DNA of 64,000 nt from Deinococcales bacterium (GTDB lineage: Bacteria; Deinococcota; Deinococci; Deinococcales; JAAFIG01): contig JAYWGM010000092.1 of the NCBI GenBank assembly GCA_043778225.1, positions 1 through 64,000 of the forward strand. Direction: 5' to 3'. The position numbers and the translations under genes are program-made. Positions within the stretch are counted from its first letter, which is position 1; each line of letters begins with the position of its first letter. The notes below the pieces were generated by a model. That model was given only the letters and a program-made list of their open reading frames with translations, was not told the origin of the DNA and made no database searches. Positions 1-64,000 of the stretch are shown one piece after another.

Positions 1-242
1 AACGGTCAAACTGTCGCTCAAGCGTTAATTCGGTCTTTTATCACTCCTTTTAGTCGGTTAATCAGTCAAAATACACGACTGATTAACATAACTTGGTATC
101 AGATACCAAGACAACCAAAAATTTAAGGTTGGCTGATTTGATTGGTTTGACTTTTAAGGTTTATTCAATAGTTCTAACTGTCATACCCAACGCCGTGGCA
201 AGTTGTTTTTATAAGGCTTTTGCACCTTGAGTCTCGAGCCAT

Positions 243-271
243 TTGCAATATAGTCCAAAATGACCTATACT
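243..271 (+). promoter_or_regulatory. sigma70-type promoter with imperfect palindrome (likely TA operator)
   Basis: TTGCAA-17 bp-TATACT; GTG 6 nt downstream (278); imperfect inverted repeat in the spacer. Confidence 0.55.
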
Positions 272-328
272 TAAATTGTGAATGTCAATAGCTTACCGCA
301 CCATACGAGAGGCAAGAGGCAGACCATC

Positions 329-736
329 ATGACAAGCCTAAACAGTGTTATTAAAACATGGCAAACTTTCCAGCAACAAATTCAAGCCCCAGAAACCGAA
401 GCCGATTACCTCGAGTTACTAGAATTCACCACCAATCTAATCGAAAAGTACGACACAAACACCGAACCATACCGCAGTTTATGGCGTGTGCTGGCTGGTT
501 ACGCCCTCGAGTGGGAAAAGCACAACGAACCTAAGCCGCTCGAGTCTAGCGTGGGCGAATTACTGCAAACACTGATGGATGCCCATGGTTTAACCCAGTA
601 CAAATTGGCTCAAGAAGGTGTGGTGAACCAATCAGCATTATCGAAGATTTTGCGCGGAAAACGTGGTATTGGCAAGGTTTTAGCCAAGCGATTTGCGAAT
701 CGGTTTCAAGTGCCAGCCAGTATTTTTTTAGTCTGA
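329..736 (+). CDS. HigA-like XRE HTH antitoxin
   Basis: ETEADY...YALEWEKH motif, then cro/XRE HTH (LMDAHGLTQYKLAQ..QSALSKILRGKRGI); ATG at 329 within ORF 278..736. Confidence 0.75.
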   Translation: MTSLNSVIKTWQTFQQQIQAPETEADYLELLEFTTNLIEKYDTNTEPYRSLWRVLAGYALEWEKHNEPKPLESSVGELLQTLMDAHGLTQYKLAQEGVVNQSALSKILRGKRGIGKVLAKRFANRFQVPASIFLV

Positions 737-3700
737 GGCTCGAGTCGAAATTTGGTTATCCGTGCGTAGCTGTGCCATATCCATTTCAATGGTTCTGACC
801 GTCACACCCAACGCAGTCGCCAATTGTCTTTGCAGGGCTTTTGCACCTTGAGCTTGAGCCTCGAGCATTAGGCGTTTTAAGCGGTGATTACGCAGGGCAA
901 CCTTGCCGTTCTGCTCGAGATGCGCTTTGTCCGAAGCGCCACTGTCAAGCGTCCAAGTGACTTCTATTGTACCTTCGCCAGTTAAAGCAGGAAGTTCAAT
1001 AATTATTGTCTCGAGATTTTGTTGTTGCCAAGCGGTTTCTATGGCTTTGGCGTAGTACACATTGCTCAGCATGACTTGCCGATTCTCGAGGGTTTCGATT
1101 TGAGTTGCAAAACGCAGTAAGGCAAATCGTGCCAATTCTAAATCCATTGGTTTTTGATAAATTAAATAAGTTGTGTAGTAAACACGCATTGAACCAGCAT
1201 TTTTTTCATATAATCCTTGCTCTGCCAAAACTTCTGTAAGTGCTTTTTCAGCTTTTTCTTTGTTCCCTGCCAAGAATTCAAGTTCGGCAATAATACGCAT
1301 ATTTTGTTTTTCGCCTTGAAAATTCAATAACTCGAGTGCCTCTGAGTAACGCTTTTGGGTATGGTAAGCCAGAACAAGGACTTTTTTTGCTTTAGCAGTA
1401 GAGTAAGAATTTGGCATTTTTTGAAGCCATTTTATTAAAGGCAGAACAATGTATTCTGCATCTTGTGTTCTCCCAAGCAATAGAAAAACCTCGGCAAGAT
1501 CACCAAAATAATATGCGATTTGACTTTCATCTAGTTGATCTTTTGCTTTTGGCGCACGTTCTGCTAATTCTTCTGCCCAAACAAGTGCTTCTTCAAATCG
1601 TCCAAGCATTTTTAGGGATTCAGAAATATTTGAAAGTGTGGCATCGATTGCTTTTCCAATGCCAAGCGTATAGCAAACGTCGAGTTGCTTTTGAAAAACT
1701 TTGCAAGCTAATTCAAAATGTTCATTAAGGTGAGCTAATGCACCTTTGATATTATACAATTGGAATGCTTGAGCGGCTAGTTCAGGATGGATTTCAAGTA
1801 AGGTTTCGGCTTCCCCAAGAACTTGCCAAGCTATATCGTATTTTCCGTTGCGAATTTGCGAATTGATTAGTGCAGTGAACATTCTGAATTTTTGCTGGAC
1901 AGGAATTGCTGTTATTTGACTCAATTGATATGCTGACATTGCAAAATGAAGTGCCATTTCAGATTCAAGAAAAGTTTTAGCAATAATGGCAGAAATAGAA
2001 CTTAGGGCATCAATCTCACGGGCTGCATCTTTTATTTCTCGAGTAAAAGATAGTAGTGCTTCAGCAGCAGCAAAGGTTAATTGTTTTTCTCCTTTATCCG
2101 CCAAAATAGTAACTTTCAACCGCATGATTCTAAAAATCAGTTTACTATCTTGTTGTTCACGGGCAGCAATTTCTAAAGATTCTATCTCTTCAATAGTTTG
2201 ATTACCCGGTGATTCTGTTTGGGCAAGTTGCAGTTCCAATAGGTTTAAGTAAGTCATTTCTAGTTGATTAGGTAACGGAATTTGATTATTTGTTCGTGCT
2301 TGGTTTATATAACTGTGAGTCTCCTGAAATGAACTTAAACTAAATGCTTCCTCAGCAGCCATTCGGTAAAAAGGCACACTCTGCGCCAATAAGCCCGCTT
2401 CCTCTGCATGGTGCGCTAAAACGGCAGCTTGAGCCTTTTGTATTTTCAAAACTTCAAAAGCAACACCATGCCATTTCTGACGAATCTCGAGTTTCATTTG
2501 TTCGTACACAAAAACCCGTGTTAAATCATGTTGAAATCCCAGGGCTGGTTCACTATGCAAAAACCGAGTCTCGAGGAGTTGAGCTATTGGTGGTTGAACG
2601 CCGAGCATGGCTTCCCAAGTTTCTAAGTCAAGGTGCTTTCCAAGTACCGAAGCCGCCTCGAGTGCATCTTGTGCTTTGCTATCCAACTTATTAAACCGAC
2701 TTTGAAAAGCATCTTCTAGGTGCTTATCGGCTTTGTTTCCCAGTACCAATTCTTGAAACACCAATGGATTACCTGCACTGATGCGGTGCATCTGTTCGAG
2801 TTCTTTAACTCCAATTTTCTTGCCTTGTCCTCGAGCCAATTGAGTGCATTCTTCTAAGCTCAGTCCGTCGAGTGCAAAATGCAGAATTTGTTGATTCTGA
2901 CGAATTTCGGTAATGGTTTCTGTGGCTTTTTGATTGTCCTTTAATTCTTGGCTTCGAGCGCTCAAGACCAGTAATACAGGTCGTTGCTTGGTAATTCGGG
3001 CTAACATTTTTAGCACAGTCCAAAATAAATCCCCCGCCCAGTGCAAGTCGTCAAGTAACCAAATCGTGGGTTGCTCGAGGTGGCGCAACCAGCGTTCGAG
3101 TGCGGCTGTGACCACTTGTGGATTGGCTTGGCTCTCCGAATCCGAACTATTCCTAACCAGTGGCTCGAGGTTCTTTTGAATCAGTGCTGTGGCTTGCTCG
3201 AGTAACACCGCCACGTTTTGTATGGCTTGCTCGAGTGGGGCATAAGCGGGTGTGCTGTTGGCGGCTGCTCCGTATAAAACTGGAATTTGATGCCATTGTG
3301 CAAGTGACTTTAACTCGAGCAGTAAACGAGTTTTACCCAGTCCGGGTTCGCCCTCGAGCAGAATGATATTGCCTTGTCCGACCCGCACCGCATTAAGGGC
3401 ATTGGTCAGCGATTGCCATTCGCGGTTGCGTCCGACCATGACTTGCTGTGCTTGGTTGTTCTGCTGCTCGAGTTGGCGCTTTAAGTCTTTAATAAAAACT
3501 TGGGTTTCGGGTTTGGCTTGGCTCGAGAATTCTTGGCTCAGAATGGTCTCGAGTTTTTCAAATGTGCTGATGGCTTCGGGTAAACGTTTTTCGGTGGCGT
3601 ACAAGCGTATCAGGTGCGTGTGTGCTTCTTCGTTCCAAGGCTCAAGCAGAATTAGTCGTTGCGCCAGTTGAATCGCTCGGCTCGAGTCGGTTGCTAAGCA

Positions 3701-4159
3701 GTGTTGCAGCGCTTGGCGCAAACCGCTCAGCATGGCTTGGTGCAGTTCTGAGCGCCAGTTGTCCAACCACGGAAGATCCTCGCCTTCTATTAAATCACCT
3801 TGGTATAGCTCGAGTGCCTTAAACCAATCTTGTGGTTCGGGGCTGCCCATCAGTTGCTTAAATTCTTGGGCATCGGTCCAAATGGGTTTTAAGCAGAGCG
3901 TTGTTGCATCGCCTAAAATGTAGTTTGCAATTTCTGGGTGTTCTTGGCGCATACGGTACAAGCTGTTGGCGAGGCGTTTACGACCTTGTTCATCGGTGCA
4001 GTCTGTCCAGATGGCTCGAGCGAGGCGCACTCTAGGCAGTGGCACACCAGATTTTTGCTGCATCGTCAGCCACGCCAGAATTTGGCTGTGACTCTTGGAA
4101 AGTGGCGTGGTCTTATCGCCAATTTCCAGATGTGGTTGTGCCAACAGATAGAGGTGCAT
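728..4159 (-). CDS. SARP/BTAD-AAA ATPase-TPR (STAND-type) transcriptional regulator with C-terminal HTH
   Basis: N-terminal wHTH+BTAD (ALELYQGDL, LEPWNEEAH), Walker A GEPGLGKT, Walker B LLDDLHWA, GNPL, TPR-like helices, C-terminal 'LATALGVTVRTIEMD'. Confidence 0.85.
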   Translation of the reverse strand: MHLYLLAQPHLEIGDKTTPLSKSHSQILAWLTMQQKSGVPLPRVRLARAIWTDCTDEQGRKRLANSLYRMRQEHPEIANYILGDATTLCLKPIWTDAQEFKQLMGSPEPQDWFKALELYQGDLIEGEDLPWLDNWRSELHQAMLSGLRQALQHCLATDSSRAIQLAQRLILLEPWNEEAHTHLIRLYATEKRLPEAISTFEKLETILSQEFSSQAKPETQVFIKDLKRQLEQQNNQAQQVMVGRNREWQSLTNALNAVRVGQGNIILLEGEPGLGKTRLLLELKSLAQWHQIPVLYGAAANSTPAYAPLEQAIQNVAVLLEQATALIQKNLEPLVRNSSDSESQANPQVVTAALERWLRHLEQPTIWLLDDLHWAGDLFWTVLKMLARITKQRPVLLVLSARSQELKDNQKATETITEIRQNQQILHFALDGLSLEECTQLARGQGKKIGVKELEQMHRISAGNPLVFQELVLGNKADKHLEDAFQSRFNKLDSKAQDALEAASVLGKHLDLETWEAMLGVQPPIAQLLETRFLHSEPALGFQHDLTRVFVYEQMKLEIRQKWHGVAFEVLKIQKAQAAVLAHHAEEAGLLAQSVPFYRMAAEEAFSLSSFQETHSYINQARTNNQIPLPNQLEMTYLNLLELQLAQTESPGNQTIEEIESLEIAAREQQDSKLIFRIMRLKVTILADKGEKQLTFAAAEALLSFTREIKDAAREIDALSSISAIIAKTFLESEMALHFAMSAYQLSQITAIPVQQKFRMFTALINSQIRNGKYDIAWQVLGEAETLLEIHPELAAQAFQLYNIKGALAHLNEHFELACKVFQKQLDVCYTLGIGKAIDATLSNISESLKMLGRFEEALVWAEELAERAPKAKDQLDESQIAYYFGDLAEVFLLLGRTQDAEYIVLPLIKWLQKMPNSYSTAKAKKVLVLAYHTQKRYSEALELLNFQGEKQNMRIIAELEFLAGNKEKAEKALTEVLAEQGLYEKNAGSMRVYYTTYLIYQKPMDLELARFALLRFATQIETLENRQVMLSNVYYAKAIETAWQQQNLETIIIELPALTGEGTIEVTWTLDSGASDKAHLEQNGKVALRNHRLKRLMLEAQAQGAKALQRQLATALGVTVRTIEMDMAQLRTDNQISTRASD

Positions 4160-4353
4160 GAAAGCTCATTGTACTGCCTAATCCCAGTTTTTGTGAGAAG
4201 GGTTTATTTTTTGCTATTGACATAATTTCGGGTGATTTTCGACGCAAATTCACCAAGCGGAAGTTGAGAGAGAGCCAGTTTATACGCTTCTCCCACGGTT
4301 AAGACGGGAGTCCGTGCAAATCGCAAACCCAATAGCTTGAAAAGGAAAAACAT

Positions 4354-4491
4354 ATGAACGAACCCCTAGAAATCCCGCAAAAACTCGAGTACACCGCCCC
4401 AAAACTCGAGCAACAACCACAATTTGTGACCATTACAGGTGCATCATTCCCGTTTGGCACAGTTTTAGGACAAGAAGGTGATGACAAATGA
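4354..4491 (+). CDS. 45-aa small peptide with lasso/RiPP-leader-like YxxPxL motif (not in ORF track)
   Basis: SD AAAGGA then ATG; MNEPLEIPQKLEYTAPKLEQQPQFVTITGASFPFGTVLGQEGDDK; stop overlaps next start (ATGA). Confidence 0.7.
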   Translation: MNEPLEIPQKLEYTAPKLEQQPQFVTITGASFPFGTVLGQEGDDK

Positions 4492-6767
4492 AAAAAGCCC
4501 TTATTTTATTTGGTGTGGTCACAGCCACCTTGATTTCTTGTCAAAGCACACCGAAACTCGAGAACAGTTCAAATCAGCGCTTACTTGGTACACTCGAGGT
4601 CAGTTTTGGGGCTGAAAACGGCAGAGCCAAAGCCACTTTCTCGCCCTCGAGAATGGCTGGTCAAGCCTTGGTCAACGAAGCTCAATTGCTTTTCACGGCT
4701 GGGACTTACTCGGCTGCAACCCAAACCACACCAAGCAGAAAATTCTTAAATGCCCAGTTCACGGTGCGTAACTTAACAGGGGCAAGTCTGTCGAATTTAA
4801 CTCTGGTGGCATACCGCAAAAACGGCAACATCGGTAATACTGCCCTCAAAAGCGTCACGGATTTTGGTGGAATTACCACAACCTCGAGTAACCTACGCCT
4901 TGCCACAGTTGCGACCTATGCCCAATCGGTGCGCCCTAGCCAAGCCATGAGTGGTAACGGCACAGTTGCTGTGGTCGCAGGACAAGAGGATTTGGCATTA
5001 TTTACCGAATACGACCTGAACGCCATGACCACAACCGCAGGAGCAGCCCTTGCAAGCGGTGAATACCTTTTGCCTTATGGCTTTACAGTGCGTGATTTAG
5101 CCGCCCCAACTGCTGCCACCCAACGCACGATTACTGCCAGCAACAGCGCTGACACTGGAACGGTCACACTGGCAATGGGTGTGAATGGCACGAACGAACC
5201 AACTGTTCCAACTGCCTACCGTTTTAGTTACACCGCACTGGTTTTTGAAAATCCAACACCAGTTACCCAAGTTTCGGCTAGTCTCGAGGAAAAACCAAGT
5301 GCTTCTGTGGTTTCACGCCGTGGTGGACTTGCCCCTGCCGAAGCGGTAACGCTGTACTCTTCGAGCCAGAATCAATTGGCAGACTTTGCTTTGCATCAAA
5401 ACGGAGAGTACGCCAATGCTTGCCAAGTGCGAATTGCTGGAACTGCCACAGTCCCAGAAGCCTACTTAGAAAGTGTTGCCCCAAGTGTTATCTCGAGTCA
5501 ACTTAATCCTTGCTTTGGCGGTGGCGGTTTACACACGGTTAATAATGGTCAACGCTACATCAACACCGACGTTGCGGTTCTATCCGATGGTCGAATTGCC
5601 ACTGTAGGACAGTACGGTTCTGGTACGACCACGACTGGTTCGTATGCCAGTATGGTTTTGCCAGATGGTTCACGCCAAGCCCTGCGTTCAATTAACGCGC
5701 ACACCACCAGCACAGGCAATACCTTTTACACCAGTATTGCCGTAGATTCACAAAACCGCATTATTCGGGCGGGCTACACCGAGGATTTAGGCGTGACAGC
5801 ACTGGTGATTGGACGCAATTTGCCCGATGCAACCCTTTCTAACGATACGACCTTCTCGAGCATTGACCATGTAATCACCACAATTCATGCTGCAACAGGT
5901 TCAGAACACGTGATTAACGACATTGCCGTGCAATCCGATGATAAAATTGTGGCTGTCGGACGAGTCAAAAATGGTACGGCTGGCAATAACGATGTATTCC
6001 TGATACGGTACAACACCAATGGTACACTCGATACCACATTTAACACCACGGGCTATGTGATAGACGATGTGGATGGCGGTAGCTTAGACAACCAAGCGCT
6101 CAGTGTGCTGATAGACTCGAGCGGAAAAATTATTTTGGGTGGTAAACAAAATAATCCTGGTGCTTTTTTAATGATGCGGTTCACCAGTGCAGGCGCTCGA
6201 GACAATACTTTTAACAGCATTGGGCATAAAATTCAAGGCATTACCAACGGCACGGATGATGCCGCTAATAGTATTGCGCTGCAAGGCACAAAAATCTTGT
6301 TTTCTGGATACACCAATCCAAATTCAACCCAAACGGGTTTGGCGGTGCTGCGAATCAATAATGATGGTACTTTAGACACAACTTTTGGCACAGGTGGCGA
6401 ACTGATTTACACCAGCATCAATCCTTCTCGAGTCCGTGCCAATAAAATTGTTGTTCAGCCCAATAATCGCTTTCTTATTGCCGGAACTTTAGAAGGACCC
6501 GGTAATTTAGCTTCGGCTTTTGTAGCTCGTTACTTAGCTGATGGCGCACCCGAAAATACGTTTAACAGCACTGGAGTCCCTGCATTATATATCCAAAAAT
6601 ACGAATTTATGACCAATCAAAATGCGTATAAAGCAGGGGTTCATTCAGCCTTGCTTCTTGGAACACCGACCAATGGCAAATTGTTAATCGCTGGCTACTT
6701 CATGGATTCAAACATTCTAGGAAATCGTCGGGGAATGTTAGCTCAAGTCAACCTTGGCGCGAACTAA
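4488..6767 (+). CDS. Large lipoprotein with C-terminal delta-60 repeat beta-propeller
   Basis: Lipobox LIS-C; repeats 'RYNTNGTLDTTF', 'RINNDGTLDTTFGTGG', 'IAVQSDDKIVAVG'. Confidence 0.8.
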   Translation: MKKALILFGVVTATLISCQSTPKLENSSNQRLLGTLEVSFGAENGRAKATFSPSRMAGQALVNEAQLLFTAGTYSAATQTTPSRKFLNAQFTVRNLTGASLSNLTLVAYRKNGNIGNTALKSVTDFGGITTTSSNLRLATVATYAQSVRPSQAMSGNGTVAVVAGQEDLALFTEYDLNAMTTTAGAALASGEYLLPYGFTVRDLAAPTAATQRTITASNSADTGTVTLAMGVNGTNEPTVPTAYRFSYTALVFENPTPVTQVSASLEEKPSASVVSRRGGLAPAEAVTLYSSSQNQLADFALHQNGEYANACQVRIAGTATVPEAYLESVAPSVISSQLNPCFGGGGLHTVNNGQRYINTDVAVLSDGRIATVGQYGSGTTTTGSYASMVLPDGSRQALRSINAHTTSTGNTFYTSIAVDSQNRIIRAGYTEDLGVTALVIGRNLPDATLSNDTTFSSIDHVITTIHAATGSEHVINDIAVQSDDKIVAVGRVKNGTAGNNDVFLIRYNTNGTLDTTFNTTGYVIDDVDGGSLDNQALSVLIDSSGKIILGGKQNNPGAFLMMRFTSAGARDNTFNSIGHKIQGITNGTDDAANSIALQGTKILFSGYTNPNSTQTGLAVLRINNDGTLDTTFGTGGELIYTSINPSRVRANKIVVQPNNRFLIAGTLEGPGNLASAFVARYLADGAPENTFNSTGVPALYIQKYEFMTNQNAYKAGVHSALLLGTPTNGKLLIAGYFMDSNILGNRRGMLAQVNLGAN

Positions 6768-6786
6768 AAAAATAAATTCTCGAGTG

Positions 6787-6822
6787 GGTCATTGGATTTA
6801 TCCAATGACCTATTATTTTTTT
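6787..6822 (+). terminator. Intrinsic terminator
   Basis: GGTCATTGGA-ttta-TCCAATGACC followed by T-rich run. Confidence 0.7.
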
Positions 6823-6833
6823 GAAGGGTTTTT

Positions 6834-7130
6834 TTAATCGGCAGCCTCAGCCAAACCAGTATTGACCACCACACCGTCTACAAATAAAACCCCAGTCCCG
6901 TGTTCAATATCCCAAGTGCATTCAAACTCGAGACCCCAAGAATTAGATTTGTGCAATAAAAGGCGCGGAAAACTCAGCAGCGCCTCGAACTCGGTTATGT
7001 TTTGAACCTTCGGAGCAAGTTCTGGCACTCCAAAATAATCCAAAGCGGAAGAATGGTAATACTCGAGCAGTGCCTCGAGTGCCAATTGTTTGTACTTTTC
7101 TGGCTGATGAATGGTACAACGTGATAAATT
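6834..7130 (-). pseudogene. Probable 5'-truncated conserved hypothetical protein fragment
   Basis: C-terminal 'GLEFECTWDIEHGTGV' motif resembles a conserved hypothetical family; the 5' end collides with the divergent gene. Confidence 0.4.
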
Positions 7131-7137
7131 GAAAGCC

Positions 7138-7506
7138 ATGAACTCAAGTGCTGCTAAACCTAAGGACATAGACCAGTACATTGCTGGTTTCCCAGCAGAA
7201 ATTCAAATAATTCTCGAGCAAGTCCGAAAAGTCATTGCAAAAGCTGCTCCAGACGCAAAAGAAATCATCAGCTATGGAATGCCAACCTTTACCCTGAACG
7301 GAAATTTAGTGCATTTTGCAGCCTTTAAGAACCACATCGGTTTGTATTCTATGCCAAGTGCCACAACCGAATTTCAGCAAGAACTCCTTATTTACAAAAG
7401 TGGTAAAGGTTCAATTCAATTTCTGCTCGAGAAACCCATGCCACTCGAGTTGATTCGGCGCATTGTTATGTTACGAATCCAAGAAAATTTGGCAAAGAAA
7501 AAATAG
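7138..7506 (+). CDS. DUF1801/YdhG-like protein
   Basis: IDQYIAGFP...EIISYGMPTF...HFAAFKNHIGLY...GKGSIQF. Confidence 0.85.
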   Translation: MNSSAAKPKDIDQYIAGFPAEIQIILEQVRKVIAKAAPDAKEIISYGMPTFTLNGNLVHFAAFKNHIGLYSMPSATTEFQQELLIYKSGKGSIQFLLEKPMPLELIRRIVMLRIQENLAKKK

Positions 7507-7811
7507 GCAACAAGAATTTTGTTGTGAAGTAAGCCCATGAAACTTTGTAGCGTGGCAGATGGACAAGAGCGCAACCATCTAGCCAATTACCAACGAGTTT
7601 TAGTCGAAGTCTGCCGAAAGTATGCCAAACAACGTCAGCCTCGTTCAGCATGGCAAAAGTTCTGGCTCGAGTGCTGTATTAAGCTGCAAGTGTTCATCAA
7701 CCTCAAAAAAATGTATTCATCAAGCAAACACTACTTTGGTACTTTGAACAAGCAGAAATGAGAATACAAACCTTAAAAATATCATGTTGGTTTGGGATTC
7801 GCACTGCTTGA

Positions 7812-7839
7812 CTCGAGCCACCAGCTTTCAAGCATGATG
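7812..7839 (+). repeat. Degenerate third copy of the TA-flanking repeat
   Basis: CTCGAGCCACCAGCT identical to the 9132 copy, followed by similar AAGCATGATG. Confidence 0.5.
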
Positions 7840-7862
7840 ATTTGAAAAGAGGTAAACCCAGA

Positions 7863-8102
7863 TTACGCCAGTACATCCTCAGCATCAGGGGCGACATTAG
7901 GCACAGATTGCAAAGCAGCTAAGAATTTTTCTCGAGAACCACGTTGGCTGCGTTCCTCGAGAATGGTTTGAGTCTCAAGGGCGCTTAGTTTCTCAGCAAC
8001 AGCCGTAGCAATTAAAGAATTAAGACTAATACCTTCATGTTCAGATAATTTCTTTAATTCCCGATGAACCGTGGTTGGTAAACGAACACTTAAAGTTGTC
8101 AT
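7863..8102 (-). CDS. Ribbon-helix-helix antitoxin (HicB-like RHH)
   Basis: TLSVRLPTTVHRELKKLSEHEGISLNSLI; overlaps PIN toxin stop. Confidence 0.8.
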   Translation of the reverse strand: MTTLSVRLPTTVHRELKKLSEHEGISLNSLIATAVAEKLSALETQTILEERSQRGSREKFLAALQSVPNVAPDAEDVLA

Positions 8103-8512
8103 GATTTGCTCCTTTGCAAAAACTCAAACGGACGAATGGTTTTAACTCCAAATTTATCTGAATCACGAAAGTCTCGGATATTGTAAGTCACAATGTAATC
8201 AGACCTAGCGTGCCATGCCAACTCGAGCAAGTGATCGTCTTTTGGGTCGCGCACGGCTGGTCGCCAAGTATAATAAAGACGTGGTTTAGTGGCAACACTG
8301 GCAAGATAATCGAGGACATCTTCAATGCTTTCATGACTAAGAGGAATTTTCATTTCTGGGCGTTTAAGAACATCTTCGTACTCGAGAATTAGGGCAGTCG
8401 AAAGGGCAATAGTAAATTCTTGTTGATACAGCTTAGTCAGGATTTGAAAAGCACTTCCTTGGTTTGAACGTAAGCCTGAAACTAAGATGTTGGTGTCAAG
8501 CACAACTTGCAT
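8099..8512 (-). CDS. PIN-domain (VapC-like) toxin
   Basis: VVLDTNILVS...E...RDPKDDHLLELA...IVTYNIRDF. Confidence 0.88.
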   Translation of the reverse strand: MQVVLDTNILVSGLRSNQGSAFQILTKLYQQEFTIALSTALILEYEDVLKRPEMKIPLSHESIEDVLDYLASVATKPRLYYTWRPAVRDPKDDHLLELAWHARSDYIVTYNIRDFRDSDKFGVKTIRPFEFLQRSKS

Positions 8513-8572
8513 AAATTATGGTAGCACAGATAGTACCAATCTACAAGTGCTTCAAGATTCTCGAGAATAGGC

Positions 8573-8613
8573 TTTTATGGCTCAAGCTACCAGCCAAAAG
8601 CGTGATGCTCGAG
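8573..8613 (+). repeat. 41 bp direct repeat, copy 1
   Basis: 37/41 identical to 9132..9172. Confidence 0.85.
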
Positions 8614-8617
8614 TGGA

Positions 8618-8878
8618 TTAACCGCGTTTAAGCAAGCGCTCGTACTCGTTGTGTCGTCCTATCCAAAACCAAACAATTCCAATTTTGTCATCTAAACCAA
8701 GAGCGCGATAATCATCCGTGATTCTAACCGACCATAAACGCCCAATGGGTTTTAACTGCAAACTTGGATGACGTGGATTTTCTTTGAGTAAGGCATAATT
8801 TTTGTCTGCCAGCATTTGAATTTCGGGCGGTAATTGATGATAAAAATCCCAGAAACTTGGACGGGTAAAGTGATTCAC
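8618..8878 (-). CDS. RelE/ParE-superfamily toxin
   Basis: LLKENPRHPSLQLKPIGRLWSVRI..YRALG...WFWIGRHNEYERL. Confidence 0.82.
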   Translation of the reverse strand: MNHFTRPSFWDFYHQLPPEIQMLADKNYALLKENPRHPSLQLKPIGRLWSVRITDDYRALGLDDKIGIVWFWIGRHNEYERLLKRG

Positions 8879-9072
8879 AGGGCTTTGATATTTCCAGAGT
8901 CAATATCGGTTTTTACAGCTTGGAGCAAAGCATCAAAATGACCTGCTTCTAGGTCGGCTGCAATTTGTGCATCCCAAGTGTCTGCCTCGAGTTGCCGAAT
9001 CCAACGGGCAAATTCAAGCAATTCGGTGCTTTCAAGTTTTTTGGTATTTTCTTTGAGTTCAACTAAGCTCAT
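8875..9072 (-). CDS. Putative antitoxin
   Basis: Small acidic protein 'WDAQIAADLEAGHFDAL' overlapping the toxin start. Confidence 0.75.
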   Translation of the reverse strand: MSLVELKENTKKLESTELLEFARWIRQLEADTWDAQIAADLEAGHFDALLQAVKTDIDSGNIKAL

Positions 9073-9131
9073 GAATGTATCGTACAACATAAATTACAGA
9101 TTGGAAGTTTGTGTTACTTTTGAGGACTGGG

Positions 9132-9172
9132 TTTTATGGCTCGAGCCACCAGCTAAAAGCGTGAAGCTCGAG
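9132..9172 (+). repeat. 41 bp direct repeat, copy 2
   Basis: TTTTATGGCTCGAGCCACCAGCTAAAAGCGTGAAGCTCGAG. Confidence 0.85.
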
Positions 9173-9196
9173 GCAGTGGGTCTGCCTTTTGAATAA

Positions 9197-9910
9197 CTAA
9201 TCGAGTACAGTTTGTTTTTGGCTTTTGTACTCGATTGATTGCAATGGTGTAACCACACAAGCCAAAGCCTCAAGCGCTAGTTGCTTTTGCTGACGGCTGG
9301 AGTCTTCTAAGACGACTTTTGCCAAATCAGCAAGTTCTGAATTTCGTCCTCGCAAATCCTGCAAAATGCTTTTTGGTCTTACTTCCCACCACCCCAATGT
9401 TTGATAAATCGCTTTAAGGATAAACACCAAAGCCTGAGGCAGAATATAATTATATGCCTCCGTCATTATGACACTGCGTGTCTCGAGGACGCATTCCATT
9501 GTGTTAAAGCGTATAAACTCGAGTTCGCTCGGGTCAACCACTGGTGGCTTAGACAAAATCTCTTGAGCTAAATTCTGTAGCTTCTCGAGTTCTGGGTGCG
9601 CCAAAATTGTCACACCAGTGGCAAGCATATGCAGCGCAGCAGCGTCTGTGACGATGGTTTTCTGTAAAAATTTGGTCGGGTTAAAAAAGTATTCTACTGG
9701 CGTTTGTTCGAGCAGCCAGCAACCTCGCCAGCGCTTTTTGCCATTGGTAACGATGTAAAAATCGAGGTCGGAAAATTCGTTGGCACTACCACTTGCCACA
9801 GAGCCAGCCAAGACAAAGCCAAGCACTTCGGGATGTTCACGAATTTTGGCAATTGCAGTCTCGGCGGCTTTGGCAAAACGTGGTGGCAGACTTTCAAAAA
9901 GCTTTTTCAA
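9197..9910 (-). CDS. Nucleotidyltransferase-domain protein
   Basis: Pol-beta motif LAGSVASG...SDLD. Confidence 0.8.
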   Translation of the reverse strand: MKKLFESLPPRFAKAAETAIAKIREHPEVLGFVLAGSVASGSANEFSDLDFYIVTNGKKRWRGCWLLEQTPVEYFFNPTKFLQKTIVTDAAALHMLATGVTILAHPELEKLQNLAQEILSKPPVVDPSELEFIRFNTMECVLETRSVIMTEAYNYILPQALVFILKAIYQTLGWWEVRPKSILQDLRGRNSELADLAKVVLEDSSRQQKQLALEALACVVTPLQSIEYKSQKQTVLD

Positions 9911-9916
9911 TGTTGA

Positions 9917-9940
9917 ACCCCTCGAGAATTCTCGAGGGGT
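9917..9940. repeat. Perfect 24 bp palindrome after rplI (possible terminator or stabiliser hairpin)
   Basis: ACCCCTCGAGAATTCTCGAGGGGT. Confidence 0.8.
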
Positions 9941-9958
9941 ATTGTACTGCTTTTATCT

Positions 9959-10414
9959 TTATAACGCGGTTACATTCAACTTCAAAGGAATCGGCACTTC
10001 TGGATGTGGCTTGTAAACCACGCCGTATTCGCCTAGGTCTTTGATGGCTTTGCCCATTTCAATTTTGCGCTTGTCTATTGCCAAGCCTGTTTGTTGTTCT
10101 ACAGCATCAGCTACCATTTGATTGGTGACAGCGCCGTAAATTTTACCTTCGCCAGCTTTGACTTTCAGTTCCACGACAATTTCGGCAAATTGACCAGCCA
10201 ATTTTTCGGCATCGGTCTTAATCGCTTCTAAGCGCTTGACTTTGGCGCGTAGCTGCATCTCGAGGTTCTTGAGATTGCTTGGGGTTGCATAGGCTACCAA
10301 GCCACGTGGCACAAGGAAATTACGGGCGTAGCCGGGGCGTACTTCGATGATGTTGCCAGTTGTTCCGAGCTTATTAACTGGCTCGAGAAGAATCACTTTG
10401 GAGTTCTTAGACAT
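9959..10414 (-). CDS. rplI: 50S ribosomal protein L9
   Basis: VILLEPVNKLG...VRPGYARNFLVPRG; operon context. Confidence 0.97.
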   Translation of the reverse strand: MSKNSKVILLEPVNKLGTTGNIIEVRPGYARNFLVPRGLVAYATPSNLKNLEMQLRAKVKRLEAIKTDAEKLAGQFAEIVVELKVKAGEGKIYGAVTNQMVADAVEQQTGLAIDKRKIEMGKAIKDLGEYGVVYKPHPEVPIPLKLNVTAL

Positions 10415-10426
10415 AATGATTCCTCC

Positions 10427-10786
10427 TTATTTCCGCACGAGCTTGTCGGTGAATGGCAGTAAAGCAATCATCCGAGCGCGTTTAATCGTCAGCGCCAAAC
10501 GGCGTTGGTTCTTGGCGTTGACCCCAGTGCGGCGGCGCGGCAGAATCCGACCAGTGTCGGAAACAAAGCGGCGCAGCATTTTGGCATCGTGGTAGTCCGT
10601 GACCTCGAGTTCACCCGTTTTGAAGGGGTCAACTTTCGGCTTGCGAGGACGCTTTGCGCCCTTGCCACCAGCTGCTCCGCCGCGCTTGTCGCCACGGTCG
10701 TTGTCGCGGTCGTTGCGGTCAGAACTGCGGTCTGAATTGCGGTCTCGAGAACCGCTGTTGCGATTGTTGGGTTTTCCTGCGGGCAT
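10427..10786 (-). CDS. rpsR: 30S ribosomal protein S18 (Cys-less, N-terminal extension)
   Basis: DYHDAKMLRRFVSDTGRILPRRRTG...IKRARMIALLPF. Confidence 0.96.
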   Translation of the reverse strand: MPAGKPNNRNSGSRDRNSDRSSDRNDRDNDRGDKRGGAAGGKGAKRPRKPKVDPFKTGELEVTDYHDAKMLRRFVSDTGRILPRRRTGVNAKNQRRLALTIKRARMIALLPFTDKLVRK

Positions 10787-10795
10787 ATAAAACTC

Positions 10796-11689
10796 CTAAA
10801 ATGGTAAATCTTCTTCTGGCGGGAAATCTTGTAAGCCGTCATCAATGTCTGGTTTTGCACGGGACCCTGCGACTGGCGCAGACTGCTGTTGGGCAGCTGC
10901 GGCGGTGCGCGTCGGAGCGTAACCGCCGGCTTGGCGATTCGACCCAGAGGTGGTTCCTAAACTGCCAGCAGTTCCGGGACCGCGAGCCAGTATTTCAATA
11001 CGTCTTCCTTCAACACGGGTGGTTGATCTTTTATTACCTTCACGGTCAGTCCAAGATTCGTTGACAAGTCTGCCCAAGACCATAATCGGGTCGCCTTTTT
11101 TGAGTTCTCCGGCGGCTTCGGCGAGGTCGCGCCACAAATTAACCTCGACATAATGGGTTTTTTCTTGCCAGTTTCCAGTCTTGTCTTTCCAAGATTCATT
11201 GACAGCAATCGAAATGGTGGTAACAGCATCGCCATTTGGGGTGTAACGAAGTTCGGAATCTCGGGTTAAATTGCCGATTAAGACCACTTCGTTGAGGGCA
11301 TTGGTCAAGCGCTTTCCACCAACACTGTCGGTCACAAGTGGTTCGGCGCGGTTGCCATAATTGGCGACCTCGACCCTAAGCGCTTTGACATTGACGGCGC
11401 TGCGTTTTTGACCTTCTGGGGTTTCCCAAGTGCGAAACTCCAAAGAACCTTCGACCAGCACAGCATCGCCAGCTTTCATATTGCCATCGGTTAAACGTTC
11501 GGCTTGTTGTCCAAGAATACTGACGCGGTGATACCACGGCAAAACTCTGGCTCGCCCATCGTTGCCCATCACATTATCTTCGCCAGCCACCGTTAAATCT
11601 GCTACGGCGATACCACTTGGGGTATAACGTAAGTCGGGGTCTTTTGCCAACGCGCCCATCAAATAAACGTGATTTAAGCCTCTTGCCAT
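10796..11689 (-). CDS. ssb: Single-stranded DNA-binding protein, two OB folds (Deinococcus-Thermus type)
   Basis: Two 'LRYTP' OB repeats and acidic tail EEDLPF. Confidence 0.97.
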   Translation of the reverse strand: MARGLNHVYLMGALAKDPDLRYTPSGIAVADLTVAGEDNVMGNDGRARVLPWYHRVSILGQQAERLTDGNMKAGDAVLVEGSLEFRTWETPEGQKRSAVNVKALRVEVANYGNRAEPLVTDSVGGKRLTNALNEVVLIGNLTRDSELRYTPNGDAVTTISIAVNESWKDKTGNWQEKTHYVEVNLWRDLAEAAGELKKGDPIMVLGRLVNESWTDREGNKRSTTRVEGRRIEILARGPGTAGSLGTTSGSNRQAGGYAPTRTAAAAQQQSAPVAGSRAKPDIDDGLQDFPPEEDLPF

Positions 11690-11778
11690 GTCTTTTCCTC
11701 TTCTCGAGCCTTAGCTCTACTGGTTACTTGCCAAAATCGTCTCGAGTCTGGGTTTTGTGCTTGCTCGAGGAAAGTGCC

Positions 11779-12090
11779 TTATGCCGCCTTTTTGGTGCGC
11801 CATTCGGGACGTTGTTTAACCACCATCACACGGCGCACATGGTCGCGTAAACGCAACGATGTTTGAATCGTGTTGGTGGCAGCTTCGGGCAGGTCTAAGC
11901 GGTAGACCAAAAAGTAGGCTTGCGTGTCCTTTTTGATCGTGTAAGCCAGCTTGCGATTACCCCACTCCTCGAGTGTTGCAACGCTTCCGCCACCGTTTTT
12001 AACTGCGTTTTCGATGTACTCTTTCTCGATTGCGATTTGACTCTGGTCAAGATTTGGGTTGAGTAGCACGTTTAAGTCGTAATTTGCCAT
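11779..12090 (-). CDS. rpsF: 30S ribosomal protein S6
   Basis: EWGNRKLAYTIKK; operon context. Confidence 0.96.
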   Translation of the reverse strand: MANYDLNVLLNPNLDQSQIAIEKEYIENAVKNGGGSVATLEEWGNRKLAYTIKKDTQAYFLVYRLDLPEAATNTIQTSLRLRDHVRRVMVVKQRPEWRTKKAA

Positions 12091-12277
12091 TTGTTTTTCA
12101 CCTCCTTATAGACATAAAATCACACCGCGAAGAGCGGCGCGAGGCGAAACTATAACAGGTCTGGCATTTTCATACAAGAGAGTACGCAAACCGATGCAAC
12201 TTATGTTAAACTCTTCTCAATGCTAAAAGCTGTGAAATCTTTTCAAGAGCGAGCGTTATCAAAGGAGGCTACACCGA

Positions 12278-12664
12278 GTGTCAATTGAGTCTGGGGCAGT
12301 GGTAGAGGGCAAAGTCACGCGAGTTACCGATTTCGGCGCGTTCGTAGAAATTAAAGATACTGGCGAAACTGGCTTAGTTCATATTTCGCAAATCGCCCAT
12401 GAATTTGTGCGGTCAGTCTCTGAACACCTCCGCGACGGTCAGGAAATAACCGTGAAAGTTCTTGGAAGGGACGAGAAGGGGAGACTGGATTTAAGCATCA
12501 AAGAACTCCAAGACACCCCCGAGGAAATCCCCAAGCCCAAACGCATCGGCAAGCAAGCACCTGCTTTTGAAGCCAAACTCCGTGCATTTATGCGCGACGC
12601 GAAAGACCGAACCACCAGTGGCATGGGTGGCGGCGGAACGGATAAGAAAAAGAAAAAGAAATAA
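12278..12664 (+). CDS. S1 RNA-binding domain protein
   Basis: GKVTRVTDFGAFVEI..GLVHISQIA; SD AAGGAGG. Confidence 0.9.
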   Translation: MSIESGAVVEGKVTRVTDFGAFVEIKDTGETGLVHISQIAHEFVRSVSEHLRDGQEITVKVLGRDEKGRLDLSIKELQDTPEEIPKPKRIGKQAPAFEAKLRAFMRDAKDRTTSGMGGGGTDKKKKKK

Positions 12665-12669
12665 ATGTT

Positions 12670-12703
12670 AAAAGCGCCAGGCAATTTGCTTGGCGCTTTT
12701 TTT
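12670..12703. terminator. Bidirectional intrinsic terminator
   Basis: AAAAGCGCCAGGC/GCTTGGCGCTTTTTTT between convergent genes. Confidence 0.75.
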
Positions 12704-12712
12704 GGCTCGAGT

Positions 12713-13663
12713 TTAACCCAGTAAGGCTTCAACAAATTCTTTGGCATCAAATGGTTGTAAATCTTCGGCTTTCTCGCCGACACCAATAAATTTAAGTGGC
12801 ACACCCAATTCGCGCACAATTGGAATCACAATGCCGCCCTTAGAAGTCCCATCGAGTTTGGTCACAATTACCCCAGTTAGACCAACCGCTTCATGAAACT
12901 TTTTGGCTTGCTCGAGTCCGTTTTGCCCAGTTATTGCATCCAAAACCAACCAAATTTCGGCAGGTTCTTTGGCATCGGCTTTTTCGATTGTGCGTTTGAC
13001 CTTCTTGAGTTCTTCCATCAAGTTATGTTTATTGTGTAAGCGTCCGGCGGTGTCCACAAACAACAAATCTATGGCTCGAGCTTTGCGGGCGGTTGTGGCA
13101 TCAAAGGCAACGGCGGCGGGGTCAGAACCGTCCAAGCCTTGCACAACGCTAATCCCAAGGCGTTCACCCCAAACCCCAAGCTGTGTGCCAGCCGCCGCAC
13201 GGAAGGTATCGCCGGCGGCAAACATCACGGTTTTACCTTTTTCGGTGTAATACTGCCCAAGTTTAGCGATGGTCGTGGTTTTACCAACACCATTGACCCC
13301 AATCATCAAAATGACCTTGCCTTTTAATTCAACGGTACTTTTTTTGGCATCGGGGGTAAAACCAGCTTGGCGCAGTTTGGCTCTAAAGGCATCTGGCTCG
13401 AGTTGAATGGCTAGGGCTTGGGCTAGGGCTTCGCGCAGGTCGCGTTTCCCAGATTGCTTCATGTATTGGCGCACATCATCTAAAATCTCGGCAGCGTATT
13501 TTGCGCCAACATCTGCGCCGATTAAGGCAAATTCTAAATCCTCGAGTGTGCTTAGGTCTGATTTTTCGGGGATAATTTCGATCGCTCCGAGCGGACCTGC
13601 CATTTGGTTAATTGCCGAGCGGGTTTTGGATAATCCGTCTTTTAAGCGCTGAAGCCAACTCAC
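12713..13663 (-). CDS. ftsY: SRP receptor FtsY
   Basis: GVNGVGKTTT, DTFRAAA, DTAGR, TKLDG. Confidence 0.96.
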   Translation of the reverse strand: MSWLQRLKDGLSKTRSAINQMAGPLGAIEIIPEKSDLSTLEDLEFALIGADVGAKYAAEILDDVRQYMKQSGKRDLREALAQALAIQLEPDAFRAKLRQAGFTPDAKKSTVELKGKVILMIGVNGVGKTTTIAKLGQYYTEKGKTVMFAAGDTFRAAAGTQLGVWGERLGISVVQGLDGSDPAAVAFDATTARKARAIDLLFVDTAGRLHNKHNLMEELKKVKRTIEKADAKEPAEIWLVLDAITGQNGLEQAKKFHEAVGLTGVIVTKLDGTSKGGIVIPIVRELGVPLKFIGVGEKAEDLQPFDAKEFVEALLG

Positions 13664-13738
13664 AATCCCACTGTAGCAGATATAAAACGGGATTCATGCT
13701 TAGGTTGTGATTCTTACTTTTTTTTGCTACTATCTGGT

Positions 13739-13978
13739 ATGCAATCTGAGTCGCAACAATCTGGTAAATTGAGTATTAGCTTACAGCCCGATTTACTCGA
13801 GTTTGTTCATCATTACCAAATAGAACATCAATTGCCGAGTCGCAGTCAAGTTTTTGCAGATGCCTTAGGGTTGCTGCGCGAACAAGAATTGCGTCGTGCT
13901 TACCGTCAAGCCAGTCTGGAGTGGGATAGCAGTCAAGATTCGGTTCTTTGGGAAAGAACGATTAGGGACGGCTTATGA
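13739..13978 (+). CDS. RHH antitoxin (MazE-like partner)
   Basis: KLSISL...SRSQVFADALGLLR; overlaps the toxin start. Confidence 0.8.
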   Translation: MQSESQQSGKLSISLQPDLLEFVHHYQIEHQLPSRSQVFADALGLLREQELRRAYRQASLEWDSSQDSVLWERTIRDGL

Positions 13979-14319
13979 AGCCTTCGATTCGACGCGGTGA
14001 TATTTGGTTGGTGAATCTGAATCCTGCTCGAGACCACGAAGCCAATGATATTCGCCCAGCCGTGGTTGTGACCAATAATTTTGCCAACGAGGAAGGAACA
14101 ATGCTGACCGTCGTTCCACTGACCAGCAACACCGAAAAAATTTATCCGTTTCAGGTTCTACTACCGAATCAACGCACAAATTTAGACTTTGACAGCAAGG
14201 CGCAAATCGAACAAATTCGCAGTATCGCTTTGGGTCGTTTGCAAAAATACCTTGGATGTATTCCAGACGATCTGATGCAGCAAATCAACTCGAGAATTCG
14301 CTTACACTTAGCGCTGTAA
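13975..14319 (+). CDS. mazF: MazF/PemK endoribonuclease toxin
   Basis: RRGDIWLVNLNP...RPAVVV...VVPLTS...EQIRSI. Confidence 0.9.
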   Translation: MKPSIRRGDIWLVNLNPARDHEANDIRPAVVVTNNFANEEGTMLTVVPLTSNTEKIYPFQVLLPNQRTNLDFDSKAQIEQIRSIALGRLQKYLGCIPDDLMQQINSRIRLHLAL

Positions 14320-14325
14320 ACTTTT

Positions 14326-14724
14326 ATGACCACGCTGCTCGAGACCCCAGAAGCCCTTGAAAGCTACGCAAACGCCTATGCCCAAACCCTCGAGGCTGGT
14401 GCGGTGCTGATTTTATCTGGTCTGATGGGCGCGGGTAAAACCACCTTTGTCAAAGGGCTGGCTAAAGGCTTAGGGGCAACCAGTCCAGTCTCGAGTCCGA
14501 CTTATACGTATATTCATGAGTATGCCACGCCACGTGGGATGCTGATTCATATTGATGCCTACCGCCTCGAGACCCCCAGTAAACTTTGGCAGATGGGTTT
14601 AGCCGAATACCTCGAGACCAGTTTTGTGACCGTGATTGAATGGGGACAAGGCTTGGATATTCCTGAATCAAAATATTTGCAGCTTGAAATTCTCGAGACT
14701 GGTAGGCTGTTAAAGCATGATTGA
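14326..14724 (+). CDS. tsaE: tRNA t6A biosynthesis ATPase TsaE
   Basis: GLMGAGKTTFVKG, VSSPTY, HIDAYRL, IEW. Confidence 0.93.
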   Translation: MTTLLETPEALESYANAYAQTLEAGAVLILSGLMGAGKTTFVKGLAKGLGATSPVSSPTYTYIHEYATPRGMLIHIDAYRLETPSKLWQMGLAEYLETSFVTVIEWGQGLDIPESKYLQLEILETGRLLKHD

Positions 14725-15481
14725 CGAATTGCACAGTCCAGTGATTGACGAATTGCACAGTTTTCAGCCTATAGATTACCGTCAGTCAGTTGGCAGTACC
14801 CAAGATGAAATGCGAATTTTAGCTCGAGCAGGAGCGCCAGAATACAGCCTTGTGTTGTCCGAAACACAAACGGCTGGGCGTGGGCGGCGTGGCAAAGTCT
14901 GGCAAGCTGCGCCTTATTCTGGCTTGTATTTTACCTTGCTGCTGCGCCCAGATTTGAACTTTGCCGCTTTTGCTTTACTGCCGCTTTTGATTGGGGCTTG
15001 TGTTGCCAAAAGTATCAACCTCGAGACTGGAATCAGCACGATGCTAAAATGGAGCAACGATATTTTGAGTGCTGATGCTCGAAAATTTGCTGGTATTTTA
15101 CTCGAGTCTGAATTGAGCCAAAAAAAAAGAATTGCTCTGGTTGGCATTGGTATCAATGTGCGAAACCAGGACTTTCCAGCCGAATTTAAGGCGGCGGCTT
15201 TAGAAGAATTTGCACCAGTTCATCGGCGTAATTTGCTGACCCAAATTCTACAAACCATCCAAGCTGAGTATCCACTTTTTCTCGAGCAACCAAGTCATGC
15301 AATAACTTTTTGGAAAGCCCAACCCAACTTTTTAGGGCAAGCTGTTCAGATTCTCGAGCCAAACGGTACGGTCAGCACAGGCATTGCCCAAGACCTCGAC
15401 TCGAGTGGAGGTTTAATTATACAAACAGCCACTGGCTCGAGGCTACTTTATGCTGGGGAAGTTAGTTTGAAACGCGGTTAA
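14717..15481 (+). CDS. birA: Biotin-[acetyl-CoA carboxylase] ligase (no N-terminal HTH)
   Basis: STQD, QTAGRGRRG, KWSND, KFAGIL, GIGINV. Confidence 0.92.
   Translation: MIDELHSPVIDELHSFQPIDYRQSVGSTQDEMRILARAGAPEYSLVLSETQTAGRGRRGKVWQAAPYSGLYFTLLLRPDLNFAAFALLPLLIGACVAKSINLETGISTMLKWSNDILSADARKFAGILLESELSQKKRIALVGIGINVRNQDFPAEFKAAALEEFAPVHRRNLLTQILQTIQAEYPLFLEQPSHAITFWKAQPNFLGQAVQILEPNGTVSTGIAQDLDSSGGLIIQTATGSRLLYAGEVSLKRG
14718..14761 (+). repeat. Tandem 20 bp duplication (24 bp period) at the birA start
   Basis: TGATTGACGAATTGCACAGT x2; encodes IDELHS twice. Confidence 0.85.
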
Positions 15482-15578
15482 TTTTCTTCTAAAGTGCTGA
15501 TTAAGTTGTGTTTGACAATTAGACTTGTGATAAAAAAACCGCCTTGCGTCGCGCCTCGAGAAACCCTAGACTCGAGGT

Positions 15579-15929
15579 ATGGAACTTTTCATCAGCCGAG
15601 TGATTATTTTTGTCAATAACCTACCAGTGGTTGCCGCCTTCTACCAAGATATTCTGGGTTTAGTGCCTAAAATTTGCCCCGACGACCCCAAAGAATGGCA
15701 AGAATTTCAGGCGGGAGGTCTCACGATTGCGCTGCACCTGTCCAATGCCCCCAAGCCACGGCGAATCGCCACAAAATTGGTTTTTTACAGCCCCGACGTG
15801 AAAGCCACTAAGCAACTGCTCGAGTCTCGAGGAGTTAAACTTGGGCGAGTGCTGAAAACCGAGTTTTTTGAGTTTTGCAATGGCACAGACCCCGAAGGCA
15901 ATCCGTTTTCAATCTCGAGCCGCTTATAG
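15579..15929 (+). CDS. VOC/glyoxalase family protein
   Basis: AAFYQDILGL...DPEGNPFSI. Confidence 0.85.
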   Translation: MELFISRVIIFVNNLPVVAAFYQDILGLVPKICPDDPKEWQEFQAGGLTIALHLSNAPKPRRIATKLVFYSPDVKATKQLLESRGVKLGRVLKTEFFEFCNGTDPEGNPFSISSRL

Positions 15930-17150
15930 CCCAACCCATGCTTTGCCGTTCCACTGGCGGACATAGACCCGTTGTTGGGTTTGGGTAATTTCTTCGCTCC
16001 AAGCCACCACTGGCACACCGCTCCATGTGACTGCAAGGCTTGGGGTGGCGGCATAGGACTTGGGAGAGATGTTTAAGAATGTGCCGAGTTTTTTCCAAGC
16101 GTTGTTTTCCCAGCGCACGACCATGACTTTTAATGAACCAGCATTTTCGACCCAAGCCACATATGGGCGGTTGTTCGGGTCAAGGCGCAACCTTGGGCTG
16201 CTGGCTAAACCAGTGGCATTGTTGATGGTTTTTCCAAGGCGCTGCCAAGTTGTACCATCCCAGCGTTTGGCTGCCACATCAAAACCTAGGGTTGCCTCGA
16301 GCCACGCAATCACGGGGTAATCGTTGCTGTCTAAGTCAAACGAAGGTTGGGCGGCATAACGTTCTTTATTGAGATTCAAGGAAGTTTCGCCAAGTGGCGA
16401 CCAGTGTGCGCCGTCCCAGCCGCCAATATAGACGTTAAAATCCTGTGGTCCTTTGTTGGGGATGTATTTTTGGACGCTCCAAGCCAAAATCGGCTGGTCT
16501 TTGGAATTGACACTCAGTTCTCTCGAGCGCGAGGCATGGGAAATGTCTGAACTGAGCGAACCGGGGTCAATATTCAGCCATTGTGTCCCATCCCAACGTT
16601 CGACAAAGTAACTATCGGCGTTAAAATCTGGGGTCAGTTCGCTCCAAGCTAAAACAGGATAGCCTTTGGAATCCACCCGCAGACTGGGTAAATCGCCAGC
16701 CGAATTTTCTTTTTTGCTGGGCGATGGATAGGCGTTCCAACTCGAGCCAGTCCAACGTGCGACATAGACTTTACCGGGTCCTTTGCCTTTGCCATCAAAC
16801 CCGGAATTGATGTTGCTGCGCTCTGTCCAAGATACATAAGGTGCGTCGTCTTTGGAAATGGCTAAAGAAACATTGAACGAATTAAAACTGGCATCGCGGT
16901 TTAACCGCCCACCAAGCGGTTGCCATTTTGTGCCAGTCCAGCGTTTGACAAACACATGGTAGACTCCACTGACATTCTCGAGCCATGCGACAATCGGTGT
17001 GCCGTTTTTCTCGAGAACCAACGAAGGGCGAATCGCATCGGCTTTGGGGTTGTTGTTGACTTGGGTAAAGGCGTTCTGGGTTTGACTTGTACCAACGCTC
17101 AAGAGTCCAAAGAATAGCAACAAACTCGAGATGATCAACTTTTTTATCAT
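15924..17150 (-). CDS. Secreted Trp-rich repeat (beta-propeller-like) protein
   Basis: Signal peptide; about 7 repeats of 'PxL....PxVAW.E....V.RW.G..W..LG'. Confidence 0.7.
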   Translation of the reverse strand: MIKKLIISSLLLFFGLLSVGTSQTQNAFTQVNNNPKADAIRPSLVLEKNGTPIVAWLENVSGVYHVFVKRWTGTKWQPLGGRLNRDASFNSFNVSLAISKDDAPYVSWTERSNINSGFDGKGKGPGKVYVARWTGSSWNAYPSPSKKENSAGDLPSLRVDSKGYPVLAWSELTPDFNADSYFVERWDGTQWLNIDPGSLSSDISHASRSRELSVNSKDQPILAWSVQKYIPNKGPQDFNVYIGGWDGAHWSPLGETSLNLNKERYAAQPSFDLDSNDYPVIAWLEATLGFDVAAKRWDGTTWQRLGKTINNATGLASSPRLRLDPNNRPYVAWVENAGSLKVMVVRWENNAWKKLGTFLNISPKSYAATPSLAVTWSGVPVVAWSEEITQTQQRVYVRQWNGKAWVGL

Positions 17151-17158
17151 GGATACTC

Positions 17159-18004
17159 CTATGGGCAAACATCGGTGATGATTTGGTCTGGAATCGGGTA
17201 GAGCGTTGGTTTCCCAGCGCCAAGACGGTACTGAATCACGGGCTGAGAAATAAACGTGTCATAACGCTTATTGGCATCTCTGAGGCGCGGACTCCCTTTG
17301 CAACTGAGTTTGATGCTCGAGCCAACAATGGCTACCCCAAAACCACGTGAAGGCAAGATTTTAAGGTTAAGCGCATTGGAACTCACCAAACTCGAGCCTT
17401 CGGGCAGGCTTGGACTGCTGCCCGACATCCACTGCTCGAGTTTTCTAAAAAAAGTGCTGTCGTAACGCGGATTCATTAAAATTTTATCGTTCGAGACCCC
17501 TTTTGGTGCAAAGAGAATTTTGTCTACAAAAATCGTTTCGGGGGAATCGTTAAAAATCTGCATTGCTAAAAATAAGCGCTCGTTGGGTTGTTGTTGTAGC
17601 CGCTCATAAGAAAGAGGGTATTTCTGCAAAGGCTTTAGGTACAAGACCCGAGAAGACGCAACCGCCACACTCGAGCCATTGATTTTGAGGCTGCTAAAAG
17701 TCGTGTCTAAACCAGCTTTAACATTCACCTCGAGTTCAAGGTTGCGCTTGCCAAAGGCATCCATGATGCGCCAGCTTTTTAAGGGTAAGCCAGTCACCGC
17801 AACCGTTTTTATATTATCCCCTGTGTTTGGGCTGGGCTTACCACCAAAAGGATCGTTGGGGACAAGTGGCTGGGGGATTTCGTAATACAGCCGCAATGGG
17901 TCGCCGCCTTCCCATTCGTGGACAAAATGGACTCGAGGCTCGAGTTTTGGGGCTGGTGCAGCTAAGGCAGTCATGCCGAGCAGAACAAAAAATAATCTTT
18001 TCAT
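17159..18004 (-). CDS. Hypothetical secreted protein
   Basis: Signal peptide MKRLFFVLLGMTALA; coupled to pyrE. Confidence 0.7.
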   Translation of the reverse strand: MKRLFFVLLGMTALAAPAPKLEPRVHFVHEWEGGDPLRLYYEIPQPLVPNDPFGGKPSPNTGDNIKTVAVTGLPLKSWRIMDAFGKRNLELEVNVKAGLDTTFSSLKINGSSVAVASSRVLYLKPLQKYPLSYERLQQQPNERLFLAMQIFNDSPETIFVDKILFAPKGVSNDKILMNPRYDSTFFRKLEQWMSGSSPSLPEGSSLVSSNALNLKILPSRGFGVAIVGSSIKLSCKGSPRLRDANKRYDTFISQPVIQYRLGAGKPTLYPIPDQIITDVCP

Positions 18005-18525
18005 ATCCCTAAACTGGTTTTACTGAACAGCGCTGTGCCACTAAAACCAGCCGCCGCGATGTTTTCCTGTGCGCCTTGTTCACGGTTGACGACATAAACG
18101 ATTTTTTGGACACTCGCCCCAAGTTCAGTCAATAAATTGGCGGCTCGAATTGCTTGGGCAGCTGTGGTCAGCACATCTTCAATCAGTGCAACCTTGGCAT
18201 TTTCGGGCAGTAGACCTTCGATTAACTTGCTTGTGCCGTATTCTTTTGCGCCTTTACGGACAATCACAAACGGTAGCCCAGTCTCGAGCGAGACCGCCGT
18301 TGCCAGTGGTACAGCCCCAAGTTCGACCCCAGCCAGACAAGTAATGCCTTGGGGCAGCAATCCCGCCAAGCCAATCGCAATATCGCGCAGCAGTTTTGGC
18401 TCGGTCGAAAAACGGTACTTATCCATGTAGTACCGACTGCGTTGTCCACTCGAGAGCAGAAAATCCCCCTCGAGATAAGCGGCTTGTACTAAGCGTTGCC
18501 CTACGGTTTTTGCGTCAAATGCCAT
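18001..18525 (-). CDS. pyrE: Orotate phosphoribosyltransferase
   Basis: GDFLLSSGQRSRYYMD, RKGAKEYGT, LIEDVLTT. Confidence 0.93.
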   Translation of the reverse strand: MAFDAKTVGQRLVQAAYLEGDFLLSSGQRSRYYMDKYRFSTEPKLLRDIAIGLAGLLPQGITCLAGVELGAVPLATAVSLETGLPFVIVRKGAKEYGTSKLIEGLLPENAKVALIEDVLTTAAQAIRAANLLTELGASVQKIVYVVNREQGAQENIAAAGFSGTALFSKTSLGI

Positions 18526-18609
18526 ACATTTATCATACCCTGACTCATGTTACAATTGCTTCGTTCAGACAATTTAATCAGAGCGCTTGGCGCTCGAGGA
18601 GGCGTTCTT

Positions 18610-19047
18610 TTGCAACTTGAGGGAAACAACATCATTCAGGCGACTCCAGAACAGATTTTTATTGCCCTGCAAGACCCTGCGGTGCTGGCAAAGTGTGTCC
18701 CGGGGGTCAAAAAACTCGAGGTTGAATCCGAAGGGGTTTTTAAGACCACGCTCGAGGTGGCGGTCGGACCAGTCAAAGGCACATTCAACGGTAAAGTCAG
18801 TGTGCTTGAAAAACTCGAGAACACTGCCCTGACCTTAAAAGTCGAAATGCGTGCCCCAGTTGGAATTGCCAGTGCCATCGGGCGAGTGACGTTTCACCCC
18901 GAAGAAGGCGCAACCAGAGTCCATTGGAGTGGTGAACCACAACTAGGCGGTATGATTGCCAGTGTTGGTGCGCGTCTGATTGGCGGCGTTGCCAAAGCCC
19001 AAGCTGATTTATTTTTCTCAAAACTCGAGCAAGAATTACGTCAATAA
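18610..19047 (+). CDS. coxG: CoxG-like (SRPBCC) protein
   Basis: LQDPAVLAKCVPG...GARLIGGVAK; SD GAGGAGG before TTG 18610. Confidence 0.85.
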   Translation: MQLEGNNIIQATPEQIFIALQDPAVLAKCVPGVKKLEVESEGVFKTTLEVAVGPVKGTFNGKVSVLEKLENTALTLKVEMRAPVGIASAIGRVTFHPEEGATRVHWSGEPQLGGMIASVGARLIGGVAKAQADLFFSKLEQELRQ

Positions 19048-19135
19048 TTTTTTACGACTCATCGCGGGGTTGGAGGTGCAAATTTTTTAAGATAAGCAGC
19101 AATGGCAAACGTTTTTAGCTTAAAAGGAGATTTTT

Positions 19136-19612
19136 ATGGCAGACAAAGTTCCAATTACCCTGACCGTCAACGGCATCAAGCACAGCGCTCATGTCGAGCC
19201 ACGCACCCTGTTGGTGCAATTTTTGCGCGAACAACTTTTTTTAACCGGCACGCACGTCGGTTGTGACACCAGCCAGTGCGGTTCTTGTACGATTCACATG
19301 GATGGTATGGCGGTCAAATCCTGCACGATGTTTGCGGTGCAAGCCAATGGCTCGAGCCTGACCACGATTGAAGGGCTTGGTGAGATTGGCAACCTCCACC
19401 CACTCCAAGAAGGTTTCTGGGAAATGCACGGTTTGCAATGCGGCTACTGCACCCCCGGGATGATCATGAGCGCCGCCGATTTGTTGCAGCACAACCCTCA
19501 GCCCACCGAAGCCGAAATCCGCCATGGACTCGAGGGAAATTTTTGCCGTTGCACTGGCTATCATAATATCATTAAAGCTGTTCAATACGCCGCCGATAAG
19601 ATGGCAGGGTGA
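19136..19612 (+). CDS. coxS: [2Fe-2S] small subunit of CO dehydrogenase-like molybdenum hydroxylase
   Basis: [24 protein letters not shown]. Confidence 0.92.
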
Positions 19613-19664
19613 AAGGGTCAAAAGGTTAAAAGTTTTTCACATTTAACCTTTTGACCCTTTCACC
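19608..19664. repeat. Perfect 23 bp inverted repeat built from AAAAGGNN octamers
   Basis: GGTGAAAGGGTCAAAAGGTTAAA-11 nt-TTTAACCTTTTGACCCTTTCACC. Confidence 0.9.
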
Positions 19665-19692
19665 TTTTCACCTTCGCTTTTAAGGAGTTTCT

Positions 19693-22056
19693 ATGACCGA
19701 GAAGTATTTTGGTAAAGCCATGAAGCGCGTTGAAGACCCGCGTTTTATCACTGGGGCGGGGAATTATACCGATGACCTTGCGGTGCTGCACATGACCCAT
19801 GCGGCGATGGTTCGCAGTCCGTATCCTCATGCGACGATTAAGAGCATTGACTCGAGTGTCGCGCTTGCGCTGCCGGGCGTGCTGGCGGTTCTGACGGGTA
19901 AGGATTTGGTTGGGGCGGGGATTAACCCAATTCCTACCGGTTGGTTGTTGCCAGACTTAAAAATCTCGGCACACCATGCGATTCAGCCCAACGAAGTCAA
20001 TCATGTTGGCGATATTGTGGCAGCCGTCGTGGCAGAATCTCGAGCCATTGCCGAAGATGCCGTGGCTTTAATAGACGTGGATTACGAGGTTCTCGAGAGT
20101 TTATCTTTGGGTTCGGATGCCTTAGCCGAAGGCGCAGTTCAGGTTCATCCAGAAGCGCCGGGTAATTTGGCGTTTGACTGGACAATTGGCGATAGCGCCG
20201 CCGTAGATGCCGAATTTGCTAAGGCAGATAAAATCATTAAGCTCGAGCTTCGCAACCACCGCCTTGTGCCAAATGCGATCGAGCCTCGAGCCAGTCTTGC
20301 TGAGTACAAACGTGCCTCGGACGAGTACACACTGCACACCACCAGCCAGAATCCGCACATTCACCGCGTCATGATTGGTGCGTTTGTGATGGGGATTCCA
20401 GAACATAAACTGCGAATTGTCAGCCCCGACGTTGGCGGCGGCTTTGGCAGTAAAATTTTCCAGTATCCCGAAGAAGTGATTGTGCTGTTTGCTGCTAAAC
20501 GCTTAAACCGCCCAGTCAAATGGACTGCCCGCCGCTCGGAATCGTTTGTCTCCGATGCTCATGGGCGCGACCACGAATCTGTTGCCGAAGCTGCAATTTC
20601 TAATGACGGAATGCTGCTGGCTTTGCGGGTCAGTACAATTGCCAACATGGGCGCATACCTGACCACCTTTGCGCCGGCTGTGCCAACTTATTTGTACGGC
20701 ACACTCTTAAACGGCACATACAAATGGAAAGCCATTCATGCCCACGTGCGCGGGGTTTACACCAATACGGTGGGTGTGGATGCCTACCGTGGCGCAGGTC
20801 GCCCAGAAGCCACCTATTTGGTCGAGCGGATTGTCAGCATGGCAGCCCTCGAGCTAGGCATGGATGCCGCCGAGTTGCGCCGTAAAAACTTTATTCAACC
20901 CGATGAATTTCCGTACCAAACCCCAGTGGCGCTGCAATACGACAGTGGCAATTATGAACCCGCGATGGACAAAGCCCTCGAGAAATTGGGTTATAAGCAG
21001 TTGCGGCTCGAGCAAGCCGAAATGCGAAAACAGGGCAAATATATTGGGATAGGTGTCTCCACCTTTGTTGAAGCCTGTGGACTTGCGCCCAGTGCCTTGG
21101 TTGGTTCTTTAGGCGCACAAGCCGGGCAATGGGAATCTGCCTTAGTGCGCGTGGCTGCGACTGGCAAAGTCGAAGTTTTAACAGGCAGCCACAGCCACGG
21201 ACAAGGACACGAAACCGCTTTTGCCCAAGTGGTTGCCGACGAACTACAAATCCCAGTTGAGGATGTGATGCTGGTACACGGCGATACCGCCCGTCTACCG
21301 CACGGATGGGGCAGTTATGGCTCGAGAAGTGCGCCAGTCGGATTAAGCGCGATTACTTTAGCGTGTCGCAAAATTACTGATAAAGCCAAGAAAATCGCTG
21401 CCCATTTGCTCGAGGCTTCAAGCGAAGACATGGAACACGTCGGCGGAAATTTCCAAGTCAAAGGCGTTCCAGAACGCTCAAAATCCTTTTTTGAAGTCTC
21501 TTTGATGGCGCACCTTGCTCATAATTACCCAGCCGACCTAGAACCCGGACTCGAGGCAACCCATTTTTATGACCCGAAAAACTTTGTCTACCCATTTGGT
21601 ACGCATTTAGCCGTGGTCGAAGTTGATGCCGATACTGGACGCACCAAACTGATTCGTTACGTCAGCGTGGATGACTGCGGACCTCGAGTCAATCCATTAA
21701 TTGTGGATGGACAACTGCACGGCGGAATTGCCCAAGGCATGGGACAAGCCTTGCTCGAGAACACGGTTTACGATAAAAGTGGGCAACTGGTCAGTGGTTC
21801 ATACCTTGAGTACACCATGCCTCGAGCCGATGACATGGTACAAGTTGAACTTGACCACACCGTTACACCCAGCCCGCACAATCCACTCGGCTTAAAAGGC
21901 ATTGGTGAAGCTGGCACAATCGCCAGTACCGCCGCCGTCGCCAATGCCGTCATGGATGCCCTCGAGCCATTTGGGGTTAAGCATCTGGATATGCCATTTA
22001 CTGCCGAGAAAGTCTGGCGAATCATGCAGCCTAAACTGCTCGAAGCCGCAGATTAA
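19693..22056 (+). CDS. coxL: Molybdopterin large subunit, form II CoxL-like
   Basis: DVGGGFGSK, AYRGAGRPEA, GQGHET, KGIGE. Confidence 0.9.
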   Translation: MTEKYFGKAMKRVEDPRFITGAGNYTDDLAVLHMTHAAMVRSPYPHATIKSIDSSVALALPGVLAVLTGKDLVGAGINPIPTGWLLPDLKISAHHAIQPNEVNHVGDIVAAVVAESRAIAEDAVALIDVDYEVLESLSLGSDALAEGAVQVHPEAPGNLAFDWTIGDSAAVDAEFAKADKIIKLELRNHRLVPNAIEPRASLAEYKRASDEYTLHTTSQNPHIHRVMIGAFVMGIPEHKLRIVSPDVGGGFGSKIFQYPEEVIVLFAAKRLNRPVKWTARRSESFVSDAHGRDHESVAEAAISNDGMLLALRVSTIANMGAYLTTFAPAVPTYLYGTLLNGTYKWKAIHAHVRGVYTNTVGVDAYRGAGRPEATYLVERIVSMAALELGMDAAELRRKNFIQPDEFPYQTPVALQYDSGNYEPAMDKALEKLGYKQLRLEQAEMRKQGKYIGIGVSTFVEACGLAPSALVGSLGAQAGQWESALVRVAATGKVEVLTGSHSHGQGHETAFAQVVADELQIPVEDVMLVHGDTARLPHGWGSYGSRSAPVGLSAITLACRKITDKAKKIAAHLLEASSEDMEHVGGNFQVKGVPERSKSFFEVSLMAHLAHNYPADLEPGLEATHFYDPKNFVYPFGTHLAVVEVDADTGRTKLIRYVSVDDCGPRVNPLIVDGQLHGGIAQGMGQALLENTVYDKSGQLVSGSYLEYTMPRADDMVQVELDHTVTPSPHNPLGLKGIGEAGTIASTAAVANAVMDALEPFGVKHLDMPFTAEKVWRIMQPKLLEAAD

Positions 22057-22060
22057 GAGC

Positions 22061-22525
22061 AGGGGTAAAAGGTCAAAAGGAGAAAAGGTAAAAAGTGGAT
22101 GTCCGAGATAGGGTTGAACGATTTGAAGACTTGATGGTTTGGCAAAAAGCTCGAGTTTTGACTAAGGAAGTTTACCGAATGACAAGTATAGGACAGTTCG
22201 CTCGAGATTTTGGGCTGAGTCAACAGATTCAGCGTGCTTCTGTGTCCATGATGTCAAATTTAGCCGAGGGATTTGAACGAGGAGGACGTGCAGAGTTTCA
22301 TCAGTTTATTGTGATTGCTAAGGCATCATGTGCAGAAGTTCGTTGTCAACTCTACATTGCCTTAGATGTTGGCTACATCAATCAACTTGAGTTTGATGCC
22401 TTAAAAATCAAAGCCGAAGAAATCTCCAAACTCCTAAGCCGCCTAAAATCTTCTGTCGCCGCCCAACTCAAAAAGAACTAACCACCACAACCTTTTAACC
22501 TTTTTCCCCTTTGCCCTTTTCACCT
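22061..22525 (+). other. Octamer-repeat inverted stem enclosing the four-helix-bundle gene
   Basis: Left arm (AAAAGGNN)n at about 22061-22095, right arm (CCTTTTNN)n at 22491-22525; about 24/29 complementary. Confidence 0.7.
22095..22481 (+). CDS. Four helix bundle protein (23S rRNA IVP-like family)
   Basis: [10 protein letters not shown]...[25 protein letters not shown]...IAKASCAEV. Confidence 0.9.
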
Positions 22526-22541
22526 CTCCGAAGGAGTCTCC

Positions 22542-23330
22542 ATGTACACAGCCGAATTTGATTACCACAAAGTCTCGAGTGTTGCCGATGCACTGGCAGC
22601 CTTGGCAGCCAATCCAGATGCCAAATTATTAGCCGGTGGGCATTCGCTAATTCCTACTATGAAGTTACGCCTTGCCGCCCCAAGTGCTTTAATAGATGTC
22701 TCGAGTATCGCGGGGCTAAAAGGCATTCGACTCGAGGGTGACAGCATCATCATTGGTGCGATGACCACCCACCGCGAGCTTGAACACTCGAGTTTGCTCA
22801 AAGAAAAATGCCGTATTCTGCCTGAGCAAGCTGCCCTGATTGGCGACCCGATGGTTCGCAACAAAGGTACAATCGGTGGGGCATTGGCGCACGCCGACCC
22901 AGCTGCCGATTATCCAGCCAGTATGCTAGCACTTGGTGCGAAAATGAAAATCGAAGGCTCGAGTGGGGCTAGGGTTGTGAATGCTGACGAGTTCTTCGTT
23001 GGGATGTTCCAAACAGCCGTTCTCGAGGGTGAGATGCTGACCGAAATTCATATCCCGAGCAACACGCTAGGCAGTGCTTATGAAAAGTTCGCTCACCCTG
23101 CCAGTCGCTATGCAATTGTTGGCGTGGCAGTGGTCAAGCACTCAGATGGTTCAACTCGAGCCGCCCTGACAGGTGCAGGAGCTTGTGCTGTGCGTTTACC
23201 GAAACTCGAGGCAGGGGAGACCACGGGTTTGATTGCCGCTTCGGAGTTGCTGTCTGACCATTTTGCCAGTGCCGAATACAGAGCGCATTTGGTGGATGTG
23301 ATGGCGCGAAAAGCCTTGGCTCGAGTTTAA
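22542..23330 (+). CDS. coxM: FAD-binding medium subunit
   Basis: LLAGGHSLIP, VRNKGTIGG, HADPAAD. Confidence 0.92.
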   Translation: MYTAEFDYHKVSSVADALAALAANPDAKLLAGGHSLIPTMKLRLAAPSALIDVSSIAGLKGIRLEGDSIIIGAMTTHRELEHSSLLKEKCRILPEQAALIGDPMVRNKGTIGGALAHADPAADYPASMLALGAKMKIEGSSGARVVNADEFFVGMFQTAVLEGEMLTEIHIPSNTLGSAYEKFAHPASRYAIVGVAVVKHSDGSTRAALTGAGACAVRLPKLEAGETTGLIAASELLSDHFASAEYRAHLVDVMARKALARV

Positions 23331-23342
23331 GGTTTTGAATTG

Positions 23343-23373
23343 GCTGAGGCGGCTTTTTGTCGTCTCAGCTTTT
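23343..23373 (+). terminator. Intrinsic terminator
   Basis: GCTGAGGCGGC-ttttt-GTCGTCTCAGC-TTTT. Confidence 0.7.
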
Positions 23374-23490
23374 CATTCTCAAGCCCGTCGTCTAAACCAA
23401 CGTCTGCCCATTCCATTATTTCGCTTGGACTAAAATTTTGAATTTCTTTTTCTATCGTCTCGAGACGGCTCATACTTGGTAGTATAGCGC

Positions 23491-25746
23491 ATGAGCGAAT
23501 TTACCCACCTTGGTAAGGGTCGAAAAATTATTGATGGTCTCGAGAAAATTCTGGGTCAAGCGCAGTACGTGGCTGACCTTGAGTTCGCTGGAATGCTGCA
23601 TATCAAATTGGTGCTGAGTGTTTATGCTCATGCCAAAATTAGGGCGTTGCATCTCGAGGCGGCAAAAGCCATGGATGGAGTCGTGGCGGTGCTCACTTTT
23701 GATGATTTACCAACCCGCCATAAAATTATCAATTCGCGTTCCAGTGCGGTTTTGGCGCGGGATGTGGTGCTGTTTGCGGGTCAACCGATTGTGGCTGTGG
23801 TGGCAAAAACCGCCGAACTGGCTGCCGATGCTGCTAGCTTGATTGACATCGAGTATGAAGAATTGCCAGTTGTGCCAGACATGGCAGCTTCTCGAGCCGA
23901 GCAGATTATTGTGTGGCAAAACGGTGTGCCAAAAGAAGGAGCGGATTTAACCTCTTTGCATGGCGATACGGCGGTTGGAGCATCACAACAGATTACGGGG
24001 TCAAACATTCTTGAGTCAAAAACCTTCTCGAGGGGTGATGTGGGGGCTGCTTTTGCCAGTGCCGATATTATTCTCGAGCAGACGTTTTCTACGCCGTGGG
24101 TGCATCAGGCATACCTCGAGCCTCATGCAGCTGTGGTTGTGCCGGGGACAGAATTAACAGTCTACTCGAGTACCCAAGGGCAGTTTGCGGTGCGTTCCGA
24201 AGTGGCACGGCTTTTGGGGATGCCCGAACGCAAGGTGCGGGTTGTACCAATGACGGTCGGCGGTGGTTTTGGGGCAAAATATGGGTTAATCGAACCGCTT
24301 GTGGCGGCAATTGCAGTGGCGCTGAATAGACCAGTCAAAATGGTTTTAACCCGAAGTGAAGACATGATGACCACCACTCCTGCTCCAGCCACCGAATTTA
24401 AGGCACGGCTGGCAGCAAATTCAAATGGCGATTTATTGGCGCTCGAGACCGATGTGGATATGGACAATGGTGTTTTTCCATTTGGCTTTGGCAGTATTGT
24501 AGCCATGCTTTTTGGTGGCACGTACAAATGCCCGAGTTTCCGAGCTACGATTCGGCAATTGGCAACCCATAAGCCGCAAGGCGGAGCATACCGTGCGCCC
24601 GGAGCGCCCCAAGTCGCCTTTGTTCTCGAGAGTTTAGTAGATGAACTGGTGCGTCGCGTCAAAGCCGACCCAATCACATGGCGGCTGCGTCATGCGGTTG
24701 TGGCTGGCGACCCAACTGGAACAGGGGCAACTTGGGGTGGAATTGGTATGCGCGATGTTCTCGAGGCAGCCCAAAAACATCCAATCTTGACTGCGCCTCG
24801 AGAACCAAATGTGGGTCTTGGCATTGCCGTTGGCGCGTGGGGTGGGGCATTTTCCCCGGCTGGTGCGGTTTGCCGCATTGAACCAGACGGCACAGTGCGG
24901 CTTCAAGTGGGCAGCGTGGACATCAGTGGGGTGCATAGTTCCTTGGTGTTGGTGGTTGCTGAAACGTTAAGCATTGAACCCGAAAGTATCGAACTGGTGC
25001 AGGGCGATACCAACATGGGTCCATATGCCCCTGCTTCGGGCGGTTCGCAAGTCACGGTTAGTGTCTCGGGCGCGGTGCTGGATGCCTCGAATAGTGTTAA
25101 ACAACAACTTCTTAAACTGGCAGCCTCCGAACTCGAGGCGCACATCGAAGATTTAGAACTTAAAAACGGTCAAGCCCAAGTCAAAGGCGTGCCAGACCGT
25201 GGTATCACGATTGCCAAACTGGCTGGAATTGCCCAACGCAAAGCTGGTGGCGATGGTCCAATTGTCGCCCAAGGACGCAGTGCCATGAAATCTGGTGCGC
25301 CCGGCTTTGCGGTTCACTTGGCAAAAGTTCACGTTGACCCAGAGACTGGTTTTGTTACACCACTCCAGCAAGTTGCTATTCAAGATGTTGGTTTTGCCTT
25401 AAATCCAACCCTTGTCCAAGGGCAAATGCACGGCGGTACAGCCCAAGGCATCGGCATGGGTTTATACGAAGCTATGCGTCACGACCAAGTTGGTGGTCAC
25501 AGCACCGCCAATTTTCTCGAGTACGCTTTTCCACGCGCCACTGATATTCCGCCACTCGAGACGACGATGGTACAAAACCCGTCTGACGCTGCTCCGTTTG
25601 GCGCTCGAGTGGTTGGCGAACCGCCACTTGTGCCGGGTGCAGCCGCGATTTGCAATGCGATTTTTGATGCCGTCGGGGTGCGGATTCTCGAGCTACCCGC
25701 CAAGCCCGAAACCATTTGGCGTGAGATGAAAAGGTTAAAAGGTTAA
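23491..25746 (+). CDS. Second xanthine-dehydrogenase-family molybdopterin subunit
   Basis: HQAYLEPH, VGGGFGAK, AYRAPGAPQ, QGIGMGLYE. Confidence 0.9.
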   Translation: MSEFTHLGKGRKIIDGLEKILGQAQYVADLEFAGMLHIKLVLSVYAHAKIRALHLEAAKAMDGVVAVLTFDDLPTRHKIINSRSSAVLARDVVLFAGQPIVAVVAKTAELAADAASLIDIEYEELPVVPDMAASRAEQIIVWQNGVPKEGADLTSLHGDTAVGASQQITGSNILESKTFSRGDVGAAFASADIILEQTFSTPWVHQAYLEPHAAVVVPGTELTVYSSTQGQFAVRSEVARLLGMPERKVRVVPMTVGGGFGAKYGLIEPLVAAIAVALNRPVKMVLTRSEDMMTTTPAPATEFKARLAANSNGDLLALETDVDMDNGVFPFGFGSIVAMLFGGTYKCPSFRATIRQLATHKPQGGAYRAPGAPQVAFVLESLVDELVRRVKADPITWRLRHAVVAGDPTGTGATWGGIGMRDVLEAAQKHPILTAPREPNVGLGIAVGAWGGAFSPAGAVCRIEPDGTVRLQVGSVDISGVHSSLVLVVAETLSIEPESIELVQGDTNMGPYAPASGGSQVTVSVSGAVLDASNSVKQQLLKLAASELEAHIEDLELKNGQAQVKGVPDRGITIAKLAGIAQRKAGGDGPIVAQGRSAMKSGAPGFAVHLAKVHVDPETGFVTPLQQVAIQDVGFALNPTLVQGQMHGGTAQGIGMGLYEAMRHDQVGGHSTANFLEYAFPRATDIPPLETTMVQNPSDAAPFGARVVGEPPLVPGAAAICNAIFDAVGVRILELPAKPETIWREMKRLKG

Positions 25747-25888
25747 AAGGGGGAGTAGGTTTTTACTTCTTGACCATATACACGCACCCATCTTGGGCAG
25801 CACCTTCTTGCTCACAAGACAGCACCTATCGGGCTGCTTGCGCTTCGTGCATGGTCGCTTTTAACCTTTTCTACTTTTCCCCTAGACC

Positions 25889-27334
25889 TCAGTCTAGATT
25901 AAACTCCATGCTATCAAAGACATCCTGAGTGGCATGGCGGACGGTGGGGGTGTCTGGGGCTTGATAAAACTCGCCTTGAAAAAAGCCTCGAGTCAGTTTT
26001 TGCACCACGGGCATCAGAATAAATAAAGCGATGATGTTTGGCACTGCCATGATAGCCAATAAAAATTCGGCACTCGAGAGAAAGCTGCCATATTCGACCA
26101 CAATAAATGGCGCAAGAAAAACCATCCCGACCCAGACCAAACGCAACGACCAACGCAAGCCATCGCCAAATAAATGCCCAAAGGCTTCTTCGGCATAGAG
26201 CGCCCATGCGATGGTGGTGGCGATGGCAAATAGCGTAATCACGACGGCTAATGTGCCTGTGCCTAAGCCTGCCAGTTGCTCGTTAAAGTTTGTGCCAACC
26301 ACCCCAAGGCTACGAAAAGCACTGGTCACGGTTTCGGCTGGAATGGCTTCACCCATGCCTTGCCAAACGGCTGGCACGGTTAAAACCGCCAGAGCCGTTA
26401 AACTCGAGACCATCAGTGCCACAAAAACCTCGACCACGCCCCAAAAACCTTGACGCACAGGATGATCAACTTGGGCTTGAGCGTGAGCGATACTCGAGAC
26501 CCCTAAGCCCGCCCCAGTGGCAAAAATACTGCGGGCAAAACCTTGCGAAACAATTGCAAAAAGTGCATAGCCCGTGCCGCCAGCCGCCGCCGCATTAAAA
26601 GAAATTACGCCTGTAAAAATACTGGCAAAAGCACTGGGGAGAACCGCAAAATTTTTAATGATTAAACCAATCGCTAAAACTGCATAAATACCCAGCATTA
26701 AAGGAAATAATACTTGTGCCACTCGAGCAATTCGGGTTGCGCCACCGCCGATAATCAGCAGCACAATAATTGCCATCACCAGACTCGAGAAGACTGGGCG
26801 CAGTTCAAAACTGGCTTCAAGGGCGGTGGTTGCCCCCGAAATTTGCGCTAAATTGCCAAGTGCAAAAGCGGCAATAATTGCCAAGACCGAAAAAGCTGCT
26901 CCTAAAAACTTGCCAATCGGGGCTGGAAAAACGCCTCGAGCAATGTACAAAAACGGACCACCCAAAATACTGCCATCGCTGTAGATTCGCCGTAAATGCT
27001 GTGCCAAGACAACCTCGCCGTATTTGAGTGCCATTGCCAGCAGACCAAAAACCCACATCCATAAAATTGCACCCGGACCACCCAGTAAAATGCCAGCCGT
27101 GACCCCGACAATGCTGCCCGTGCCAACTGTGCCGCACAGGGCAATCATGGTGGCTTGATAGGCTGTGATTTGACCACTCGAGCCAAAGTGTCGTTCACGG
27201 ATTGCGCCAATCGTTTCGGTAATAATCAGACCAAGTTTTGAGAACTGGATTCCACCACTGATAACCGTATATAAAATGGCTGCCAGCAGTAGTGGCACAA
27301 CAAGGATTAAGGTGCGGAGCAAATCTGGACTCAT
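25889..27334 (-). CDS. Alanine/glycine:cation symporter family
   Basis: GTVGTGSIVGV..GGPGAILWMW, GGPFLYI, HPVRQG. Confidence 0.9.
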   Translation of the reverse strand: MSPDLLRTLILVVPLLLAAILYTVISGGIQFSKLGLIITETIGAIRERHFGSSGQITAYQATMIALCGTVGTGSIVGVTAGILLGGPGAILWMWVFGLLAMALKYGEVVLAQHLRRIYSDGSILGGPFLYIARGVFPAPIGKFLGAAFSVLAIIAAFALGNLAQISGATTALEASFELRPVFSSLVMAIIVLLIIGGGATRIARVAQVLFPLMLGIYAVLAIGLIIKNFAVLPSAFASIFTGVISFNAAAAGGTGYALFAIVSQGFARSIFATGAGLGVSSIAHAQAQVDHPVRQGFWGVVEVFVALMVSSLTALAVLTVPAVWQGMGEAIPAETVTSAFRSLGVVGTNFNEQLAGLGTGTLAVVITLFAIATTIAWALYAEEAFGHLFGDGLRWSLRLVWVGMVFLAPFIVVEYGSFLSSAEFLLAIMAVPNIIALFILMPVVQKLTRGFFQGEFYQAPDTPTVRHATQDVFDSMEFNLD

Positions 27335-27405
27335 GACTCTACTGTATCAGGATTCAGGCTGTGCTGCACTTTCTGGAGTTATCTTGTTGCATCCGATGGG
27401 AGACA

Positions 27406-28203
27406 TCAGCGTGTTCCACCCGATGGGACGACCCGAATTTTCATGCCTCGAGCCACTTTGAGTTTTTTCATCGCCACTTCTGCCATTTGTATCCGCCCAA
27501 GGCTATTTTCTCGACCACGCACCCGAAACATTTGCCGCTCACCTTTTGGGGTGATAATTGTGGCTAAGACCGTGCCATAAATTGCTTTCCACTGGTCATA
27601 AAGGCTTTGGTCAACAAAAATCGTGGCTTCGTCGGGACTATAAATCGGTAAGACCATCAACTCGAGCGGTTCGGTAATCTGGCTGGCAGAACCGAGTAAA
27701 ATTTGCCGTTCGTTGGTCAATTCGACCAGGATTTCGGCAGTTCGGCGCGGTGGTAAGTCGCAACCATGAATAATTTCCTCGATATTGCTTTTCCCATTGA
27801 CCAAGCCAATCACCTCAAGCCGTTCGGGGTTGGTGCTGCTTGGTGCGACCCCAGCCCACTGTGGCGAGAGCATCCAGTTTTTTAAGCGCCCACGAATTTT
27901 TTTCCACTCGAGGTTTTCGCTGTGCAGTTCTAAAAGTAAAAGTTGGGTGGGACGGTCAATGCTCTGTTCGTTGGGTAATTTATTTTCAAAAAACTCAAAA
28001 GCAGCACTGGGAAAGCTCGAGATGATACTGAGCGCCCGTTCACCCTTGGATGGTGGATAGACGGCATGGACAATTCGCCCATTGATGACGCTAATCAGTC
28101 CGCCTTGGGCATACTCGAGTCGCACCGAACCCGTGCGGGCATCGCGTTGCAGCATTTGCAGCACCCCAACCAAGGGAAAATCTGCGACATTTCCTTTTAG
28201 CAC
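27406..28203 (-). CDS. DUF4388 (PATAN-like) domain protein
   Basis: LKGNVADFPLVGVLQML...TG...GRIVHA; start uncertain (GTG 28203 or 28242). Confidence 0.7.
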   Translation of the reverse strand: MLKGNVADFPLVGVLQMLQRDARTGSVRLEYAQGGLISVINGRIVHAVYPPSKGERALSIISSFPSAAFEFFENKLPNEQSIDRPTQLLLLELHSENLEWKKIRGRLKNWMLSPQWAGVAPSSTNPERLEVIGLVNGKSNIEEIIHGCDLPPRRTAEILVELTNERQILLGSASQITEPLELMVLPIYSPDEATIFVDQSLYDQWKAIYGTVLATIITPKGERQMFRVRGRENSLGRIQMAEVAMKKLKVARGMKIRVVPSGGTR

Positions 28204-28258
28204 AACGCTGCTCTCATGGATGGCGATTATGACACGCTTCACTTCAAATGCAAATATC

Positions 28259-28307
28259 GTATGGCACAGTTCATGGTGTTGTATGGCACAGTTCATGGTG
28301 TTGTATG
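28259..28307 (+). repeat. 22 bp tandem duplication in a divergent promoter region
   Basis: GTATGGCACAGTTCATGGTGTT x2 + GTATG. Confidence 0.85.
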
Positions 28308-28316
28308 CTTTGTTTT

Positions 28317-28718
28317 ATGCCAGTTAAACAATCACAGACTCGGTTTCGGGTACGTTACGCCGAAACCGATGCCATGGGTATCGCCCATCACAGTAATTAT
28401 TTGATTTGGCTCGAGATGGGCAGGGTAGAATTTTTGACCCAACTTGGGCTGCCATACCGCGAAGTCGAAAAGCGTGGGGTCTTGTTGGTGGTCAGTGGCG
28501 CAGCCGTCAAATACCGCCGCCCAGCGATATTTGACGATGAGCTTTTATTGACCACTCGAGTCGGCGCACTCAAATCGCGTTTGATTCGTTTTGAATACGC
28601 CATCGAACGCACCCACGACTCAGCTTTAATTGCCGAAGGTTCGACCGAGCATATCGCTACCGATTTTGAGAAGCGTGCCATTCCAATTCCACAGTATTTG
28701 CGCGAATTGCTCGAGTAA
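28317..28718 (+). CDS. Acyl-CoA thioesterase (YbgC/4HBT family)
   Basis: RVRYAETDAMGIAHHSNYLIWLEMGR. Confidence 0.9.
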   Translation: MPVKQSQTRFRVRYAETDAMGIAHHSNYLIWLEMGRVEFLTQLGLPYREVEKRGVLLVVSGAAVKYRRPAIFDDELLLTTRVGALKSRLIRFEYAIERTHDSALIAEGSTEHIATDFEKRAIPIPQYLRELLE

Positions 28719-28928
28719 TCTATGCTATACTTAAAGTCGTGGTTAGCCAATTGTCAGTCTGCAACCCTTAATTTACCAACCAAAAAATGTGCATTTGGTC
28801 GCCCTGCGCTAGACTAATGTGCCGCCCAAGGAGTCATCATTAGCACGTCATCTCGTCCTGTTCGTCCACGCCGCAGCAAAAACTTTTCCGAAATAGCGCC
28901 GCTTTTTGAAGCCCCAGCCCCAGAACCC

Positions 28929-31889
28929 ATGCCAAAGGTGGTCAAGCCGCGCAAAGTTGCGGTCAAGCCAAGTCAAATTTCTGAAATAGAGGTCGTTCCA
29001 AAAACCAAACGGCGCAAACTGGTTGCTCCATTGGTTGAGATTTTGGTGCAGCCTGAACCAGTGCAGCTTGCAGTCCCAAGCGAGCCAGTCAAAAAAGGGC
29101 GACCCAAAAAGGCAGTGGTTAGCCAACCCGAGCCAGAGCCAGTTGTGTTGCTCGAGCCAGAGCCTGTTATTTTGCCCGAGCCAGAGCCAGTTCTCGAGCC
29201 AACTGTGGAAGCTTTACAAAAAGCGCCAGCCAAAACTCGTGGCAGACCCAAAAAAGTTTTGGTTGCGGCAAATCTGCCCGAAGTTGTTAAGCCCAAAGCT
29301 CGAGGTCGGGCTGCCAAACTTGCTGTTGTCATAACTCCAAGTGTTGAACTTCTTGAACCGCTCGAGCCAGCCCGAAATCCTGAAACGCTTGAAGTCATTC
29401 CAGATGCCCCAGTTGCCCCAAAGTTGGTGCGTTTACGGCGTGAAGCTCGAGAACACGTTTTTTCACATCAGGGCGCGTTGTACAACCCATTTGAAGCCTT
29501 GCTTGAGCATTTTCGAGCCACGCCTAGTGGCTTCAACAGCCGCGAGTTGGCGGCAGACCTCGACCAAGCCTTGCTTGACCGCCTTGGTGGACGCAAAGGA
29601 CTCGAGGAAGCGATTGCCAACTTGGAGCGCAGTGGTTATTTGATTGCTCCCAAGCGGGGTATTCACCAATCAAGCCGAGAATTTGTGCCAACCGTCGGGC
29701 GGCTCGAGCTTCGCAGTGATGGTTCTGGCTGGTTTACGCCAGACACGCCGGGTTTGCGTTCGATGTTGATTCCCAAAGGCTCGCTGTTGTTTGCTTGGCA
29801 CGGTGACCGCGTGGTGGCACGTGAATTGCGCCGCAATGGACAAAGCGAAGGCGAAGTTATTCGGGTGCTTGAACGTGCCAGAAATTCTTTGACGGGGACT
29901 TTGGAACACCAGCGCGGCTATGCACTTTTGCGCCCCGACGAAAGCCATTTGCCAAGCATCGCGCTCGAGTCTGATGGGCTCAGTTCAGGAACACGCTTGG
30001 TTGCTACGCTGGTCTACCCAGAAGATTCTGGCGAAGACGAGGCGCTGGCTCGAGTTAAGAATGTGCTGGGCGATGCCAGTTCGCTCGAGTCTGAACGGGC
30101 GGCGGTGATTGCTCGTTTTGGGCTACCCGAGACATTCCCCGAGGTCGCCCAAAAACAAGCCCTAAAACTTGGTTCGATGACTGCCAAAGACCTCAAAGGA
30201 CGAATTGACCTGCGTGGCAAACGGGTTTATGCCCTAAGTGGTCTGGAGATGGCATTGCAAATCGAGCCGCTTGGCAATGGCAATGTGCTTTTGGCAGTCC
30301 ACTATGCCGATGCTGCCCATTGGATAGATGAGGCTACGCCGCTCGAGGCAGCCATGTTTGAGCGCGGTGCAGCCTGTCATTTACAAGGTCAAAACCTAGC
30401 ATTGTTCCCGCAAAACCTGCTTCAGACCATGCAGTTTGTGGTCAATACCGAGCGTTTGGCGCTGTCAGTCTTAATCGAAACCAGCAACACTGGCAATTTA
30501 GTCAACTATGTGGTGCGTCCTAGTGTGATTGGCGTGGTTGGACTTTTGGGCAACGCGACCGAAACAGAACAAGCCCTGATTACCCAAATTGGCGGTTTAG
30601 AAAGCGCTCTGACGCTGGCAACTCGACTTTGCGCCGCCACAATCACTGCTTCGGATGTGATGGCGTTGTACCGTGTGGCTGGCGAAACCAGCCCCGAACT
30701 CCCATCGGCACTTGAGCGCTCGAGTGGTTTTGACCCAGCCAGTGTGGTGATTAAAACCTTGCGTCAAAAATTAACCCAGCCCAGCACCTTAAAAGCCATT
30801 CACTCAGCCACAGCAACCGAAGGGTTAAGCCTCACAAGCCCATTGACTCGAGCGGCTGATTTTATCAACATTCGGATTTTATCGTGGTGCGCTACTAAAC
30901 TCTCGATTCGCAAGCGCCAACAATTGCTCGAAACCTTGCCAAGCCTTGCCACTAATTTGGCGCGTCTCGAGCAACGGGCATTGGCTAGCGAACAGAACCT
31001 CGAACAATTTCGGGCTATTCAAAATCTCACCCAAACCTATCCTCTGCGCGGTGTGGTGGTTGCGATTAACGAATTTGCCCTCGAAATCGTTCTCGAGAAT
31101 GGTGCAGTTGGTCAATTAGCGCTCGAAGATTTGGGTGAAGAAGCCACCTATTCGCCTAACCAATGGAAAACCCGTCTCGGCAGGGTCTTTAAGCCGGGTA
31201 GCATCGTGCGTGTGGTCGTAGAAAAAACCCGACCCGCCACCCGCGAGGCACAACTTGCCTTGCATCAAAAGGAGTCCCATATGAGCAGATTGCGCCGCCG
31301 TAAACCGGGCGCAAACGCCAGCAGCACCACCCCAGGTGTAAAGCCGAGCGTAGGCAAAACAGTAGCTCGTCGTGGTGTGGTTGTTTTAGGCAACCGCCCC
31401 CGAGCCGAATATCCGCGTCCCGTCCGAATTACCGCCCGTAAATTGTATTTTGGTGAATGGAGCAAAGAGCGCTTTGCCGAACTCGAGGGCGACAACCCCG
31501 AATTTGAGATGGCACGCCCAGCCCCACGCCCAAATCGTCCACTGCCCAAAGGTAATGCCGAAGTGCGAGGCAACCGTCCGCACGAACCGCGTCCGCCTCG
31601 CCCGCCCCAAGCCAATCAGCCCCGCCCCGAGGCAGCGCCAGCCGCTCAGCCGCGCCGTGCGCCCCACCCCCATGCTGCCCAACCAGACACAGCCCGCAAC
31701 TCGAGAATCGAAGCCCTGCGCCAACGCCAGATGCAAGCCCTCGAGCGCAATGCCAACCGCGCCCAGAGCGCCCCAGCCCCAGTCACTGCTGTAATCCCAG
31801 TCGCCCTCGAGACCAGCGAAGCCAGCCCTGTCAACAGCAAACCCGCCTACCGCTCACGCCGTCGCCCAAACCGTACTTCAGCCGCTTAA
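28929..31889 (+). CDS. RNase R-like protein with degenerate catalytic RNB domain
   Basis: CSD-like 'AWHGDRVVAR..GEVIRVLER', 'RIDLR', 'AVHYAD', 'TSPLTRAAD', S1-like end; the DxxDD catalytic motif is missing. Confidence 0.75.
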   Translation: MPKVVKPRKVAVKPSQISEIEVVPKTKRRKLVAPLVEILVQPEPVQLAVPSEPVKKGRPKKAVVSQPEPEPVVLLEPEPVILPEPEPVLEPTVEALQKAPAKTRGRPKKVLVAANLPEVVKPKARGRAAKLAVVITPSVELLEPLEPARNPETLEVIPDAPVAPKLVRLRREAREHVFSHQGALYNPFEALLEHFRATPSGFNSRELAADLDQALLDRLGGRKGLEEAIANLERSGYLIAPKRGIHQSSREFVPTVGRLELRSDGSGWFTPDTPGLRSMLIPKGSLLFAWHGDRVVARELRRNGQSEGEVIRVLERARNSLTGTLEHQRGYALLRPDESHLPSIALESDGLSSGTRLVATLVYPEDSGEDEALARVKNVLGDASSLESERAAVIARFGLPETFPEVAQKQALKLGSMTAKDLKGRIDLRGKRVYALSGLEMALQIEPLGNGNVLLAVHYADAAHWIDEATPLEAAMFERGAACHLQGQNLALFPQNLLQTMQFVVNTERLALSVLIETSNTGNLVNYVVRPSVIGVVGLLGNATETEQALITQIGGLESALTLATRLCAATITASDVMALYRVAGETSPELPSALERSSGFDPASVVIKTLRQKLTQPSTLKAIHSATATEGLSLTSPLTRAADFINIRILSWCATKLSIRKRQQLLETLPSLATNLARLEQRALASEQNLEQFRAIQNLTQTYPLRGVVVAINEFALEIVLENGAVGQLALEDLGEEATYSPNQWKTRLGRVFKPGSIVRVVVEKTRPATREAQLALHQKESHMSRLRRRKPGANASSTTPGVKPSVGKTVARRGVVVLGNRPRAEYPRPVRITARKLYFGEWSKERFAELEGDNPEFEMARPAPRPNRPLPKGNAEVRGNRPHEPRPPRPPQANQPRPEAAPAAQPRRAPHPHAAQPDTARNSRIEALRQRQMQALERNANRAQSAPAPVTAVIPVALETSEASPVNSKPAYRSRRRPNRTSAA

Positions 31890-31896
31890 AGTGGTC

Positions 31897-31931
31897 AAAT
31901 GACAAACACCAAGTTGGTGTTTGTCATTTTT
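31897..31931. terminator. Bidirectional terminator
   Basis: AAATGACAAACACCA/TGGTGTTTGTCATTTTT. Confidence 0.8.
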
Positions 31932-31946
31932 AATTTTGGGATAGAT

Positions 31947-32483
31947 TTAGCTTTTTTTCTTTATGGTTTTCTCAACAGTGCGTAACACTTCACGCCAGTC
32001 TATGTTTTTCGCCAGTTGTTTGCCCTGCTCGAGCAGTGTTTGGTTGAGTTGGTTCTCGAGTGGTGGCAATTCTGGTCGTCGGGCGCGAAAATAGCGCTCT
32101 GCCACAGCCCCCAAAGCAAAAGTGCTGGCGTAGACCATCGGGGTATTTAGAACCATGCCCAAGACTGGAATGGCTTTTAAGGCGCTTCTCGAGGCAATGC
32201 GGCTGGCATAACTCAGTGCCACCGTACCCGCCAACTCGAGCGCGATTTCTTTGGCACGTTCTTTGGTCAGCGCAAAGCCATAAATCTCGCCGATTTCCCA
32301 AACCATTTTGATGTGCAACGGCAAAATCACGGCTAGGTCCAAAAATGGCACTGGCTCGAGCGAAATTCCCGCGCACCAGAGGGCGCGTTGCTGAATCAGG
32401 CGCTGGCTTTCTTGGTGTTCTTGGCTGCCAGTAGCGATATTCAGCACCGTGACTTTTTGGTCGTAAAGCTCGAGTTCATTCAT
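31947..32483 (-). CDS. DUF697/YcjF-like protein
   Basis: PVPFLDLAVILPLHIKMVWEIGEIYG. Confidence 0.75.
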   Translation of the reverse strand: MNELELYDQKVTVLNIATGSQEHQESQRLIQQRALWCAGISLEPVPFLDLAVILPLHIKMVWEIGEIYGFALTKERAKEIALELAGTVALSYASRIASRSALKAIPVLGMVLNTPMVYASTFALGAVAERYFRARRPELPPLENQLNQTLLEQGKQLAKNIDWREVLRTVEKTIKKKS

Positions 32484-32532
32484 AATTCTATATTACGCGC
32501 CCAAAGCCAGATGAGTTGCAAGTCTCTACAAC

Positions 32533-32877
32533 TTAAATTTCTTTATCGTCTGGGGTTGGAGGGGCTGCGCCGACTTGAATCAGCATCGCAATGGCAATCA
32601 TGCTCAGACCAGCCACCGCCAAAGCCGGAAAAGGACTGCCTTGAATCATCCGAATCATAAAAAAGATTGCTAAAAAGCCACTGACCGCAAAGCCAAGTGG
32701 ACGCGCCCATTTTGCTTCTTGGGCGAGACCATAGCCAGATAAAGCGGCAAGGCTACCAAAAATTCCACCAGTCACCAAAGAAATCAGGCTGCCCGAAGTC
32801 ATCAGCCCAATAAACCCAGCAATCAGCACCACCACGCCGTAGAGCATCATGTATCTGGCGGGAGTAATTTTTTTCAT
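32533..32877 (-). CDS. TMEM14-family membrane protein
   Basis: YGVVVLIAGFIG...GSLISLVTGGIFG; four TM segments. Confidence 0.75.
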   Translation of the reverse strand: MKKITPARYMMLYGVVVLIAGFIGLMTSGSLISLVTGGIFGSLAALSGYGLAQEAKWARPLGFAVSGFLAIFFMIRMIQGSPFPALAVAGLSMIAIAMLIQVGAAPPTPDDKEI

Positions 32878-34079
32878 GGTGTCTCGATCTGTTTAATTGC
32901 GGCTTCGAGCAAGGGGTCAGTGCCTTTGGTCAGGGCTTGGAGGTCGTCCTTGATGGCTAAATCTGGAATTATTTTCTCTAATAAAGGTTCTTCGGAAGGG
33001 TATAAATGGCGAATCACCGCCAAACGCAATTCGCTGCCCTCGAGTAAACGCAATGGTAGGGTCGCATATTTTGAACGTCCAGCCGTGGATTCACCAATAA
33101 ATTTGGTGTACGAAGCCCGTTGCCACGCCAAGCCCATGACTTCGGCAGCACTCGAGGTCTGGTTATTGACCAAGACAACCACTTTGCCCGTAAATACACT
33201 TGGAAACTCGAGTGTAACTTTGTTGCTGTTGCCAATTGCCTCGAGCATCCCATTTTTTAAGGTATAGGTCAGAATGCCAACTCTGGAGCGCATTTTAAGC
33301 ACTTCACCTTGGAAAAAAGCACTCAGTGTTAGCAGCGTTTCGTCAAGGTAGCCACCGGTGTTGAAGCGCAAATCTAAAACCAAACTTTTTGCACCGCGAG
33401 ACACCAAATTCGAGAGCAAATTATGGACTTTTTGGGCTGTGCCAATGGCTTTGAAACTTGGAATACGAACATAGGCTGTGCCATGCTCGAGTAATTTTCC
33501 TTCTGGACTCAGTAGCCCCATCAGCAACCCCGAAGCTGGAACAACTGTTAAATCAAAAACTTGCCCAGCCCGCTCGAGCCGTAACACCACAGGTGTGGCA
33601 TCTGGAAAAGTGTTTTGTGAAACCGACCACGGCTTATTTTCGCGGCTCATGCTTAGGATTTTATCGCCGCGCTTGAGACCCATTTCTGCCGCACTCGAGC
33701 CAGCCAATACACGATAAACAATGTTCTCGCGCAATTCTATGCCAAGCCCAAAGCGGGTATCCAGACTGGCATCGCCAAGTTGCTCGAGTCGAATGCGCTC
33801 AAGGTCTGGCAGCGCCACAAAGCTCGAACTGGCATCGAGGTTTTGGGTGATGCGTTTGAGGTCATCATAGATTTTGATTGCAGCGCAAGTTGCTTCTGTG
33901 CCACAGCGTTCTTGCAAGGCGTTTTGGACTCGGGTTTTAAGGCTACTGACATCGAGCGTATCAGCATCCACATGGTATTCGGTCACAAACTCGAGGTATT
34001 GTTTGACCAAATCACTGGCAGGCGAAGCCGCCGCCACCGAGCCGAATAAAAACCAGACCAGAAAGAAAATTTTGAACAT
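32874..34079 (-). CDS. S41 C-terminal processing peptidase (PDZ + protease)
   Basis: AYVRIPSF, LDLRFNTGG, TSSAAE. Confidence 0.88.
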   Translation of the reverse strand: MFKIFFLVWFLFGSVAAASPASDLVKQYLEFVTEYHVDADTLDVSSLKTRVQNALQERCGTEATCAAIKIYDDLKRITQNLDASSSFVALPDLERIRLEQLGDASLDTRFGLGIELRENIVYRVLAGSSAAEMGLKRGDKILSMSRENKPWSVSQNTFPDATPVVLRLERAGQVFDLTVVPASGLLMGLLSPEGKLLEHGTAYVRIPSFKAIGTAQKVHNLLSNLVSRGAKSLVLDLRFNTGGYLDETLLTLSAFFQGEVLKMRSRVGILTYTLKNGMLEAIGNSNKVTLEFPSVFTGKVVVLVNNQTSSAAEVMGLAWQRASYTKFIGESTAGRSKYATLPLRLLEGSELRLAVIRHLYPSEEPLLEKIIPDLAIKDDLQALTKGTDPLLEAAIKQIETP

Positions 34080-34134
34080 CGTGCGCCTATTCTGCCCTAA
34101 AACCAGGCTCGACTCAAGAGGGTAGACTTATTCT

Positions 34135-34833
34135 ATGCTCGAGGACACTTGGAATCTAGTTCGATTAGGCTTAGGCGCATTGTCGCGCCCTGCGGTTCAG
34201 GTACTCAATACCAGCCAATTTGAAATGACTGCCGCAGTGGCACTTGAACTGGCAAAAGATGGTCACTTTAAGCGCTTATCTCAAGCTAAATTTGTCGTTC
34301 CAGCCGACCGAAACGAGGCTCGAGCCTTTTGGATGAACCTTTATAATGCCCAGACTCTGCACGCCATGCAGCAAGCCCAAATTAAGGATACGGTGCTTGA
34401 ATCGTTGGGCTTTTATGCTCGGTTTGCTTATTTGGTCAATGGCTTGGTTTTTAGCCTTAACGACATCGAACATGGTGTGCTGCGTGAAAATCGGGCTGGT
34501 TTAGGCAGAATGCCCTTTGCCAAGACCGACCCCCGAGCCGCCTATACCTTGCCACTCGAGCCTCGAATTCATTTTGCGCTCAATTGTGGAGCGCTGTCTT
34601 GTCCGCCAATTCGGGTCTATGTCGGCAGTCAACTCGAGGCACAGCTTGAACTTGCGACCGCCAGTTATTTGCAAGATTGTCGGCTCGAGAACAACGTCGT
34701 CTGGTTGCCAAGGCTTTTATCGTATTACCCACACGATTTTGGGCAGCCACTCGAGTTTGTACGGCGTTATCGCTCAGACTTACCAGCCACGGCTCGAGTT
34801 AAGTATTTGCCGTATTCTTGGAAAAAACTTTAG
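34135..34833 (+). CDS. DUF547 domain protein
   Basis: AFWMNLYNA, SLNDIEHGVLR, RIHFALNCGALSCPP. Confidence 0.9.
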   Translation: MLEDTWNLVRLGLGALSRPAVQVLNTSQFEMTAAVALELAKDGHFKRLSQAKFVVPADRNEARAFWMNLYNAQTLHAMQQAQIKDTVLESLGFYARFAYLVNGLVFSLNDIEHGVLRENRAGLGRMPFAKTDPRAAYTLPLEPRIHFALNCGALSCPPIRVYVGSQLEAQLELATASYLQDCRLENNVVWLPRLLSYYPHDFGQPLEFVRRYRSDLPATARVKYLPYSWKKL

Positions 34834-34878
34834 TATTGTCACAAAAATGTCATCTCAACTTTCATAAAAAGCCCTACA

Positions 34879-35619
34879 ATGATATTCACCGTGAAAGCCA
34901 TTCTCGAGACCGTTTCACACGATAAGTGCCATGTCATTCATGACCTTGCGGCTGCCAGTTTTTTGACTGACCCCCGCACCAGTGTGTTGATAGAGCCATT
35001 TATTGAGCAAGAAAGCACGATTACGGGTGCAGCCGAGCGGGTTGGAATCTCGAGTTTACGAATGTTTCGGGCGGTGCAGCGCATGGAAAACCTTGGTTTG
35101 ATTCGGGTCTCCAAAGCCACCCCTCGGCGCGGACGACCCCAAAAGCACTATCGGGCGGTGGCAGACCGATTTTTTGTGCCGTACAACACCATCAGTTCGG
35201 ACACCCTCGAGGACTTTTTACTCGAGCAAGATGACCGTGTGCGCCGGGTGTTGTTTCGTTGCCTAGCCGCCCATATGCACGAAATTCTAGGCGATGAATC
35301 CCAACCCGGACGGGTGATTCGCCGTGCGGCTGGCACACTCGAGCAAATCGGCAGAATCGAAGCCTATTCGGTGGCAAACTTAGGCGAAGCCAATGCCGAG
35401 AAGCCCAAGCCGCTCCTCTCGAGTGAACACAGCCTAGGCTGGAGCGATTATGCTGCCCTGACGCTTGACCGTGAATCGGCACTCGAGTTGCGCCGCGAAT
35501 TGACGACCCTGTTTGCCAAGTACGCTAAGCCGCGTGGCAAGCAACAATTCTTGTTTCGCAGTGGGCTAACCCCAGTCCGTGAATCGCTGGCAGATTTGCT
35601 TGATAAACCTAAACGGTAG
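34879..35619 (+). CDS. Winged-helix DNA-binding protein
   Basis: TITGAAERVG...GLIRV...RRGRPQKHYRA; start could be GTG 34891. Confidence 0.65.
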   Translation: MIFTVKAILETVSHDKCHVIHDLAAASFLTDPRTSVLIEPFIEQESTITGAAERVGISSLRMFRAVQRMENLGLIRVSKATPRRGRPQKHYRAVADRFFVPYNTISSDTLEDFLLEQDDRVRRVLFRCLAAHMHEILGDESQPGRVIRRAAGTLEQIGRIEAYSVANLGEANAEKPKPLLSSEHSLGWSDYAALTLDRESALELRRELTTLFAKYAKPRGKQQFLFRSGLTPVRESLADLLDKPKR

Positions 35620-35717
35620 ATTGTCGGTCTGCCAAAGTACGTTATTCTCAGAATTCTGGCAGTACAATACCAGAGCTGACGCTACTAAAGCGTCTTGAAT
35701 TTTGGAGGAAAACGCTA

Positions 35718-36080
35718 ATGGGTAAATATATCAACTTAACCGACGCTGATTTTGAACAACAAATCTCGAGTGGCTTAACCCTTGTGGATTTTTGGGCAGA
35801 ATGGTGTCCGCCGTGCAAAGCCGTTGCACCGACCATCGAAAAACTGGCAGAAGAATACGAAGGGCAGGTCACTGTCGCTAAAATGGACATTGACTCAAAT
35901 CAGCAGACTCCCCCAAAATTTCGTATTATGAGTATCCCGACAGTGATTCTGTTTAAGGATGGTCAGCCTGTAGAATTTTATACAGGCGCGGACATGAGCG
36001 GCAATAAATACCGTGCCATGATTGCTAAGCACAACATCGTCAGCCCAGCCACTGAAAAAACCTTGCAGCCCACAGCTTAG
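35718..36080 (+). CDS. trxA: Thioredoxin
   Basis: VDFWAEWCPPCK, SIPT. Confidence 0.92.
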   Translation: MGKYINLTDADFEQQISSGLTLVDFWAEWCPPCKAVAPTIEKLAEEYEGQVTVAKMDIDSNQQTPPKFRIMSIPTVILFKDGQPVEFYTGADMSGNKYRAMIAKHNIVSPATEKTLQPTA

Positions 36081-36088
36081 GCTCGAGC

Positions 36089-36583
36089 CTAGAAAGTCCT
36101 TCCAGACTTATACTCTGGAAGGTTTTCTTTTGGTTGGTGCAGCACTTCTTGCAGTTCCTCGAGCCAAAAAGGTTCTCGAATCAGGCTTCTGGCAGCTTGA
36201 AAGATGATCGTTTGTGGTTTGCTGTGTTCATCGAGATACTTGATATAAACGGTCTTTGGTCGGGTGATACTCGATAACTTGGTTGTCTGAATCGTGATAA
36301 TGTTCTGAAAACGAATGGTTTTTTGTAACCCAAGGCGCGAAATGACAAACGACTGTTTACCGCGCTGAACGTGATAAAGACTGAATGTGTACCAAAGTGC
36401 ATAGATTGCGATGACGCTAAAAATAGCCACCATAAACCAACGCTCTTGTGGTGTTGCTAAACGCCTCAATACCCCACGCCCAGTGGTTAGGGCTGGAGAT
36501 GTGGCAAAATAAATGGTCAGTGCCAGAAATCCAAAGCCAATCAGTCTTAAAAAGTCGGTCAGGCGAGTCGAAATTCTTTGCAT
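36089..36583 (-). CDS. Hypothetical membrane protein
   Basis: Two TM segments; TACAGT-6 nt-ATG. Confidence 0.6.
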   Translation of the reverse strand: MQRISTRLTDFLRLIGFGFLALTIYFATSPALTTGRGVLRRLATPQERWFMVAIFSVIAIYALWYTFSLYHVQRGKQSFVISRLGLQKTIRFQNIITIQTTKLSSITRPKTVYIKYLDEHSKPQTIIFQAARSLIREPFWLEELQEVLHQPKENLPEYKSGRTF

Positions 36584-36609
36584 GACCACACTGTAGCAAC
36601 AAAAAGTTA

Positions 36610-40079
<3,470 letters not shown>

Positions 40080-40083
<4 letters not shown>

Positions 40084-40364
40084 GTCAAATTAAATTGGAT
40101 GTCAAAGTTGTCCTAAATGATCAACATTGGGTTCAAGCTCCAAATGGCGATGTCTTGTACATGATGAATGTTAAAACGGGCAAATACTTGTACCTGAACG
40201 AAGTTGCCACTGAAATTTGGCGGCATATTAAAACCCCAATTACGGTTCAAGAAATCTGCTTAAAACTCGAGGCGGCTTTTGATGTGGATGCAGCCCAGTG
40301 CCAAAATGAAGTGATTGGTTTTTTGAATAAACTCAAGCAAGAAGGCAATCTCGAGATTTGCTAA
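40080..40364 (+). CDS. Lasso peptide RRE / PqqD-family protein (B1)
   Basis: GKYLYLNEVATEIW...TVQEIC..L...FDVD...C..EV..FL..L. Confidence 0.9.
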
Positions 40365-42287
40365 ATGAGTGGAATTTACGGGGTGGTGCGTTTTGATGGT
40401 AAACCCATTAACCAAGACTTGGCTGCCATGCAAGCGGCAATGGCGCATTGGGGAATGGACGGGCATAGACACTGGCTGGATGACTCAGTGGCATTTGGAC
40501 AGGCATTACTAAAAACCACGCCAGAAGCCAGTTTTGAACAGTTACCAAGGTTGGTCTGTGGTGGGACGGCTGTTTTAACGGCGGCGGCTCGGCTTGATAA
40601 TCGGGTTGAATTAGCCAAAGAATTGGGTTTAGACCTAAGTCAACAAGTTATTACCGCCGATGGAACTTTGGTGGCACTGTCTTTTGAAAAATGGGGTCAG
40701 GATTGCGTGCATCGGTTGCTTGGCGATTGGGCTTTTGCGGTTTGGAATAAGAATCAGCGCAGTCTTTTTTTGGCTCGAGACCATTTTGGGAACACTGGAC
40801 TGCATTTTTGTTTGTGGCAGGATGGTTTTGCTTTTTCTTCAGGCATTGAAGGGATTCTTGCACTAGAGGATGTTCAGCCAAAAATCAATCAGCCACGAAT
40901 TGTTGCGTTGCTGACTTTGGCAGTAGAAGATAGCTCGAGTACCTATTACGAAAATATTTTCCGCTTAGAAACAGCCCATAGCCTAACTTTGCAAAATCAG
41001 AAACTGCATTTTAAACGGTACTGGAAACTCGAGGAAACACCGCAACTTAAATTGGGTTCAGATGCCGAGTATGTTGAAGCATTTGTCTCCATTTACAAAA
41101 CAGCCGTCCATGACCGAATGCGCTCGAGTCGTCCAATTGCCAGTACCCTTTCGGCTGGGCTGGATTCTGGGGCGGTCACGGCATTTGCCGCCGAGTTGTT
41201 GCGTGGGCGCGGTCAAGAACTGACCGCGTTTACTTCTGTGCCAGTGTACCCAACCTTTGATTTGGTGCAACGTGGAATTGCCAATGAATGGGATTTGGCG
41301 CATCAGTCGGCACAATGGATTGGCAATGTCAAACACATGGCTTTACCTGCCGATAATTGGACACCACTGGCTGGTATTCGGCAAGCAACAAAAATTCTGC
41401 AAGAACCCGAATTTGCGACTGGCAACAGTTACTGGATTCAAGCCTTGTTATCAGAACTTCGTCAGCAAGGTTTTGGGGTTTTACTGACAGGGCAGTGCGG
41501 AAACTTAGCCGCTTCTTGGGAAGGTGGTATGTACCGTACTTGGTCGGCTTTGCGTCAAGGTCAGCTTGGGTTAGTGTTTGGGCAGTTGCGTTCTGGGGCA
41601 ATACAACGCCATTCTTGGACTCGAGCCGTGCTGGGTGAAATTGCCAAACCCGCTTTTTTATCGCTTCAAGCCCATTGGCTACAATTGACTCGAGCGCCAC
41701 AAAAACCGTATTGGACTAAACATTCGGTGATTTCACCAATTCTGGTGCATCAACTTAAACTTCTCGAGCCAAGCCAATATAAATTTAGTATTTCAGAGCA
41801 ACCTTTTTTGTATTCGGTTAAGCAGCAATTACGGCAAGTTGTTTCTATTCCGACTCGACTAGGGGCGACTTGGCACACCATGGGAGCAGGCTATGGACTC
41901 GAGGTGCGTGACCCAACGATGGACAAACGCTTACTCGAATTTTGTTTTTCAATTCCGCTAGGGCAGTTTTCTGGCGCGGGTCATGACCGTTGGCTGATGC
42001 GTCGGGCTGTGCAGGGTCTATTACCGCCAGCCGTACAATGGAACACCAAGCGTGGTCAGCAAGGAAAAGACATTGGGCAACGGCTTTTGGCTTCTCGAGA
42101 TGAGGTCGAAGAATTGCTGGAGCGTTTAAGCTCGAGTCAGAGTACAAGGTATTTGAATGTTCATAAAGTAAAAAATGCTTGGATTCGTTTGCAGCAAGAA
42201 CAAGTCAATCCCGCTCAGGAAGACGGAATTATGATTTTGGGGGCTTTGGGTTTGGGGTTGTTTTTAGAACAGGCAGAGATACGATAA
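40365..42287 (+). CDS. Lasso cyclase (asparagine synthetase-like, C)
   Basis: MSGIYG without Cys1, RLDNR, ARDHFG, LSAGLDSG, LLTGQ.G, RDPTMDKRL. Confidence 0.9.
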   Translation: MSGIYGVVRFDGKPINQDLAAMQAAMAHWGMDGHRHWLDDSVAFGQALLKTTPEASFEQLPRLVCGGTAVLTAAARLDNRVELAKELGLDLSQQVITADGTLVALSFEKWGQDCVHRLLGDWAFAVWNKNQRSLFLARDHFGNTGLHFCLWQDGFAFSSGIEGILALEDVQPKINQPRIVALLTLAVEDSSSTYYENIFRLETAHSLTLQNQKLHFKRYWKLEETPQLKLGSDAEYVEAFVSIYKTAVHDRMRSSRPIASTLSAGLDSGAVTAFAAELLRGRGQELTAFTSVPVYPTFDLVQRGIANEWDLAHQSAQWIGNVKHMALPADNWTPLAGIRQATKILQEPEFATGNSYWIQALLSELRQQGFGVLLTGQCGNLAASWEGGMYRTWSALRQGQLGLVFGQLRSGAIQRHSWTRAVLGEIAKPAFLSLQAHWLQLTRAPQKPYWTKHSVISPILVHQLKLLEPSQYKFSISEQPFLYSVKQQLRQVVSIPTRLGATWHTMGAGYGLEVRDPTMDKRLLEFCFSIPLGQFSGAGHDRWLMRRAVQGLLPPAVQWNTKRGQQGKDIGQRLLASRDEVEELLERLSSSQSTRYLNVHKVKNAWIRLQQEQVNPAQEDGIMILGALGLGLFLEQAEIR

Positions 42288-42288
42288 A

Positions 42289-42318
42289 TTGCCGTGCCAA
42301 AGGTTTTTTGTGTATAAT
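42289..42318 (+). promoter_or_regulatory. Putative internal promoter for the precursor gene
   Basis: TTGCCG-18 bp-TATAAT, then SD AAGGAG at 42329. Confidence 0.45.
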
Positions 42319-42342
42319 GAAACCTATCAAGGAGAAATAGTA

Positions 42343-42507
42343 ATGGAAAAAATTCAATCTGAGCAAGTAGAAATGCAAACAGAAGTTCTGACCCGTAAAG
42401 TGTGGGTAGCCCCGCAATTGGAAACGATTGAATTTTTAGACACAAGTCTGGCGATAAACCCCGGTGGAGTTTTTGATGCCATTTATAGTGCGAGTAGGTC
42501 ATTTTAA
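42343..42507 (+). CDS. Lasso peptide precursor (A)
   Basis: MEKIQSEQVEMQTEVLTRKVWVAPQLETIEFLDTSLAINPGGVFDAIYSASRSF; WxxPxL leader motif, Thr near the junction, Asp acceptor. Confidence 0.85.
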   Translation: MEKIQSEQVEMQTEVLTRKVWVAPQLETIEFLDTSLAINPGGVFDAIYSASRSF

Positions 42508-42565
42508 CCATATCAATTGCTCTAAAAGTAGTATTGCTTTTAACTTTGTAACACAACTCAATTAC

Positions 42566-42594
42566 GGCGGCTAAAGACCACAGTCGCTTTTTTT
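42566..42594 (+). terminator. Weak terminator after the precursor
   Basis: GCGGCT-loop-AGTCGC-TTTTTTT. Confidence 0.5.
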
Positions 42595-42615
42595 GTTGAC
42601 CTAAACTCTCGATTT

Positions 42616-43749
42616 ATGACTTACAAAATAAATTCCCACACCCAATTTTTGAGAAGCCAACAAGTTTTGATGACTCAAAACACCAATAACATTGAGCTTC
42701 GGCATACTGTTTTTCAGACTTCTTGCCACATCAACCAAGTCGGGTATTCTGTTTGGCAACTTCTCGAGCAACCCCAAACCCTCGAGATGCTTGGTTCGCA
42801 GCTTGTCCACCAATACGATGTCAGTCCAGAAATTGCCAGCCGCACCCTAGAAAATCTGCTCGATCAATTGCATGGCTTGGGCTTTATAGGTGTGCAGTAT
42901 GCAAATTTGCCCCCAGACCCAATGCGTCAACGGTATTTGGAATTACTCCAAAAAGCCTTGATGAATTTGTTGTACCCCGAACATGAATTGCGAATTCGGC
43001 ATTTGCTGATTGCCGAAAAACCAGCCAGTTCACTCGAGACAGACAGGTTTCTGCGTGATATTCGCAGCACACAACCAGAACAGTACGCCGAAGTTATGGC
43101 ATCCAAACAAGTCGGTGGGGTGCTGTACAACGAAGTCACTCGGTATTCACACACCGCCATTGGGATTCGTCGCTTAGAGAATCTGCAAGCCTGTGCCGAA
43201 GCGGTCTTTGCCGATGGTATCAAAGGCGATTTTCTCGAGGCTGGAGTCTGCCAAGGTGGAGCATCTATTTTTATGCGGGCGTTGCAAGTGGCGTATGGGC
43301 AAGCCGAACGTCTCATGTGGGTGGCGGATTCATTTGCGGGTTTACCCGTGCCAACAGCCGACTTGGATGTGCAAAGTCAACTTGATTGGTCTGAACCTCG
43401 GCAACCGTGGTTGGCAATGAGTCTCGAGACGGTACAAGAACATTTTCGACGTTACGATATGCTGAGTGGTTCGGTACATTTTTTACAAGGTTGGTTTGCC
43501 GATACACTGCCTACAGCCCCGATTCAAAAACTGGCTATTTTGCGTCTCGATGCCGATTTATACAGTTCGACCACCGATATTTTAGAAGCCTTGTATAATC
43601 GGGTCTCGGCTGGTGGTTTTATTATCGTGGATGATTACGCGGGTATTAAAGCCTGCCGAGAAGCCGTGGATAACTTTAGAACCAAAAATAGTATTCTCGA
43701 GCCAATTCGCTCTGTGGATTGGAGTTGTGTCTACTGGCGTAAAGCCTAG
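42616..43749 (+). CDS. PqqD/RRE-fused TylF/MycF/NovP-family O-methyltransferase
   Basis: N-terminal INQVGYSVWQLL..PQTL...L...YDVS; C-terminal GDFLEAGVCQGG, VADSFAG, GWFADTLP, LRLDADLY, IVDDY. Confidence 0.85.
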   Translation: MTYKINSHTQFLRSQQVLMTQNTNNIELRHTVFQTSCHINQVGYSVWQLLEQPQTLEMLGSQLVHQYDVSPEIASRTLENLLDQLHGLGFIGVQYANLPPDPMRQRYLELLQKALMNLLYPEHELRIRHLLIAEKPASSLETDRFLRDIRSTQPEQYAEVMASKQVGGVLYNEVTRYSHTAIGIRRLENLQACAEAVFADGIKGDFLEAGVCQGGASIFMRALQVAYGQAERLMWVADSFAGLPVPTADLDVQSQLDWSEPRQPWLAMSLETVQEHFRRYDMLSGSVHFLQGWFADTLPTAPIQKLAILRLDADLYSSTTDILEALYNRVSAGGFIIVDDYAGIKACREAVDNFRTKNSILEPIRSVDWSCVYWRKA

Positions 43750-43751
43750 GT

Positions 43752-45269
43752 ATGGCTCACAGCATTGTTCATCTGTACGGCACTGACCCTGAAGGCGAAA
43801 ACATTGGGCAATTCAAACACCGAGTTTTGAATCCGATAGCCTTGTTCGCCGACCACCCAGATTTTGGTGTTTTTGGACTATCTATTTTCGAGCCAGACTT
43901 TGAAGAAATTGCCCTGAATTGCGACCTTTTAATTATCCATGAACTGACTTACCCTGAACTCGAGTCACTGATTTTACTGCGTCGGTCAGGGCAAAAGCCA
44001 ACACTGTACGAAATTGCCGATGATTTTCTGGCACTGGGTTCTTGGCTACCGGCAAATCATGGTTTGTTTAGCCCTATGAACCAATCAACTCGGTTGAACT
44101 TAGCGGCTTTGGCTGATGGAATTATTTTTTCTTCGCTTGGTTTAGAACAAAAATTTGCTGATGTGAACCAAAAAAAAACAGTCTTGTCCAACTATGTTGA
44201 ACCACCGGCTAACGCTCCCAAAAAAGCCGATGGTTTTGTTTTTGGTTGGGCTGGAACAAGCACCCACAGCCAAGACTTGATGAGTGTTGCCCCAGAAATC
44301 ACGGTATTTTGCCAAACGTACCCCCATGTTAAATTTGCCGTTATGGGGCAAAGAAGTCAACTCGAGCCGATGTTTAAGGACATTCCAAAGCATCAGCTGA
44401 TTGTTCAAGATTTTGCTTCTTACAACACGTACCTTGGTTTTTTGCAAGGCTTGGATGTTGGGATTGCGCCATTATTGCCAAGCACATTTAATCAAAGCCG
44501 CACCGATGTAAAATTTGTGGAATATACTGTTTGCAACGTGGCTTGTCTTGTCTCAGCGCACAAAATCTACCAACCCCATCAAAGTTATACCAAGGTGTTT
44601 TCTAGCCCTTCGGAGTTTTTATCTTTACTCGAGCAACTGTATGCCAATCCTCAAATCCGAACCGATTTGGTGACTCGAGCCACGGCTTGGGTGGAAGTAA
44701 ATCGCAGCAAAAAAGCCATTTATGAGCAGCATCTACACTTGTACCGAAAGATGCTAGGTAAAACATTAGGCTCAAAAGTTTCTAAGCTAACCCTTCAAAC
44801 AGACCTACGGCAGCAAATGTGCATGGCATGGCAAACTCGAGCCAAAGCTGACCATCAAAAAACCTTGGAATTGACGATGAATTTATTAAGCCAATATCCG
44901 CTCTGGCATCAGGCAAGGTATTTAGCGGTTTTATCGTTACAGGCTTTGGGGCAATTTAGGGAATTGGTATTGCTGGCAGAAACACATATAGATTCAATTT
45001 ATGCAACCCTGATTGCCGAAATTGCGTATATCGCAACTGAAAAAACCCAACCCGAGCTTCAGCCCAATTTTTATGTCAGACTTTCGGAAATGGCACAATT
45101 AAGACTAAAAACACCAAGTCCACAGTCCCAATTTGAAATCATTTTACAGCACCGTCCATACGACTTTTTTGCGCTGCACGGCATGGTTCATTGGCTCGAG
45201 CCTACCGACCCACAATTGGCAATTTTGCGGCAGCGTTTAGCCTTATTAAACCCTTTAGAAAAATCATGA
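43752..45269 (+). CDS. GT-B (GT4-like) glycosyltransferase with helical C-terminus
   Basis: YEIADD, FGWAGTSTHSQDL, LDVGIAPL...FNQSRTDVKFVEY. Confidence 0.75.
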   Translation: MAHSIVHLYGTDPEGENIGQFKHRVLNPIALFADHPDFGVFGLSIFEPDFEEIALNCDLLIIHELTYPELESLILLRRSGQKPTLYEIADDFLALGSWLPANHGLFSPMNQSTRLNLAALADGIIFSSLGLEQKFADVNQKKTVLSNYVEPPANAPKKADGFVFGWAGTSTHSQDLMSVAPEITVFCQTYPHVKFAVMGQRSQLEPMFKDIPKHQLIVQDFASYNTYLGFLQGLDVGIAPLLPSTFNQSRTDVKFVEYTVCNVACLVSAHKIYQPHQSYTKVFSSPSEFLSLLEQLYANPQIRTDLVTRATAWVEVNRSKKAIYEQHLHLYRKMLGKTLGSKVSKLTLQTDLRQQMCMAWQTRAKADHQKTLELTMNLLSQYPLWHQARYLAVLSLQALGQFRELVLLAETHIDSIYATLIAEIAYIATEKTQPELQPNFYVRLSEMAQLRLKTPSPQSQFEIILQHRPYDFFALHGMVHWLEPTDPQLAILRQRLALLNPLEKS

Positions 45270-46219
45270 CAAAAGATTACTTATTATTTGGCTGGCGAGT
45301 ACGTGCCAATATCAGATTGCCTTGTTTTGAATTATTCAAGACGGGTGAACCAGACTGCTGCATCAATTTTTTACCTCCGCTCGAGTCACCTCAACTCTCC
45401 CTGCCAAATTTTGCGACCTTACTCGAAACCGATGGCGTACAGTCGGTTTGGCGGATAGACCAAGACACTTGGCGCATAGAAATGTTTAATCAAATCACCA
45501 ATCAGTGGTTACAACTCAATTTTCGTCAATCTGGCAAAAATATCGAAGTAATCTACAGCCAAAACACGATTGTCGAAAACATCCTACCAATGCTGCTCAC
45601 AAGGTTATTTACAACAATTTTATGGAATTCTGGACTCGTCTGCTTACACGGAGGTGTGGTCAATACCGAACAAGGTGGCGTTCTGCTGCTCGGGGATTCT
45701 GGCGATGGTAAATCCAGTACCTTAACCGCACTTTGGCAACAAGGTTGTACTGTGTTGAGCGATGATATTGCGGTTCTCGAGCCAAACGAACCTTGTCTGG
45801 TACATATTGGACCAAGGTATTTGCGCTTACACGACGACTCTGCCTCTGTACTGGGCATCAATCCAGAATCCCTACCAACCATATTTTTACCCGCCGAAAC
45901 GATTGGCAATAAGCGTTACATCAACCTCGAACATCAAGTGTGTCCTGTCTCGGTGGCAGTGCAACAAATTTTTATTCTTGCTGGACGAGAAAATATCGAA
46001 CAAACCAAATTGACTCGCCTTGCACCGTACATGGCTGTGGCAGAATTACTAAAATACCAATTTCGAGGTCAGCAACTCGAGCCACAAATTTACCCGCAAC
46101 TCCTAAAAGTAGCTGTTGCCTTAGCGCACCAATGCCATGTCTACTTGGTTCACACGCCAGCTAACCTTGAGAAATTACCTGAAATAGCCCAAACGATACT
46201 TGGGCAGCCACTTGTATAA
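45266..46219 (+). CDS. HPr-kinase-like lasso peptide kinase
   Basis: LHGGVV, GDSGDGKSS, VLSDD; ATGA overlap with the GT gene. Confidence 0.8.
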   Translation: MTKDYLLFGWRVRANIRLPCFELFKTGEPDCCINFLPPLESPQLSLPNFATLLETDGVQSVWRIDQDTWRIEMFNQITNQWLQLNFRQSGKNIEVIYSQNTIVENILPMLLTRLFTTILWNSGLVCLHGGVVNTEQGGVLLLGDSGDGKSSTLTALWQQGCTVLSDDIAVLEPNEPCLVHIGPRYLRLHDDSASVLGINPESLPTIFLPAETIGNKRYINLEHQVCPVSVAVQQIFILAGRENIEQTKLTRLAPYMAVAELLKYQFRGQQLEPQIYPQLLKVAVALAHQCHVYLVHTPANLEKLPEIAQTILGQPLV

Positions 46220-46226
46220 TTGATTT

Positions 46227-47372
46227 ATGACCTTAACCGAAGACCAACGAGCGATTCTCGAGACAGTGACTGATTTTTGCAAAAAAGAAATTGCACCACT
46301 TGCGGCTCAGTACGATAGAAACAGTGAATTTCCGTGGGTGCAACTAAATAAATTAGGCGAAATTGGTTTGCTTGGTGCAACTGTGCCAGAAGCCTACGGT
46401 GGCTCTGGTTTGGATGCCGTGACTTACGCACTTTGTCTCGAGCAAATTTGTAAAGCCGATGCTAGTGTGGGCGTGATTGTCAGTGTCACCAACGGGCTAC
46501 CGCAGCAAATGCTTTTGAATCATGGTACTGAAGCCCAAAAACAGCGTTGGCTCGTGCCATTGGCTCGAGGGCAAAAAATTGGCGCGTTTTGTCTGACCGA
46601 AGCCAATAGCGGCTCGGATGCTGCCAGCTTACGAAGTCGTGCCACCCAAGAAGGTAACGACTGGATTCTCGAGGGGCAAAAGGTTTGGATTACCTCTGGC
46701 GGACAAGCCCAGACCTATTTGGTTATGGTGCGAACCAACGATGAACGCGGCTCGAGAGGGATTAGCTGCTTTGTTCTCGAAAAAGGTATGGCGGGTTTAT
46801 CTTTTGGTAAACCCGAAGAGAAAATGGGGCTTCATGCAGCCCATACCACCACGGTCAATATGGATGCGGTAAGAGTCTCGAGCGACCACATGATTGGTAC
46901 TGAAGGACAAGGGCTGATTATTGCTTTATCCAGCCTTGACGGCGGAAGAATTGGTATTGCGATGCAAGCCATTGGCATTGCCCAAGCGGCTTTTGAAGCT
47001 GCCAGAGATTACGCTTTTGCCCGTGAGCAATTTGGCTCGAGACTGTCCGAGTTTGAAGGGATTAGTTTCAAGATTGCGGACATGGCGACCCGAATTCACG
47101 CCTCGAGACTGCTGGCTTTGGATGCCGCCAGTCTAAAAGAAGCTGGTAAACCCTACAGCAAAGAAGCCAGCATGGCAAAATTATTTGCCTCAGAAACCGC
47201 CAATTTTGTAGCCAAAGAAGCGATTCAGATTTTTGGTGGCAACGGCTACAGCCGAGAATACCCAGTCGAGCGCCATTACCGCGATGCAAAAATCACCGAG
47301 ATTTACGAAGGCACATCTGAAATTCAGCGCCTTGTTATCTCGAGACAAGTGTTTAAGGACTCGAGACAATAA
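46227..47372 (+). CDS. Acyl-CoA dehydrogenase
   Basis: FCLTEANSGSD, REQFG, IFGGNGY, IYEGTSEIQR. Confidence 0.95.
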   Translation: MTLTEDQRAILETVTDFCKKEIAPLAAQYDRNSEFPWVQLNKLGEIGLLGATVPEAYGGSGLDAVTYALCLEQICKADASVGVIVSVTNGLPQQMLLNHGTEAQKQRWLVPLARGQKIGAFCLTEANSGSDAASLRSRATQEGNDWILEGQKVWITSGGQAQTYLVMVRTNDERGSRGISCFVLEKGMAGLSFGKPEEKMGLHAAHTTTVNMDAVRVSSDHMIGTEGQGLIIALSSLDGGRIGIAMQAIGIAQAAFEAARDYAFAREQFGSRLSEFEGISFKIADMATRIHASRLLALDAASLKEAGKPYSKEASMAKLFASETANFVAKEAIQIFGGNGYSREYPVERHYRDAKITEIYEGTSEIQRLVISRQVFKDSRQ

Positions 47373-48749
47373 TTAGCGGTAATAATTTTTTAACATCTCT
47401 TGGTACTCTGGCGGCAAACGCGGGTCAAGCACCGCCGATTCAGCCGCACGGCGGTACGAGGCGCTGCCAGTCGGGCTGGTAAAGCCATTTGTCGGGTCGC
47501 CGGGCAGTTGTAATGCGCCACTGCGAACATTATTGCCTTTGGCTGTGCCTTGAAGGTATTCGAGCTTGCCTTTGCCACTCTGGCGGTTGGCAGCCACAGG
47601 ATTCCCATTGGCATCCTTTGCGCCATTTCCGGGGCTGGTGCTGCGATTGCCTTGGCTGTTGGGGTTTTGTGGGTCAAAACCTTGGGTATCTTCGCCACGG
47701 TCGAGGTTGTTGCCTCGAGGGTCGCGTTTTGGTTGATTGCCCTGTGTGCCATTGCCAGCTTGATTTGCGCCAGATTGCCCGTTTTGTCCATTTTGATCGC
47801 CCTGAGCGCCAGACTGCCCGTTTTGGTTATTGGGCTGCCCATTTTGCCCATTTTGATTGTTGGGCTGTCCATTTTGTCCGTTTTGGTTTGCACTTTGCTG
47901 CCCATTTTGATCGTTTTGGTTGTTGCCACTGCCATTCTGACCATCGCTCTTGCCGTCTTCTGAGCCAGACTGACCGGCGGTCGGTGGGTTGGCATCTTCG
48001 ACTTGACCATCGGGGCTGCCCTCTTTATTGGGGTCGCGGTCACGGACTGCACCGCGCTCGAGGGCTTCGAGAAATTCTTTAGAAATGGCTTCTGGACTTT
48101 CGGTGGCACTGCCACCACCGGGTTTTAATTCCCCCAGATTCTGCTCTGAAGCACTGCCCCCCGAGGCTGCTTGTCCGGGTTTGGCATCTGCGCCAGCCGG
48201 CGGTGCATCGCGGCTTGGCGCATCAAGGATTGGTTCGGCAGAACTAGAACTCGAGCCATTGGGTGTATTTGGATTCTCGAGTGATTCGCGGCTGATGGTA
48301 CGGTCTTCGGCACTGATTTGGCTACCCAGTCCTCGAGTCGGCAAAACCAAAAGTAAACTCAGCAGTACCGCCATACCAAGCGTCTCGAGCCAAGGCAGTG
48401 GCGGCAACTCGGTGTTTTTTTGCACCGTCAGTGCCATGTTGTCCAACCGATTTTTGAAGCCGTGCATATCGGTTTGGGCGGTTAGGGCGGTGGTGTAAGC
48501 TGCGCCTGTTGTTTTTTCGATTTCTTGCAGCGTACTTTGGTAGCTCGAGCTTGGCATCAAAAGACCCAACAGCGCCAACAGCAACCAAAATGGCGAAGCC
48601 CCCAATATCCAAATTGCCAAGAGTAACCCAGCCACAGCAATCAGCACGGCTCGAGCTTTGATTTGAAAAGCCCGTCTCGAGAACCACTGGCGATGCAGCT
48701 TGAGGTTTGGATGTTGCCACCAAGTTGGTAGGGAAGGGGTACGAATCAT
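47373..48749 (-). CDS. Membrane protein with Gln/Asn/Gly-rich low-complexity tail
   Basis: TM segments; NQNGQNGQPN repeats; terminal LPPEYQEMLKNYY. Confidence 0.7.
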   Translation of the reverse strand: MIRTPSLPTWWQHPNLKLHRQWFSRRAFQIKARAVLIAVAGLLLAIWILGASPFWLLLALLGLLMPSSSYQSTLQEIEKTTGAAYTTALTAQTDMHGFKNRLDNMALTVQKNTELPPLPWLETLGMAVLLSLLLVLPTRGLGSQISAEDRTISRESLENPNTPNGSSSSSAEPILDAPSRDAPPAGADAKPGQAASGGSASEQNLGELKPGGGSATESPEAISKEFLEALERGAVRDRDPNKEGSPDGQVEDANPPTAGQSGSEDGKSDGQNGSGNNQNDQNGQQSANQNGQNGQPNNQNGQNGQPNNQNGQSGAQGDQNGQNGQSGANQAGNGTQGNQPKRDPRGNNLDRGEDTQGFDPQNPNSQGNRSTSPGNGAKDANGNPVAANRQSGKGKLEYLQGTAKGNNVRSGALQLPGDPTNGFTSPTGSASYRRAAESAVLDPRLPPEYQEMLKNYYR

Positions 48750-49246
48750 GAGCGAACTCCTTGTGGCTGAAATAATACCAGCAGTAAACCCAGCATACTT
48801 GAGCCGAGCAAAAGCAGCAAAGGCAAAGAATAGACACTGGGCTGAAAACCATTAAAAAAAAGCGCTGTTACGCCCAAGACAGGGAAAATCTGTGAAGCAC
48901 TGGGGAAGATTCTGGCAAAAGTATATGAACCACAACCAGCTACAAAACTTGAAATTAAACTTGGCGGAAATCCTTCTCGAGCCTCCAAAGAAAATGCCCA
49001 AAGCTCGGGCGGAGACAGAATAACCGCCCATAAAAAGAGCGTACTCAATCCCAAGCGTGGTGCAGCCTCGTATAAAAACGCGCCCAGCAGCAGCAAACCA
49101 ATCAGGCGCAGGCTGCCAATCGCATGAAAGCCCAAAGGCTCGAGTCCAGAGGTACGTGGGCTGAGGGCAGCCAAGGTTAGTAACTCGAGCGCCAGCACAA
49201 CGCTCAAAATCTGATACAGAATTTCTTTCTCGAGTATCTCTTTCAT
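48746..49246 (-). CDS. Hypothetical membrane protein
   Basis: Hydrophobic; ATGA-coupled operon. Confidence 0.6.
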   Translation of the reverse strand: MKEILEKEILYQILSVVLALELLTLAALSPRTSGLEPLGFHAIGSLRLIGLLLLGAFLYEAAPRLGLSTLFLWAVILSPPELWAFSLEAREGFPPSLISSFVAGCGSYTFARIFPSASQIFPVLGVTALFFNGFQPSVYSLPLLLLLGSSMLGLLLVLFQPQGVRS

Positions 49247-50487
49247 GGTGTACCCGCTAAAGCAATCAACAGTGTGCCATTGGGTTGCTGTGCCATGACC
49301 GCGTTTTCTGGCAGCAGTTTCATCAGTTCGGTATATTCATCCCACGGCAGGGTTTCGTAAATCTGGGCAGTTATCGTGCGGCTCGCACCAACTGCCAGTG
49401 GTTCTTGTCTTCCCATACCACGAATAAAAATTTTCTCGAGGCTTGTCTGGCTCTCGTTGATTAGTTTGCCATTTTCAATTCGCATCGGAACGCGGCTGGC
49501 GGTGGGCGGTATGAGATAGCGAATTTCTCGCCAACCGCTTGCCACAAAAATCGTCTCGGTTTGGCGGTGCTGGCGCTCGAAGCGCTCGAGCGGTAACGCA
49601 CCTGCCGGAAGTTTCCAATCTGGACGCAAGGCATAGCGAGCATGGATTGTCCAGCGTATCCCCCAGCCATTTGCACCAATCAGAACTTGGCGTTGTGCCT
49701 CGAGAAATGGCGCTTTGGGTTGACTTGCCCACCAGCCTAAGCCAGCTAAAAAAGTGCTGCACATTGCCAAGCCAATGGTGTAACGTGGCTCGGTTCGTTT
49801 GAGGCTGTACAAGCCAAGCAGCACAATAAAAACACCGACCGACCAAAAACCAAGTAAAGTATGGCGACGTTCTGGCGGGCGGACAGTCGGTGCAAATTCT
49901 TTGAGCATCTCCAAAAACTTTAAGGGTAAAATACTGCCTTGAACGCTGCCAAGCCCTAAGCTGCCGCGTGGTAAACCAATTGGTGTTTGGCTCAGGTTTG
50001 CCCCACCAGCCACGACTGCCAAAGCCAGACTTGGCTCGAGCCGCCCAAGAATGGTGTGACCTGCCAAGTACAGACTTGGGTCTGGCGGTAAACGGCTGCC
50101 GTCTAATTCGAGCCGTCCAGCACTTGGCTCAAAGCGTTTTGTGACTGTGCCAGTTGCGCCGCTTAGTGTTACCCGAACAAGGCGGGTGCTGACAATGGGG
50201 ATTAGAAGCCGTGCTTCACGAATCCCAGCCCCTTCAGGTAACTCGAGTAAAGCCGAGACGGGTGTTAAGCCTTCCAACACTTTTCCTTCGGAAGTCTCGA
50301 GCTTGGCGCTAAATGCTCCGCCACTGGTTGCCACCAAGCGAAATTCGACCCAGCCGCCACTCGAGAAACGCCCATTCCAGCCAACTTCGGCAAACGCGCC
50401 GGGGATGTGTACTTGACCTTCTTCTTCGGCTCGAGCCACAGCCAAAAGCAGCCAGAAAGCCGCCACCAAAAACCATGCTCGAGACAT
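49243..50487 (-). CDS. Hypothetical exported/membrane protein
   Basis: Signal peptide, two TM segments. Confidence 0.65.
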   Translation of the reverse strand: MSRAWFLVAAFWLLLAVARAEEEGQVHIPGAFAEVGWNGRFSSGGWVEFRLVATSGGAFSAKLETSEGKVLEGLTPVSALLELPEGAGIREARLLIPIVSTRLVRVTLSGATGTVTKRFEPSAGRLELDGSRLPPDPSLYLAGHTILGRLEPSLALAVVAGGANLSQTPIGLPRGSLGLGSVQGSILPLKFLEMLKEFAPTVRPPERRHTLLGFWSVGVFIVLLGLYSLKRTEPRYTIGLAMCSTFLAGLGWWASQPKAPFLEAQRQVLIGANGWGIRWTIHARYALRPDWKLPAGALPLERFERQHRQTETIFVASGWREIRYLIPPTASRVPMRIENGKLINESQTSLEKIFIRGMGRQEPLAVGASRTITAQIYETLPWDEYTELMKLLPENAVMAQQPNGTLLIALAGTP

Positions 50488-50538
50488 GGGGTATTCTACA
50501 AGCGGCGGGCGTTAGAAGGGTGTCAAGGCTGTGACTTT

Positions 50539-51315
50539 TTAATGATTTCTGGCTTGGGCATTTTTAACCATACTTGGCACAAAAGCTCGAGGCATTAGGC
50601 GTGGGCTAAACGCCAGAACTTGGTTGATGATGCCTGGAATGACGACTCGAGCCTTATTCTCGAGGGCAGCCACAGCTTGGCTGGCGACTTCTTGGCTGGT
50701 CATCATTGGGTTCATTGGGCTTTGTAGCAATTTAGAGTCGTTCATATCAGCACGGTCTTGGAAACCAGTTTTGACTGGACCGGGGCAAAGGGTCGTAACG
50801 CTCACACCTGTGCCGCGCAGTTCTTCATCCAGCGCTTCGCCAAACGAAAGTACATAGGCTTTAGAAGCATAGTAAACCGCCATCAACGGACCGGGCATAA
50901 AAGCGGCGGTACTGGCAACGTTGAGAATTTTGCCCTGCTTGGCGGCAATCATCTTTGGCAATAAGGCTCGAGTTAGCATCGTTAGCGTGTTGATGTTCAA
51001 AAAAATCATTTGCTCGAGTTTTTGCGGACTGGACAAGTGAAATTCGCCGTATTCGCCAAAGCCAGCATTATTGACCAGCACCTCGATTTCTAAACCTCGA
51101 GCCTCGAGTTGTGCCATCAGTTGTTGGGTTGCGTCGGGGGCAGCTAAATCCAGAGCAATGACTTCTGCTCCGCCTAATTCTTTAGAAAGTGCCTCGAGTT
51201 TGTCTTGATTGCGAGCCACCAAAACCAAGCGGTATTTGTGGCTGAGTTGCTTGGCGATTTCTTCGCCGATACCGCCCGAAGCACCAGTGACGAGTGCCAG
51301 TGGTTTATGATTCAT
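50539..51315 (-). CDS. Short-chain dehydrogenase/reductase
   Basis: TGASGGIG, NNAG, YYASK. Confidence 0.93.
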   Translation of the reverse strand: MNHKPLALVTGASGGIGEEIAKQLSHKYRLVLVARNQDKLEALSKELGGAEVIALDLAAPDATQQLMAQLEARGLEIEVLVNNAGFGEYGEFHLSSPQKLEQMIFLNINTLTMLTRALLPKMIAAKQGKILNVASTAAFMPGPLMAVYYASKAYVLSFGEALDEELRGTGVSVTTLCPGPVKTGFQDRADMNDSKLLQSPMNPMMTSQEVASQAVAALENKARVVIPGIINQVLAFSPRLMPRAFVPSMVKNAQARNH

Positions 51316-51959
51316 AATTTTCCTTTTGAAGCCAATCCCATAAAAAGGGTCGAGAGGCTATGCTCGAGTGCAACCGCAAACGAGACGTGCATGGCTGCAA
51401 TTTCAGGGCGTTGTAAGACCAATTGCATTGTGCCAACAGGGCGCGACATCTGGGCTAAACCAATTACCAAGGCATTGATGGTTTGCAGCATCTCGAGTCC
51501 GTTGCTGTTTGGAAATATGGCTTCGAGTTTTGGAATGACGCTGCTGCTTTGCTCGAGTAGAAAAGTCTTAAATTTAAGGGCGGCTTCGTAACTTAAATTT
51601 TGCTCGAGGATACTGACTTGGACAGCAAATAAGCTAACCAGCGTTTGGCGGCTCGAGATGCTGTTGGCAATTTGTATTGCCAAGTTTTTTGATGGCTCGA
51701 GAGCGAGGGCTGGCTCGAGGATGTGGTGTAATTCTACAAACCAAGCCTCGAGTTCTTGGCTTAAAAGTTCGAGTAACAATTCCTCCTTGGTGGCAAAATA
51801 TAAATAGGTTGTGCCTTTGGCAAGACTGGCTTTCTGCGCCACTTCAAGCATCGAAAATGCCATAGCGCATTGTTCAAAAAGTTCTCGAGCCACAGCCAGC
51901 AACAAGTTGCGACGGTCTTCTTTGGCGCTTTGGCTTCTGGCTCGAGTCTTAATGACCAT
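51312..51959 (-). CDS. TetR-family regulator
   Basis: SMLEVAQKASLAKGTTYLYFATKEEL. Confidence 0.9.
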   Translation of the reverse strand: MVIKTRARSQSAKEDRRNLLLAVARELFEQCAMAFSMLEVAQKASLAKGTTYLYFATKEELLLELLSQELEAWFVELHHILEPALALEPSKNLAIQIANSISSRQTLVSLFAVQVSILEQNLSYEAALKFKTFLLEQSSSVIPKLEAIFPNSNGLEMLQTINALVIGLAQMSRPVGTMQLVLQRPEIAAMHVSFAVALEHSLSTLFMGLASKGKL

Positions 51960-51995
51960 AAGTCAGATATTAAATGACTTATGGTCATTTGTCAA
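51951..51995 (-). promoter_or_regulatory. TetR operator overlapping a leaderless promoter
   Basis: Perfect 15 bp IR AATGACCATAAGTCA-9-TGACTTATGGTCATT; minus strand TTGACA-17-TAATAT-7-ATG. Confidence 0.8.
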
Positions 51996-52000
51996 GACCT

Positions 52001-52029
52001 AAAAAAAAGGGCAGCATCCTGCCCTTTTT
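52001..52029 (-). terminator. Intrinsic terminator
   Basis: AAAAAAAAGGGCAG-catc-CTGCCCTTTTT. Confidence 0.75.
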
Positions 52030-52045
52030 GCTCGAGATTTGTATT

Positions 52046-52438
52046 TTAGTAGGTGTTCAAAACAAATTTGATATTCAAATCGTTGGTAAAAACCTGTGCA
52101 TAATCGCCGCACCCGGACTTGGCTGGCGTACAGCTTGCGTCCACGGCAGCAACGGTGGCGTTTTCGCGCTTGACAAAAGTCCAAGCCAACCGAATTTTGG
52201 CGTTGGGAGCAAATATGCCAAAGGCTGGAAGCGGTGTTGCCTCGAGAATCAAAGAAGTCTCGGTGATCACCACAGGCGAATAAAAGTTATACGAGAAACT
52301 TGGCTGGGTTTGTAGCCCTTTGGCGACGATCGCATCCTGAAGTTGTTGGACTGTGGCTTTGTAGACCGACAGAGGACGCGATTGTGGAATACAACTGACC
52401 GAGACCAAAAGTAGGAGCAATAAAGAAAGCCTTTTCAT
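52046..52438 (-). CDS. Putative lipoprotein
   Basis: MKRLSLLLLLLVSVS-C. Confidence 0.65.
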   Translation of the reverse strand: MKRLSLLLLLLVSVSCIPQSRPLSVYKATVQQLQDAIVAKGLQTQPSFSYNFYSPVVITETSLILEATPLPAFGIFAPNAKIRLAWTFVKRENATVAAVDASCTPAKSGCGDYAQVFTNDLNIKFVLNTY

Positions 52439-52532
52439 AATTCGAGCATAACAAATAGTTTTAAGGCAAGAAAAGGACATTGGTTTATTCTGCCAGCTGT
52501 AACTGCATCTCAACCTGCGCTCGGCTTGGCGG

Positions 52533-52727
52533 TCAATTGTCGAGCATCACGGTAAGCGTTAAATTTGCTAAAATCGCGGCTCGTGCTACCTCAATTGCCA
52601 TCAGGCGCTTATTGACCCTGCGACCAGTGGCATAAGCAATTTCGATGCTCGAGTCTGGCGAATTGCGTGGAAAAATAAATTGGTCGGCGTGTAAGTAAAC
52701 CAGTTCGCTTGATGATAAATTTTTCAT
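52533..52727 (-). CDS. Short hypothetical protein or gene fragment
   Basis: TAAACT-6 nt-ATG; 64 aa. Confidence 0.3.
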   Translation of the reverse strand: MKNLSSSELVYLHADQFIFPRNSPDSSIEIAYATGRRVNKRLMAIEVARAAILANLTLTVMLDN

Positions 52728-52750
52728 GTTGGCAGTTTAAGACATAATTG

Positions 52751-53509
52751 TCAGCTTTCCAATTTGAGAATTTGGGCTTCAAGTCGGGCTTTTTGCTCGA
52801 GATTTTTGGCTTTGTTTTTTGCACGGCGCAAAAATATCAAGGCTCGAGGGTCAGAAAACTCGAGTAAGATTTGGCTGGCTTGGTATAGGTTGTCGAAAGT
52901 TGGATTGGCAGGAATCAAGATATGCTCGAGCCAATGCTGCCGAATTTTAGATTTTTGGCAATCTGGGCAGTTGTGCCGTTTTGCGTCGCTAGAAATAATG
53001 TACTGCTGATGTGCCCAACGCTGCCAACTTTTTGTAACCAAAAATTCTTTGAGGCAAGTATGACAAATCATGGTTTGATCAAAATAAAAATACGGACGAT
53101 GCCCACCAGCAGACTGGAGATTTAGTAAAAAAATTGTTTCAAAATTTGCCAGTTCAGCCCGTCCAGCCTTGACGCAATTATCACAAGCCCAAATTCGCAG
53201 CGTAAAAGGAATTTTGACCCAATGAAATAGATCGCCATTCAGATAGCTAAACCAGACAACTCGAGCCTGACGTGCCAAAACCTCAACGGCGCTGACAAAG
53301 GCTTCGTTTAAGTCCTGCAAACTGCGCTGCTCGAGAATCCGAACTTTAAGACCACAACAAGGACAGGTCACTTGAAAATCATGGCGTTCATATTGCTTTA
53401 AGTTTGGACGATACAAATCTAAGATGCGTTTTTGGCGTTGTTGAAAGACTTTGCGCCATTCTGGGATCCAGTCAGCCTCGAGTAAATGTTTGTCTGATTT
53501 GGCTGCCAT
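52751..53509 (-). CDS. Zinc-ribbon domain protein
   Basis: [16 protein letters not shown]...WQRW...CPDC. Confidence 0.65.
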
Positions 53510-53627
53510 GAGCTTATTTTACTCGAGTTTTGTCACCTTCACAGGCACAACCGTTCTCGAGCGCTGCAAAGGTGTAAACTTGGTACGTTTTGTGCCGTTG
53601 GGAGACACCCAAGGTATTAGGAGGAAC

Positions 53628-54782
53628 ATGAAACTTCATGAGTACCAAGCTAAGGAATTACTAGCCAGTTATGGTGTGCCAGTGCCGATGGGAAAAATTG
53701 CCCGCACCCCAGAAGAAGCCAAAGCAATTGCTAACGAATACGCTGCCATGACTGTGATTAAAGCCCAAGTTCATGTCGGTGGGCGTGGCAAGGCTGGCGG
53801 CGTGAAACTGGCTAAGGATGCCAATGATGCCTTTGAAAAAGCCCAAGCGATTCTGGGCATGGACATTAAAGGCTTAACGGTTAAAAAAGTCTTGGTCGCT
53901 AAAGCCGTGGATATTGCCAAGGAATACTACTGTGGCTTAATTCATGACCGTAATGTCCAATCTTTTACTTTAATGGTCTCTAAAGAAGGCGGTGTGGACA
54001 TCGAAGAGGTGGCTGCCACCAATCCAGAAGCGATTACCCGATTTGCAATTGACCCAATCAAAGGCTTACGGGCTTTCGAAGCCCGCCAAATTGCCTTGGA
54101 CGCTGGACTCGAGGGCAACCTTAACAAGATTGCTGCAATGATGGTCGGCTTGTGGCAAGCGGCGGCTGGCTCGGACGCGACCTTAGCCGAAATTAACCCG
54201 CTTGTGATTACCACCACAGGCGAAGTGATTGCTGCTGACGCAAAAATAGACATTGATGACAACGCCATGTACCGCCATCCAGACCTCGAGGCGTACCGTG
54301 AAGTTGAAGCCGAGCATCCGCTCGAGGTCGAAGCCAAAGCCTTTGGTTTTAGTTACGTTAAACTCGATGGGCATATTGGCGTGATTGGTAATGGCGCGGG
54401 TTTGGTCATGACCAGCTTGGATGTCGTCTCGAGGGTTGGGGGCAAAGCTGCCAACTTCTTGGACATCGGCGGTGGCGCAAAAGCCGATATTGTTTATAAC
54501 GCCGTTAAACTGGTCTGCAAAGACCCAGATGTAAAGGGCATTTTAATTAACATTTTTGGTGGGATTACTCGCGCCGACGAAGTGGCTAAGGGTGTGATTC
54601 GCGCCCTCGAGGACGGGATTCTCAATAAGCCCCTCGCCATGCGTGTGGCTGGAACAGCCGTAGCCGAAGCTAACGAACTCTTAAAAGATAAACCAATCAA
54701 CATTTATCCAACCATGATGGAAGCTGCTACAGCCGTCGTGGCTGAAGCCGCTCCCGTACCTGTATCGGAGGCAGCGTTATGA
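53628..54782 (+). CDS. sucC: Succinyl-CoA synthetase beta subunit
   Basis: [38 protein letters not shown]. Confidence 0.97.
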
Positions 54783-55669
54783 GCATCCTAATCAATAAAA
54801 GCACCAAAGTCTTAGTGCAAGGCATCACTGGGCGCGAAGGCGCTTATCACACCGAGAAAATGCTCGAGTACGGTACACAAGTCGTGGCTGGTAGCACCCC
54901 CGGCAAAGGCGGACAAACCCTCAACGTGCTTGGCAAAAGTATTCCAGTCTATAACAGTGTTCAAGAAGCCAAAGCGGCTCATCCAGACATCGATGCCAGC
55001 ATTATTTTTGTACCACCGCCTGCGGCTGCCGATGCAACCCTCGAGGCGGCTCACGCTGGAATTGCGCTAATTGTCAATATCGCTGAAGGAATGCCGGTCT
55101 TTGACATGATGAAAGTGGTCAAAGAGTTAAAAGAAATGCCAAATGTGCGCTTAATTGGTGGGAACTGCCCCGGTTTAATTACGCCAGGTGAATGTAAGCT
55201 CGGAATTATGCCCGCCAGCACTTTCAAAGCTGGGCGGGTCGGGATGATCTCGAGAAGCGGTACTTTGACCTACGAAGCCAGTGCGATGCTCGCGGCGGCT
55301 GATATTGGTTGCAGCACTGTGGTTGGCATTGGTGGCGACCCCATGATCGGTACGACTTTTATAGATTTACTGCCAATGTTCAACGAAGACCCAAATACCG
55401 ATGCCGTGGTCATGATTGGTGAAATTGGTGGCGCAGACGAAGAACAAGCCGCCGAGTGGATTAGTAAAAACATGAAAAAACCCGTGATTGCTTTTATCAG
55501 TGGGCGCACTGCACCAAAAGGAAAGCGCATGGGTCACGCTGGAGCGCTGATTATGGGCAATGTCGGCACAGCTGAATCCAAGCTCGAGGCGATGGCGAAA
55601 GCCAATGTACCAGTGGCAGATACGATGGAAGATATTATTGTATTGACCAAAAAAGCTCTTGGGTTATAA
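54779..55669 (+). CDS. sucD: Succinyl-CoA synthetase alpha subunit
   Basis: [24 protein letters not shown]. Confidence 0.97.
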
Positions 55670-55683
55670 GGTTTTCTCGAGTC

Positions 55684-55714
55684 AAAAAGCGCGGTTAATC
55701 GCCGCGTTTTTTTT
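55684..55714 (+). terminator. Intrinsic terminator
   Basis: AAAAAGCGCGG-ttaatcg-CCGCGTTTTTTTT. Confidence 0.7.
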
Positions 55715-55943
55715 GATGTCAATAACTTTTCGATCTACATTTAGCGTATCAACAAAACACAAGTTATACCGTCTTTACATAGATACTCTGTATTCCGCAA
55801 AAAGCGCGAAATACGCCGTATCCGTCAAAGACGGTCTTTTTTTCACTCCCTTTGGTCGGGAAGTTCTTACGAACTTCCTCAATTTGGTATTATTACGCCA
55901 ACACTGGCATTACCCGAAAAGAAAGCCAGAGGCTTTACATAGA

Positions 55944-56171
55944 TTAAGGCTGATTTGAAACTTTGTCAGTGTGAGCGCGTAAGCGGCTATGGAGCATCAC
56001 CTCGAATTCCTCGCGGGTAGCGTAAGCTCGTACTTCATTACCTGTTTGGATTTGACTGATTGCCTTGGTGGTTTCAAGTTCGAGTTCTTTTTCAAATTCA
56101 ATGGCTTGCTGTTCGAGTAGGCTTTTTTCTACTTGAGTTAATTCTCGAGGCTGGTTTATTACTGCGTTCAT
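55944..56171 (-). CDS. Small hypothetical protein, possible antitoxin
   Basis: 75-aa acidic helical ORF ('AISQIQTG...YATREEF'). Confidence 0.4.
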   Translation of the reverse strand: MNAVINQPRELTQVEKSLLEQQAIEFEKELELETTKAISQIQTGNEVRAYATREEFEVMLHSRLRAHTDKVSNQP

Positions 56172-56190
56172 GTTCACGATGTTACACCTT

Positions 56191-57225
56191 TTAATCTCGA
56201 GCCGCGTGTCCATCTAAGCTGGCGGCTCGGTGTCCCTCAAAAGCTGCGCCCATGCTGACATTCTCGAGACTGACCTCTGGGAAAATTTCGCTAAATAGCA
56301 CTCGTACACTTTCTAAACTCGAGACTTGGGTTATTTGTTGGCGGACTCGGTTTGCTCCAGCAAAACCCTTAAAATAATGCGGCAACACACCGCGCATTTG
56401 GCGCATTCCGGTTTGTTGTCCGTACCATTCGGCATTGAGTAAACAGTGTCGGTAGGCAAGTTGCACAATTTCTGGTAACTCGAGGCTCACCCCGCCCAGC
56501 ACTTCTTGGAATATCCACGGTCTGCCAACTGCGCCGCGACCAATCATGATGCCACTGGCTTTGTGTTGGCGCTCAATAAACATGGCTTTGCTGGTGACAT
56601 CGCCACTTCCAATCAAGGGAATAGACAGGTGGCTCGAGACTTCTTCAATTTTGTCCCAGTCGGCTTGTCCAGAGTACGCCTGGGCGCGGGTGCGTCCATG
56701 CAGGGCAATGCTGGCAGCGCCGCCACTCTCGAGGGCTTTGGCGACTTCAATGGCGTTGTATTTGTCCCAGCCTAAGCGAATTTTGGCGGATACTGGAATC
56801 GGAACGGCTTTGTCGAGGGCAGCAATCACATCATGCGCTAAATCTGGGGTTTGCAATAAGCACGCGCCGCCGCCGTTCTTGACGATTTTTGGCACGGGGC
56901 AACCCATGTTAATGTCAAGGGCTACGGGCTTAAATTCTTCATAAAGTTTTGCGCCTGCTTCTGCCATGATTTGCGGGTCAGAACCGAATAATTGAATGAT
57001 TAGGTTTGGTTCGCCAAGGTAAGGTTCGCCGATTTCAAAACTTTTCTTGCCATTCATGACCACGCCCATGCTCGAGACCATTTCGGTCACAGCCCAAGCT
57101 GCGCCGTATTCACGGCAGAGTAACCGAAATGGCGCGTCAGAAAAACCTGCCATTGGGGCGAGGACAGCCCCGCCAGACTCGAGTTGGGTGCGATGAAAAC
57201 TGGTTTTAGAAGCTGTTACGGTCAT
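56191..57225 (-). CDS. dusB: tRNA-dihydrouridine synthase (DusB-like)
   Basis: LAPMAG, DINMGCP, HGRT, MIGRGA. Confidence 0.9.
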   Translation of the reverse strand: MTVTASKTSFHRTQLESGGAVLAPMAGFSDAPFRLLCREYGAAWAVTEMVSSMGVVMNGKKSFEIGEPYLGEPNLIIQLFGSDPQIMAEAGAKLYEEFKPVALDINMGCPVPKIVKNGGGACLLQTPDLAHDVIAALDKAVPIPVSAKIRLGWDKYNAIEVAKALESGGAASIALHGRTRAQAYSGQADWDKIEEVSSHLSIPLIGSGDVTSKAMFIERQHKASGIMIGRGAVGRPWIFQEVLGGVSLELPEIVQLAYRHCLLNAEWYGQQTGMRQMRGVLPHYFKGFAGANRVRQQITQVSSLESVRVLFSEIFPEVSLENVSMGAAFEGHRAASLDGHAARD

Positions 57226-57321
57226 AGCCTTGCAAGTCTAGCAGAATACAAGTAAAAGTCGAAAGCCAAAAGGCTTAGATTCTCACAGCTTTTTTTTAGT
57301 TTTTAGCTTAGACTGTTCAAC

Positions 57322-58131
57322 ATGAAACAAAGGCTGGTGCTGTTTTTGATGCTGTTCTCGAGCCTAGCGTTAAGTGCTGTGCCGGACGAAAAATCTTGGC
57401 TCGAGGTGGTCGTGCAACAAGCCAATCAGCCAAATGTGGCAATGTATGATTTACAAAAGGTAGCTGACTTAAACCAAGGCACATTTTTGACCGACACCAC
57501 ACGGGCAACGTTAAGATTTCAAAAACGGATTACTTATGTTTTCCCTAACAGCTTTGATGTGATTGTGGATGGTCAAGATATTCGTTTGAATGCGCCAGTC
57601 TTACTTAAAGATAAACGTTGGCTTGCGCCACGTGTGCTGCTCGAGGCATTGCAACTTAAAGCCCCAACCGCCATCGAAGACGATGCGCCTTTACAAACCC
57701 TCGAGTTGCCTTGGGAAAACCTCGAGCTAAAATCTGGCGTGTCTGGTTTGCATCTTTTTTATACTTCTGAATATAATTCGGTGGATGACGCGAGTATTTT
57801 TTTGATGCCATTTGAACTGGTCTCGAGCTTAGACAAAGACTTGCAAACCTCGGTGCGAAATGTCTTGGCGAACCTCAACTTAAATCAAGCCGGTAAAATT
57901 TTATACTTCTCGGTAGCAACCGAAAAAGGCAGCAATCCGATTGACCAACTCGAGTTTATTCAAGGAGCAACTCGCTATGCAGTCGAAAATGGGGCAGGGT
58001 TGTACAGTTTTTCTGGAGTTTTCCCAAAAGCCAGCCTAGGAGCGGTCAAACTCCCAAGCAGTTTTAATCTGCGCCAACCCATCCGAATTATTTGGGGCGA
58101 TTCCAGCGCAGATTATGTGTTTGTTCGTTAG
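57322..58131 (+). CDS. Hypothetical secreted protein
   Basis: Signal peptide; 269 aa. Confidence 0.65.
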   Translation: MKQRLVLFLMLFSSLALSAVPDEKSWLEVVVQQANQPNVAMYDLQKVADLNQGTFLTDTTRATLRFQKRITYVFPNSFDVIVDGQDIRLNAPVLLKDKRWLAPRVLLEALQLKAPTAIEDDAPLQTLELPWENLELKSGVSGLHLFYTSEYNSVDDASIFLMPFELVSSLDKDLQTSVRNVLANLNLNQAGKILYFSVATEKGSNPIDQLEFIQGATRYAVENGAGLYSFSGVFPKASLGAVKLPSSFNLRQPIRIIWGDSSADYVFVR

Positions 58132-58140
58132 GAGTGCATC

Positions 58141-58236
58141 ACGAACGTGCTTTGGCTGAGTTGGCTTGGGATGCCTGTCAAAAATTTTGCTGCCATGTCG
58201 GCTTTCTTTGAAAATGCACTTGGTCTCGAGTTATAA
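58141..58236 (+). pseudogene. Remnant of a VOC/glyoxalase gene
   Basis: SD AGGAG, then ACG in place of ATG; NVLWLSWLGMPVKNFAAMSAFFENALGLEL-stop. Confidence 0.5.
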
Positions 58237-58266
58237 AGTCGAGACCAGTTCAGTTCAAGGTTCTCT

Positions 58267-59574
58267 TTAGCGGCTGTTGCCACGTCCACGGCGTTGGATG
58301 CTCGAGGGTCGTGGGTGTTCACTGCGTGGTGTACCAGCCCCTTGTTGGGTTGTGGCAGTGCGTCCAGCTTGCGGTGAGCGCCTTGGGGCATTGCGACGTG
58401 GGTCGCCTTGTCTCGAGTCACCACGGTCTACGGTCATTTTTTCGCCAACCGCTTTGTAATTAAAGCCTTCGACCCATGAGCGCGGCAGTTTTTGTTGAAT
58501 GGCACGTTCGATGTCGAATAATTGCCCTTCTTCTTCTTTGCTAAAAAAAGTCAGGGCTTCACCAGTCCGTTCGGCTCGAGCCGTGCGCCCAACACGGTGA
58601 ATATAATCTTCGGGGATGGCTGGAACATCGAAGTTAATCACATATTCAAGGTCTTGAACATCAATACCTCGAGCCGCGATGTCGGTTGCCACCAAGACTC
58701 GGTACTTACCCGACTTAAAGCCTTTGAGGGCTTCGGTGCGCTGTGATTGGCTGCGGTTGCCATGAATTCGTTCGCAGTTTACGCCATACCCACTCAAGTA
58801 TTTTTGTAACCCATTAGCACGGTGTTTGGTGCGGGTAAAGACAATCACACTTTCCATTGGGTTTTGTGCCAGCATCTCGAGTAGCAGCGCAGGCTTGAGG
58901 CTTTGTGGCACAGGATAACAACTCTGGGTGATGCCCGTGGCGGGTTTGGCTTGGCGCTCGACGTTTAATGTAATCGGGCGGTTTAGTAAGTCCTTGGCGA
59001 GTTGCCCAATCTGGGTGGGCATGGTTGCTGAGAAAAACAGTGTTTGTTGCGGCTTTGGAATGTGCTGCAAAATCTTTTTGATGCTTGGTAAAAAACCCAT
59101 GTCGAGCATACGGTCAGCTTCGTCAAAAACCAAGACCTCGAGACTATTTAATTTGGCGTAATTGTACTGAAAATGATCCATTAAACGCCCGGGGGTGGCA
59201 ATCAAAATATCGATGCCGCGCTCGAATGCCTGAACCTGTCCTTTCATTGGTACACCACCAAAAATCGTGGCGCTTTTGACGGGTGCGTACTTACCTAGTT
59301 CTTGGATGGCTTCGTGAATCTGCATGGCGAGTTCTCGAGTTGGGCAAAGAATAAGCGCTCTGGTAACACCACGGGTTTTTTTGAATAAACGCTCTAAAAT
59401 CGGCAACACAAAAGCGGCGGTCTTGCCACTGCCAGTCATGGCGCAACCCAGCACATCTCGACCCTCGAGGGCTGGTGGGAGGGCTTTTTCTTGAATATCG
59501 GTCGGGTTTTCGTAACCCGCGTCTTTAATTCCACGTAAGAGCGAGCCATGTAAGGCAAATTTTTCAAATGACAT
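58267..59574 (-). CDS. DEAD-box RNA helicase (RhlE-like)
   Basis: TGSGKT, PTRELA, DEAD, SAT, HRVGRTAR; basic tail. Confidence 0.96.
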   Translation of the reverse strand: MSFEKFALHGSLLRGIKDAGYENPTDIQEKALPPALEGRDVLGCAMTGSGKTAAFVLPILERLFKKTRGVTRALILCPTRELAMQIHEAIQELGKYAPVKSATIFGGVPMKGQVQAFERGIDILIATPGRLMDHFQYNYAKLNSLEVLVFDEADRMLDMGFLPSIKKILQHIPKPQQTLFFSATMPTQIGQLAKDLLNRPITLNVERQAKPATGITQSCYPVPQSLKPALLLEMLAQNPMESVIVFTRTKHRANGLQKYLSGYGVNCERIHGNRSQSQRTEALKGFKSGKYRVLVATDIAARGIDVQDLEYVINFDVPAIPEDYIHRVGRTARAERTGEALTFFSKEEEGQLFDIERAIQQKLPRSWVEGFNYKAVGEKMTVDRGDSRQGDPRRNAPRRSPQAGRTATTQQGAGTPRSEHPRPSSIQRRGRGNSR

Positions 59575-59920
59575 ATTGTAATCCTGTAAACCACGAAACC
59601 TCGAGATTCAGGACGAGAGGCGTAGAAAAGAAAGAGGCGAACTCGAGCGCAAGCAGCCGTCCTGATGAAAGGCTTGCAACAACTGTCTAGCATACACCAA
59701 CAATAGTGAAAGTCATGGGCAAAATAGCCTAAGTATCTACCGCCTTTGTTTTAGATTTTTCAAAATACGGCAAATCTGTCACTTCAGCGGTAGATACGCT
59801 GTCCTTACTCCTTCTAGTCGCAAAATGTTTTAGGAAAAACACCTAAAACATTTCGGGGAGATACTTAGGTGGTGATTTTGGGTTGACGAGCGGATACTTG
59901 ACAAAAAATTGTGGACTTAA

Positions 59921-60520
59921 TTAACGCGAAGTCATATGAACCAGAATTCCTAGGATAGCCTCGAGTTCGGTCAATGTATATTCACGAATATCCAAGGTGA
60001 CTTGTGTTCCCTCGAGTTGTAAAAATCGCCAATCTGTACCACTGGTGACAGCGCCAAAAATCTTTTCTCGAGCCTGATTACGGGCTTGATTAAAACGTTG
60101 TGCCGCGATCATCTCTGCTACACACTGGGCAATCCCGCCAGATAAATCTTCACGTTTTGCCTCTACAAGCATCACCACAGGGGCTTGTACTTGAATTAAA
60201 AGTGGGTCTTGGCTGATTAAAAAGTCACAGAAACCATGTAAACCAAGTTTTTTATCAACATTGAATGCTACGCCAGAAAAAACAGCAATTCGCTGCTCGA
60301 GGATTTCACGAATCTCGACTAGAATGGGGGCGATAATATGTTCGGAACGGGCTTTTTCTGTGCCTTTGCCAATCACAAGTGGTAAATTGCGTTTGAGTAC
60401 AGCGGTTAGTAAATCGCTGGCTTTTTGAAGTTTGACTTGGGCAAATAAATCTTTATTCTGCACAATAGAAAGTGCAAATCGTTGTATCAGTAAATCCAAG
60501 GTGAAGCCTTCGTATGCCAT
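59921..60520 (-). CDS. PD-(D/E)xK-fold hypothetical protein
   Basis: EKARSE..IAPIL, GFCDFL, VEAK, GAVTSGTDWRF. Confidence 0.65.
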   Translation of the reverse strand: MAYEGFTLDLLIQRFALSIVQNKDLFAQVKLQKASDLLTAVLKRNLPLVIGKGTEKARSEHIIAPILVEIREILEQRIAVFSGVAFNVDKKLGLHGFCDFLISQDPLLIQVQAPVVMLVEAKREDLSGGIAQCVAEMIAAQRFNQARNQAREKIFGAVTSGTDWRFLQLEGTQVTLDIREYTLTELEAILGILVHMTSR

Positions 60521-60549
60521 AGCGTTAGCCTAGCACAGCATCTAGCTGT

Positions 60550-60625
60550 TTATAGATACTTTTCGAGCCAACCTAGATACTCTTTTAGCCTAAAGACCCG
60601 CCTATCTGGTCTGCCGCTTTTCGAG
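60550..60625 (-). repeat. Duplicated 3' end of the S9 peptidase gene (copy A)
   Basis: 67/76 identical to 63316..63391; reads SKSGRPDRRVFRLKEYLGWLEKYL-stop. Confidence 0.9.
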
Positions 60626-60701
60626 TTTATTTTATACCGAGTCTCAAGTCGCTCGAATAAAATCATTTACGCAACGAAATTGTTCGAGGTTGAACATAGC
60701 T

Positions 60702-60810
60702 GTGTCAATAATGCTAGTCTATGGATTGGGATTATATCACTCAAGAAGATTTGGCGGCAACACCTACATTTGGTGTCAATAATGCTAGTCTATGGATTGG
60801 GATTATATCA
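60702..60810 (+). repeat. Two exact 38 bp direct repeats with a 33 bp spacer
   Basis: GTGTCAATAATGCTAGTCTATGGATTGGGATTATATCA at 60702 and 60773. Confidence 0.9.
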
Positions 60811-61737
60811 ATGGTCATTACAAGAAATCTTCATACCCAAAAAGCTGAAATTTTGCGCTATTTGCGAGACCGCGCCTCAGAAGCTTATGGCGAAATTGTG
60901 GTGGTTTATGGCGAGCGTGACTTCAAAAAAAGAGGCACAGCGATCAATCAAGCAATTGCAAAAACCATTTCAAATTTGAAGACCATTATTGTGCAACGGG
61001 CTGCAAGTCAAAATTGGAATCAAGAAGAGAAGTTAAAAAATATTCTTATTGTGACTTACTGTTCTTATGTTGTGATGATTGAATTTAGAAATATGGTTTG
61101 GGCATACGAATATATGGCTTTTTCTCGAAGAATTGGCGAATTGTGGGATCCTTTTTGTAGACTTTGTTTTGATTATCCTGTACGCAGCGATATTGAACTT
61201 TATGAACCACCACTTTTTTCAGAAGTCAAAGAACAACTTCAAAATGAAATTCGGATTTATATTGCGAATCTTTATTTGACTCAAGAAGAAAAAAGTAGGC
61301 TTGTTTCTTACTATGATAAGGTTTGGAGCTTGGTGACTTCTGGCGAGATTCAGTTGGAACTTGACCTCCATTTTCGTATTGGAGATATTAATTTCAATGT
61401 TGATTTTAAGAGTGGGTTTCAATCAAATGAAAAAGGAAATACAAATCGCCTACTTTTGGTGGCTTCAATTTATAAAAATATATTGAGTTCAAATAATGAG
61501 TGTCTTTTGCTTGTTCGAGCCAATGAAGATGAGAACAATAATTATTTGCAAACACTCAAGAACTCGGGTATTTGGAGTGTCTATTGTGGTGCGCAAGCCT
61601 ACGAGAAAATTTATCAGTACAGTGGTTTTGATTTGGCTGATTGGATACAAAATAATGTTTCTTGGATAACAGATTTTCTGCCTGAAACACATCAATATCT
61701 CGAGCAAAATGACCTAGCGAAGTATTTAATATGGTAG
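60811..61737 (+). CDS. Putative type II restriction endonuclease
   Basis: ELDLHF...VDFKSGF PD-(D/E)xK-like motif; overlaps the MTase; AT-rich; start could be 60721. Confidence 0.65.
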   Translation: MVITRNLHTQKAEILRYLRDRASEAYGEIVVVYGERDFKKRGTAINQAIAKTISNLKTIIVQRAASQNWNQEEKLKNILIVTYCSYVVMIEFRNMVWAYEYMAFSRRIGELWDPFCRLCFDYPVRSDIELYEPPLFSEVKEQLQNEIRIYIANLYLTQEEKSRLVSYYDKVWSLVTSGEIQLELDLHFRIGDINFNVDFKSGFQSNEKGNTNRLLLVASIYKNILSSNNECLLLVRANEDENNNYLQTLKNSGIWSVYCGAQAYEKIYQYSGFDLADWIQNNVSWITDFLPETHQYLEQNDLAKYLIW

Positions 61738-63236
61738 GGACAGTCTCGAGAAAACGAAATGAGTTTCAGGCATTTTATACAAACTGCAATGATATTACTT
61801 CTTACATGGTTGGGTTATTGGACTGTCAAGCGGGAATGTCAATTTTAGAGCCATGCGCTGGAGATGGGGCGATTATAGACGAATTGCTTAAGCAAAATTC
61901 TCGAGCGCAAATTTCTGCTTTTGAAATGAACAACCAAAGTGTAAGCAATCTTAAAAGAAAATATCGAATGGTCAACACAGTTCAAATTACTGGGGTCGAT
62001 TTTACGCAATATCATTCGCAAAACACTTATGACAGAATTATTGCCAATCCTCCATATGGTGCTTATCAAACCCTTGAAAAACGGGCAGAACTCAAAAATG
62101 AGTATCCAGATTTATATGCCAAAGAAACTTACGGAATCTTTTTGGCAAAAGCCATAGAAATGCTTTTGCCAAAAGGACGTTTAGTATTTATCGTTCCAGA
62201 TACTTTTTTGACACTGCATATGCACCAAGGATTAAGAAAAAAACTACTTCTCGAGTGCAAAATTGAGTCTATTACACTATTCCCATCGCATTTTTTCCCC
62301 AGTGTTCATTTTGGCTATGCAGGACTTTGTATTATTTCGGCTTGCAAAGATGTGGCACATGAATGTGATTTTCCTGTTTATAAAGGTTTGACAAGTACCC
62401 AAGACCTCAAAATCTTACTGACACCACAAAAAGTCAGTTTTGAGATTTGTCAGCTTTCCTACAGGCAAATAAAAACGAATCCTGCCCATTCTTTTTATCT
62501 ATCTAATGATTTACAGATTCAAACTTTGCTCGAACAAGGTTTACCGACGCTCGAAAATATCTGTGATGTTGTGACCGGATTTTATTCTGGAAACGATGCA
62601 ATATATCTTAGGAGAGCCGAAAAAGTGAAACGTGGAGTTCATAAATATAAAACTATTGAACTTGATTTGATTTATCAAGAACCCACGCCTTCGCTTGAGG
62701 GAATTGAAGCAGCAAACTATTGGATACCTATTGTTAAAGGTGGTAACAGGCGTTTCTATAAACCGTCTGAATGGTTTATGGACTGGAGTAAAAACGCGAT
62801 TCACGACTATAAAGTGGTCAATAAGAAGAAAGCTAGATTTCAAAATTCGCAATTTTATTTTCGACAAGGAATTGCCGTACCAATGGTTTCGTCGAGTGCA
62901 ATAACGGCGGCACTCATCAACAATAGATTATTTGACCAATCAATTGTTGGAATTTTCCCAAAAGAGGATTACCAGTTTTTACTGATGTATCTGCTTGGAT
63001 TTTTTAACTCGAGTATCTGTAATCGTTTTATCCGAATCATTAACGCAAGCACCAATAACTCATCAAACTATATCAAAAAAATCCCATTTTTGATGCCCAA
63101 TAAAGATCAAATTGATACTGTTTCTAGCTTAGTAGTTGGGCTGTGTGAACTTGCAAATTACAGAGAAATTAAGGCATCTGATTTACACACTCTGGATACA
63201 GTTTTTGAACAAATTTATCAACTCAAGAGCATCTAA
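61731..63236 (+). CDS. N6-adenine DNA methyltransferase (gamma class)
   Basis: Motif I ILEPCAGDG, motif IV IANPPY, C-terminal TRD-like region. Confidence 0.9.
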   Translation: MVGTVSRKRNEFQAFYTNCNDITSYMVGLLDCQAGMSILEPCAGDGAIIDELLKQNSRAQISAFEMNNQSVSNLKRKYRMVNTVQITGVDFTQYHSQNTYDRIIANPPYGAYQTLEKRAELKNEYPDLYAKETYGIFLAKAIEMLLPKGRLVFIVPDTFLTLHMHQGLRKKLLLECKIESITLFPSHFFPSVHFGYAGLCIISACKDVAHECDFPVYKGLTSTQDLKILLTPQKVSFEICQLSYRQIKTNPAHSFYLSNDLQIQTLLEQGLPTLENICDVVTGFYSGNDAIYLRRAEKVKRGVHKYKTIELDLIYQEPTPSLEGIEAANYWIPIVKGGNRRFYKPSEWFMDWSKNAIHDYKVVNKKKARFQNSQFYFRQGIAVPMVSSSAITAALINNRLFDQSIVGIFPKEDYQFLLMYLLGFFNSSICNRFIRIINASTNNSSNYIKKIPFLMPNKDQIDTVSSLVVGLCELANYREIKASDLHTLDTVFEQIYQLKSI

Positions 63237-63315
63237 ATGCTTACTGAACTATGCACCACAAGTCAATTTTGTAGTGCATGCAAACTCAAGGATTGTGATT
63301 TCTCGAGCCGAACTT

Positions 63316-64000
63316 TTACAGGTGCTGCTCGAGCCAACCTAAATACTCTTTTAACCTAAAGACCCGCCTATCTGGTCTGCCACTTCTCGAGAGTTCGTGG
63401 TTCTCGGCTGGAAAACGCACCAAACGGGTTGGTACACCTAAATTCTTGAGCGCCACAAACCACTGCTCGGCTTGCTCGATTGGGCAACGGTGGTCCTCCT
63501 CTGAATGCACAATTAAACATGGTGTCTTGACATTTTTAATGTGTTTAAGCGGCGATTTTTCCCAGAGCCGATCAAAATCTTCTGGGACTTTGCCGCGCAA
63601 TTCTCGAGGCACAAAGCGGTAGCCAATGTCAGATGTGCCGTTAAACGAGACCCAATTGCAAATGCTGCGGTCGGTAATTGCTGCCTTAAAGCGTTGGCTG
63701 TGTGAAATTGCCCAGTTGACCATTAAGCCGCCGTAGCTTCCACCAACAATCGCAATGCGTTTTGGGTCTAAATAAGTATGTTGATCTAAACAAGTGTCTA
63801 AAAACGCCATCAGGTCAGCATAGTCGCCGTTTAGGTAATCGCCACCAATTCCAGCCGTTTGGGCATCGCCGTAGCCCGTGCTGCCGCGAATGTTGCAAAA
63901 TGCGACCGCATAGCCAGCCGCCGCGAGGGTCTGAAATTCGTTCATGTAGGCATAGCCCCAAGCCGTGGCAGGTCCGCCGTGGACATTTAAGACCATCGGG
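63316..64000 (-). CDS. S9 family peptidase (partial, 3' end)
   Basis: HGGP, GGSYGG, EEDHRC, ENHELSRSG. Confidence 0.93.
   Translation of the reverse strand, partial: PMVLNVHGGPATAWGYAYMNEFQTLAAAGYAVAFCNIRGSTGYGDAQTAGIGGDYLNGDYADLMAFLDTCLDQHTYLDPKRIAIVGGSYGGLMVNWAISHSQRFKAAITDRSICNWVSFNGTSDIGYRFVPRELRGKVPEDFDRLWEKSPLKHIKNVKTPCLIVHSEEDHRCPIEQAEQWFVALKNLGVPTRLVRFPAENHELSRSGRPDRRVFRLKEYLGWLEQHL

Follow-up and report, generated by a model that had tools for sequence, protein, structure and literature searches.

The sequence analysed here, referred to below as the window, comprises 64,000 bases of the genome (G000, 4.03 Mb) of an uncultured member of the Deinococcales, and the main contigs from two runs were identical to it. 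No Rfam matches were found in the window, whose relevant features are the following:

233..63608, no strand: 397 dispersed copies of CTCGAG, the first at 233-238 and the last at 63603-63608, located both within genes (either strand, every frame) and in the spaces between them
1337..2037, no strand: 0.7 kb of the SARP/TPR gene without CTCGAG, a gap of normal length for the genome
10796..11689, minus strand: SSB with two OB-fold matches, the arrangement typical of Deinococcota, which served solely for placing the lineage
60302..61698, no strand: the window's longest segment free of CTCGAG (1.4 kb, 37% GC), which includes the greater part of the restriction-endonuclease-like gene
60549..60625, plus strand: 77-nt partial duplicate (88%) of the terminal 77 nt of the peptidase gene nearby (63315-63391)
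60721..61737, plus strand: AT-rich ORF of 338 aa beside the methylase gene, whose product may be the endonuclease of an islet acquired recently
61731..63236, plus strand: Eco57I-class adenine methylase of 501 aa, 37% GC, with 2.7 CTCGAG/kb

The 338-aa product has no match in Pfam or NCBIfam, and its sole relative among the matches listed is in genome G006 (L115, 48%). Its gene contains one CTCGAG, near the end, and the segment 60811-61690, which the initial annotation had read as free of the word, indeed holds zero copies. The Eco57I-class methylase shares only 23% identity with a TaqI-like stand-in and is not family-wide; being AT-rich and word-poor, and having one relative among the matches listed, it was rejected as the cause of the CTCGAG excess. 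Both CTCGAG of the native peptidase-gene copy are TTCGAG in the 77-nt duplicate. As to the drop in density proposed for the SARP/TPR gene, the segment 1340-2030 does contain zero copies, but a gap of about 700 bp is ordinary, since the genome has 398 gaps of 600-1000 bp; longer CTCGAG-free stretches, of 2-5.6 kb, are likewise tolerated.

That CTCGAG is iterated throughout the window was borne out. The 397 copies represent 6.2/kb, against 14.4 copies (0.23/kb, the annotation having estimated about 0.2/kb) predicted by base composition and 8.3 ± 2.7 (maximum 15) expected from 100 dinucleotide shuffles, for enrichments of 27 and 48 times, respectively; the rough tally of some 27 copies in the first 4.2 kb turned out to be exact. 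The excess is real in both window and genome: G000 holds 24,877 copies, all 107 of its contigs have at least 4.0/kb, the density is 6.17/kb in called ORFs and 6.21/kb outside them, and CTCGAG is the top palindrome (O/E 15 at second order). According to the annotation, its claim would fall if the enrichment vanished under a control for amino-acid and codon usage or were confined to a single frame. Neither is the case: the excess persists under that control, with counts of 13,156, 4,527 and 4,704 in the three frames versus about 1,670, 400 and 340 under within-gene synonymous codon shuffling, that is, 8-14 times per frame. The Leu-Glu frame holds 59% of the coding copies, and the dipeptide Leu-Glu is enriched 2.3 times versus 0.97 times for Glu-Leu. 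Expression dependence was absent, the probability of the word given Leu-Glu being 0.69-0.73 over six classes of a codon proxy. Because the bases flanking CTCGAG are close to random, the word is six letters long. Six of the 69 tRNA calls contain it, and a search of the assembly with three primer motifs found no rRNA.

CTCGAG is also conserved beyond codon needs. Between sister species, it is lost at 0.3-0.4 times the neutral rate, alike at every position; in a three-way alignment of 93 kb, 65 synonymous losses were observed versus 177 expected, with equal loss ratios (0.34-0.38) at the three palindrome positions. When Leu codons were used as a matched control, single-base loss was 4.0% at the words versus 14.1% at the control codons. 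Of 1,485 words of G003 that were compared, 1,100 are intact in G000 at 79% identity, in comparison with 13-41% for six control hexamers. Gains from one-off precursors on polarised branches, for their part, were not clearly faster than expected (8 versus 6.2).

Within the order, the word forms a graded series—absent in Deinococcus-like genomes (at most 0.27/kb), mild in the cultured Meiothermus-type strains (1.4-3.4/kb in Meiothermus-like genomes), and extreme in the host family of uncultured Deinococcales, where all 19 genomes have 4.3-6.8/kb—and the question is therefore approachable in culturable relatives. In the single-contig genome G013 the density lies between 3.1 and 5.9/kb over 20 pieces of the chromosome, and in 150 kb of plasmid DNA from Allomeiothermus silvanus CTCGAG is enriched 4.8 times.

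Mutual repulsion between the copies in G000 extends to about 100 bp. Where a Leu-Glu pair could be encoded synonymously by the word, it is so encoded in 37% of the cases if another copy lies 7-9 bp away and in 85% if that copy lies more than 300 bp away, and the fitted repulsion goes from -1.3 to -1.6 logit at 7-15 bp to -0.3 at 41-60 bp and to none beyond 200 bp, while the same fit on three unrelated words was flat. That shape was reproduced in G003 and G013; in G042 the short core was present and the tail absent. Conservation between G003 and G000 rises from 63% for a neighbour at less than 25 bp to 79% at 120 bp or more (P=1.5e-4); in the trio, after correction for the local rate, the slope of loss versus distance was not significant (-0.16 ± 0.13, P=0.22). 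Generic hairpin avoidance explains the repulsion only in part, at short range: inverted repeats of other sequence are reduced to 0.67-0.82 at 8-15 bp. Between genes the repulsion is weak, and 34 of the 97 close intergenic pairs lie within longer hairpins. A 1/d^1.25 curve fits the spacing about as well as a footprint plus a tail. Any mechanism must account for the length scale of tens of bases that emerges from this spacing.

With respect to the machinery that might read the word, two genes of G000 are of relevance:

C79:31168-33813: AddA-like gene
C32:43473-45914: AddB-like gene

In G006, G013 and four g5 genomes such genes adjoin each other. AddA orthologues were counted in 17/18, 36/37, 22/23 and 35/36 members of families f1, f2, f4 and f5, respectively, and the Deinococcus-like family, the one without the word, gave weak matches only (6/36). 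ComEC was found in the five genomes examined, and G000 in addition yielded a DprA motif and three PilT-type motif matches. Of the 43 CRISPR spacers 10 carry CTCGAG, versus 0.26 by shuffling and 7.4 if they were host-like. Among metagenome contigs no match to the CRISPR repeat was found, and a phage search by a three-copy pattern returned 131 loci, of which the two densest long ones are uninformative, since they are GC-rich, the reversed word is common in them too, and they have no protein match to G000.

When compared with known systems, CTCGAG in the host family is the equivalent of the cyanobacterial HIP1, but in a different phylum and denser, at about 1 copy per 160 bases. The HIP1-like behaviour claimed at the outset thus stands: like HIP1 (GCGATCGC) and the alternate cyanobacterial HIPs (Elhai, 2015, PMC4390886; Xu et al., 2018, PMC5861425), the word is palindromic, enriched many-fold genome-wide, in all frames and between genes, clade-wide (here, family-wide), conserved beyond codon needs and of unsettled function, and is missing from recently acquired AT-rich genes. 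In contrast to HIP1, it is another word, of six letters, and its host is in the Deinococcales; CGATCG is depleted (O/E 0.11); its density is 6,170 per Mb versus 300-2,700 per Mb; no shared methylase was found, and a short-range repulsion was measured. A chromosomal periodicity of 10-90 kb figures as a HIP feature in Xu et al. (PMC5861425), and both uptake-like and Chi-like effects of HIP1 on transformation have been reported (10.1101/2024.09.10.611283). With the Chi sites of AddAB/RecBCD, CTCGAG shares being a short over-represented word and the presence of AddAB wherever it is enriched in the order, AddAB being missing from the family without the word; it differs in being a perfect palindrome, Chi being non-palindromic (10.1101/2024.09.10.611283), in a far higher over-representation, and in that Thermus-like genomes have AddA without an excess. 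The uptake sequences of Neisseria and Pasteurellaceae recall CTCGAG through the Leu-Glu enrichment and the presence of ComEC, but are longer, non-palindromic and at about 1 per kb, with a core of 9-12 bases and a flanking consensus, unlike the near-random flanks found here. Chi sites are, moreover, strand-skewed and orientation-dependent, as a perfect palindrome is not. Uptake sequences build up inside genes, doubling the peptides that they encode, and genes of recent acquisition lack them (PMC2817400). The RAATTY of Campylobacter jejuni is, like CTCGAG, a palindromic six-base signal (10.1101/2024.09.10.611283), but needs its methylase. The same six letters are known from the orphan m6A CTCGAG methylases of Marinithermus hydrothermalis, Meiothermus ruber and M. 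chliarophilus and from a CTCGAG cluster at the Nocardia origin (Blow et al., 2016, PMC4752239); Meiothermus and Marinithermus are relatives with a moderate enrichment, though what the pertinent passages of that report describe is methylation or an origin cluster rather than a genome-wide excess.

Among the alternative explanations, methylation, which the initial annotation had proposed alongside uptake or recombination, was not supported by our searches. According to the model of Elhai, a CTCGAG or TCGA methylase would mark the strand, mismatch repair would keep the marked strand, and copies would be fixed to saturation, as that model predicts (PMC4390886); the enzyme could belong to another class, vary from genome to genome, or have disappeared. 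The orphan methylases of the cultured relatives, a TaqI-like methylase in 22/22 Thermus-like genomes, the MutS and MutL motifs of G000 and its more than 20 methylase-like genes of unassigned specificity are consistent with such a ratchet. Nevertheless, no family-wide methylase was found in four Pfam classes over the 19 genomes (MAGs 57-94% complete, 30 loci taken per Pfam family), G013 and G006 have zero methylases of those classes in common at 45% identity, and a search of 151 genomes with stand-in proteins for the known CTCGAG methylases gave 0/19 family genomes for the TaqI-like and 1/19, at 32%, for the PaeR7I/XhoI-like enzyme; Pfam classes, locus clustering and both stand-ins being negative, a family-wide methylase common to the carrier genomes was rejected as the source of the word. 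A scan of named genomes with the g22 methylase returned mostly unrelated taxa. Furthermore, there is no strong boost to gains, conservation is lower for copies that have another one close by, which a replication ratchet would presumably not predict, and A. silvanus has the excess with no CTCGAG methylase among the entries of its SMRT table, a technique that misses much m5C. We regard the ratchet as unlikely. A nucleoid or chromosome-organising protein requiring a site every 100-200 bases would account for a density that is alike inside and outside genes and uniform along G013, and for an exclusion that is strongest within about 20 bp, as a footprint would be, and the same case has been argued for HIP1 (Xu et al., PMC5861425); pair distances in G000, however, show no helical periodicity at periods of 4-60 bp, which disposed of helical phasing, word-free stretches of kilobases are tolerated, and the density of the word in the invader-derived spacers equals that in the host, for which host architecture alone is insufficient. 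Such a protein also seems unlikely to us.

A site-specific recombinase or nuclease joining DNA at CTCGAG, or an enzyme writing the word in one multi-base step, could be supposed in that the 77-nt duplication at the R-M islet ends on a CTCGAG and, among 29 apparent gains, 21 depart from the reconstructed ancestor by at least two bases. Yet in many of the multi-base gains the outgroup has the word, so that these are shared losses or imports, and multi-base change is lower at the words (2.6%) than at matched Leu codon pairs (5.3%), which control ruled out the writer. Of 50 gene-indel ends, only 3 come within 6 bp of a CTCGAG versus 5.3 expected, any tendency of substitution tracts to end at words is weak (r reduced by some 0.05, SE about 0.03; not significant), and the XhoI-family nuclease (PF04555) was found in 0/19 family genomes by a search that matches 6 other genomes of the order. 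Site-specific joining, tract boundaries and an XhoI-like reader were accordingly dropped, and the reading is already largely refuted and very improbable; nor does CTCGAG behave as an XhoI/PaeR7I restriction target, being enriched in host and spacers alike. That the word simply results from bias in codons, amino acids or short-range mutation, or from very-short-patch repair, might be suspected from the predominance of the Leu-Glu frame and from the strong context biases of G000 (e.g., low GGA/TCC). That possibility, to which we grant hardly any credence, is already refuted by the codon control in each frame together with the equal density between genes, by the disparity between Leu-Glu and Glu-Leu, by the equal protection of all the positions of the word, with no single one standing out, and by the absence of Vsr (0/19 family genomes, search controls positive).

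The explanation that we prefer, at about an even chance, is that CTCGAG constitutes a Chi- or uptake-like signal that acts in DNA repair or recombination independently of methylation and is kept with diminishing returns. A repair or recombination protein would read it as an exact, probably unmethylated six-base palindrome, either as a Chi-like stop or loading signal for the AddAB helicase-nuclease or, during natural transformation, as an uptake or processing signal; DNA close to a copy would be repaired or recombined in more often, and copies would be retained through weak selection or recombination drive. If a single copy served some 50-100 surrounding bases, further copies close by would add little, so that the density would reach a plateau at about 1 per 160 bases, and the repulsion would reflect those diminishing returns. 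In its favour are the low rate of loss at all positions, the spacing of the copies and the better conservation of isolated ones, the word in the CRISPR spacers, the distribution of AddA and the presence of an AddB-like gene and ComEC, the excess on the A. silvanus plasmid DNA although the SMRT table lists no CTCGAG methylase, and the effects of HIP1 on transformation. Several observations weigh against this repair or recombination signal: its reader is only putative; the match with AddA rests on one evolutionary loss, and the Thermus-like genomes depart from it; known Chi sites are not palindromic; an addAB deletion leaves the HIP1 effect intact (10.1101/2024.09.10.611283); and neither the rate of gains, the loss-distance slope in the trio, the tracts nor the indel ends lend it weight. 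The repulsion itself is in part hairpin avoidance, is weak between genes, lacks its tail in G042, and is fitted about as well by the simple power curve.

More tentatively, and at a strength that we consider possible but somewhat unlikely, the Deinococcota outside Deinococcus may use an unmethylated palindrome as a self-tag for the AddAB or uptake machinery with a reach of tens of bases, which tag would in the host family have been driven to 1 per 160 bases, reshaping the proteome and being carried by phages and plasmids. If true, no earlier Chi-like signal would be a palindrome, and the HIP phenomenon would have arisen here independently and without a methylase. For thirty years the function of HIP1 has been unsettled; CTCGAG adds another example from a different phylum, one that exceeds HIP1 in density and for which no shared methylase was found, and thereby uncouples the word from methylation. 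In practice, CTCGAG is a strong marker for binning and host assignment, and DNA built for these organisms may need it.

The palindrome CTCGAG occurs 397 times in the 64,000 bases of the window, against a mean of 8.3 and a maximum of 15 in 100 dinucleotide shuffles; and a recount reproduced exactly the 27 copies of the initial annotation in the first 4.2 kb, as well as the absence of any from 60811 to 61690. Genome-wide (G000; 4.03 Mb in 107 contigs, 89% complete) we counted 24,877 copies, the density being 6.17/kb inside the 3,626 ORFs called by a simple longest-frame rule and 6.21/kb outside them, in agreement with the earlier claim that the word recurs in coding and non-coding DNA. The excess proposed for all three reading frames withstood codon-preserving shuffles: the copies numbered 13,156, 4,527, and 4,704 versus about 1,670, 400, and 340 after synonymous shuffling within genes, which shuffles, together with the equal intergenic density, rule out codon usage as the source. 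The word fills 69, 57, and 42% of the sites able to form it without a protein change, and the flanking bases are close to random. The pressure altered proteins as well, since Leu-Glu is the top enriched dipeptide (2.3 times) but Glu-Leu stands at 0.97. CTCGAG is scarce in AT-rich genes, rising from 0.09/kb at 30% GC to 6.5/kb at 50% GC, as would be expected if copies accumulate once a gene has arrived.

The excess is real and family-wide. The order is Deinococcales, given that the SSB encoded in the window has two OB-fold matches and that a genome of this order encodes a protein identical to one in a Meiothermus record. Among 151 genomes of the order, whose densities were computed with rounded genome sizes, all 19 of the uncultured family of the window carried 4.3–6.8/kb, with GC contents of 45 to 61% across the loci seen from them. 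The genera g13, g22, g24, and g11, plus some within family f2, had 1.4–3.4/kb, and CTCGAG was the top hexamer in 400 kb of the g13 genome G042 (O/E 5.8); 150 kb of the Allomeiothermus (Meiothermus) silvanus megaplasmid had 1.6/kb, 4.8 times over composition. The 22 genomes of genus g9 (Thermus-like) had 0.6–1.1/kb, approximately equal to the reversed word, and the 36 of the Deinococcus-like family 0.01–0.27/kb, both labels being interpretive assignments.

Existing copies are retained. In 93 kb aligned from three sister species (G001, G003, and G005; 90–92% identical), synonymous losses on two polarised branches numbered 65 versus 177 expected, with similar ratios across the three positions of the palindrome (0.38, 0.34, 0.38) and values of 0.8–1.5 for seven control hexamers. 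CTCGAG lost single bases in 20 of 501 instances versus 156 of 1,105 matched Leu codon pairs, and multiple bases in 13 of 501 versus 59 of 1,105. Gains from one-off precursors amounted to 8 versus 6.2 expected, small numbers from which a strong boost is absent; and 1,100 of 1,485 copies of G003 were intact in the more distant G000. Substitutions assigned to a single branch are clumped genome-wide over tens of bases; in the same alignment the clumps span about 15 bp, tailing off to 60 bp, and the local gene trees switch across tens of bases, which patterns are compatible with, and hint at, very short recombination tracts or imports.

The copies also repel one another. The probability that a synonymous Leu-Glu site reads CTCGAG rose from 0.37 with the nearest other copy at 7–9 bp to 0.85 at over 300 bp; and logistic regression across 32,711 such opportunities gave −1.4, −1.6, and −1.3 at 7–15 bp, −0.9 at 16–18, −0.5 at 22–30, −0.3 at 41–60, −0.1 at 91–160, and zero beyond 200 bp. 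Upstream and downstream neighbours had the same effect; three unrelated words showed no trend, and the two competing Leu-Glu words split, one being flat and the other slightly positive. The shape was replicated in 400 kb each of the family members G003 and G013; in G042 the repulsion was limited to the 7–15 bp core. Counting against a repulsion specific to CTCGAG, generic inverted repeats were also depleted (0.67–0.82 at 8–15 bp, 0.94 beyond), as were twelve other palindromes (down to 0.54–0.76 at 12 bp or less); CTCGAG pairs, however, were depleted further than those controls (0.18–0.45 at 8–15 bp, 0.64 at 16–21, 0.83–0.88 at 22–60). The effect was weak in intergenic DNA, in part because one third of the close pairs there lie in longer hairpins. 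Close copies were less conserved between G003 and G000 (92 of 147, against 345 of 438), and in the sister-species trio the trend of loss with distance, corrected for local rate, fell short of significance. A power law describes the repulsion about as well as a footprint-plus-tail curve does, which leaves its physical scale loosely fixed. In G000, pairs at a distance of exactly 7 bp escape the repulsion (0.9 of the plateau versus 0.18 at 8–9 bp), and CTCGAG is enriched 1.6–2 times when a one-off copy lies 7 bp away.

A CRISPR array of G000 bears on the idea that the word is a restriction target:

C80:17-2691, type I-E CRISPR array adjoining its cas genes, 43 distinct spacers

Ten of the 43 spacers contain CTCGAG, versus 0.26 after shuffling and 7.4 if drawn from host DNA, and host-avoided words number 2 versus about 20, so that the spacers mirror the host in both excess and avoidance. 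None matches the assembly beyond 18 bases; they may derive from phage, plasmid, or unassembled self DNA. Since invaders would avoid a restriction target, a word present in spacers at a host-like level does not behave as one, and we rejected that candidate. As to the avoided words of G000, GGCC is nearly gone (131 copies in 4 Mb, O/E 0.01), 32 hexamer classes have an O/E below 0.15, CCWGG stands at 0.17, and Trp-Pro, for which GGCC is obligatory, at 0.09 of expectation, with Gly-Pro at 0.33; there are five or more C5 methylases, yet no Vsr. Such site loss would fit heavy DNA exchange between strains that carry numerous restriction systems. Of all trinucleotides GGA/TCC is the rarest (0.72, intergenic DNA included), and G-ending codons are strongly avoided ahead of GA or AA.

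The window itself contains the following features:

60549-63391, R-M islet (restriction-endonuclease-like gene and Eco57I-class methylase), AT-rich, bordered by a 77-nt duplicate (88%) of a peptidase 3' end
60702-60739 and 60773-60810, exact 38-nt direct repeat overlying the start of the nuclease-like gene
36938-39628, IMP dehydrogenase, 896 aa, interrupted by an insert that matches Hint (intein-like)
39625-46219, lasso-peptide-type cluster: cyclase, PqqD-TylF methyltransferase fusion, HPr-kinase-like gene
19596-19690 and 25796-25870, two intergenic repeat families

The 77-nt duplication does end at CTCGAG, and in its extra copy both CTCGAG read TTCGAG; gene-sized indels do not end at the word, which coincided with 3 of their 50 ends versus 5.3 expected, five events recurring in two or three comparisons. 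One repeat family is a hairpin made of TTTTAACC-like units (164 BLAST matches in G000) and the other a 42–66 nt element (14 matches), both being present in sister species.

The published record describes a HIP1 density of 300–2,700 per Mb in cyanobacteria, a methylation model for that word, and four strains with HIP1 that lack a CGATCG methylase (Elhai 2015, PMC4390886), along with selection and a 10–90 kb periodicity (Xu et al. 2018, PMC5861425), increased transformation (Kamoku and Nielsen, 10.1101/2024.09.10.611283), a proposed uptake role (PMC13756078), and proteomes reshaped by uptake sequences (PMC2817400). Two further sources mention CTCGAG solely as a methylated motif (10.64898/2026.06.24.734251; PMC8112702), and we found no description of its excess, or of any palindrome excess, in Deinococcota or Meiothermus, in a literature search that took in few subscription journals.

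A methylation ratchet, an unlikely explanation in our judgment, would have the word maintained by its own methylation. Blow et al. (PMC4752239) report m6A CTCGAG methylases that lack a partner nuclease in three cultured species, Marinithermus hydrothermalis, Meiothermus ruber, and M. chliarophilus; their supplementary file 3 gives no such entry for M. silvanus. A methylase for CTCGAG or TCGA, as the initial annotation had suggested, did not emerge as a shared enzyme from searches of the 19 family genomes with four Pfam classes and two stand-ins. The stand-ins, presumably the CTCGAG enzymes, were the TaqI-like enzyme of G025 (E 3e-126 to M.TaqI; present in 0 of 19), and the PaeR7I/XhoI-type enzyme of G042 (1 of 19, at 32% identity). 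PF01555, PF00145, PF07669, and PF02086 matched in 17, 18, 18, and 18 of the 19; in the subset of matching loci that was retrieved (30 from each search and a further 20) no methylase cluster spanned the family, the single-contig genome G013 had none in common with G006 across the four classes, and the window's own methylase, inside the islet, had one relative. XhoI-family nuclease and Vsr were found in 0 of 19, with positive controls matched. The excess is not explained by a shared methylase; an enzyme from some methylase class other than the four searched, or differing enzymes in different genomes, may be involved. The TaqI-like methylase occurs in all 22 g9 genomes searched (loci L205-L223; L204 being that of G025), a constancy unusual for a restriction-type gene. 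A nucleoid binding site is slightly less likely again, and other causes take the remaining weight.

We regard a repair or recombination signal as having an even chance of being correct, Chi-like and uptake-like forms sharing it about equally; the equal protection of positions, the conservation, the levelling-off with local density, and the carriage by invaders fit such a signal, in which the benefit would come from one copy within tens of bases. Candidate components in G000 are:

C79:31168-33813, AddA-like
C32:43473-45914, AddB-like

These genes lie on separate contigs with other neighbours in G000 but sit side by side in G006, G013, and four g5 genomes. AddA is matched in full in four of five families and no more than weakly in the Deinococcus-like family, the sole one without CTCGAG excess; that association amounts to a single loss, and its converse is broken by the Thermus-like genomes. 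All five family genomes examined for ComEC have it.

The present analysis supplied the measurements of the spacing rule, of turnover on the polarised branches, of the spacer count, and of the AddAB distribution. CTCGAG is HIP-like in behaviour, yet distinct from HIP1, and may be kept in this family by selection or by recombination drive.

Follow-up and report, generated by a model that had tools for sequence, protein, structure and literature searches.

An RRE domain fused to a TylF-type O-methyltransferase in a lasso peptide cluster points to leader-docked tailoring

What is a methyltransferase of a sugar-modifying family doing in a lasso peptide cluster, and why is it joined to a domain of the kind that binds leader peptides? 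The question is raised by a 64,000-nucleotide stretch of DNA from a Deinococcales bacterium (contig JAYWGM010000092.1; here called the window), in which an uninterrupted reading frame on the forward strand, from the ATG at 42616 to the stop codon ending at 43749, encodes 377 amino acids. We call the protein RRE-MT: a PqqD-type RRE domain (aa ~8-95; the segment aa 1-100 lies at 42616..42915) is joined to a complete TylF-family O-methyltransferase (aa 105-376; 42928..43749 with the stop codon). The first-pass annotation had proposed this fusion, and we confirm it with Pfam matches far beyond chance: PqqD scores 41.3 bits where the curated cut-off is 23.4, and TylF reaches E 1.2e-82. Conservation excludes both a spurious ORF and an error of gene calling, the mean column identity being 61% over the full length of the family. 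A database entry for the same protein (P0002) has 359 residues and starts from an internal Met19; the long start at 42616 is supported, because relatives align across residues 8-18 and both of our models place a beta-strand at 9-13. The full-length model has a pLDDT of 87.9 and a pTM of 0.87. The genome holds this single copy, and NCBIfam returns no family-level match for the fusion.

The surrounding genes, all on the forward strand, run in the order B2, B1, C, precursor, RRE-MT, glycosyltransferase (GT) and HprK-like kinase. The leader peptidase B2 (39625..40083, 152 aa), whose start overlaps the stop of an upstream IMPDH gene, matches Pfam Transglut_core3 at 1.3e-19 and NCBIfam lasso_biosyn_B2 at 85.2 bits (cut-off 33). 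The stand-alone RRE B1 (40080..40364, 94 aa) matches Pfam PqqD at 1.6e-18 and NCBIfam lasso_PqqD_Bac at 63 bits, under the cut-off of 80, and the cyclase C (40365..42287, 640 aa) carries Asn_synthase and GATase_7 domains and matches NCBIfam lass_lactam_cya at 1.3e-119 and 400.7 bits, under the cut-off of 525. Together with a precursor that has a leader motif and an Asp/Glu, these make up the complement expected of a lasso cluster, of which only B2 clears its NCBIfam cut-off. The precursor (42343..42507, 54 aa, MEKIQSEQVEMQTEVLTRKVWVAPQLETIEFLDTSLAINPGGVFDAIYSASRSF), preceded by aaggaga, is the only one in the window and lies between C and RRE-MT. Directly 5' of its gene stands a promoter-like site (TTGCCG, 18 nt, TATAAT; 42289..42318), which is the top consensus match within 39000-47500 (10/12); since only 6 such sites are seen in this interval against a shuffle mean of 11.3, we treat it as a lead only. 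Between the precursor and RRE-MT genes, RNA folding gives a 7-bp hairpin followed by a U-run (42566..42594). It is a possible leaky terminator, one with a fold energy indistinguishable from that of shuffled sequences (z -0.49) and absent from the consensus scan.

Downstream of RRE-MT, a putative GT-B type glycosyltransferase (43752..45269, 505 aa) matches Pfam Glyco_trans_1_2 at 5.7e-4, below the cut-off. Its ten best Atlas clusters, which have feature scores of 0.98-0.93 and a structure TM of 0.86-0.59, are GT1/GT4 families, most of them combined with TPR families, and TPR repeats are present in its relatives. The kinase (45266..46219, 317 aa) begins at an ATG whose bases overlap the stop codon of the GT gene (ATGA); the ORF as called mechanically begins at TTG 45191, and an ortholog at another locus of the family has the same length of 317 aa. 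It matches Pfam Hpr_kinase_C at 1.3e-5, below the cut-off, and NCBIfam HprK_rel_A at 4.7e-8. The HPr-rel-A system (TIGR04352/TIGR04353) is not recognised here, with 32.5 bits against 200 for the kinase (HprK_rel_A) and 19.1 against 35 for the fused RRE (PqqD_rel_X), and the Pfam scan shows no second leader peptidase in the cluster.

We now consider the N-terminal domain. The Pfam PqqD (PF05402) match spans aa 38-91 (E 2e-10), and in the domain model (pLDDT 91.2) residues 17-21, 26-30 and 35-39 form strands that are followed by helices at 41-49, 56-67 and 71-87, which is the three-stranded sheet and three helices of a winged helix, with additional strands at 9-13 and 91-95. Foldseek superposes this model on leader-bound TbiB1 with TMq 0.74 and TMt 0.84, on TfuB1 with TMt 0.81 and on PqqD with TMt 0.73. 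A profile built from 33 fused RREs recovers the same proteins, with TbiB1 at the top (2.2e-14), ahead of a further lasso PqqD chaperone, TfuB1 and PqqD (3g2b, 3e-6), so that the PqqD fold assigned at first pass is borne out by profile and model alike. The proposed parallel between the first ~95 residues and the B1 of this cluster holds, though weakly: BLASTP gives 21% identity over 52 residues (E 1e-4, a single comparison), and the pattern the two share is roughly N..x..(V/I)W..(L/I)..P.T...(L/I)......(Y/F)DV. The originally proposed string is correct apart from its glycine, G43 in RRE-MT, which is an alanine in B1. In a tree of 33 fused RREs and 27 B1 proteins, the two sets fall on either side of one branch (SH-aLRT 97), which fits one old fusion inherited alongside the cluster. 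On the strength of fold, profile and the complex model described below, the fused RRE would descend from B1-type leader binders. B1 stands alone, a free protein of some 90 residues that hands the leader to B2, while the fused RRE is a second RRE, held in cis to the methyltransferase in a cluster where B1 is also present.

Does this domain bind the precursor made next to it? The predicted complex of full-length RRE-MT and precursor scores 0.71 (runs 0.74, 0.54 and 0.71), against 0.34 for the best of three controls, with contact agreement of at least 51% and partner pLDDT of at least 52. Of 157 solved complexes, 116 reach the mark we use for such scores, as do 2 of 215 mismatched pairs, a calibration that is only rough here, since RRE-MT was run with alignments of our own. 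In the prediction, residues 33-46 and 63-88 of RRE-MT, which hold the last beta-strand and the third helix, contact precursor residues 18-35, and the motif K-x-W-x-x-P-x-L-E sits in the usual RRE groove, much as the lasso B1 proteins are placed along their leaders. Because RRE-leader complexes have already been solved, the pass may echo likeness to known structures; the core is unplaced, and the model is therefore silent on which residue reaches the active site. We take the result as in silico support for binding of the cognate leader by the fused RRE.

The precursors themselves bear on the same point. The window's leader holds the lasso-type W-x-x-P-x-L-E, and D45 is, by its distance, the candidate ring-forming acidic residue. 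When we align this precursor with 27 others found beside homologous methyltransferases, W21 and P24 are invariant (28/28), and D45 and Y48 are kept in at least 90%. A motif scan near homologous methyltransferases locates 40 family precursors, all of which have a tail Tyr, followed within two residues by a Ser or Thr in 38. The tail past the putative ring Asp is only 4 to 9 residues long in many members. It ends in Phe in the window and in Ser in 21 of the 40.

Turning to the catalytic half, the TylF profile (PF05711) is matched from position 2 to 264 of 264 (277.6 bits), so that the full motif set claimed at first pass is indeed in place, and the domain is assigned to the metal-dependent class I SAM O-methyltransferases. 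A PDB sequence search with this domain returns SpnH, a rhamnosyl 4'-O-methyltransferase (8e-63, 48-49% identity over about 200 aa), and also MycF and NovP; Foldseek ranks SpnH first as well (TMt 0.91, E 6e-23), then NovP, MycF and CalS11, with TMt between 0.84 and 0.91. All four of these nearest solved relatives are sugar O-methyltransferases. Residues D312, D314, D339 and D340 align with D209, D211 (D-x-D) and D236, D237 (D-D) of the MycF chain, which we take to be its metal-binding and base residues. None of the four varies among the 20 family members compared, and the glycine-rich SAM loop E208-A-G-x-C-x-G-G is equally invariant. The metal site of the TylF family binds two neighbouring oxygens, such as a sugar provides.

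This family membership sets RRE-MT apart from the methyltransferases already known to act on lasso peptides. Reviews agree with the first-pass annotation in giving two characterised types, StspM/LasF, which modify the C-terminal carboxyl, and the PIMT LihM, which acts on an aspartimide; neither is TylF-like. StspM, modelled on mitomycin 7-O-MT, acts on the linear precursor, while LihM, a PIMT homolog, requires the threaded lasso and not the leader. By type RRE-MT would, like these, be a SAM-dependent lasso tailoring enzyme, as judged from its sequence, yet it belongs to another family, and the reviews report no RRE fusion for StspM/LasF or LihM. At E 0.01 or better the only Pfam matches of RRE-MT are TylF, PqqD and Methyltransf_24, and the families of characterised lasso methyltransferases are not among them, which rules out membership in the StspM/LasF (Methyltransf_2-type) or PIMT families. 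RRE-MT shares with TylF, MycF, NovP and SpnH the full-length profile, the fold and the aligned acidic residues. Those enzymes, however, are single-domain proteins that, by their entry titles, methylate deoxysugars on macrolides, aminocoumarins and spinosyns, or TDP-rhamnose, and none is tied to a ribosomal peptide, whereas RRE-MT has an RRE at its N-terminus and belongs to a lasso cluster.

The fusion is not peculiar to this genome; it is a widespread, uncharacterised family. Both domains occur in 117 of the best 120 database matches, and we recover 44 genome loci from about eight phyla, including Deinococcota, Acidobacteriota, Gemmatimonadota, Actinomycetota, Pseudomonadota, Thermodesulfobacteriota and Elusimicrobiota. 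In a tree of methyltransferase cores (FastTree, n=145), which contains fragments among the neighbours of the RRE-bearing sequences, the latter cluster without forming one clean clade (5 label changes), and within the TylF family the fusion may have arisen once or more often. This spread bears on whether one of the two domains is vestigial, with the RRE a non-binding appendage, or the methyltransferase inactive and the protein serving as a second chaperone or as a scaffold. The RRE-Finder preprint, in the available part, takes up vestigial RREs in connection with LanB-like and dehydrogenase fusions, and NCBI names some RRE-MT members merely 'PqqD family peptide modification chaperone'. We nevertheless consider such decay highly improbable: both domains are kept across the phyla with conservation along the full length, the catalytic acidic residues and SAM loop do not vary, and neither do W21 and P24 of the leader motif that the model places in the groove.

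The neighbourhoods of the 44 loci are more informative about function. A glycosyltransferase adjoins the methyltransferase in 42, and the two others are contig ends with 0 and 145 bp left past the gene, so that every locus that can be judged (42/42) has one. In 25 loci it is of the GT-B type seen in the window, and in the other 17 it is a GT2 (PF00535); these families are unrelated, and the exchange is a non-homologous replacement. In 31 loci there is a kinase no more than 6 kb away, and none was found with our kinase query in the other 13. The representative P0124 (711 aa) unites PqqD, TylF and HprK in a triple fusion. Close TylF relatives without an RRE are fused to GT2, WbsX and GT41 glycosyltransferases, and at one locus with no lasso context a TylF protein without an RRE is paired with a GT1+TPR homolog of the window's GT.

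A lasso cyclase is present in 38 of the 44 loci, and a precursor-like ORF ends within 700 nt 5' of the methyltransferase gene in 39 of 45 places. Could the methyltransferase, GT and kinase nonetheless form a portable module of a separate, non-lasso RiPP pathway that merely adjoins the lasso genes, like the linear polyphosphorylated peptide clusters of Bacillota? According to the accessible part of a 2026 study (PMC13381572), modules of HprK-like kinase, RRE and NTP-transferase often lie beside lasso clusters and make a different peptide. We find no cyclase in 6 of the 44 loci, and in 21 kb at one of the family's loci (Pigmentiphaga humi) PqqD, RRE-MT, GT and kinase are found and no cyclase, B2 or W-x-x-P precursor is. 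Against this stand the single precursor of the window, placed between C and RRE-MT with a lasso-type leader and an acidic residue at ring-forming distance, as well as the cyclase and precursor counts above, the lasso B1 proteins as nearest relatives of the fused RRE, and the cluster's lack of a visible second leader peptidase. A separate pathway therefore seems quite unlikely to us.

We propose instead that RRE-MT is a leader-docked lasso tailoring enzyme that methylates a sugar which the adjacent GT adds to the precursor tail, a reading to which we give a probability of roughly 0.6. The RRE would dock on the conserved leader segment K/R-x-x-W-x-x-P-x-h-E, as fold, profile and complex model suggest. 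The TylF-type domain, with its SAM site and acidic metal/base residues in place by alignment, would then methylate a hydroxyl. Most likely this hydroxyl belongs to a sugar that the neighbouring GT would have set on the short C-terminal tail of the core, rather than to the peptide itself; homology and gene neighbourhood are what point to the sugar. The tail holds the invariant Tyr with a Ser or Thr after it. By analogy to lasso kinases already known, phosphorylation of this tail is the probable role of the HprK-like kinase. As RRE-MT would need the leader, the linear precursor would receive these decorations ahead of leader cleavage by B1/B2 and ring closure by C.

The strongest competitor is that RRE-MT methylates the peptide directly under guidance of the leader, at the tail Tyr or Ser/Thr hydroxyl, the C-terminal carboxylate or a phosphate added by the kinase, with the GT acting independently. 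The tail Tyr of all 40 precursors and the nearby Ser/Thr of 38 offer suitable hydroxyls, lasso peptides with C-terminal methyl esters are known (lassomycin, StspM), and through the PqqD-TylF-HprK fusion the methyltransferase is tied no less closely to the kinase than to the GT. We still judge this unlikely. All of the close solved relatives methylate a sugar hydroxyl and related TylF domains are fused to glycosyltransferases; a GT of one family or the other accompanies every locus that can be judged, as against 31 of 44 for the kinase; and the metal site of the family binds two neighbouring oxygens, as found in a sugar.

Such decoration of the tail has partial precedents. An HprK-like kinase and a sugar-adding enzyme, the combination predicted for the window's cluster, are also known from phosphorylated and phosphoglycosylated lasso peptides (paeninodin, pseudomycoidin, BsfA), in which it is the tail that is decorated, with the kinase working on the linear precursor. 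In the accessible texts, known lasso kinases target a C-terminal Ser or Ser3, B1 also accelerates the kinase of the bsf system (PMC10368454), and no methyltransferase is described for these clusters. The window precursor is without a terminal Ser, while the Ser end of the 21 family precursors recalls the phosphorylated lasso peptides. A further difference is that the sugar-adding enzyme of known phosphoglycosylated lasso peptides is a nucleotidyltransferase, and that of RRE-MT clusters a GT-B or GT2 enzyme. Since the GT and kinase have no RRE of their own, RRE-MT may, speculatively, be the docking hub of the tailoring module. A fuller version of this idea, which we hold only tentatively, is that kinase, GT and RRE-MT build an O-methylated and possibly phosphate-linked glycan on the very short tail, that this bulky decoration and the invariant Tyr form the plug by which so short a tail stays threaded, and that the module is portable to non-lasso peptides, the last of these being suggested by the Pigmentiphaga locus without a cyclase.

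The principle itself, in which an RRE on a tailoring enzyme implies leader dependence, is shared with the RRE-glycosyltransferase and RRE-carbamoyltransferase fusions noted in the accessible RRE-Finder work. The 2020 preprint of that work, in the part available, put aside 1,050 methyltransferases from its exploratory mode as presumed false positives and makes no mention of an RRE-TylF fusion; nor did we find a description of one in the accessible literature on lasso peptides, RREs, TylF/macrocin and PF05711. Overall, the interpretation of the first-pass annotation is supported in silico, with two refinements. It had proposed a new leader-dependent class of RiPP methyltransferase: the TylF type stands and the leader is predicted to lie in the RRE groove, but this is a widespread family, and a sugar is a likelier acceptor than the peptide. 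It had also seen in the RRE the best evidence that the downstream genes act on the peptide, for which we find the conserved synteny, the use of two GT families and the triple fusion to be stronger.

Lasso peptides are scaffolds of drug interest with few known decorations, none of which, in the reviews, uses a TylF-type methyltransferase. The RRE-MT cluster points to an undescribed decoration, a methylated sugar placed on the tail while the leader is still attached. The RRE-MT family would correct the dismissal of methyltransferase matches as false positives in RRE-based genome mining. If our reading is true, RRE-MT is a natural case in which fusion to a leader-binding domain has turned a sugar-tailoring enzyme towards a ribosomal peptide, and combinatorial RiPP engineering would have in it a ready-made part.

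The open reading frame at 42616-43749 (+ strand, 377 open codons) encodes RRE-MT, a protein in which an N-terminal PqqD/RRE domain is joined to a TylF-type O-methyltransferase (MT), and the fusion proposed by the first-pass annotation is real: in this one frame Pfam places PqqD at residues 38-91 (E 2e-10, 41.3 bits against a cut-off of 23.4) and TylF at residues 105-376 (E 1.2e-82). The full-length model has a pLDDT of 87.9 and a pTM of 0.87. The parallel that had been drawn between the N-terminus and B1, the stand-alone RRE of the same cluster, is detectable but weak (21% identity over 52 residues, E 1e-4). To characterize this domain, we use a model of residues 1-100 and a sequence profile, built from 33 homologous fused domains. 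The model (pLDDT 91.2) shows strands followed by three helices, and its best structural match in the PDB is TbiB1 in complex with its leader peptides (TMq 0.74, TMt 0.84), followed by leader-bound TfuB1, by PqqD and then by RREs embedded in other RiPP enzymes. The profile likewise matches TbiB1 (2.2e-14), a 'lasso peptide biosynthesis PqqD family chaperone' (6.7e-12), TfuB1 (3.9e-11) and PqqD (3e-6). The PqqD fold, without which the first-pass annotation would have given up its reading, is thus present by both profile and structural matches, and judged in this way the N-terminal domain belongs with the lasso B1-type RREs, alike in fold and profile to TbiB1, TfuB1 and PqqD but here fused in cis to a methyltransferase.

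The C-terminal domain, by profile and modelled fold, is a complete TylF-type methyltransferase. As had been claimed, the TylF set is full, with the whole profile covered (2-264 of 264) and the acidic residues and loop invariant. By sequence and fold, its closest solved relatives are four sugar O-methyltransferases: SpnH, NovP, MycF and CalS11. The match to SpnH, the spinosyn rhamnosyl 4'-O-methyltransferase, reaches E 8e-63 with 48-49% identity over ~200 residues and TMt up to 0.91; the matched MycF structures are complexes with Mg, SAH and mycinamicins, and CalS11, a TDP-rhamnose 3'-O-methyltransferase, is a remoter relative. Residues D312, D314, D339 and D340 align to the D-x-D and D-D of MycF, where the equivalent residues serve as metal ligands and base; all 20 aligned family members keep them, along with the E-A-G-x-C-x-G-G loop, without change.

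In the window, the gene sits within a lasso-peptide cluster of leader peptidase B2 (39625-40083), B1 (40080-40364), cyclase C (40365-42287), a 54-residue precursor (42343-42507, with the ribosome site aaggaga in front), RRE-MT, a 505-residue glycosyltransferase (GT, 43752-45269) and an HprK-like kinase whose start is probably the ATG at 45266, overlapping the GT stop. Pfam finds an RRE in neither the GT nor the kinase. The GT itself falls under the Pfam cut-off, and the ten Atlas clusters that match it best in features and in structure are GT1/GT4 glycosyltransferases, most of them with TPR repeats. A promoter-like TTGCCG-18-TATAAT (42289-42318) and a hairpin with U-run (42566-42594) flank the precursor gene, neither above chance in the scans; such a layout would favour precursor over enzyme transcript. 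Upstream lies an IMP dehydrogenase gene (36938-39628, +, 896 aa) with an intein in its catalytic domain (Hint and LAGLIDADG-like segments). Its stop overlaps the B2 start, so the lasso cluster starts gap-free behind a housekeeping gene. An acyl-CoA dehydrogenase (46227-47372, +) directly follows the kinase, both here and in the closest related locus (L001); its homolog is distant or absent in other loci, and it probably lies outside the cluster. The three consecutive ORFs beyond it (47373-50487, -; 458, 166 and 414 aa) have no Pfam or NCBIfam match at E 0.01 or better.

Both PF05402 and PF05711 are present in 117 of the 120 best matches from a set of 5.8 billion clustered proteins, the window's own entry included; their source names are 'O-methyltransferase', 'Macrocin O-methyltransferase' or 'PqqD family peptide modification chaperone'. 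When one genome is scanned for each species, 44 loci with a homologous MT emerge, from Deinococcales, Thermoanaerobaculia and other Acidobacteriota, Gemmatimonadota, Thermoleophilia, sphingomonads, Bradyrhizobium, Undibacterium, Pigmentiphaga, Geobacter, Smithellaceae, Elusimicrobia and one spirochaete. The new leader-dependent class that had been claimed keeps its RRE-TylF reading in silico, but as a widespread family and not a singular one. Searches that start from the window's proteins find a cyclase in 38 of the 44 loci and a kinase at most 6 kb away in 31. Within Deinococcales the gene occurs in 4 of 151 genomes searched, counting its own, which holds a single copy; such patchy presence is as expected for an accessory cluster. 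In a tree, one branch (SH-aLRT 97) splits the 33 fused RREs from 27 stand-alone B1s of the same loci, and lineages group alike in both halves, with many forks unresolved because the domain is short. This pattern fits one old fusion, since carried along with the cluster.

Of 45 places, the 44 loci plus the window, 39 have a precursor-like ORF that ends no more than 700 nt upstream of MT. When 28 precursors are aligned, two leader residues never vary, W21 and P24 (numbered as in the window's precursor), both within the motif K/R-x-x-W-x-x-P-x-h-E; the ring-forming acidic residue (D45) and a Tyr 3-4 residues further on (Y48) occur in at least 90%. Every one of 40 precursors has this tail Tyr, and in 38 a Ser/Thr follows within two residues of the last Tyr; of the other two, L004 (Y-T-Y-T-Y) fails as an artefact of the counting rule, and only the second L001 copy genuinely lacks it. 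The C-terminal residue is Ser in 21 of the 40, and the window's peptide ends in ...IYSASRSF. L001, whose MT is 83% identical, has two tandem precursor genes with differing cores (2306-2674) where the window has one. The leader/core boundary is ambiguous, both in the window and in the 44 loci. A conserved Thr stands 13 residues past the invariant Trp: if it is at -2, the rings are 9-10-membered; if instead the spacing of the YxxPxL motif holds, which is reported to span -17 to -12 (PMC10368454), they are 7-8-membered, with Thr at -4 and a variable first core residue (I, F, Y, G, A).

Complex prediction for full-length RRE-MT and precursor with our own alignments gives 0.71 (runs 0.74, 0.54, 0.71; contact agreement at least 51%, partner pLDDT at least 52), against at most 0.34 in three controls. 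As calibration, 116 of the 157 solved complexes and 2 of the 215 mismatched pairs score that high, figures that are rough because own alignments were used. The confident contacts lie between precursor residues 18-35 (RKVWVAPQLETIEFLDTS) and RRE residues 33-46 and 63-88, the last strand and third helix, which form the canonical RRE groove. A few more reach the MT domain (162-170, 366-369), and the precursor core is unplaced in the model. Since RRE-leader complexes have already been solved, the pass may reflect likeness to them, and the prediction supports leader binding by the RRE short of showing it. A vestigial role for either domain is unlikely, as functional residues are invariant in both MT and leader.

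The tightest partner of RRE-MT is the GT, which adjoins MT in 42 of the 44 loci; in the other two, L006 and L026, the contig runs on for 0 and 145 bp past MT. In 25 loci this GT is homologous to the window's own GT-B type enzyme, and in 17 its place, immediately downstream of MT, is taken by an unrelated GT2 (PF00535). Two unrelated families in the same place argue that the unit being kept is a pair, sugar transfer plus methylation. Close MT-domain relatives that lack an RRE are fused to GT2, WbsX-type and GT41 glycosyltransferases (P0158, P0157, P0163), and at L041, which has no lasso context, a TylF without RRE adjoins a GT1+TPR homolog of the window's GT. The enzyme may instead methylate the peptide or a phosphate directly; the chemistry of the TylF family and the constancy of the GT partner speak against this, and a peptide-borne sugar is the likely methyl acceptor. 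The metagenomic representative P0124 (711 aa) carries PqqD, TylF and an HprK C-terminal domain in a single polypeptide, which ties MT to the kinase too, with one RRE shared by two catalytic domains. Some clusters of the family contain a sulfotransferase (PF00685) or adjoin sulfate-activation genes (PAPS reductase-like, APS kinase fused to GTPase; L017:15483-16721, L028:4481-5401, L012:4264-7115), a hint of sulfated variants within the same peptide family.

In Pigmentiphaga humi (L009:9565-14087), a stand-alone PqqD, RRE-MT, a GT-B type GT and an HprK-like kinase occur together, and searching this 21-kb locus with the window queries and the motif returns no cyclase, B2 or W-x-x-P precursor; it may be a lasso-free form of the tailoring module. 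The locus, along with a published precedent (PMC13381572), would suit a separate non-lasso pathway that merely neighbours the lasso genes, but the window's single precursor lies between C and MT.

Comparison and modelling establish the fold of both domains, the intact catalytic residues, the conserved leader motif and the conserved neighbours. In the lasso scheme that we infer, the RRE would bind the leader, the GT would place a sugar on the tail close to the invariant Tyr-Ser/Thr, a hydroxyl of this sugar would be methylated by the TylF domain, and the kinase would phosphorylate the tail, as known lasso kinases do. These decorations would be made on the linear precursor, ahead of B1/B2 and C action. 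More speculatively, RRE-MT may also recruit the GT and kinase, both without an RRE; in the bsf system, as described in PMC10368454, free B1 fills this role for the kinase.

In the sections of lasso reviews consulted, the decorations named are C-terminal methyl esters (StspM/LasF type), aspartimide via PIMT homologs, phosphorylation, phosphoglycosylation by a nucleotidyltransferase, Ser glycosylation of the mature lasso and several others; those sections mention neither a TylF-type enzyme nor an RRE-fused methyltransferase. The consulted part of the RRE-Finder preprint sets aside 1,050 methyltransferases from exploratory mode as presumed false positives, and in that of its 2025 update the RRE fusions named involve glycosyltransferases and carbamoyltransferases but not TylF. 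Targeted full-text literature searches, largely confined to journals outside subscription, found no matching paper, so an earlier mention in a cluster figure is possible. The first-pass annotation's overall reading survives in silico, amended in that the family is widespread rather than singular and that the acceptor is likely a sugar borne by the peptide. RRE-MT would combine two known kinds of chemistry, RRE-guided tailoring and TylF sugar methylation, and the family predicts an undescribed lasso decoration, of solid relevance to the RiPP field.
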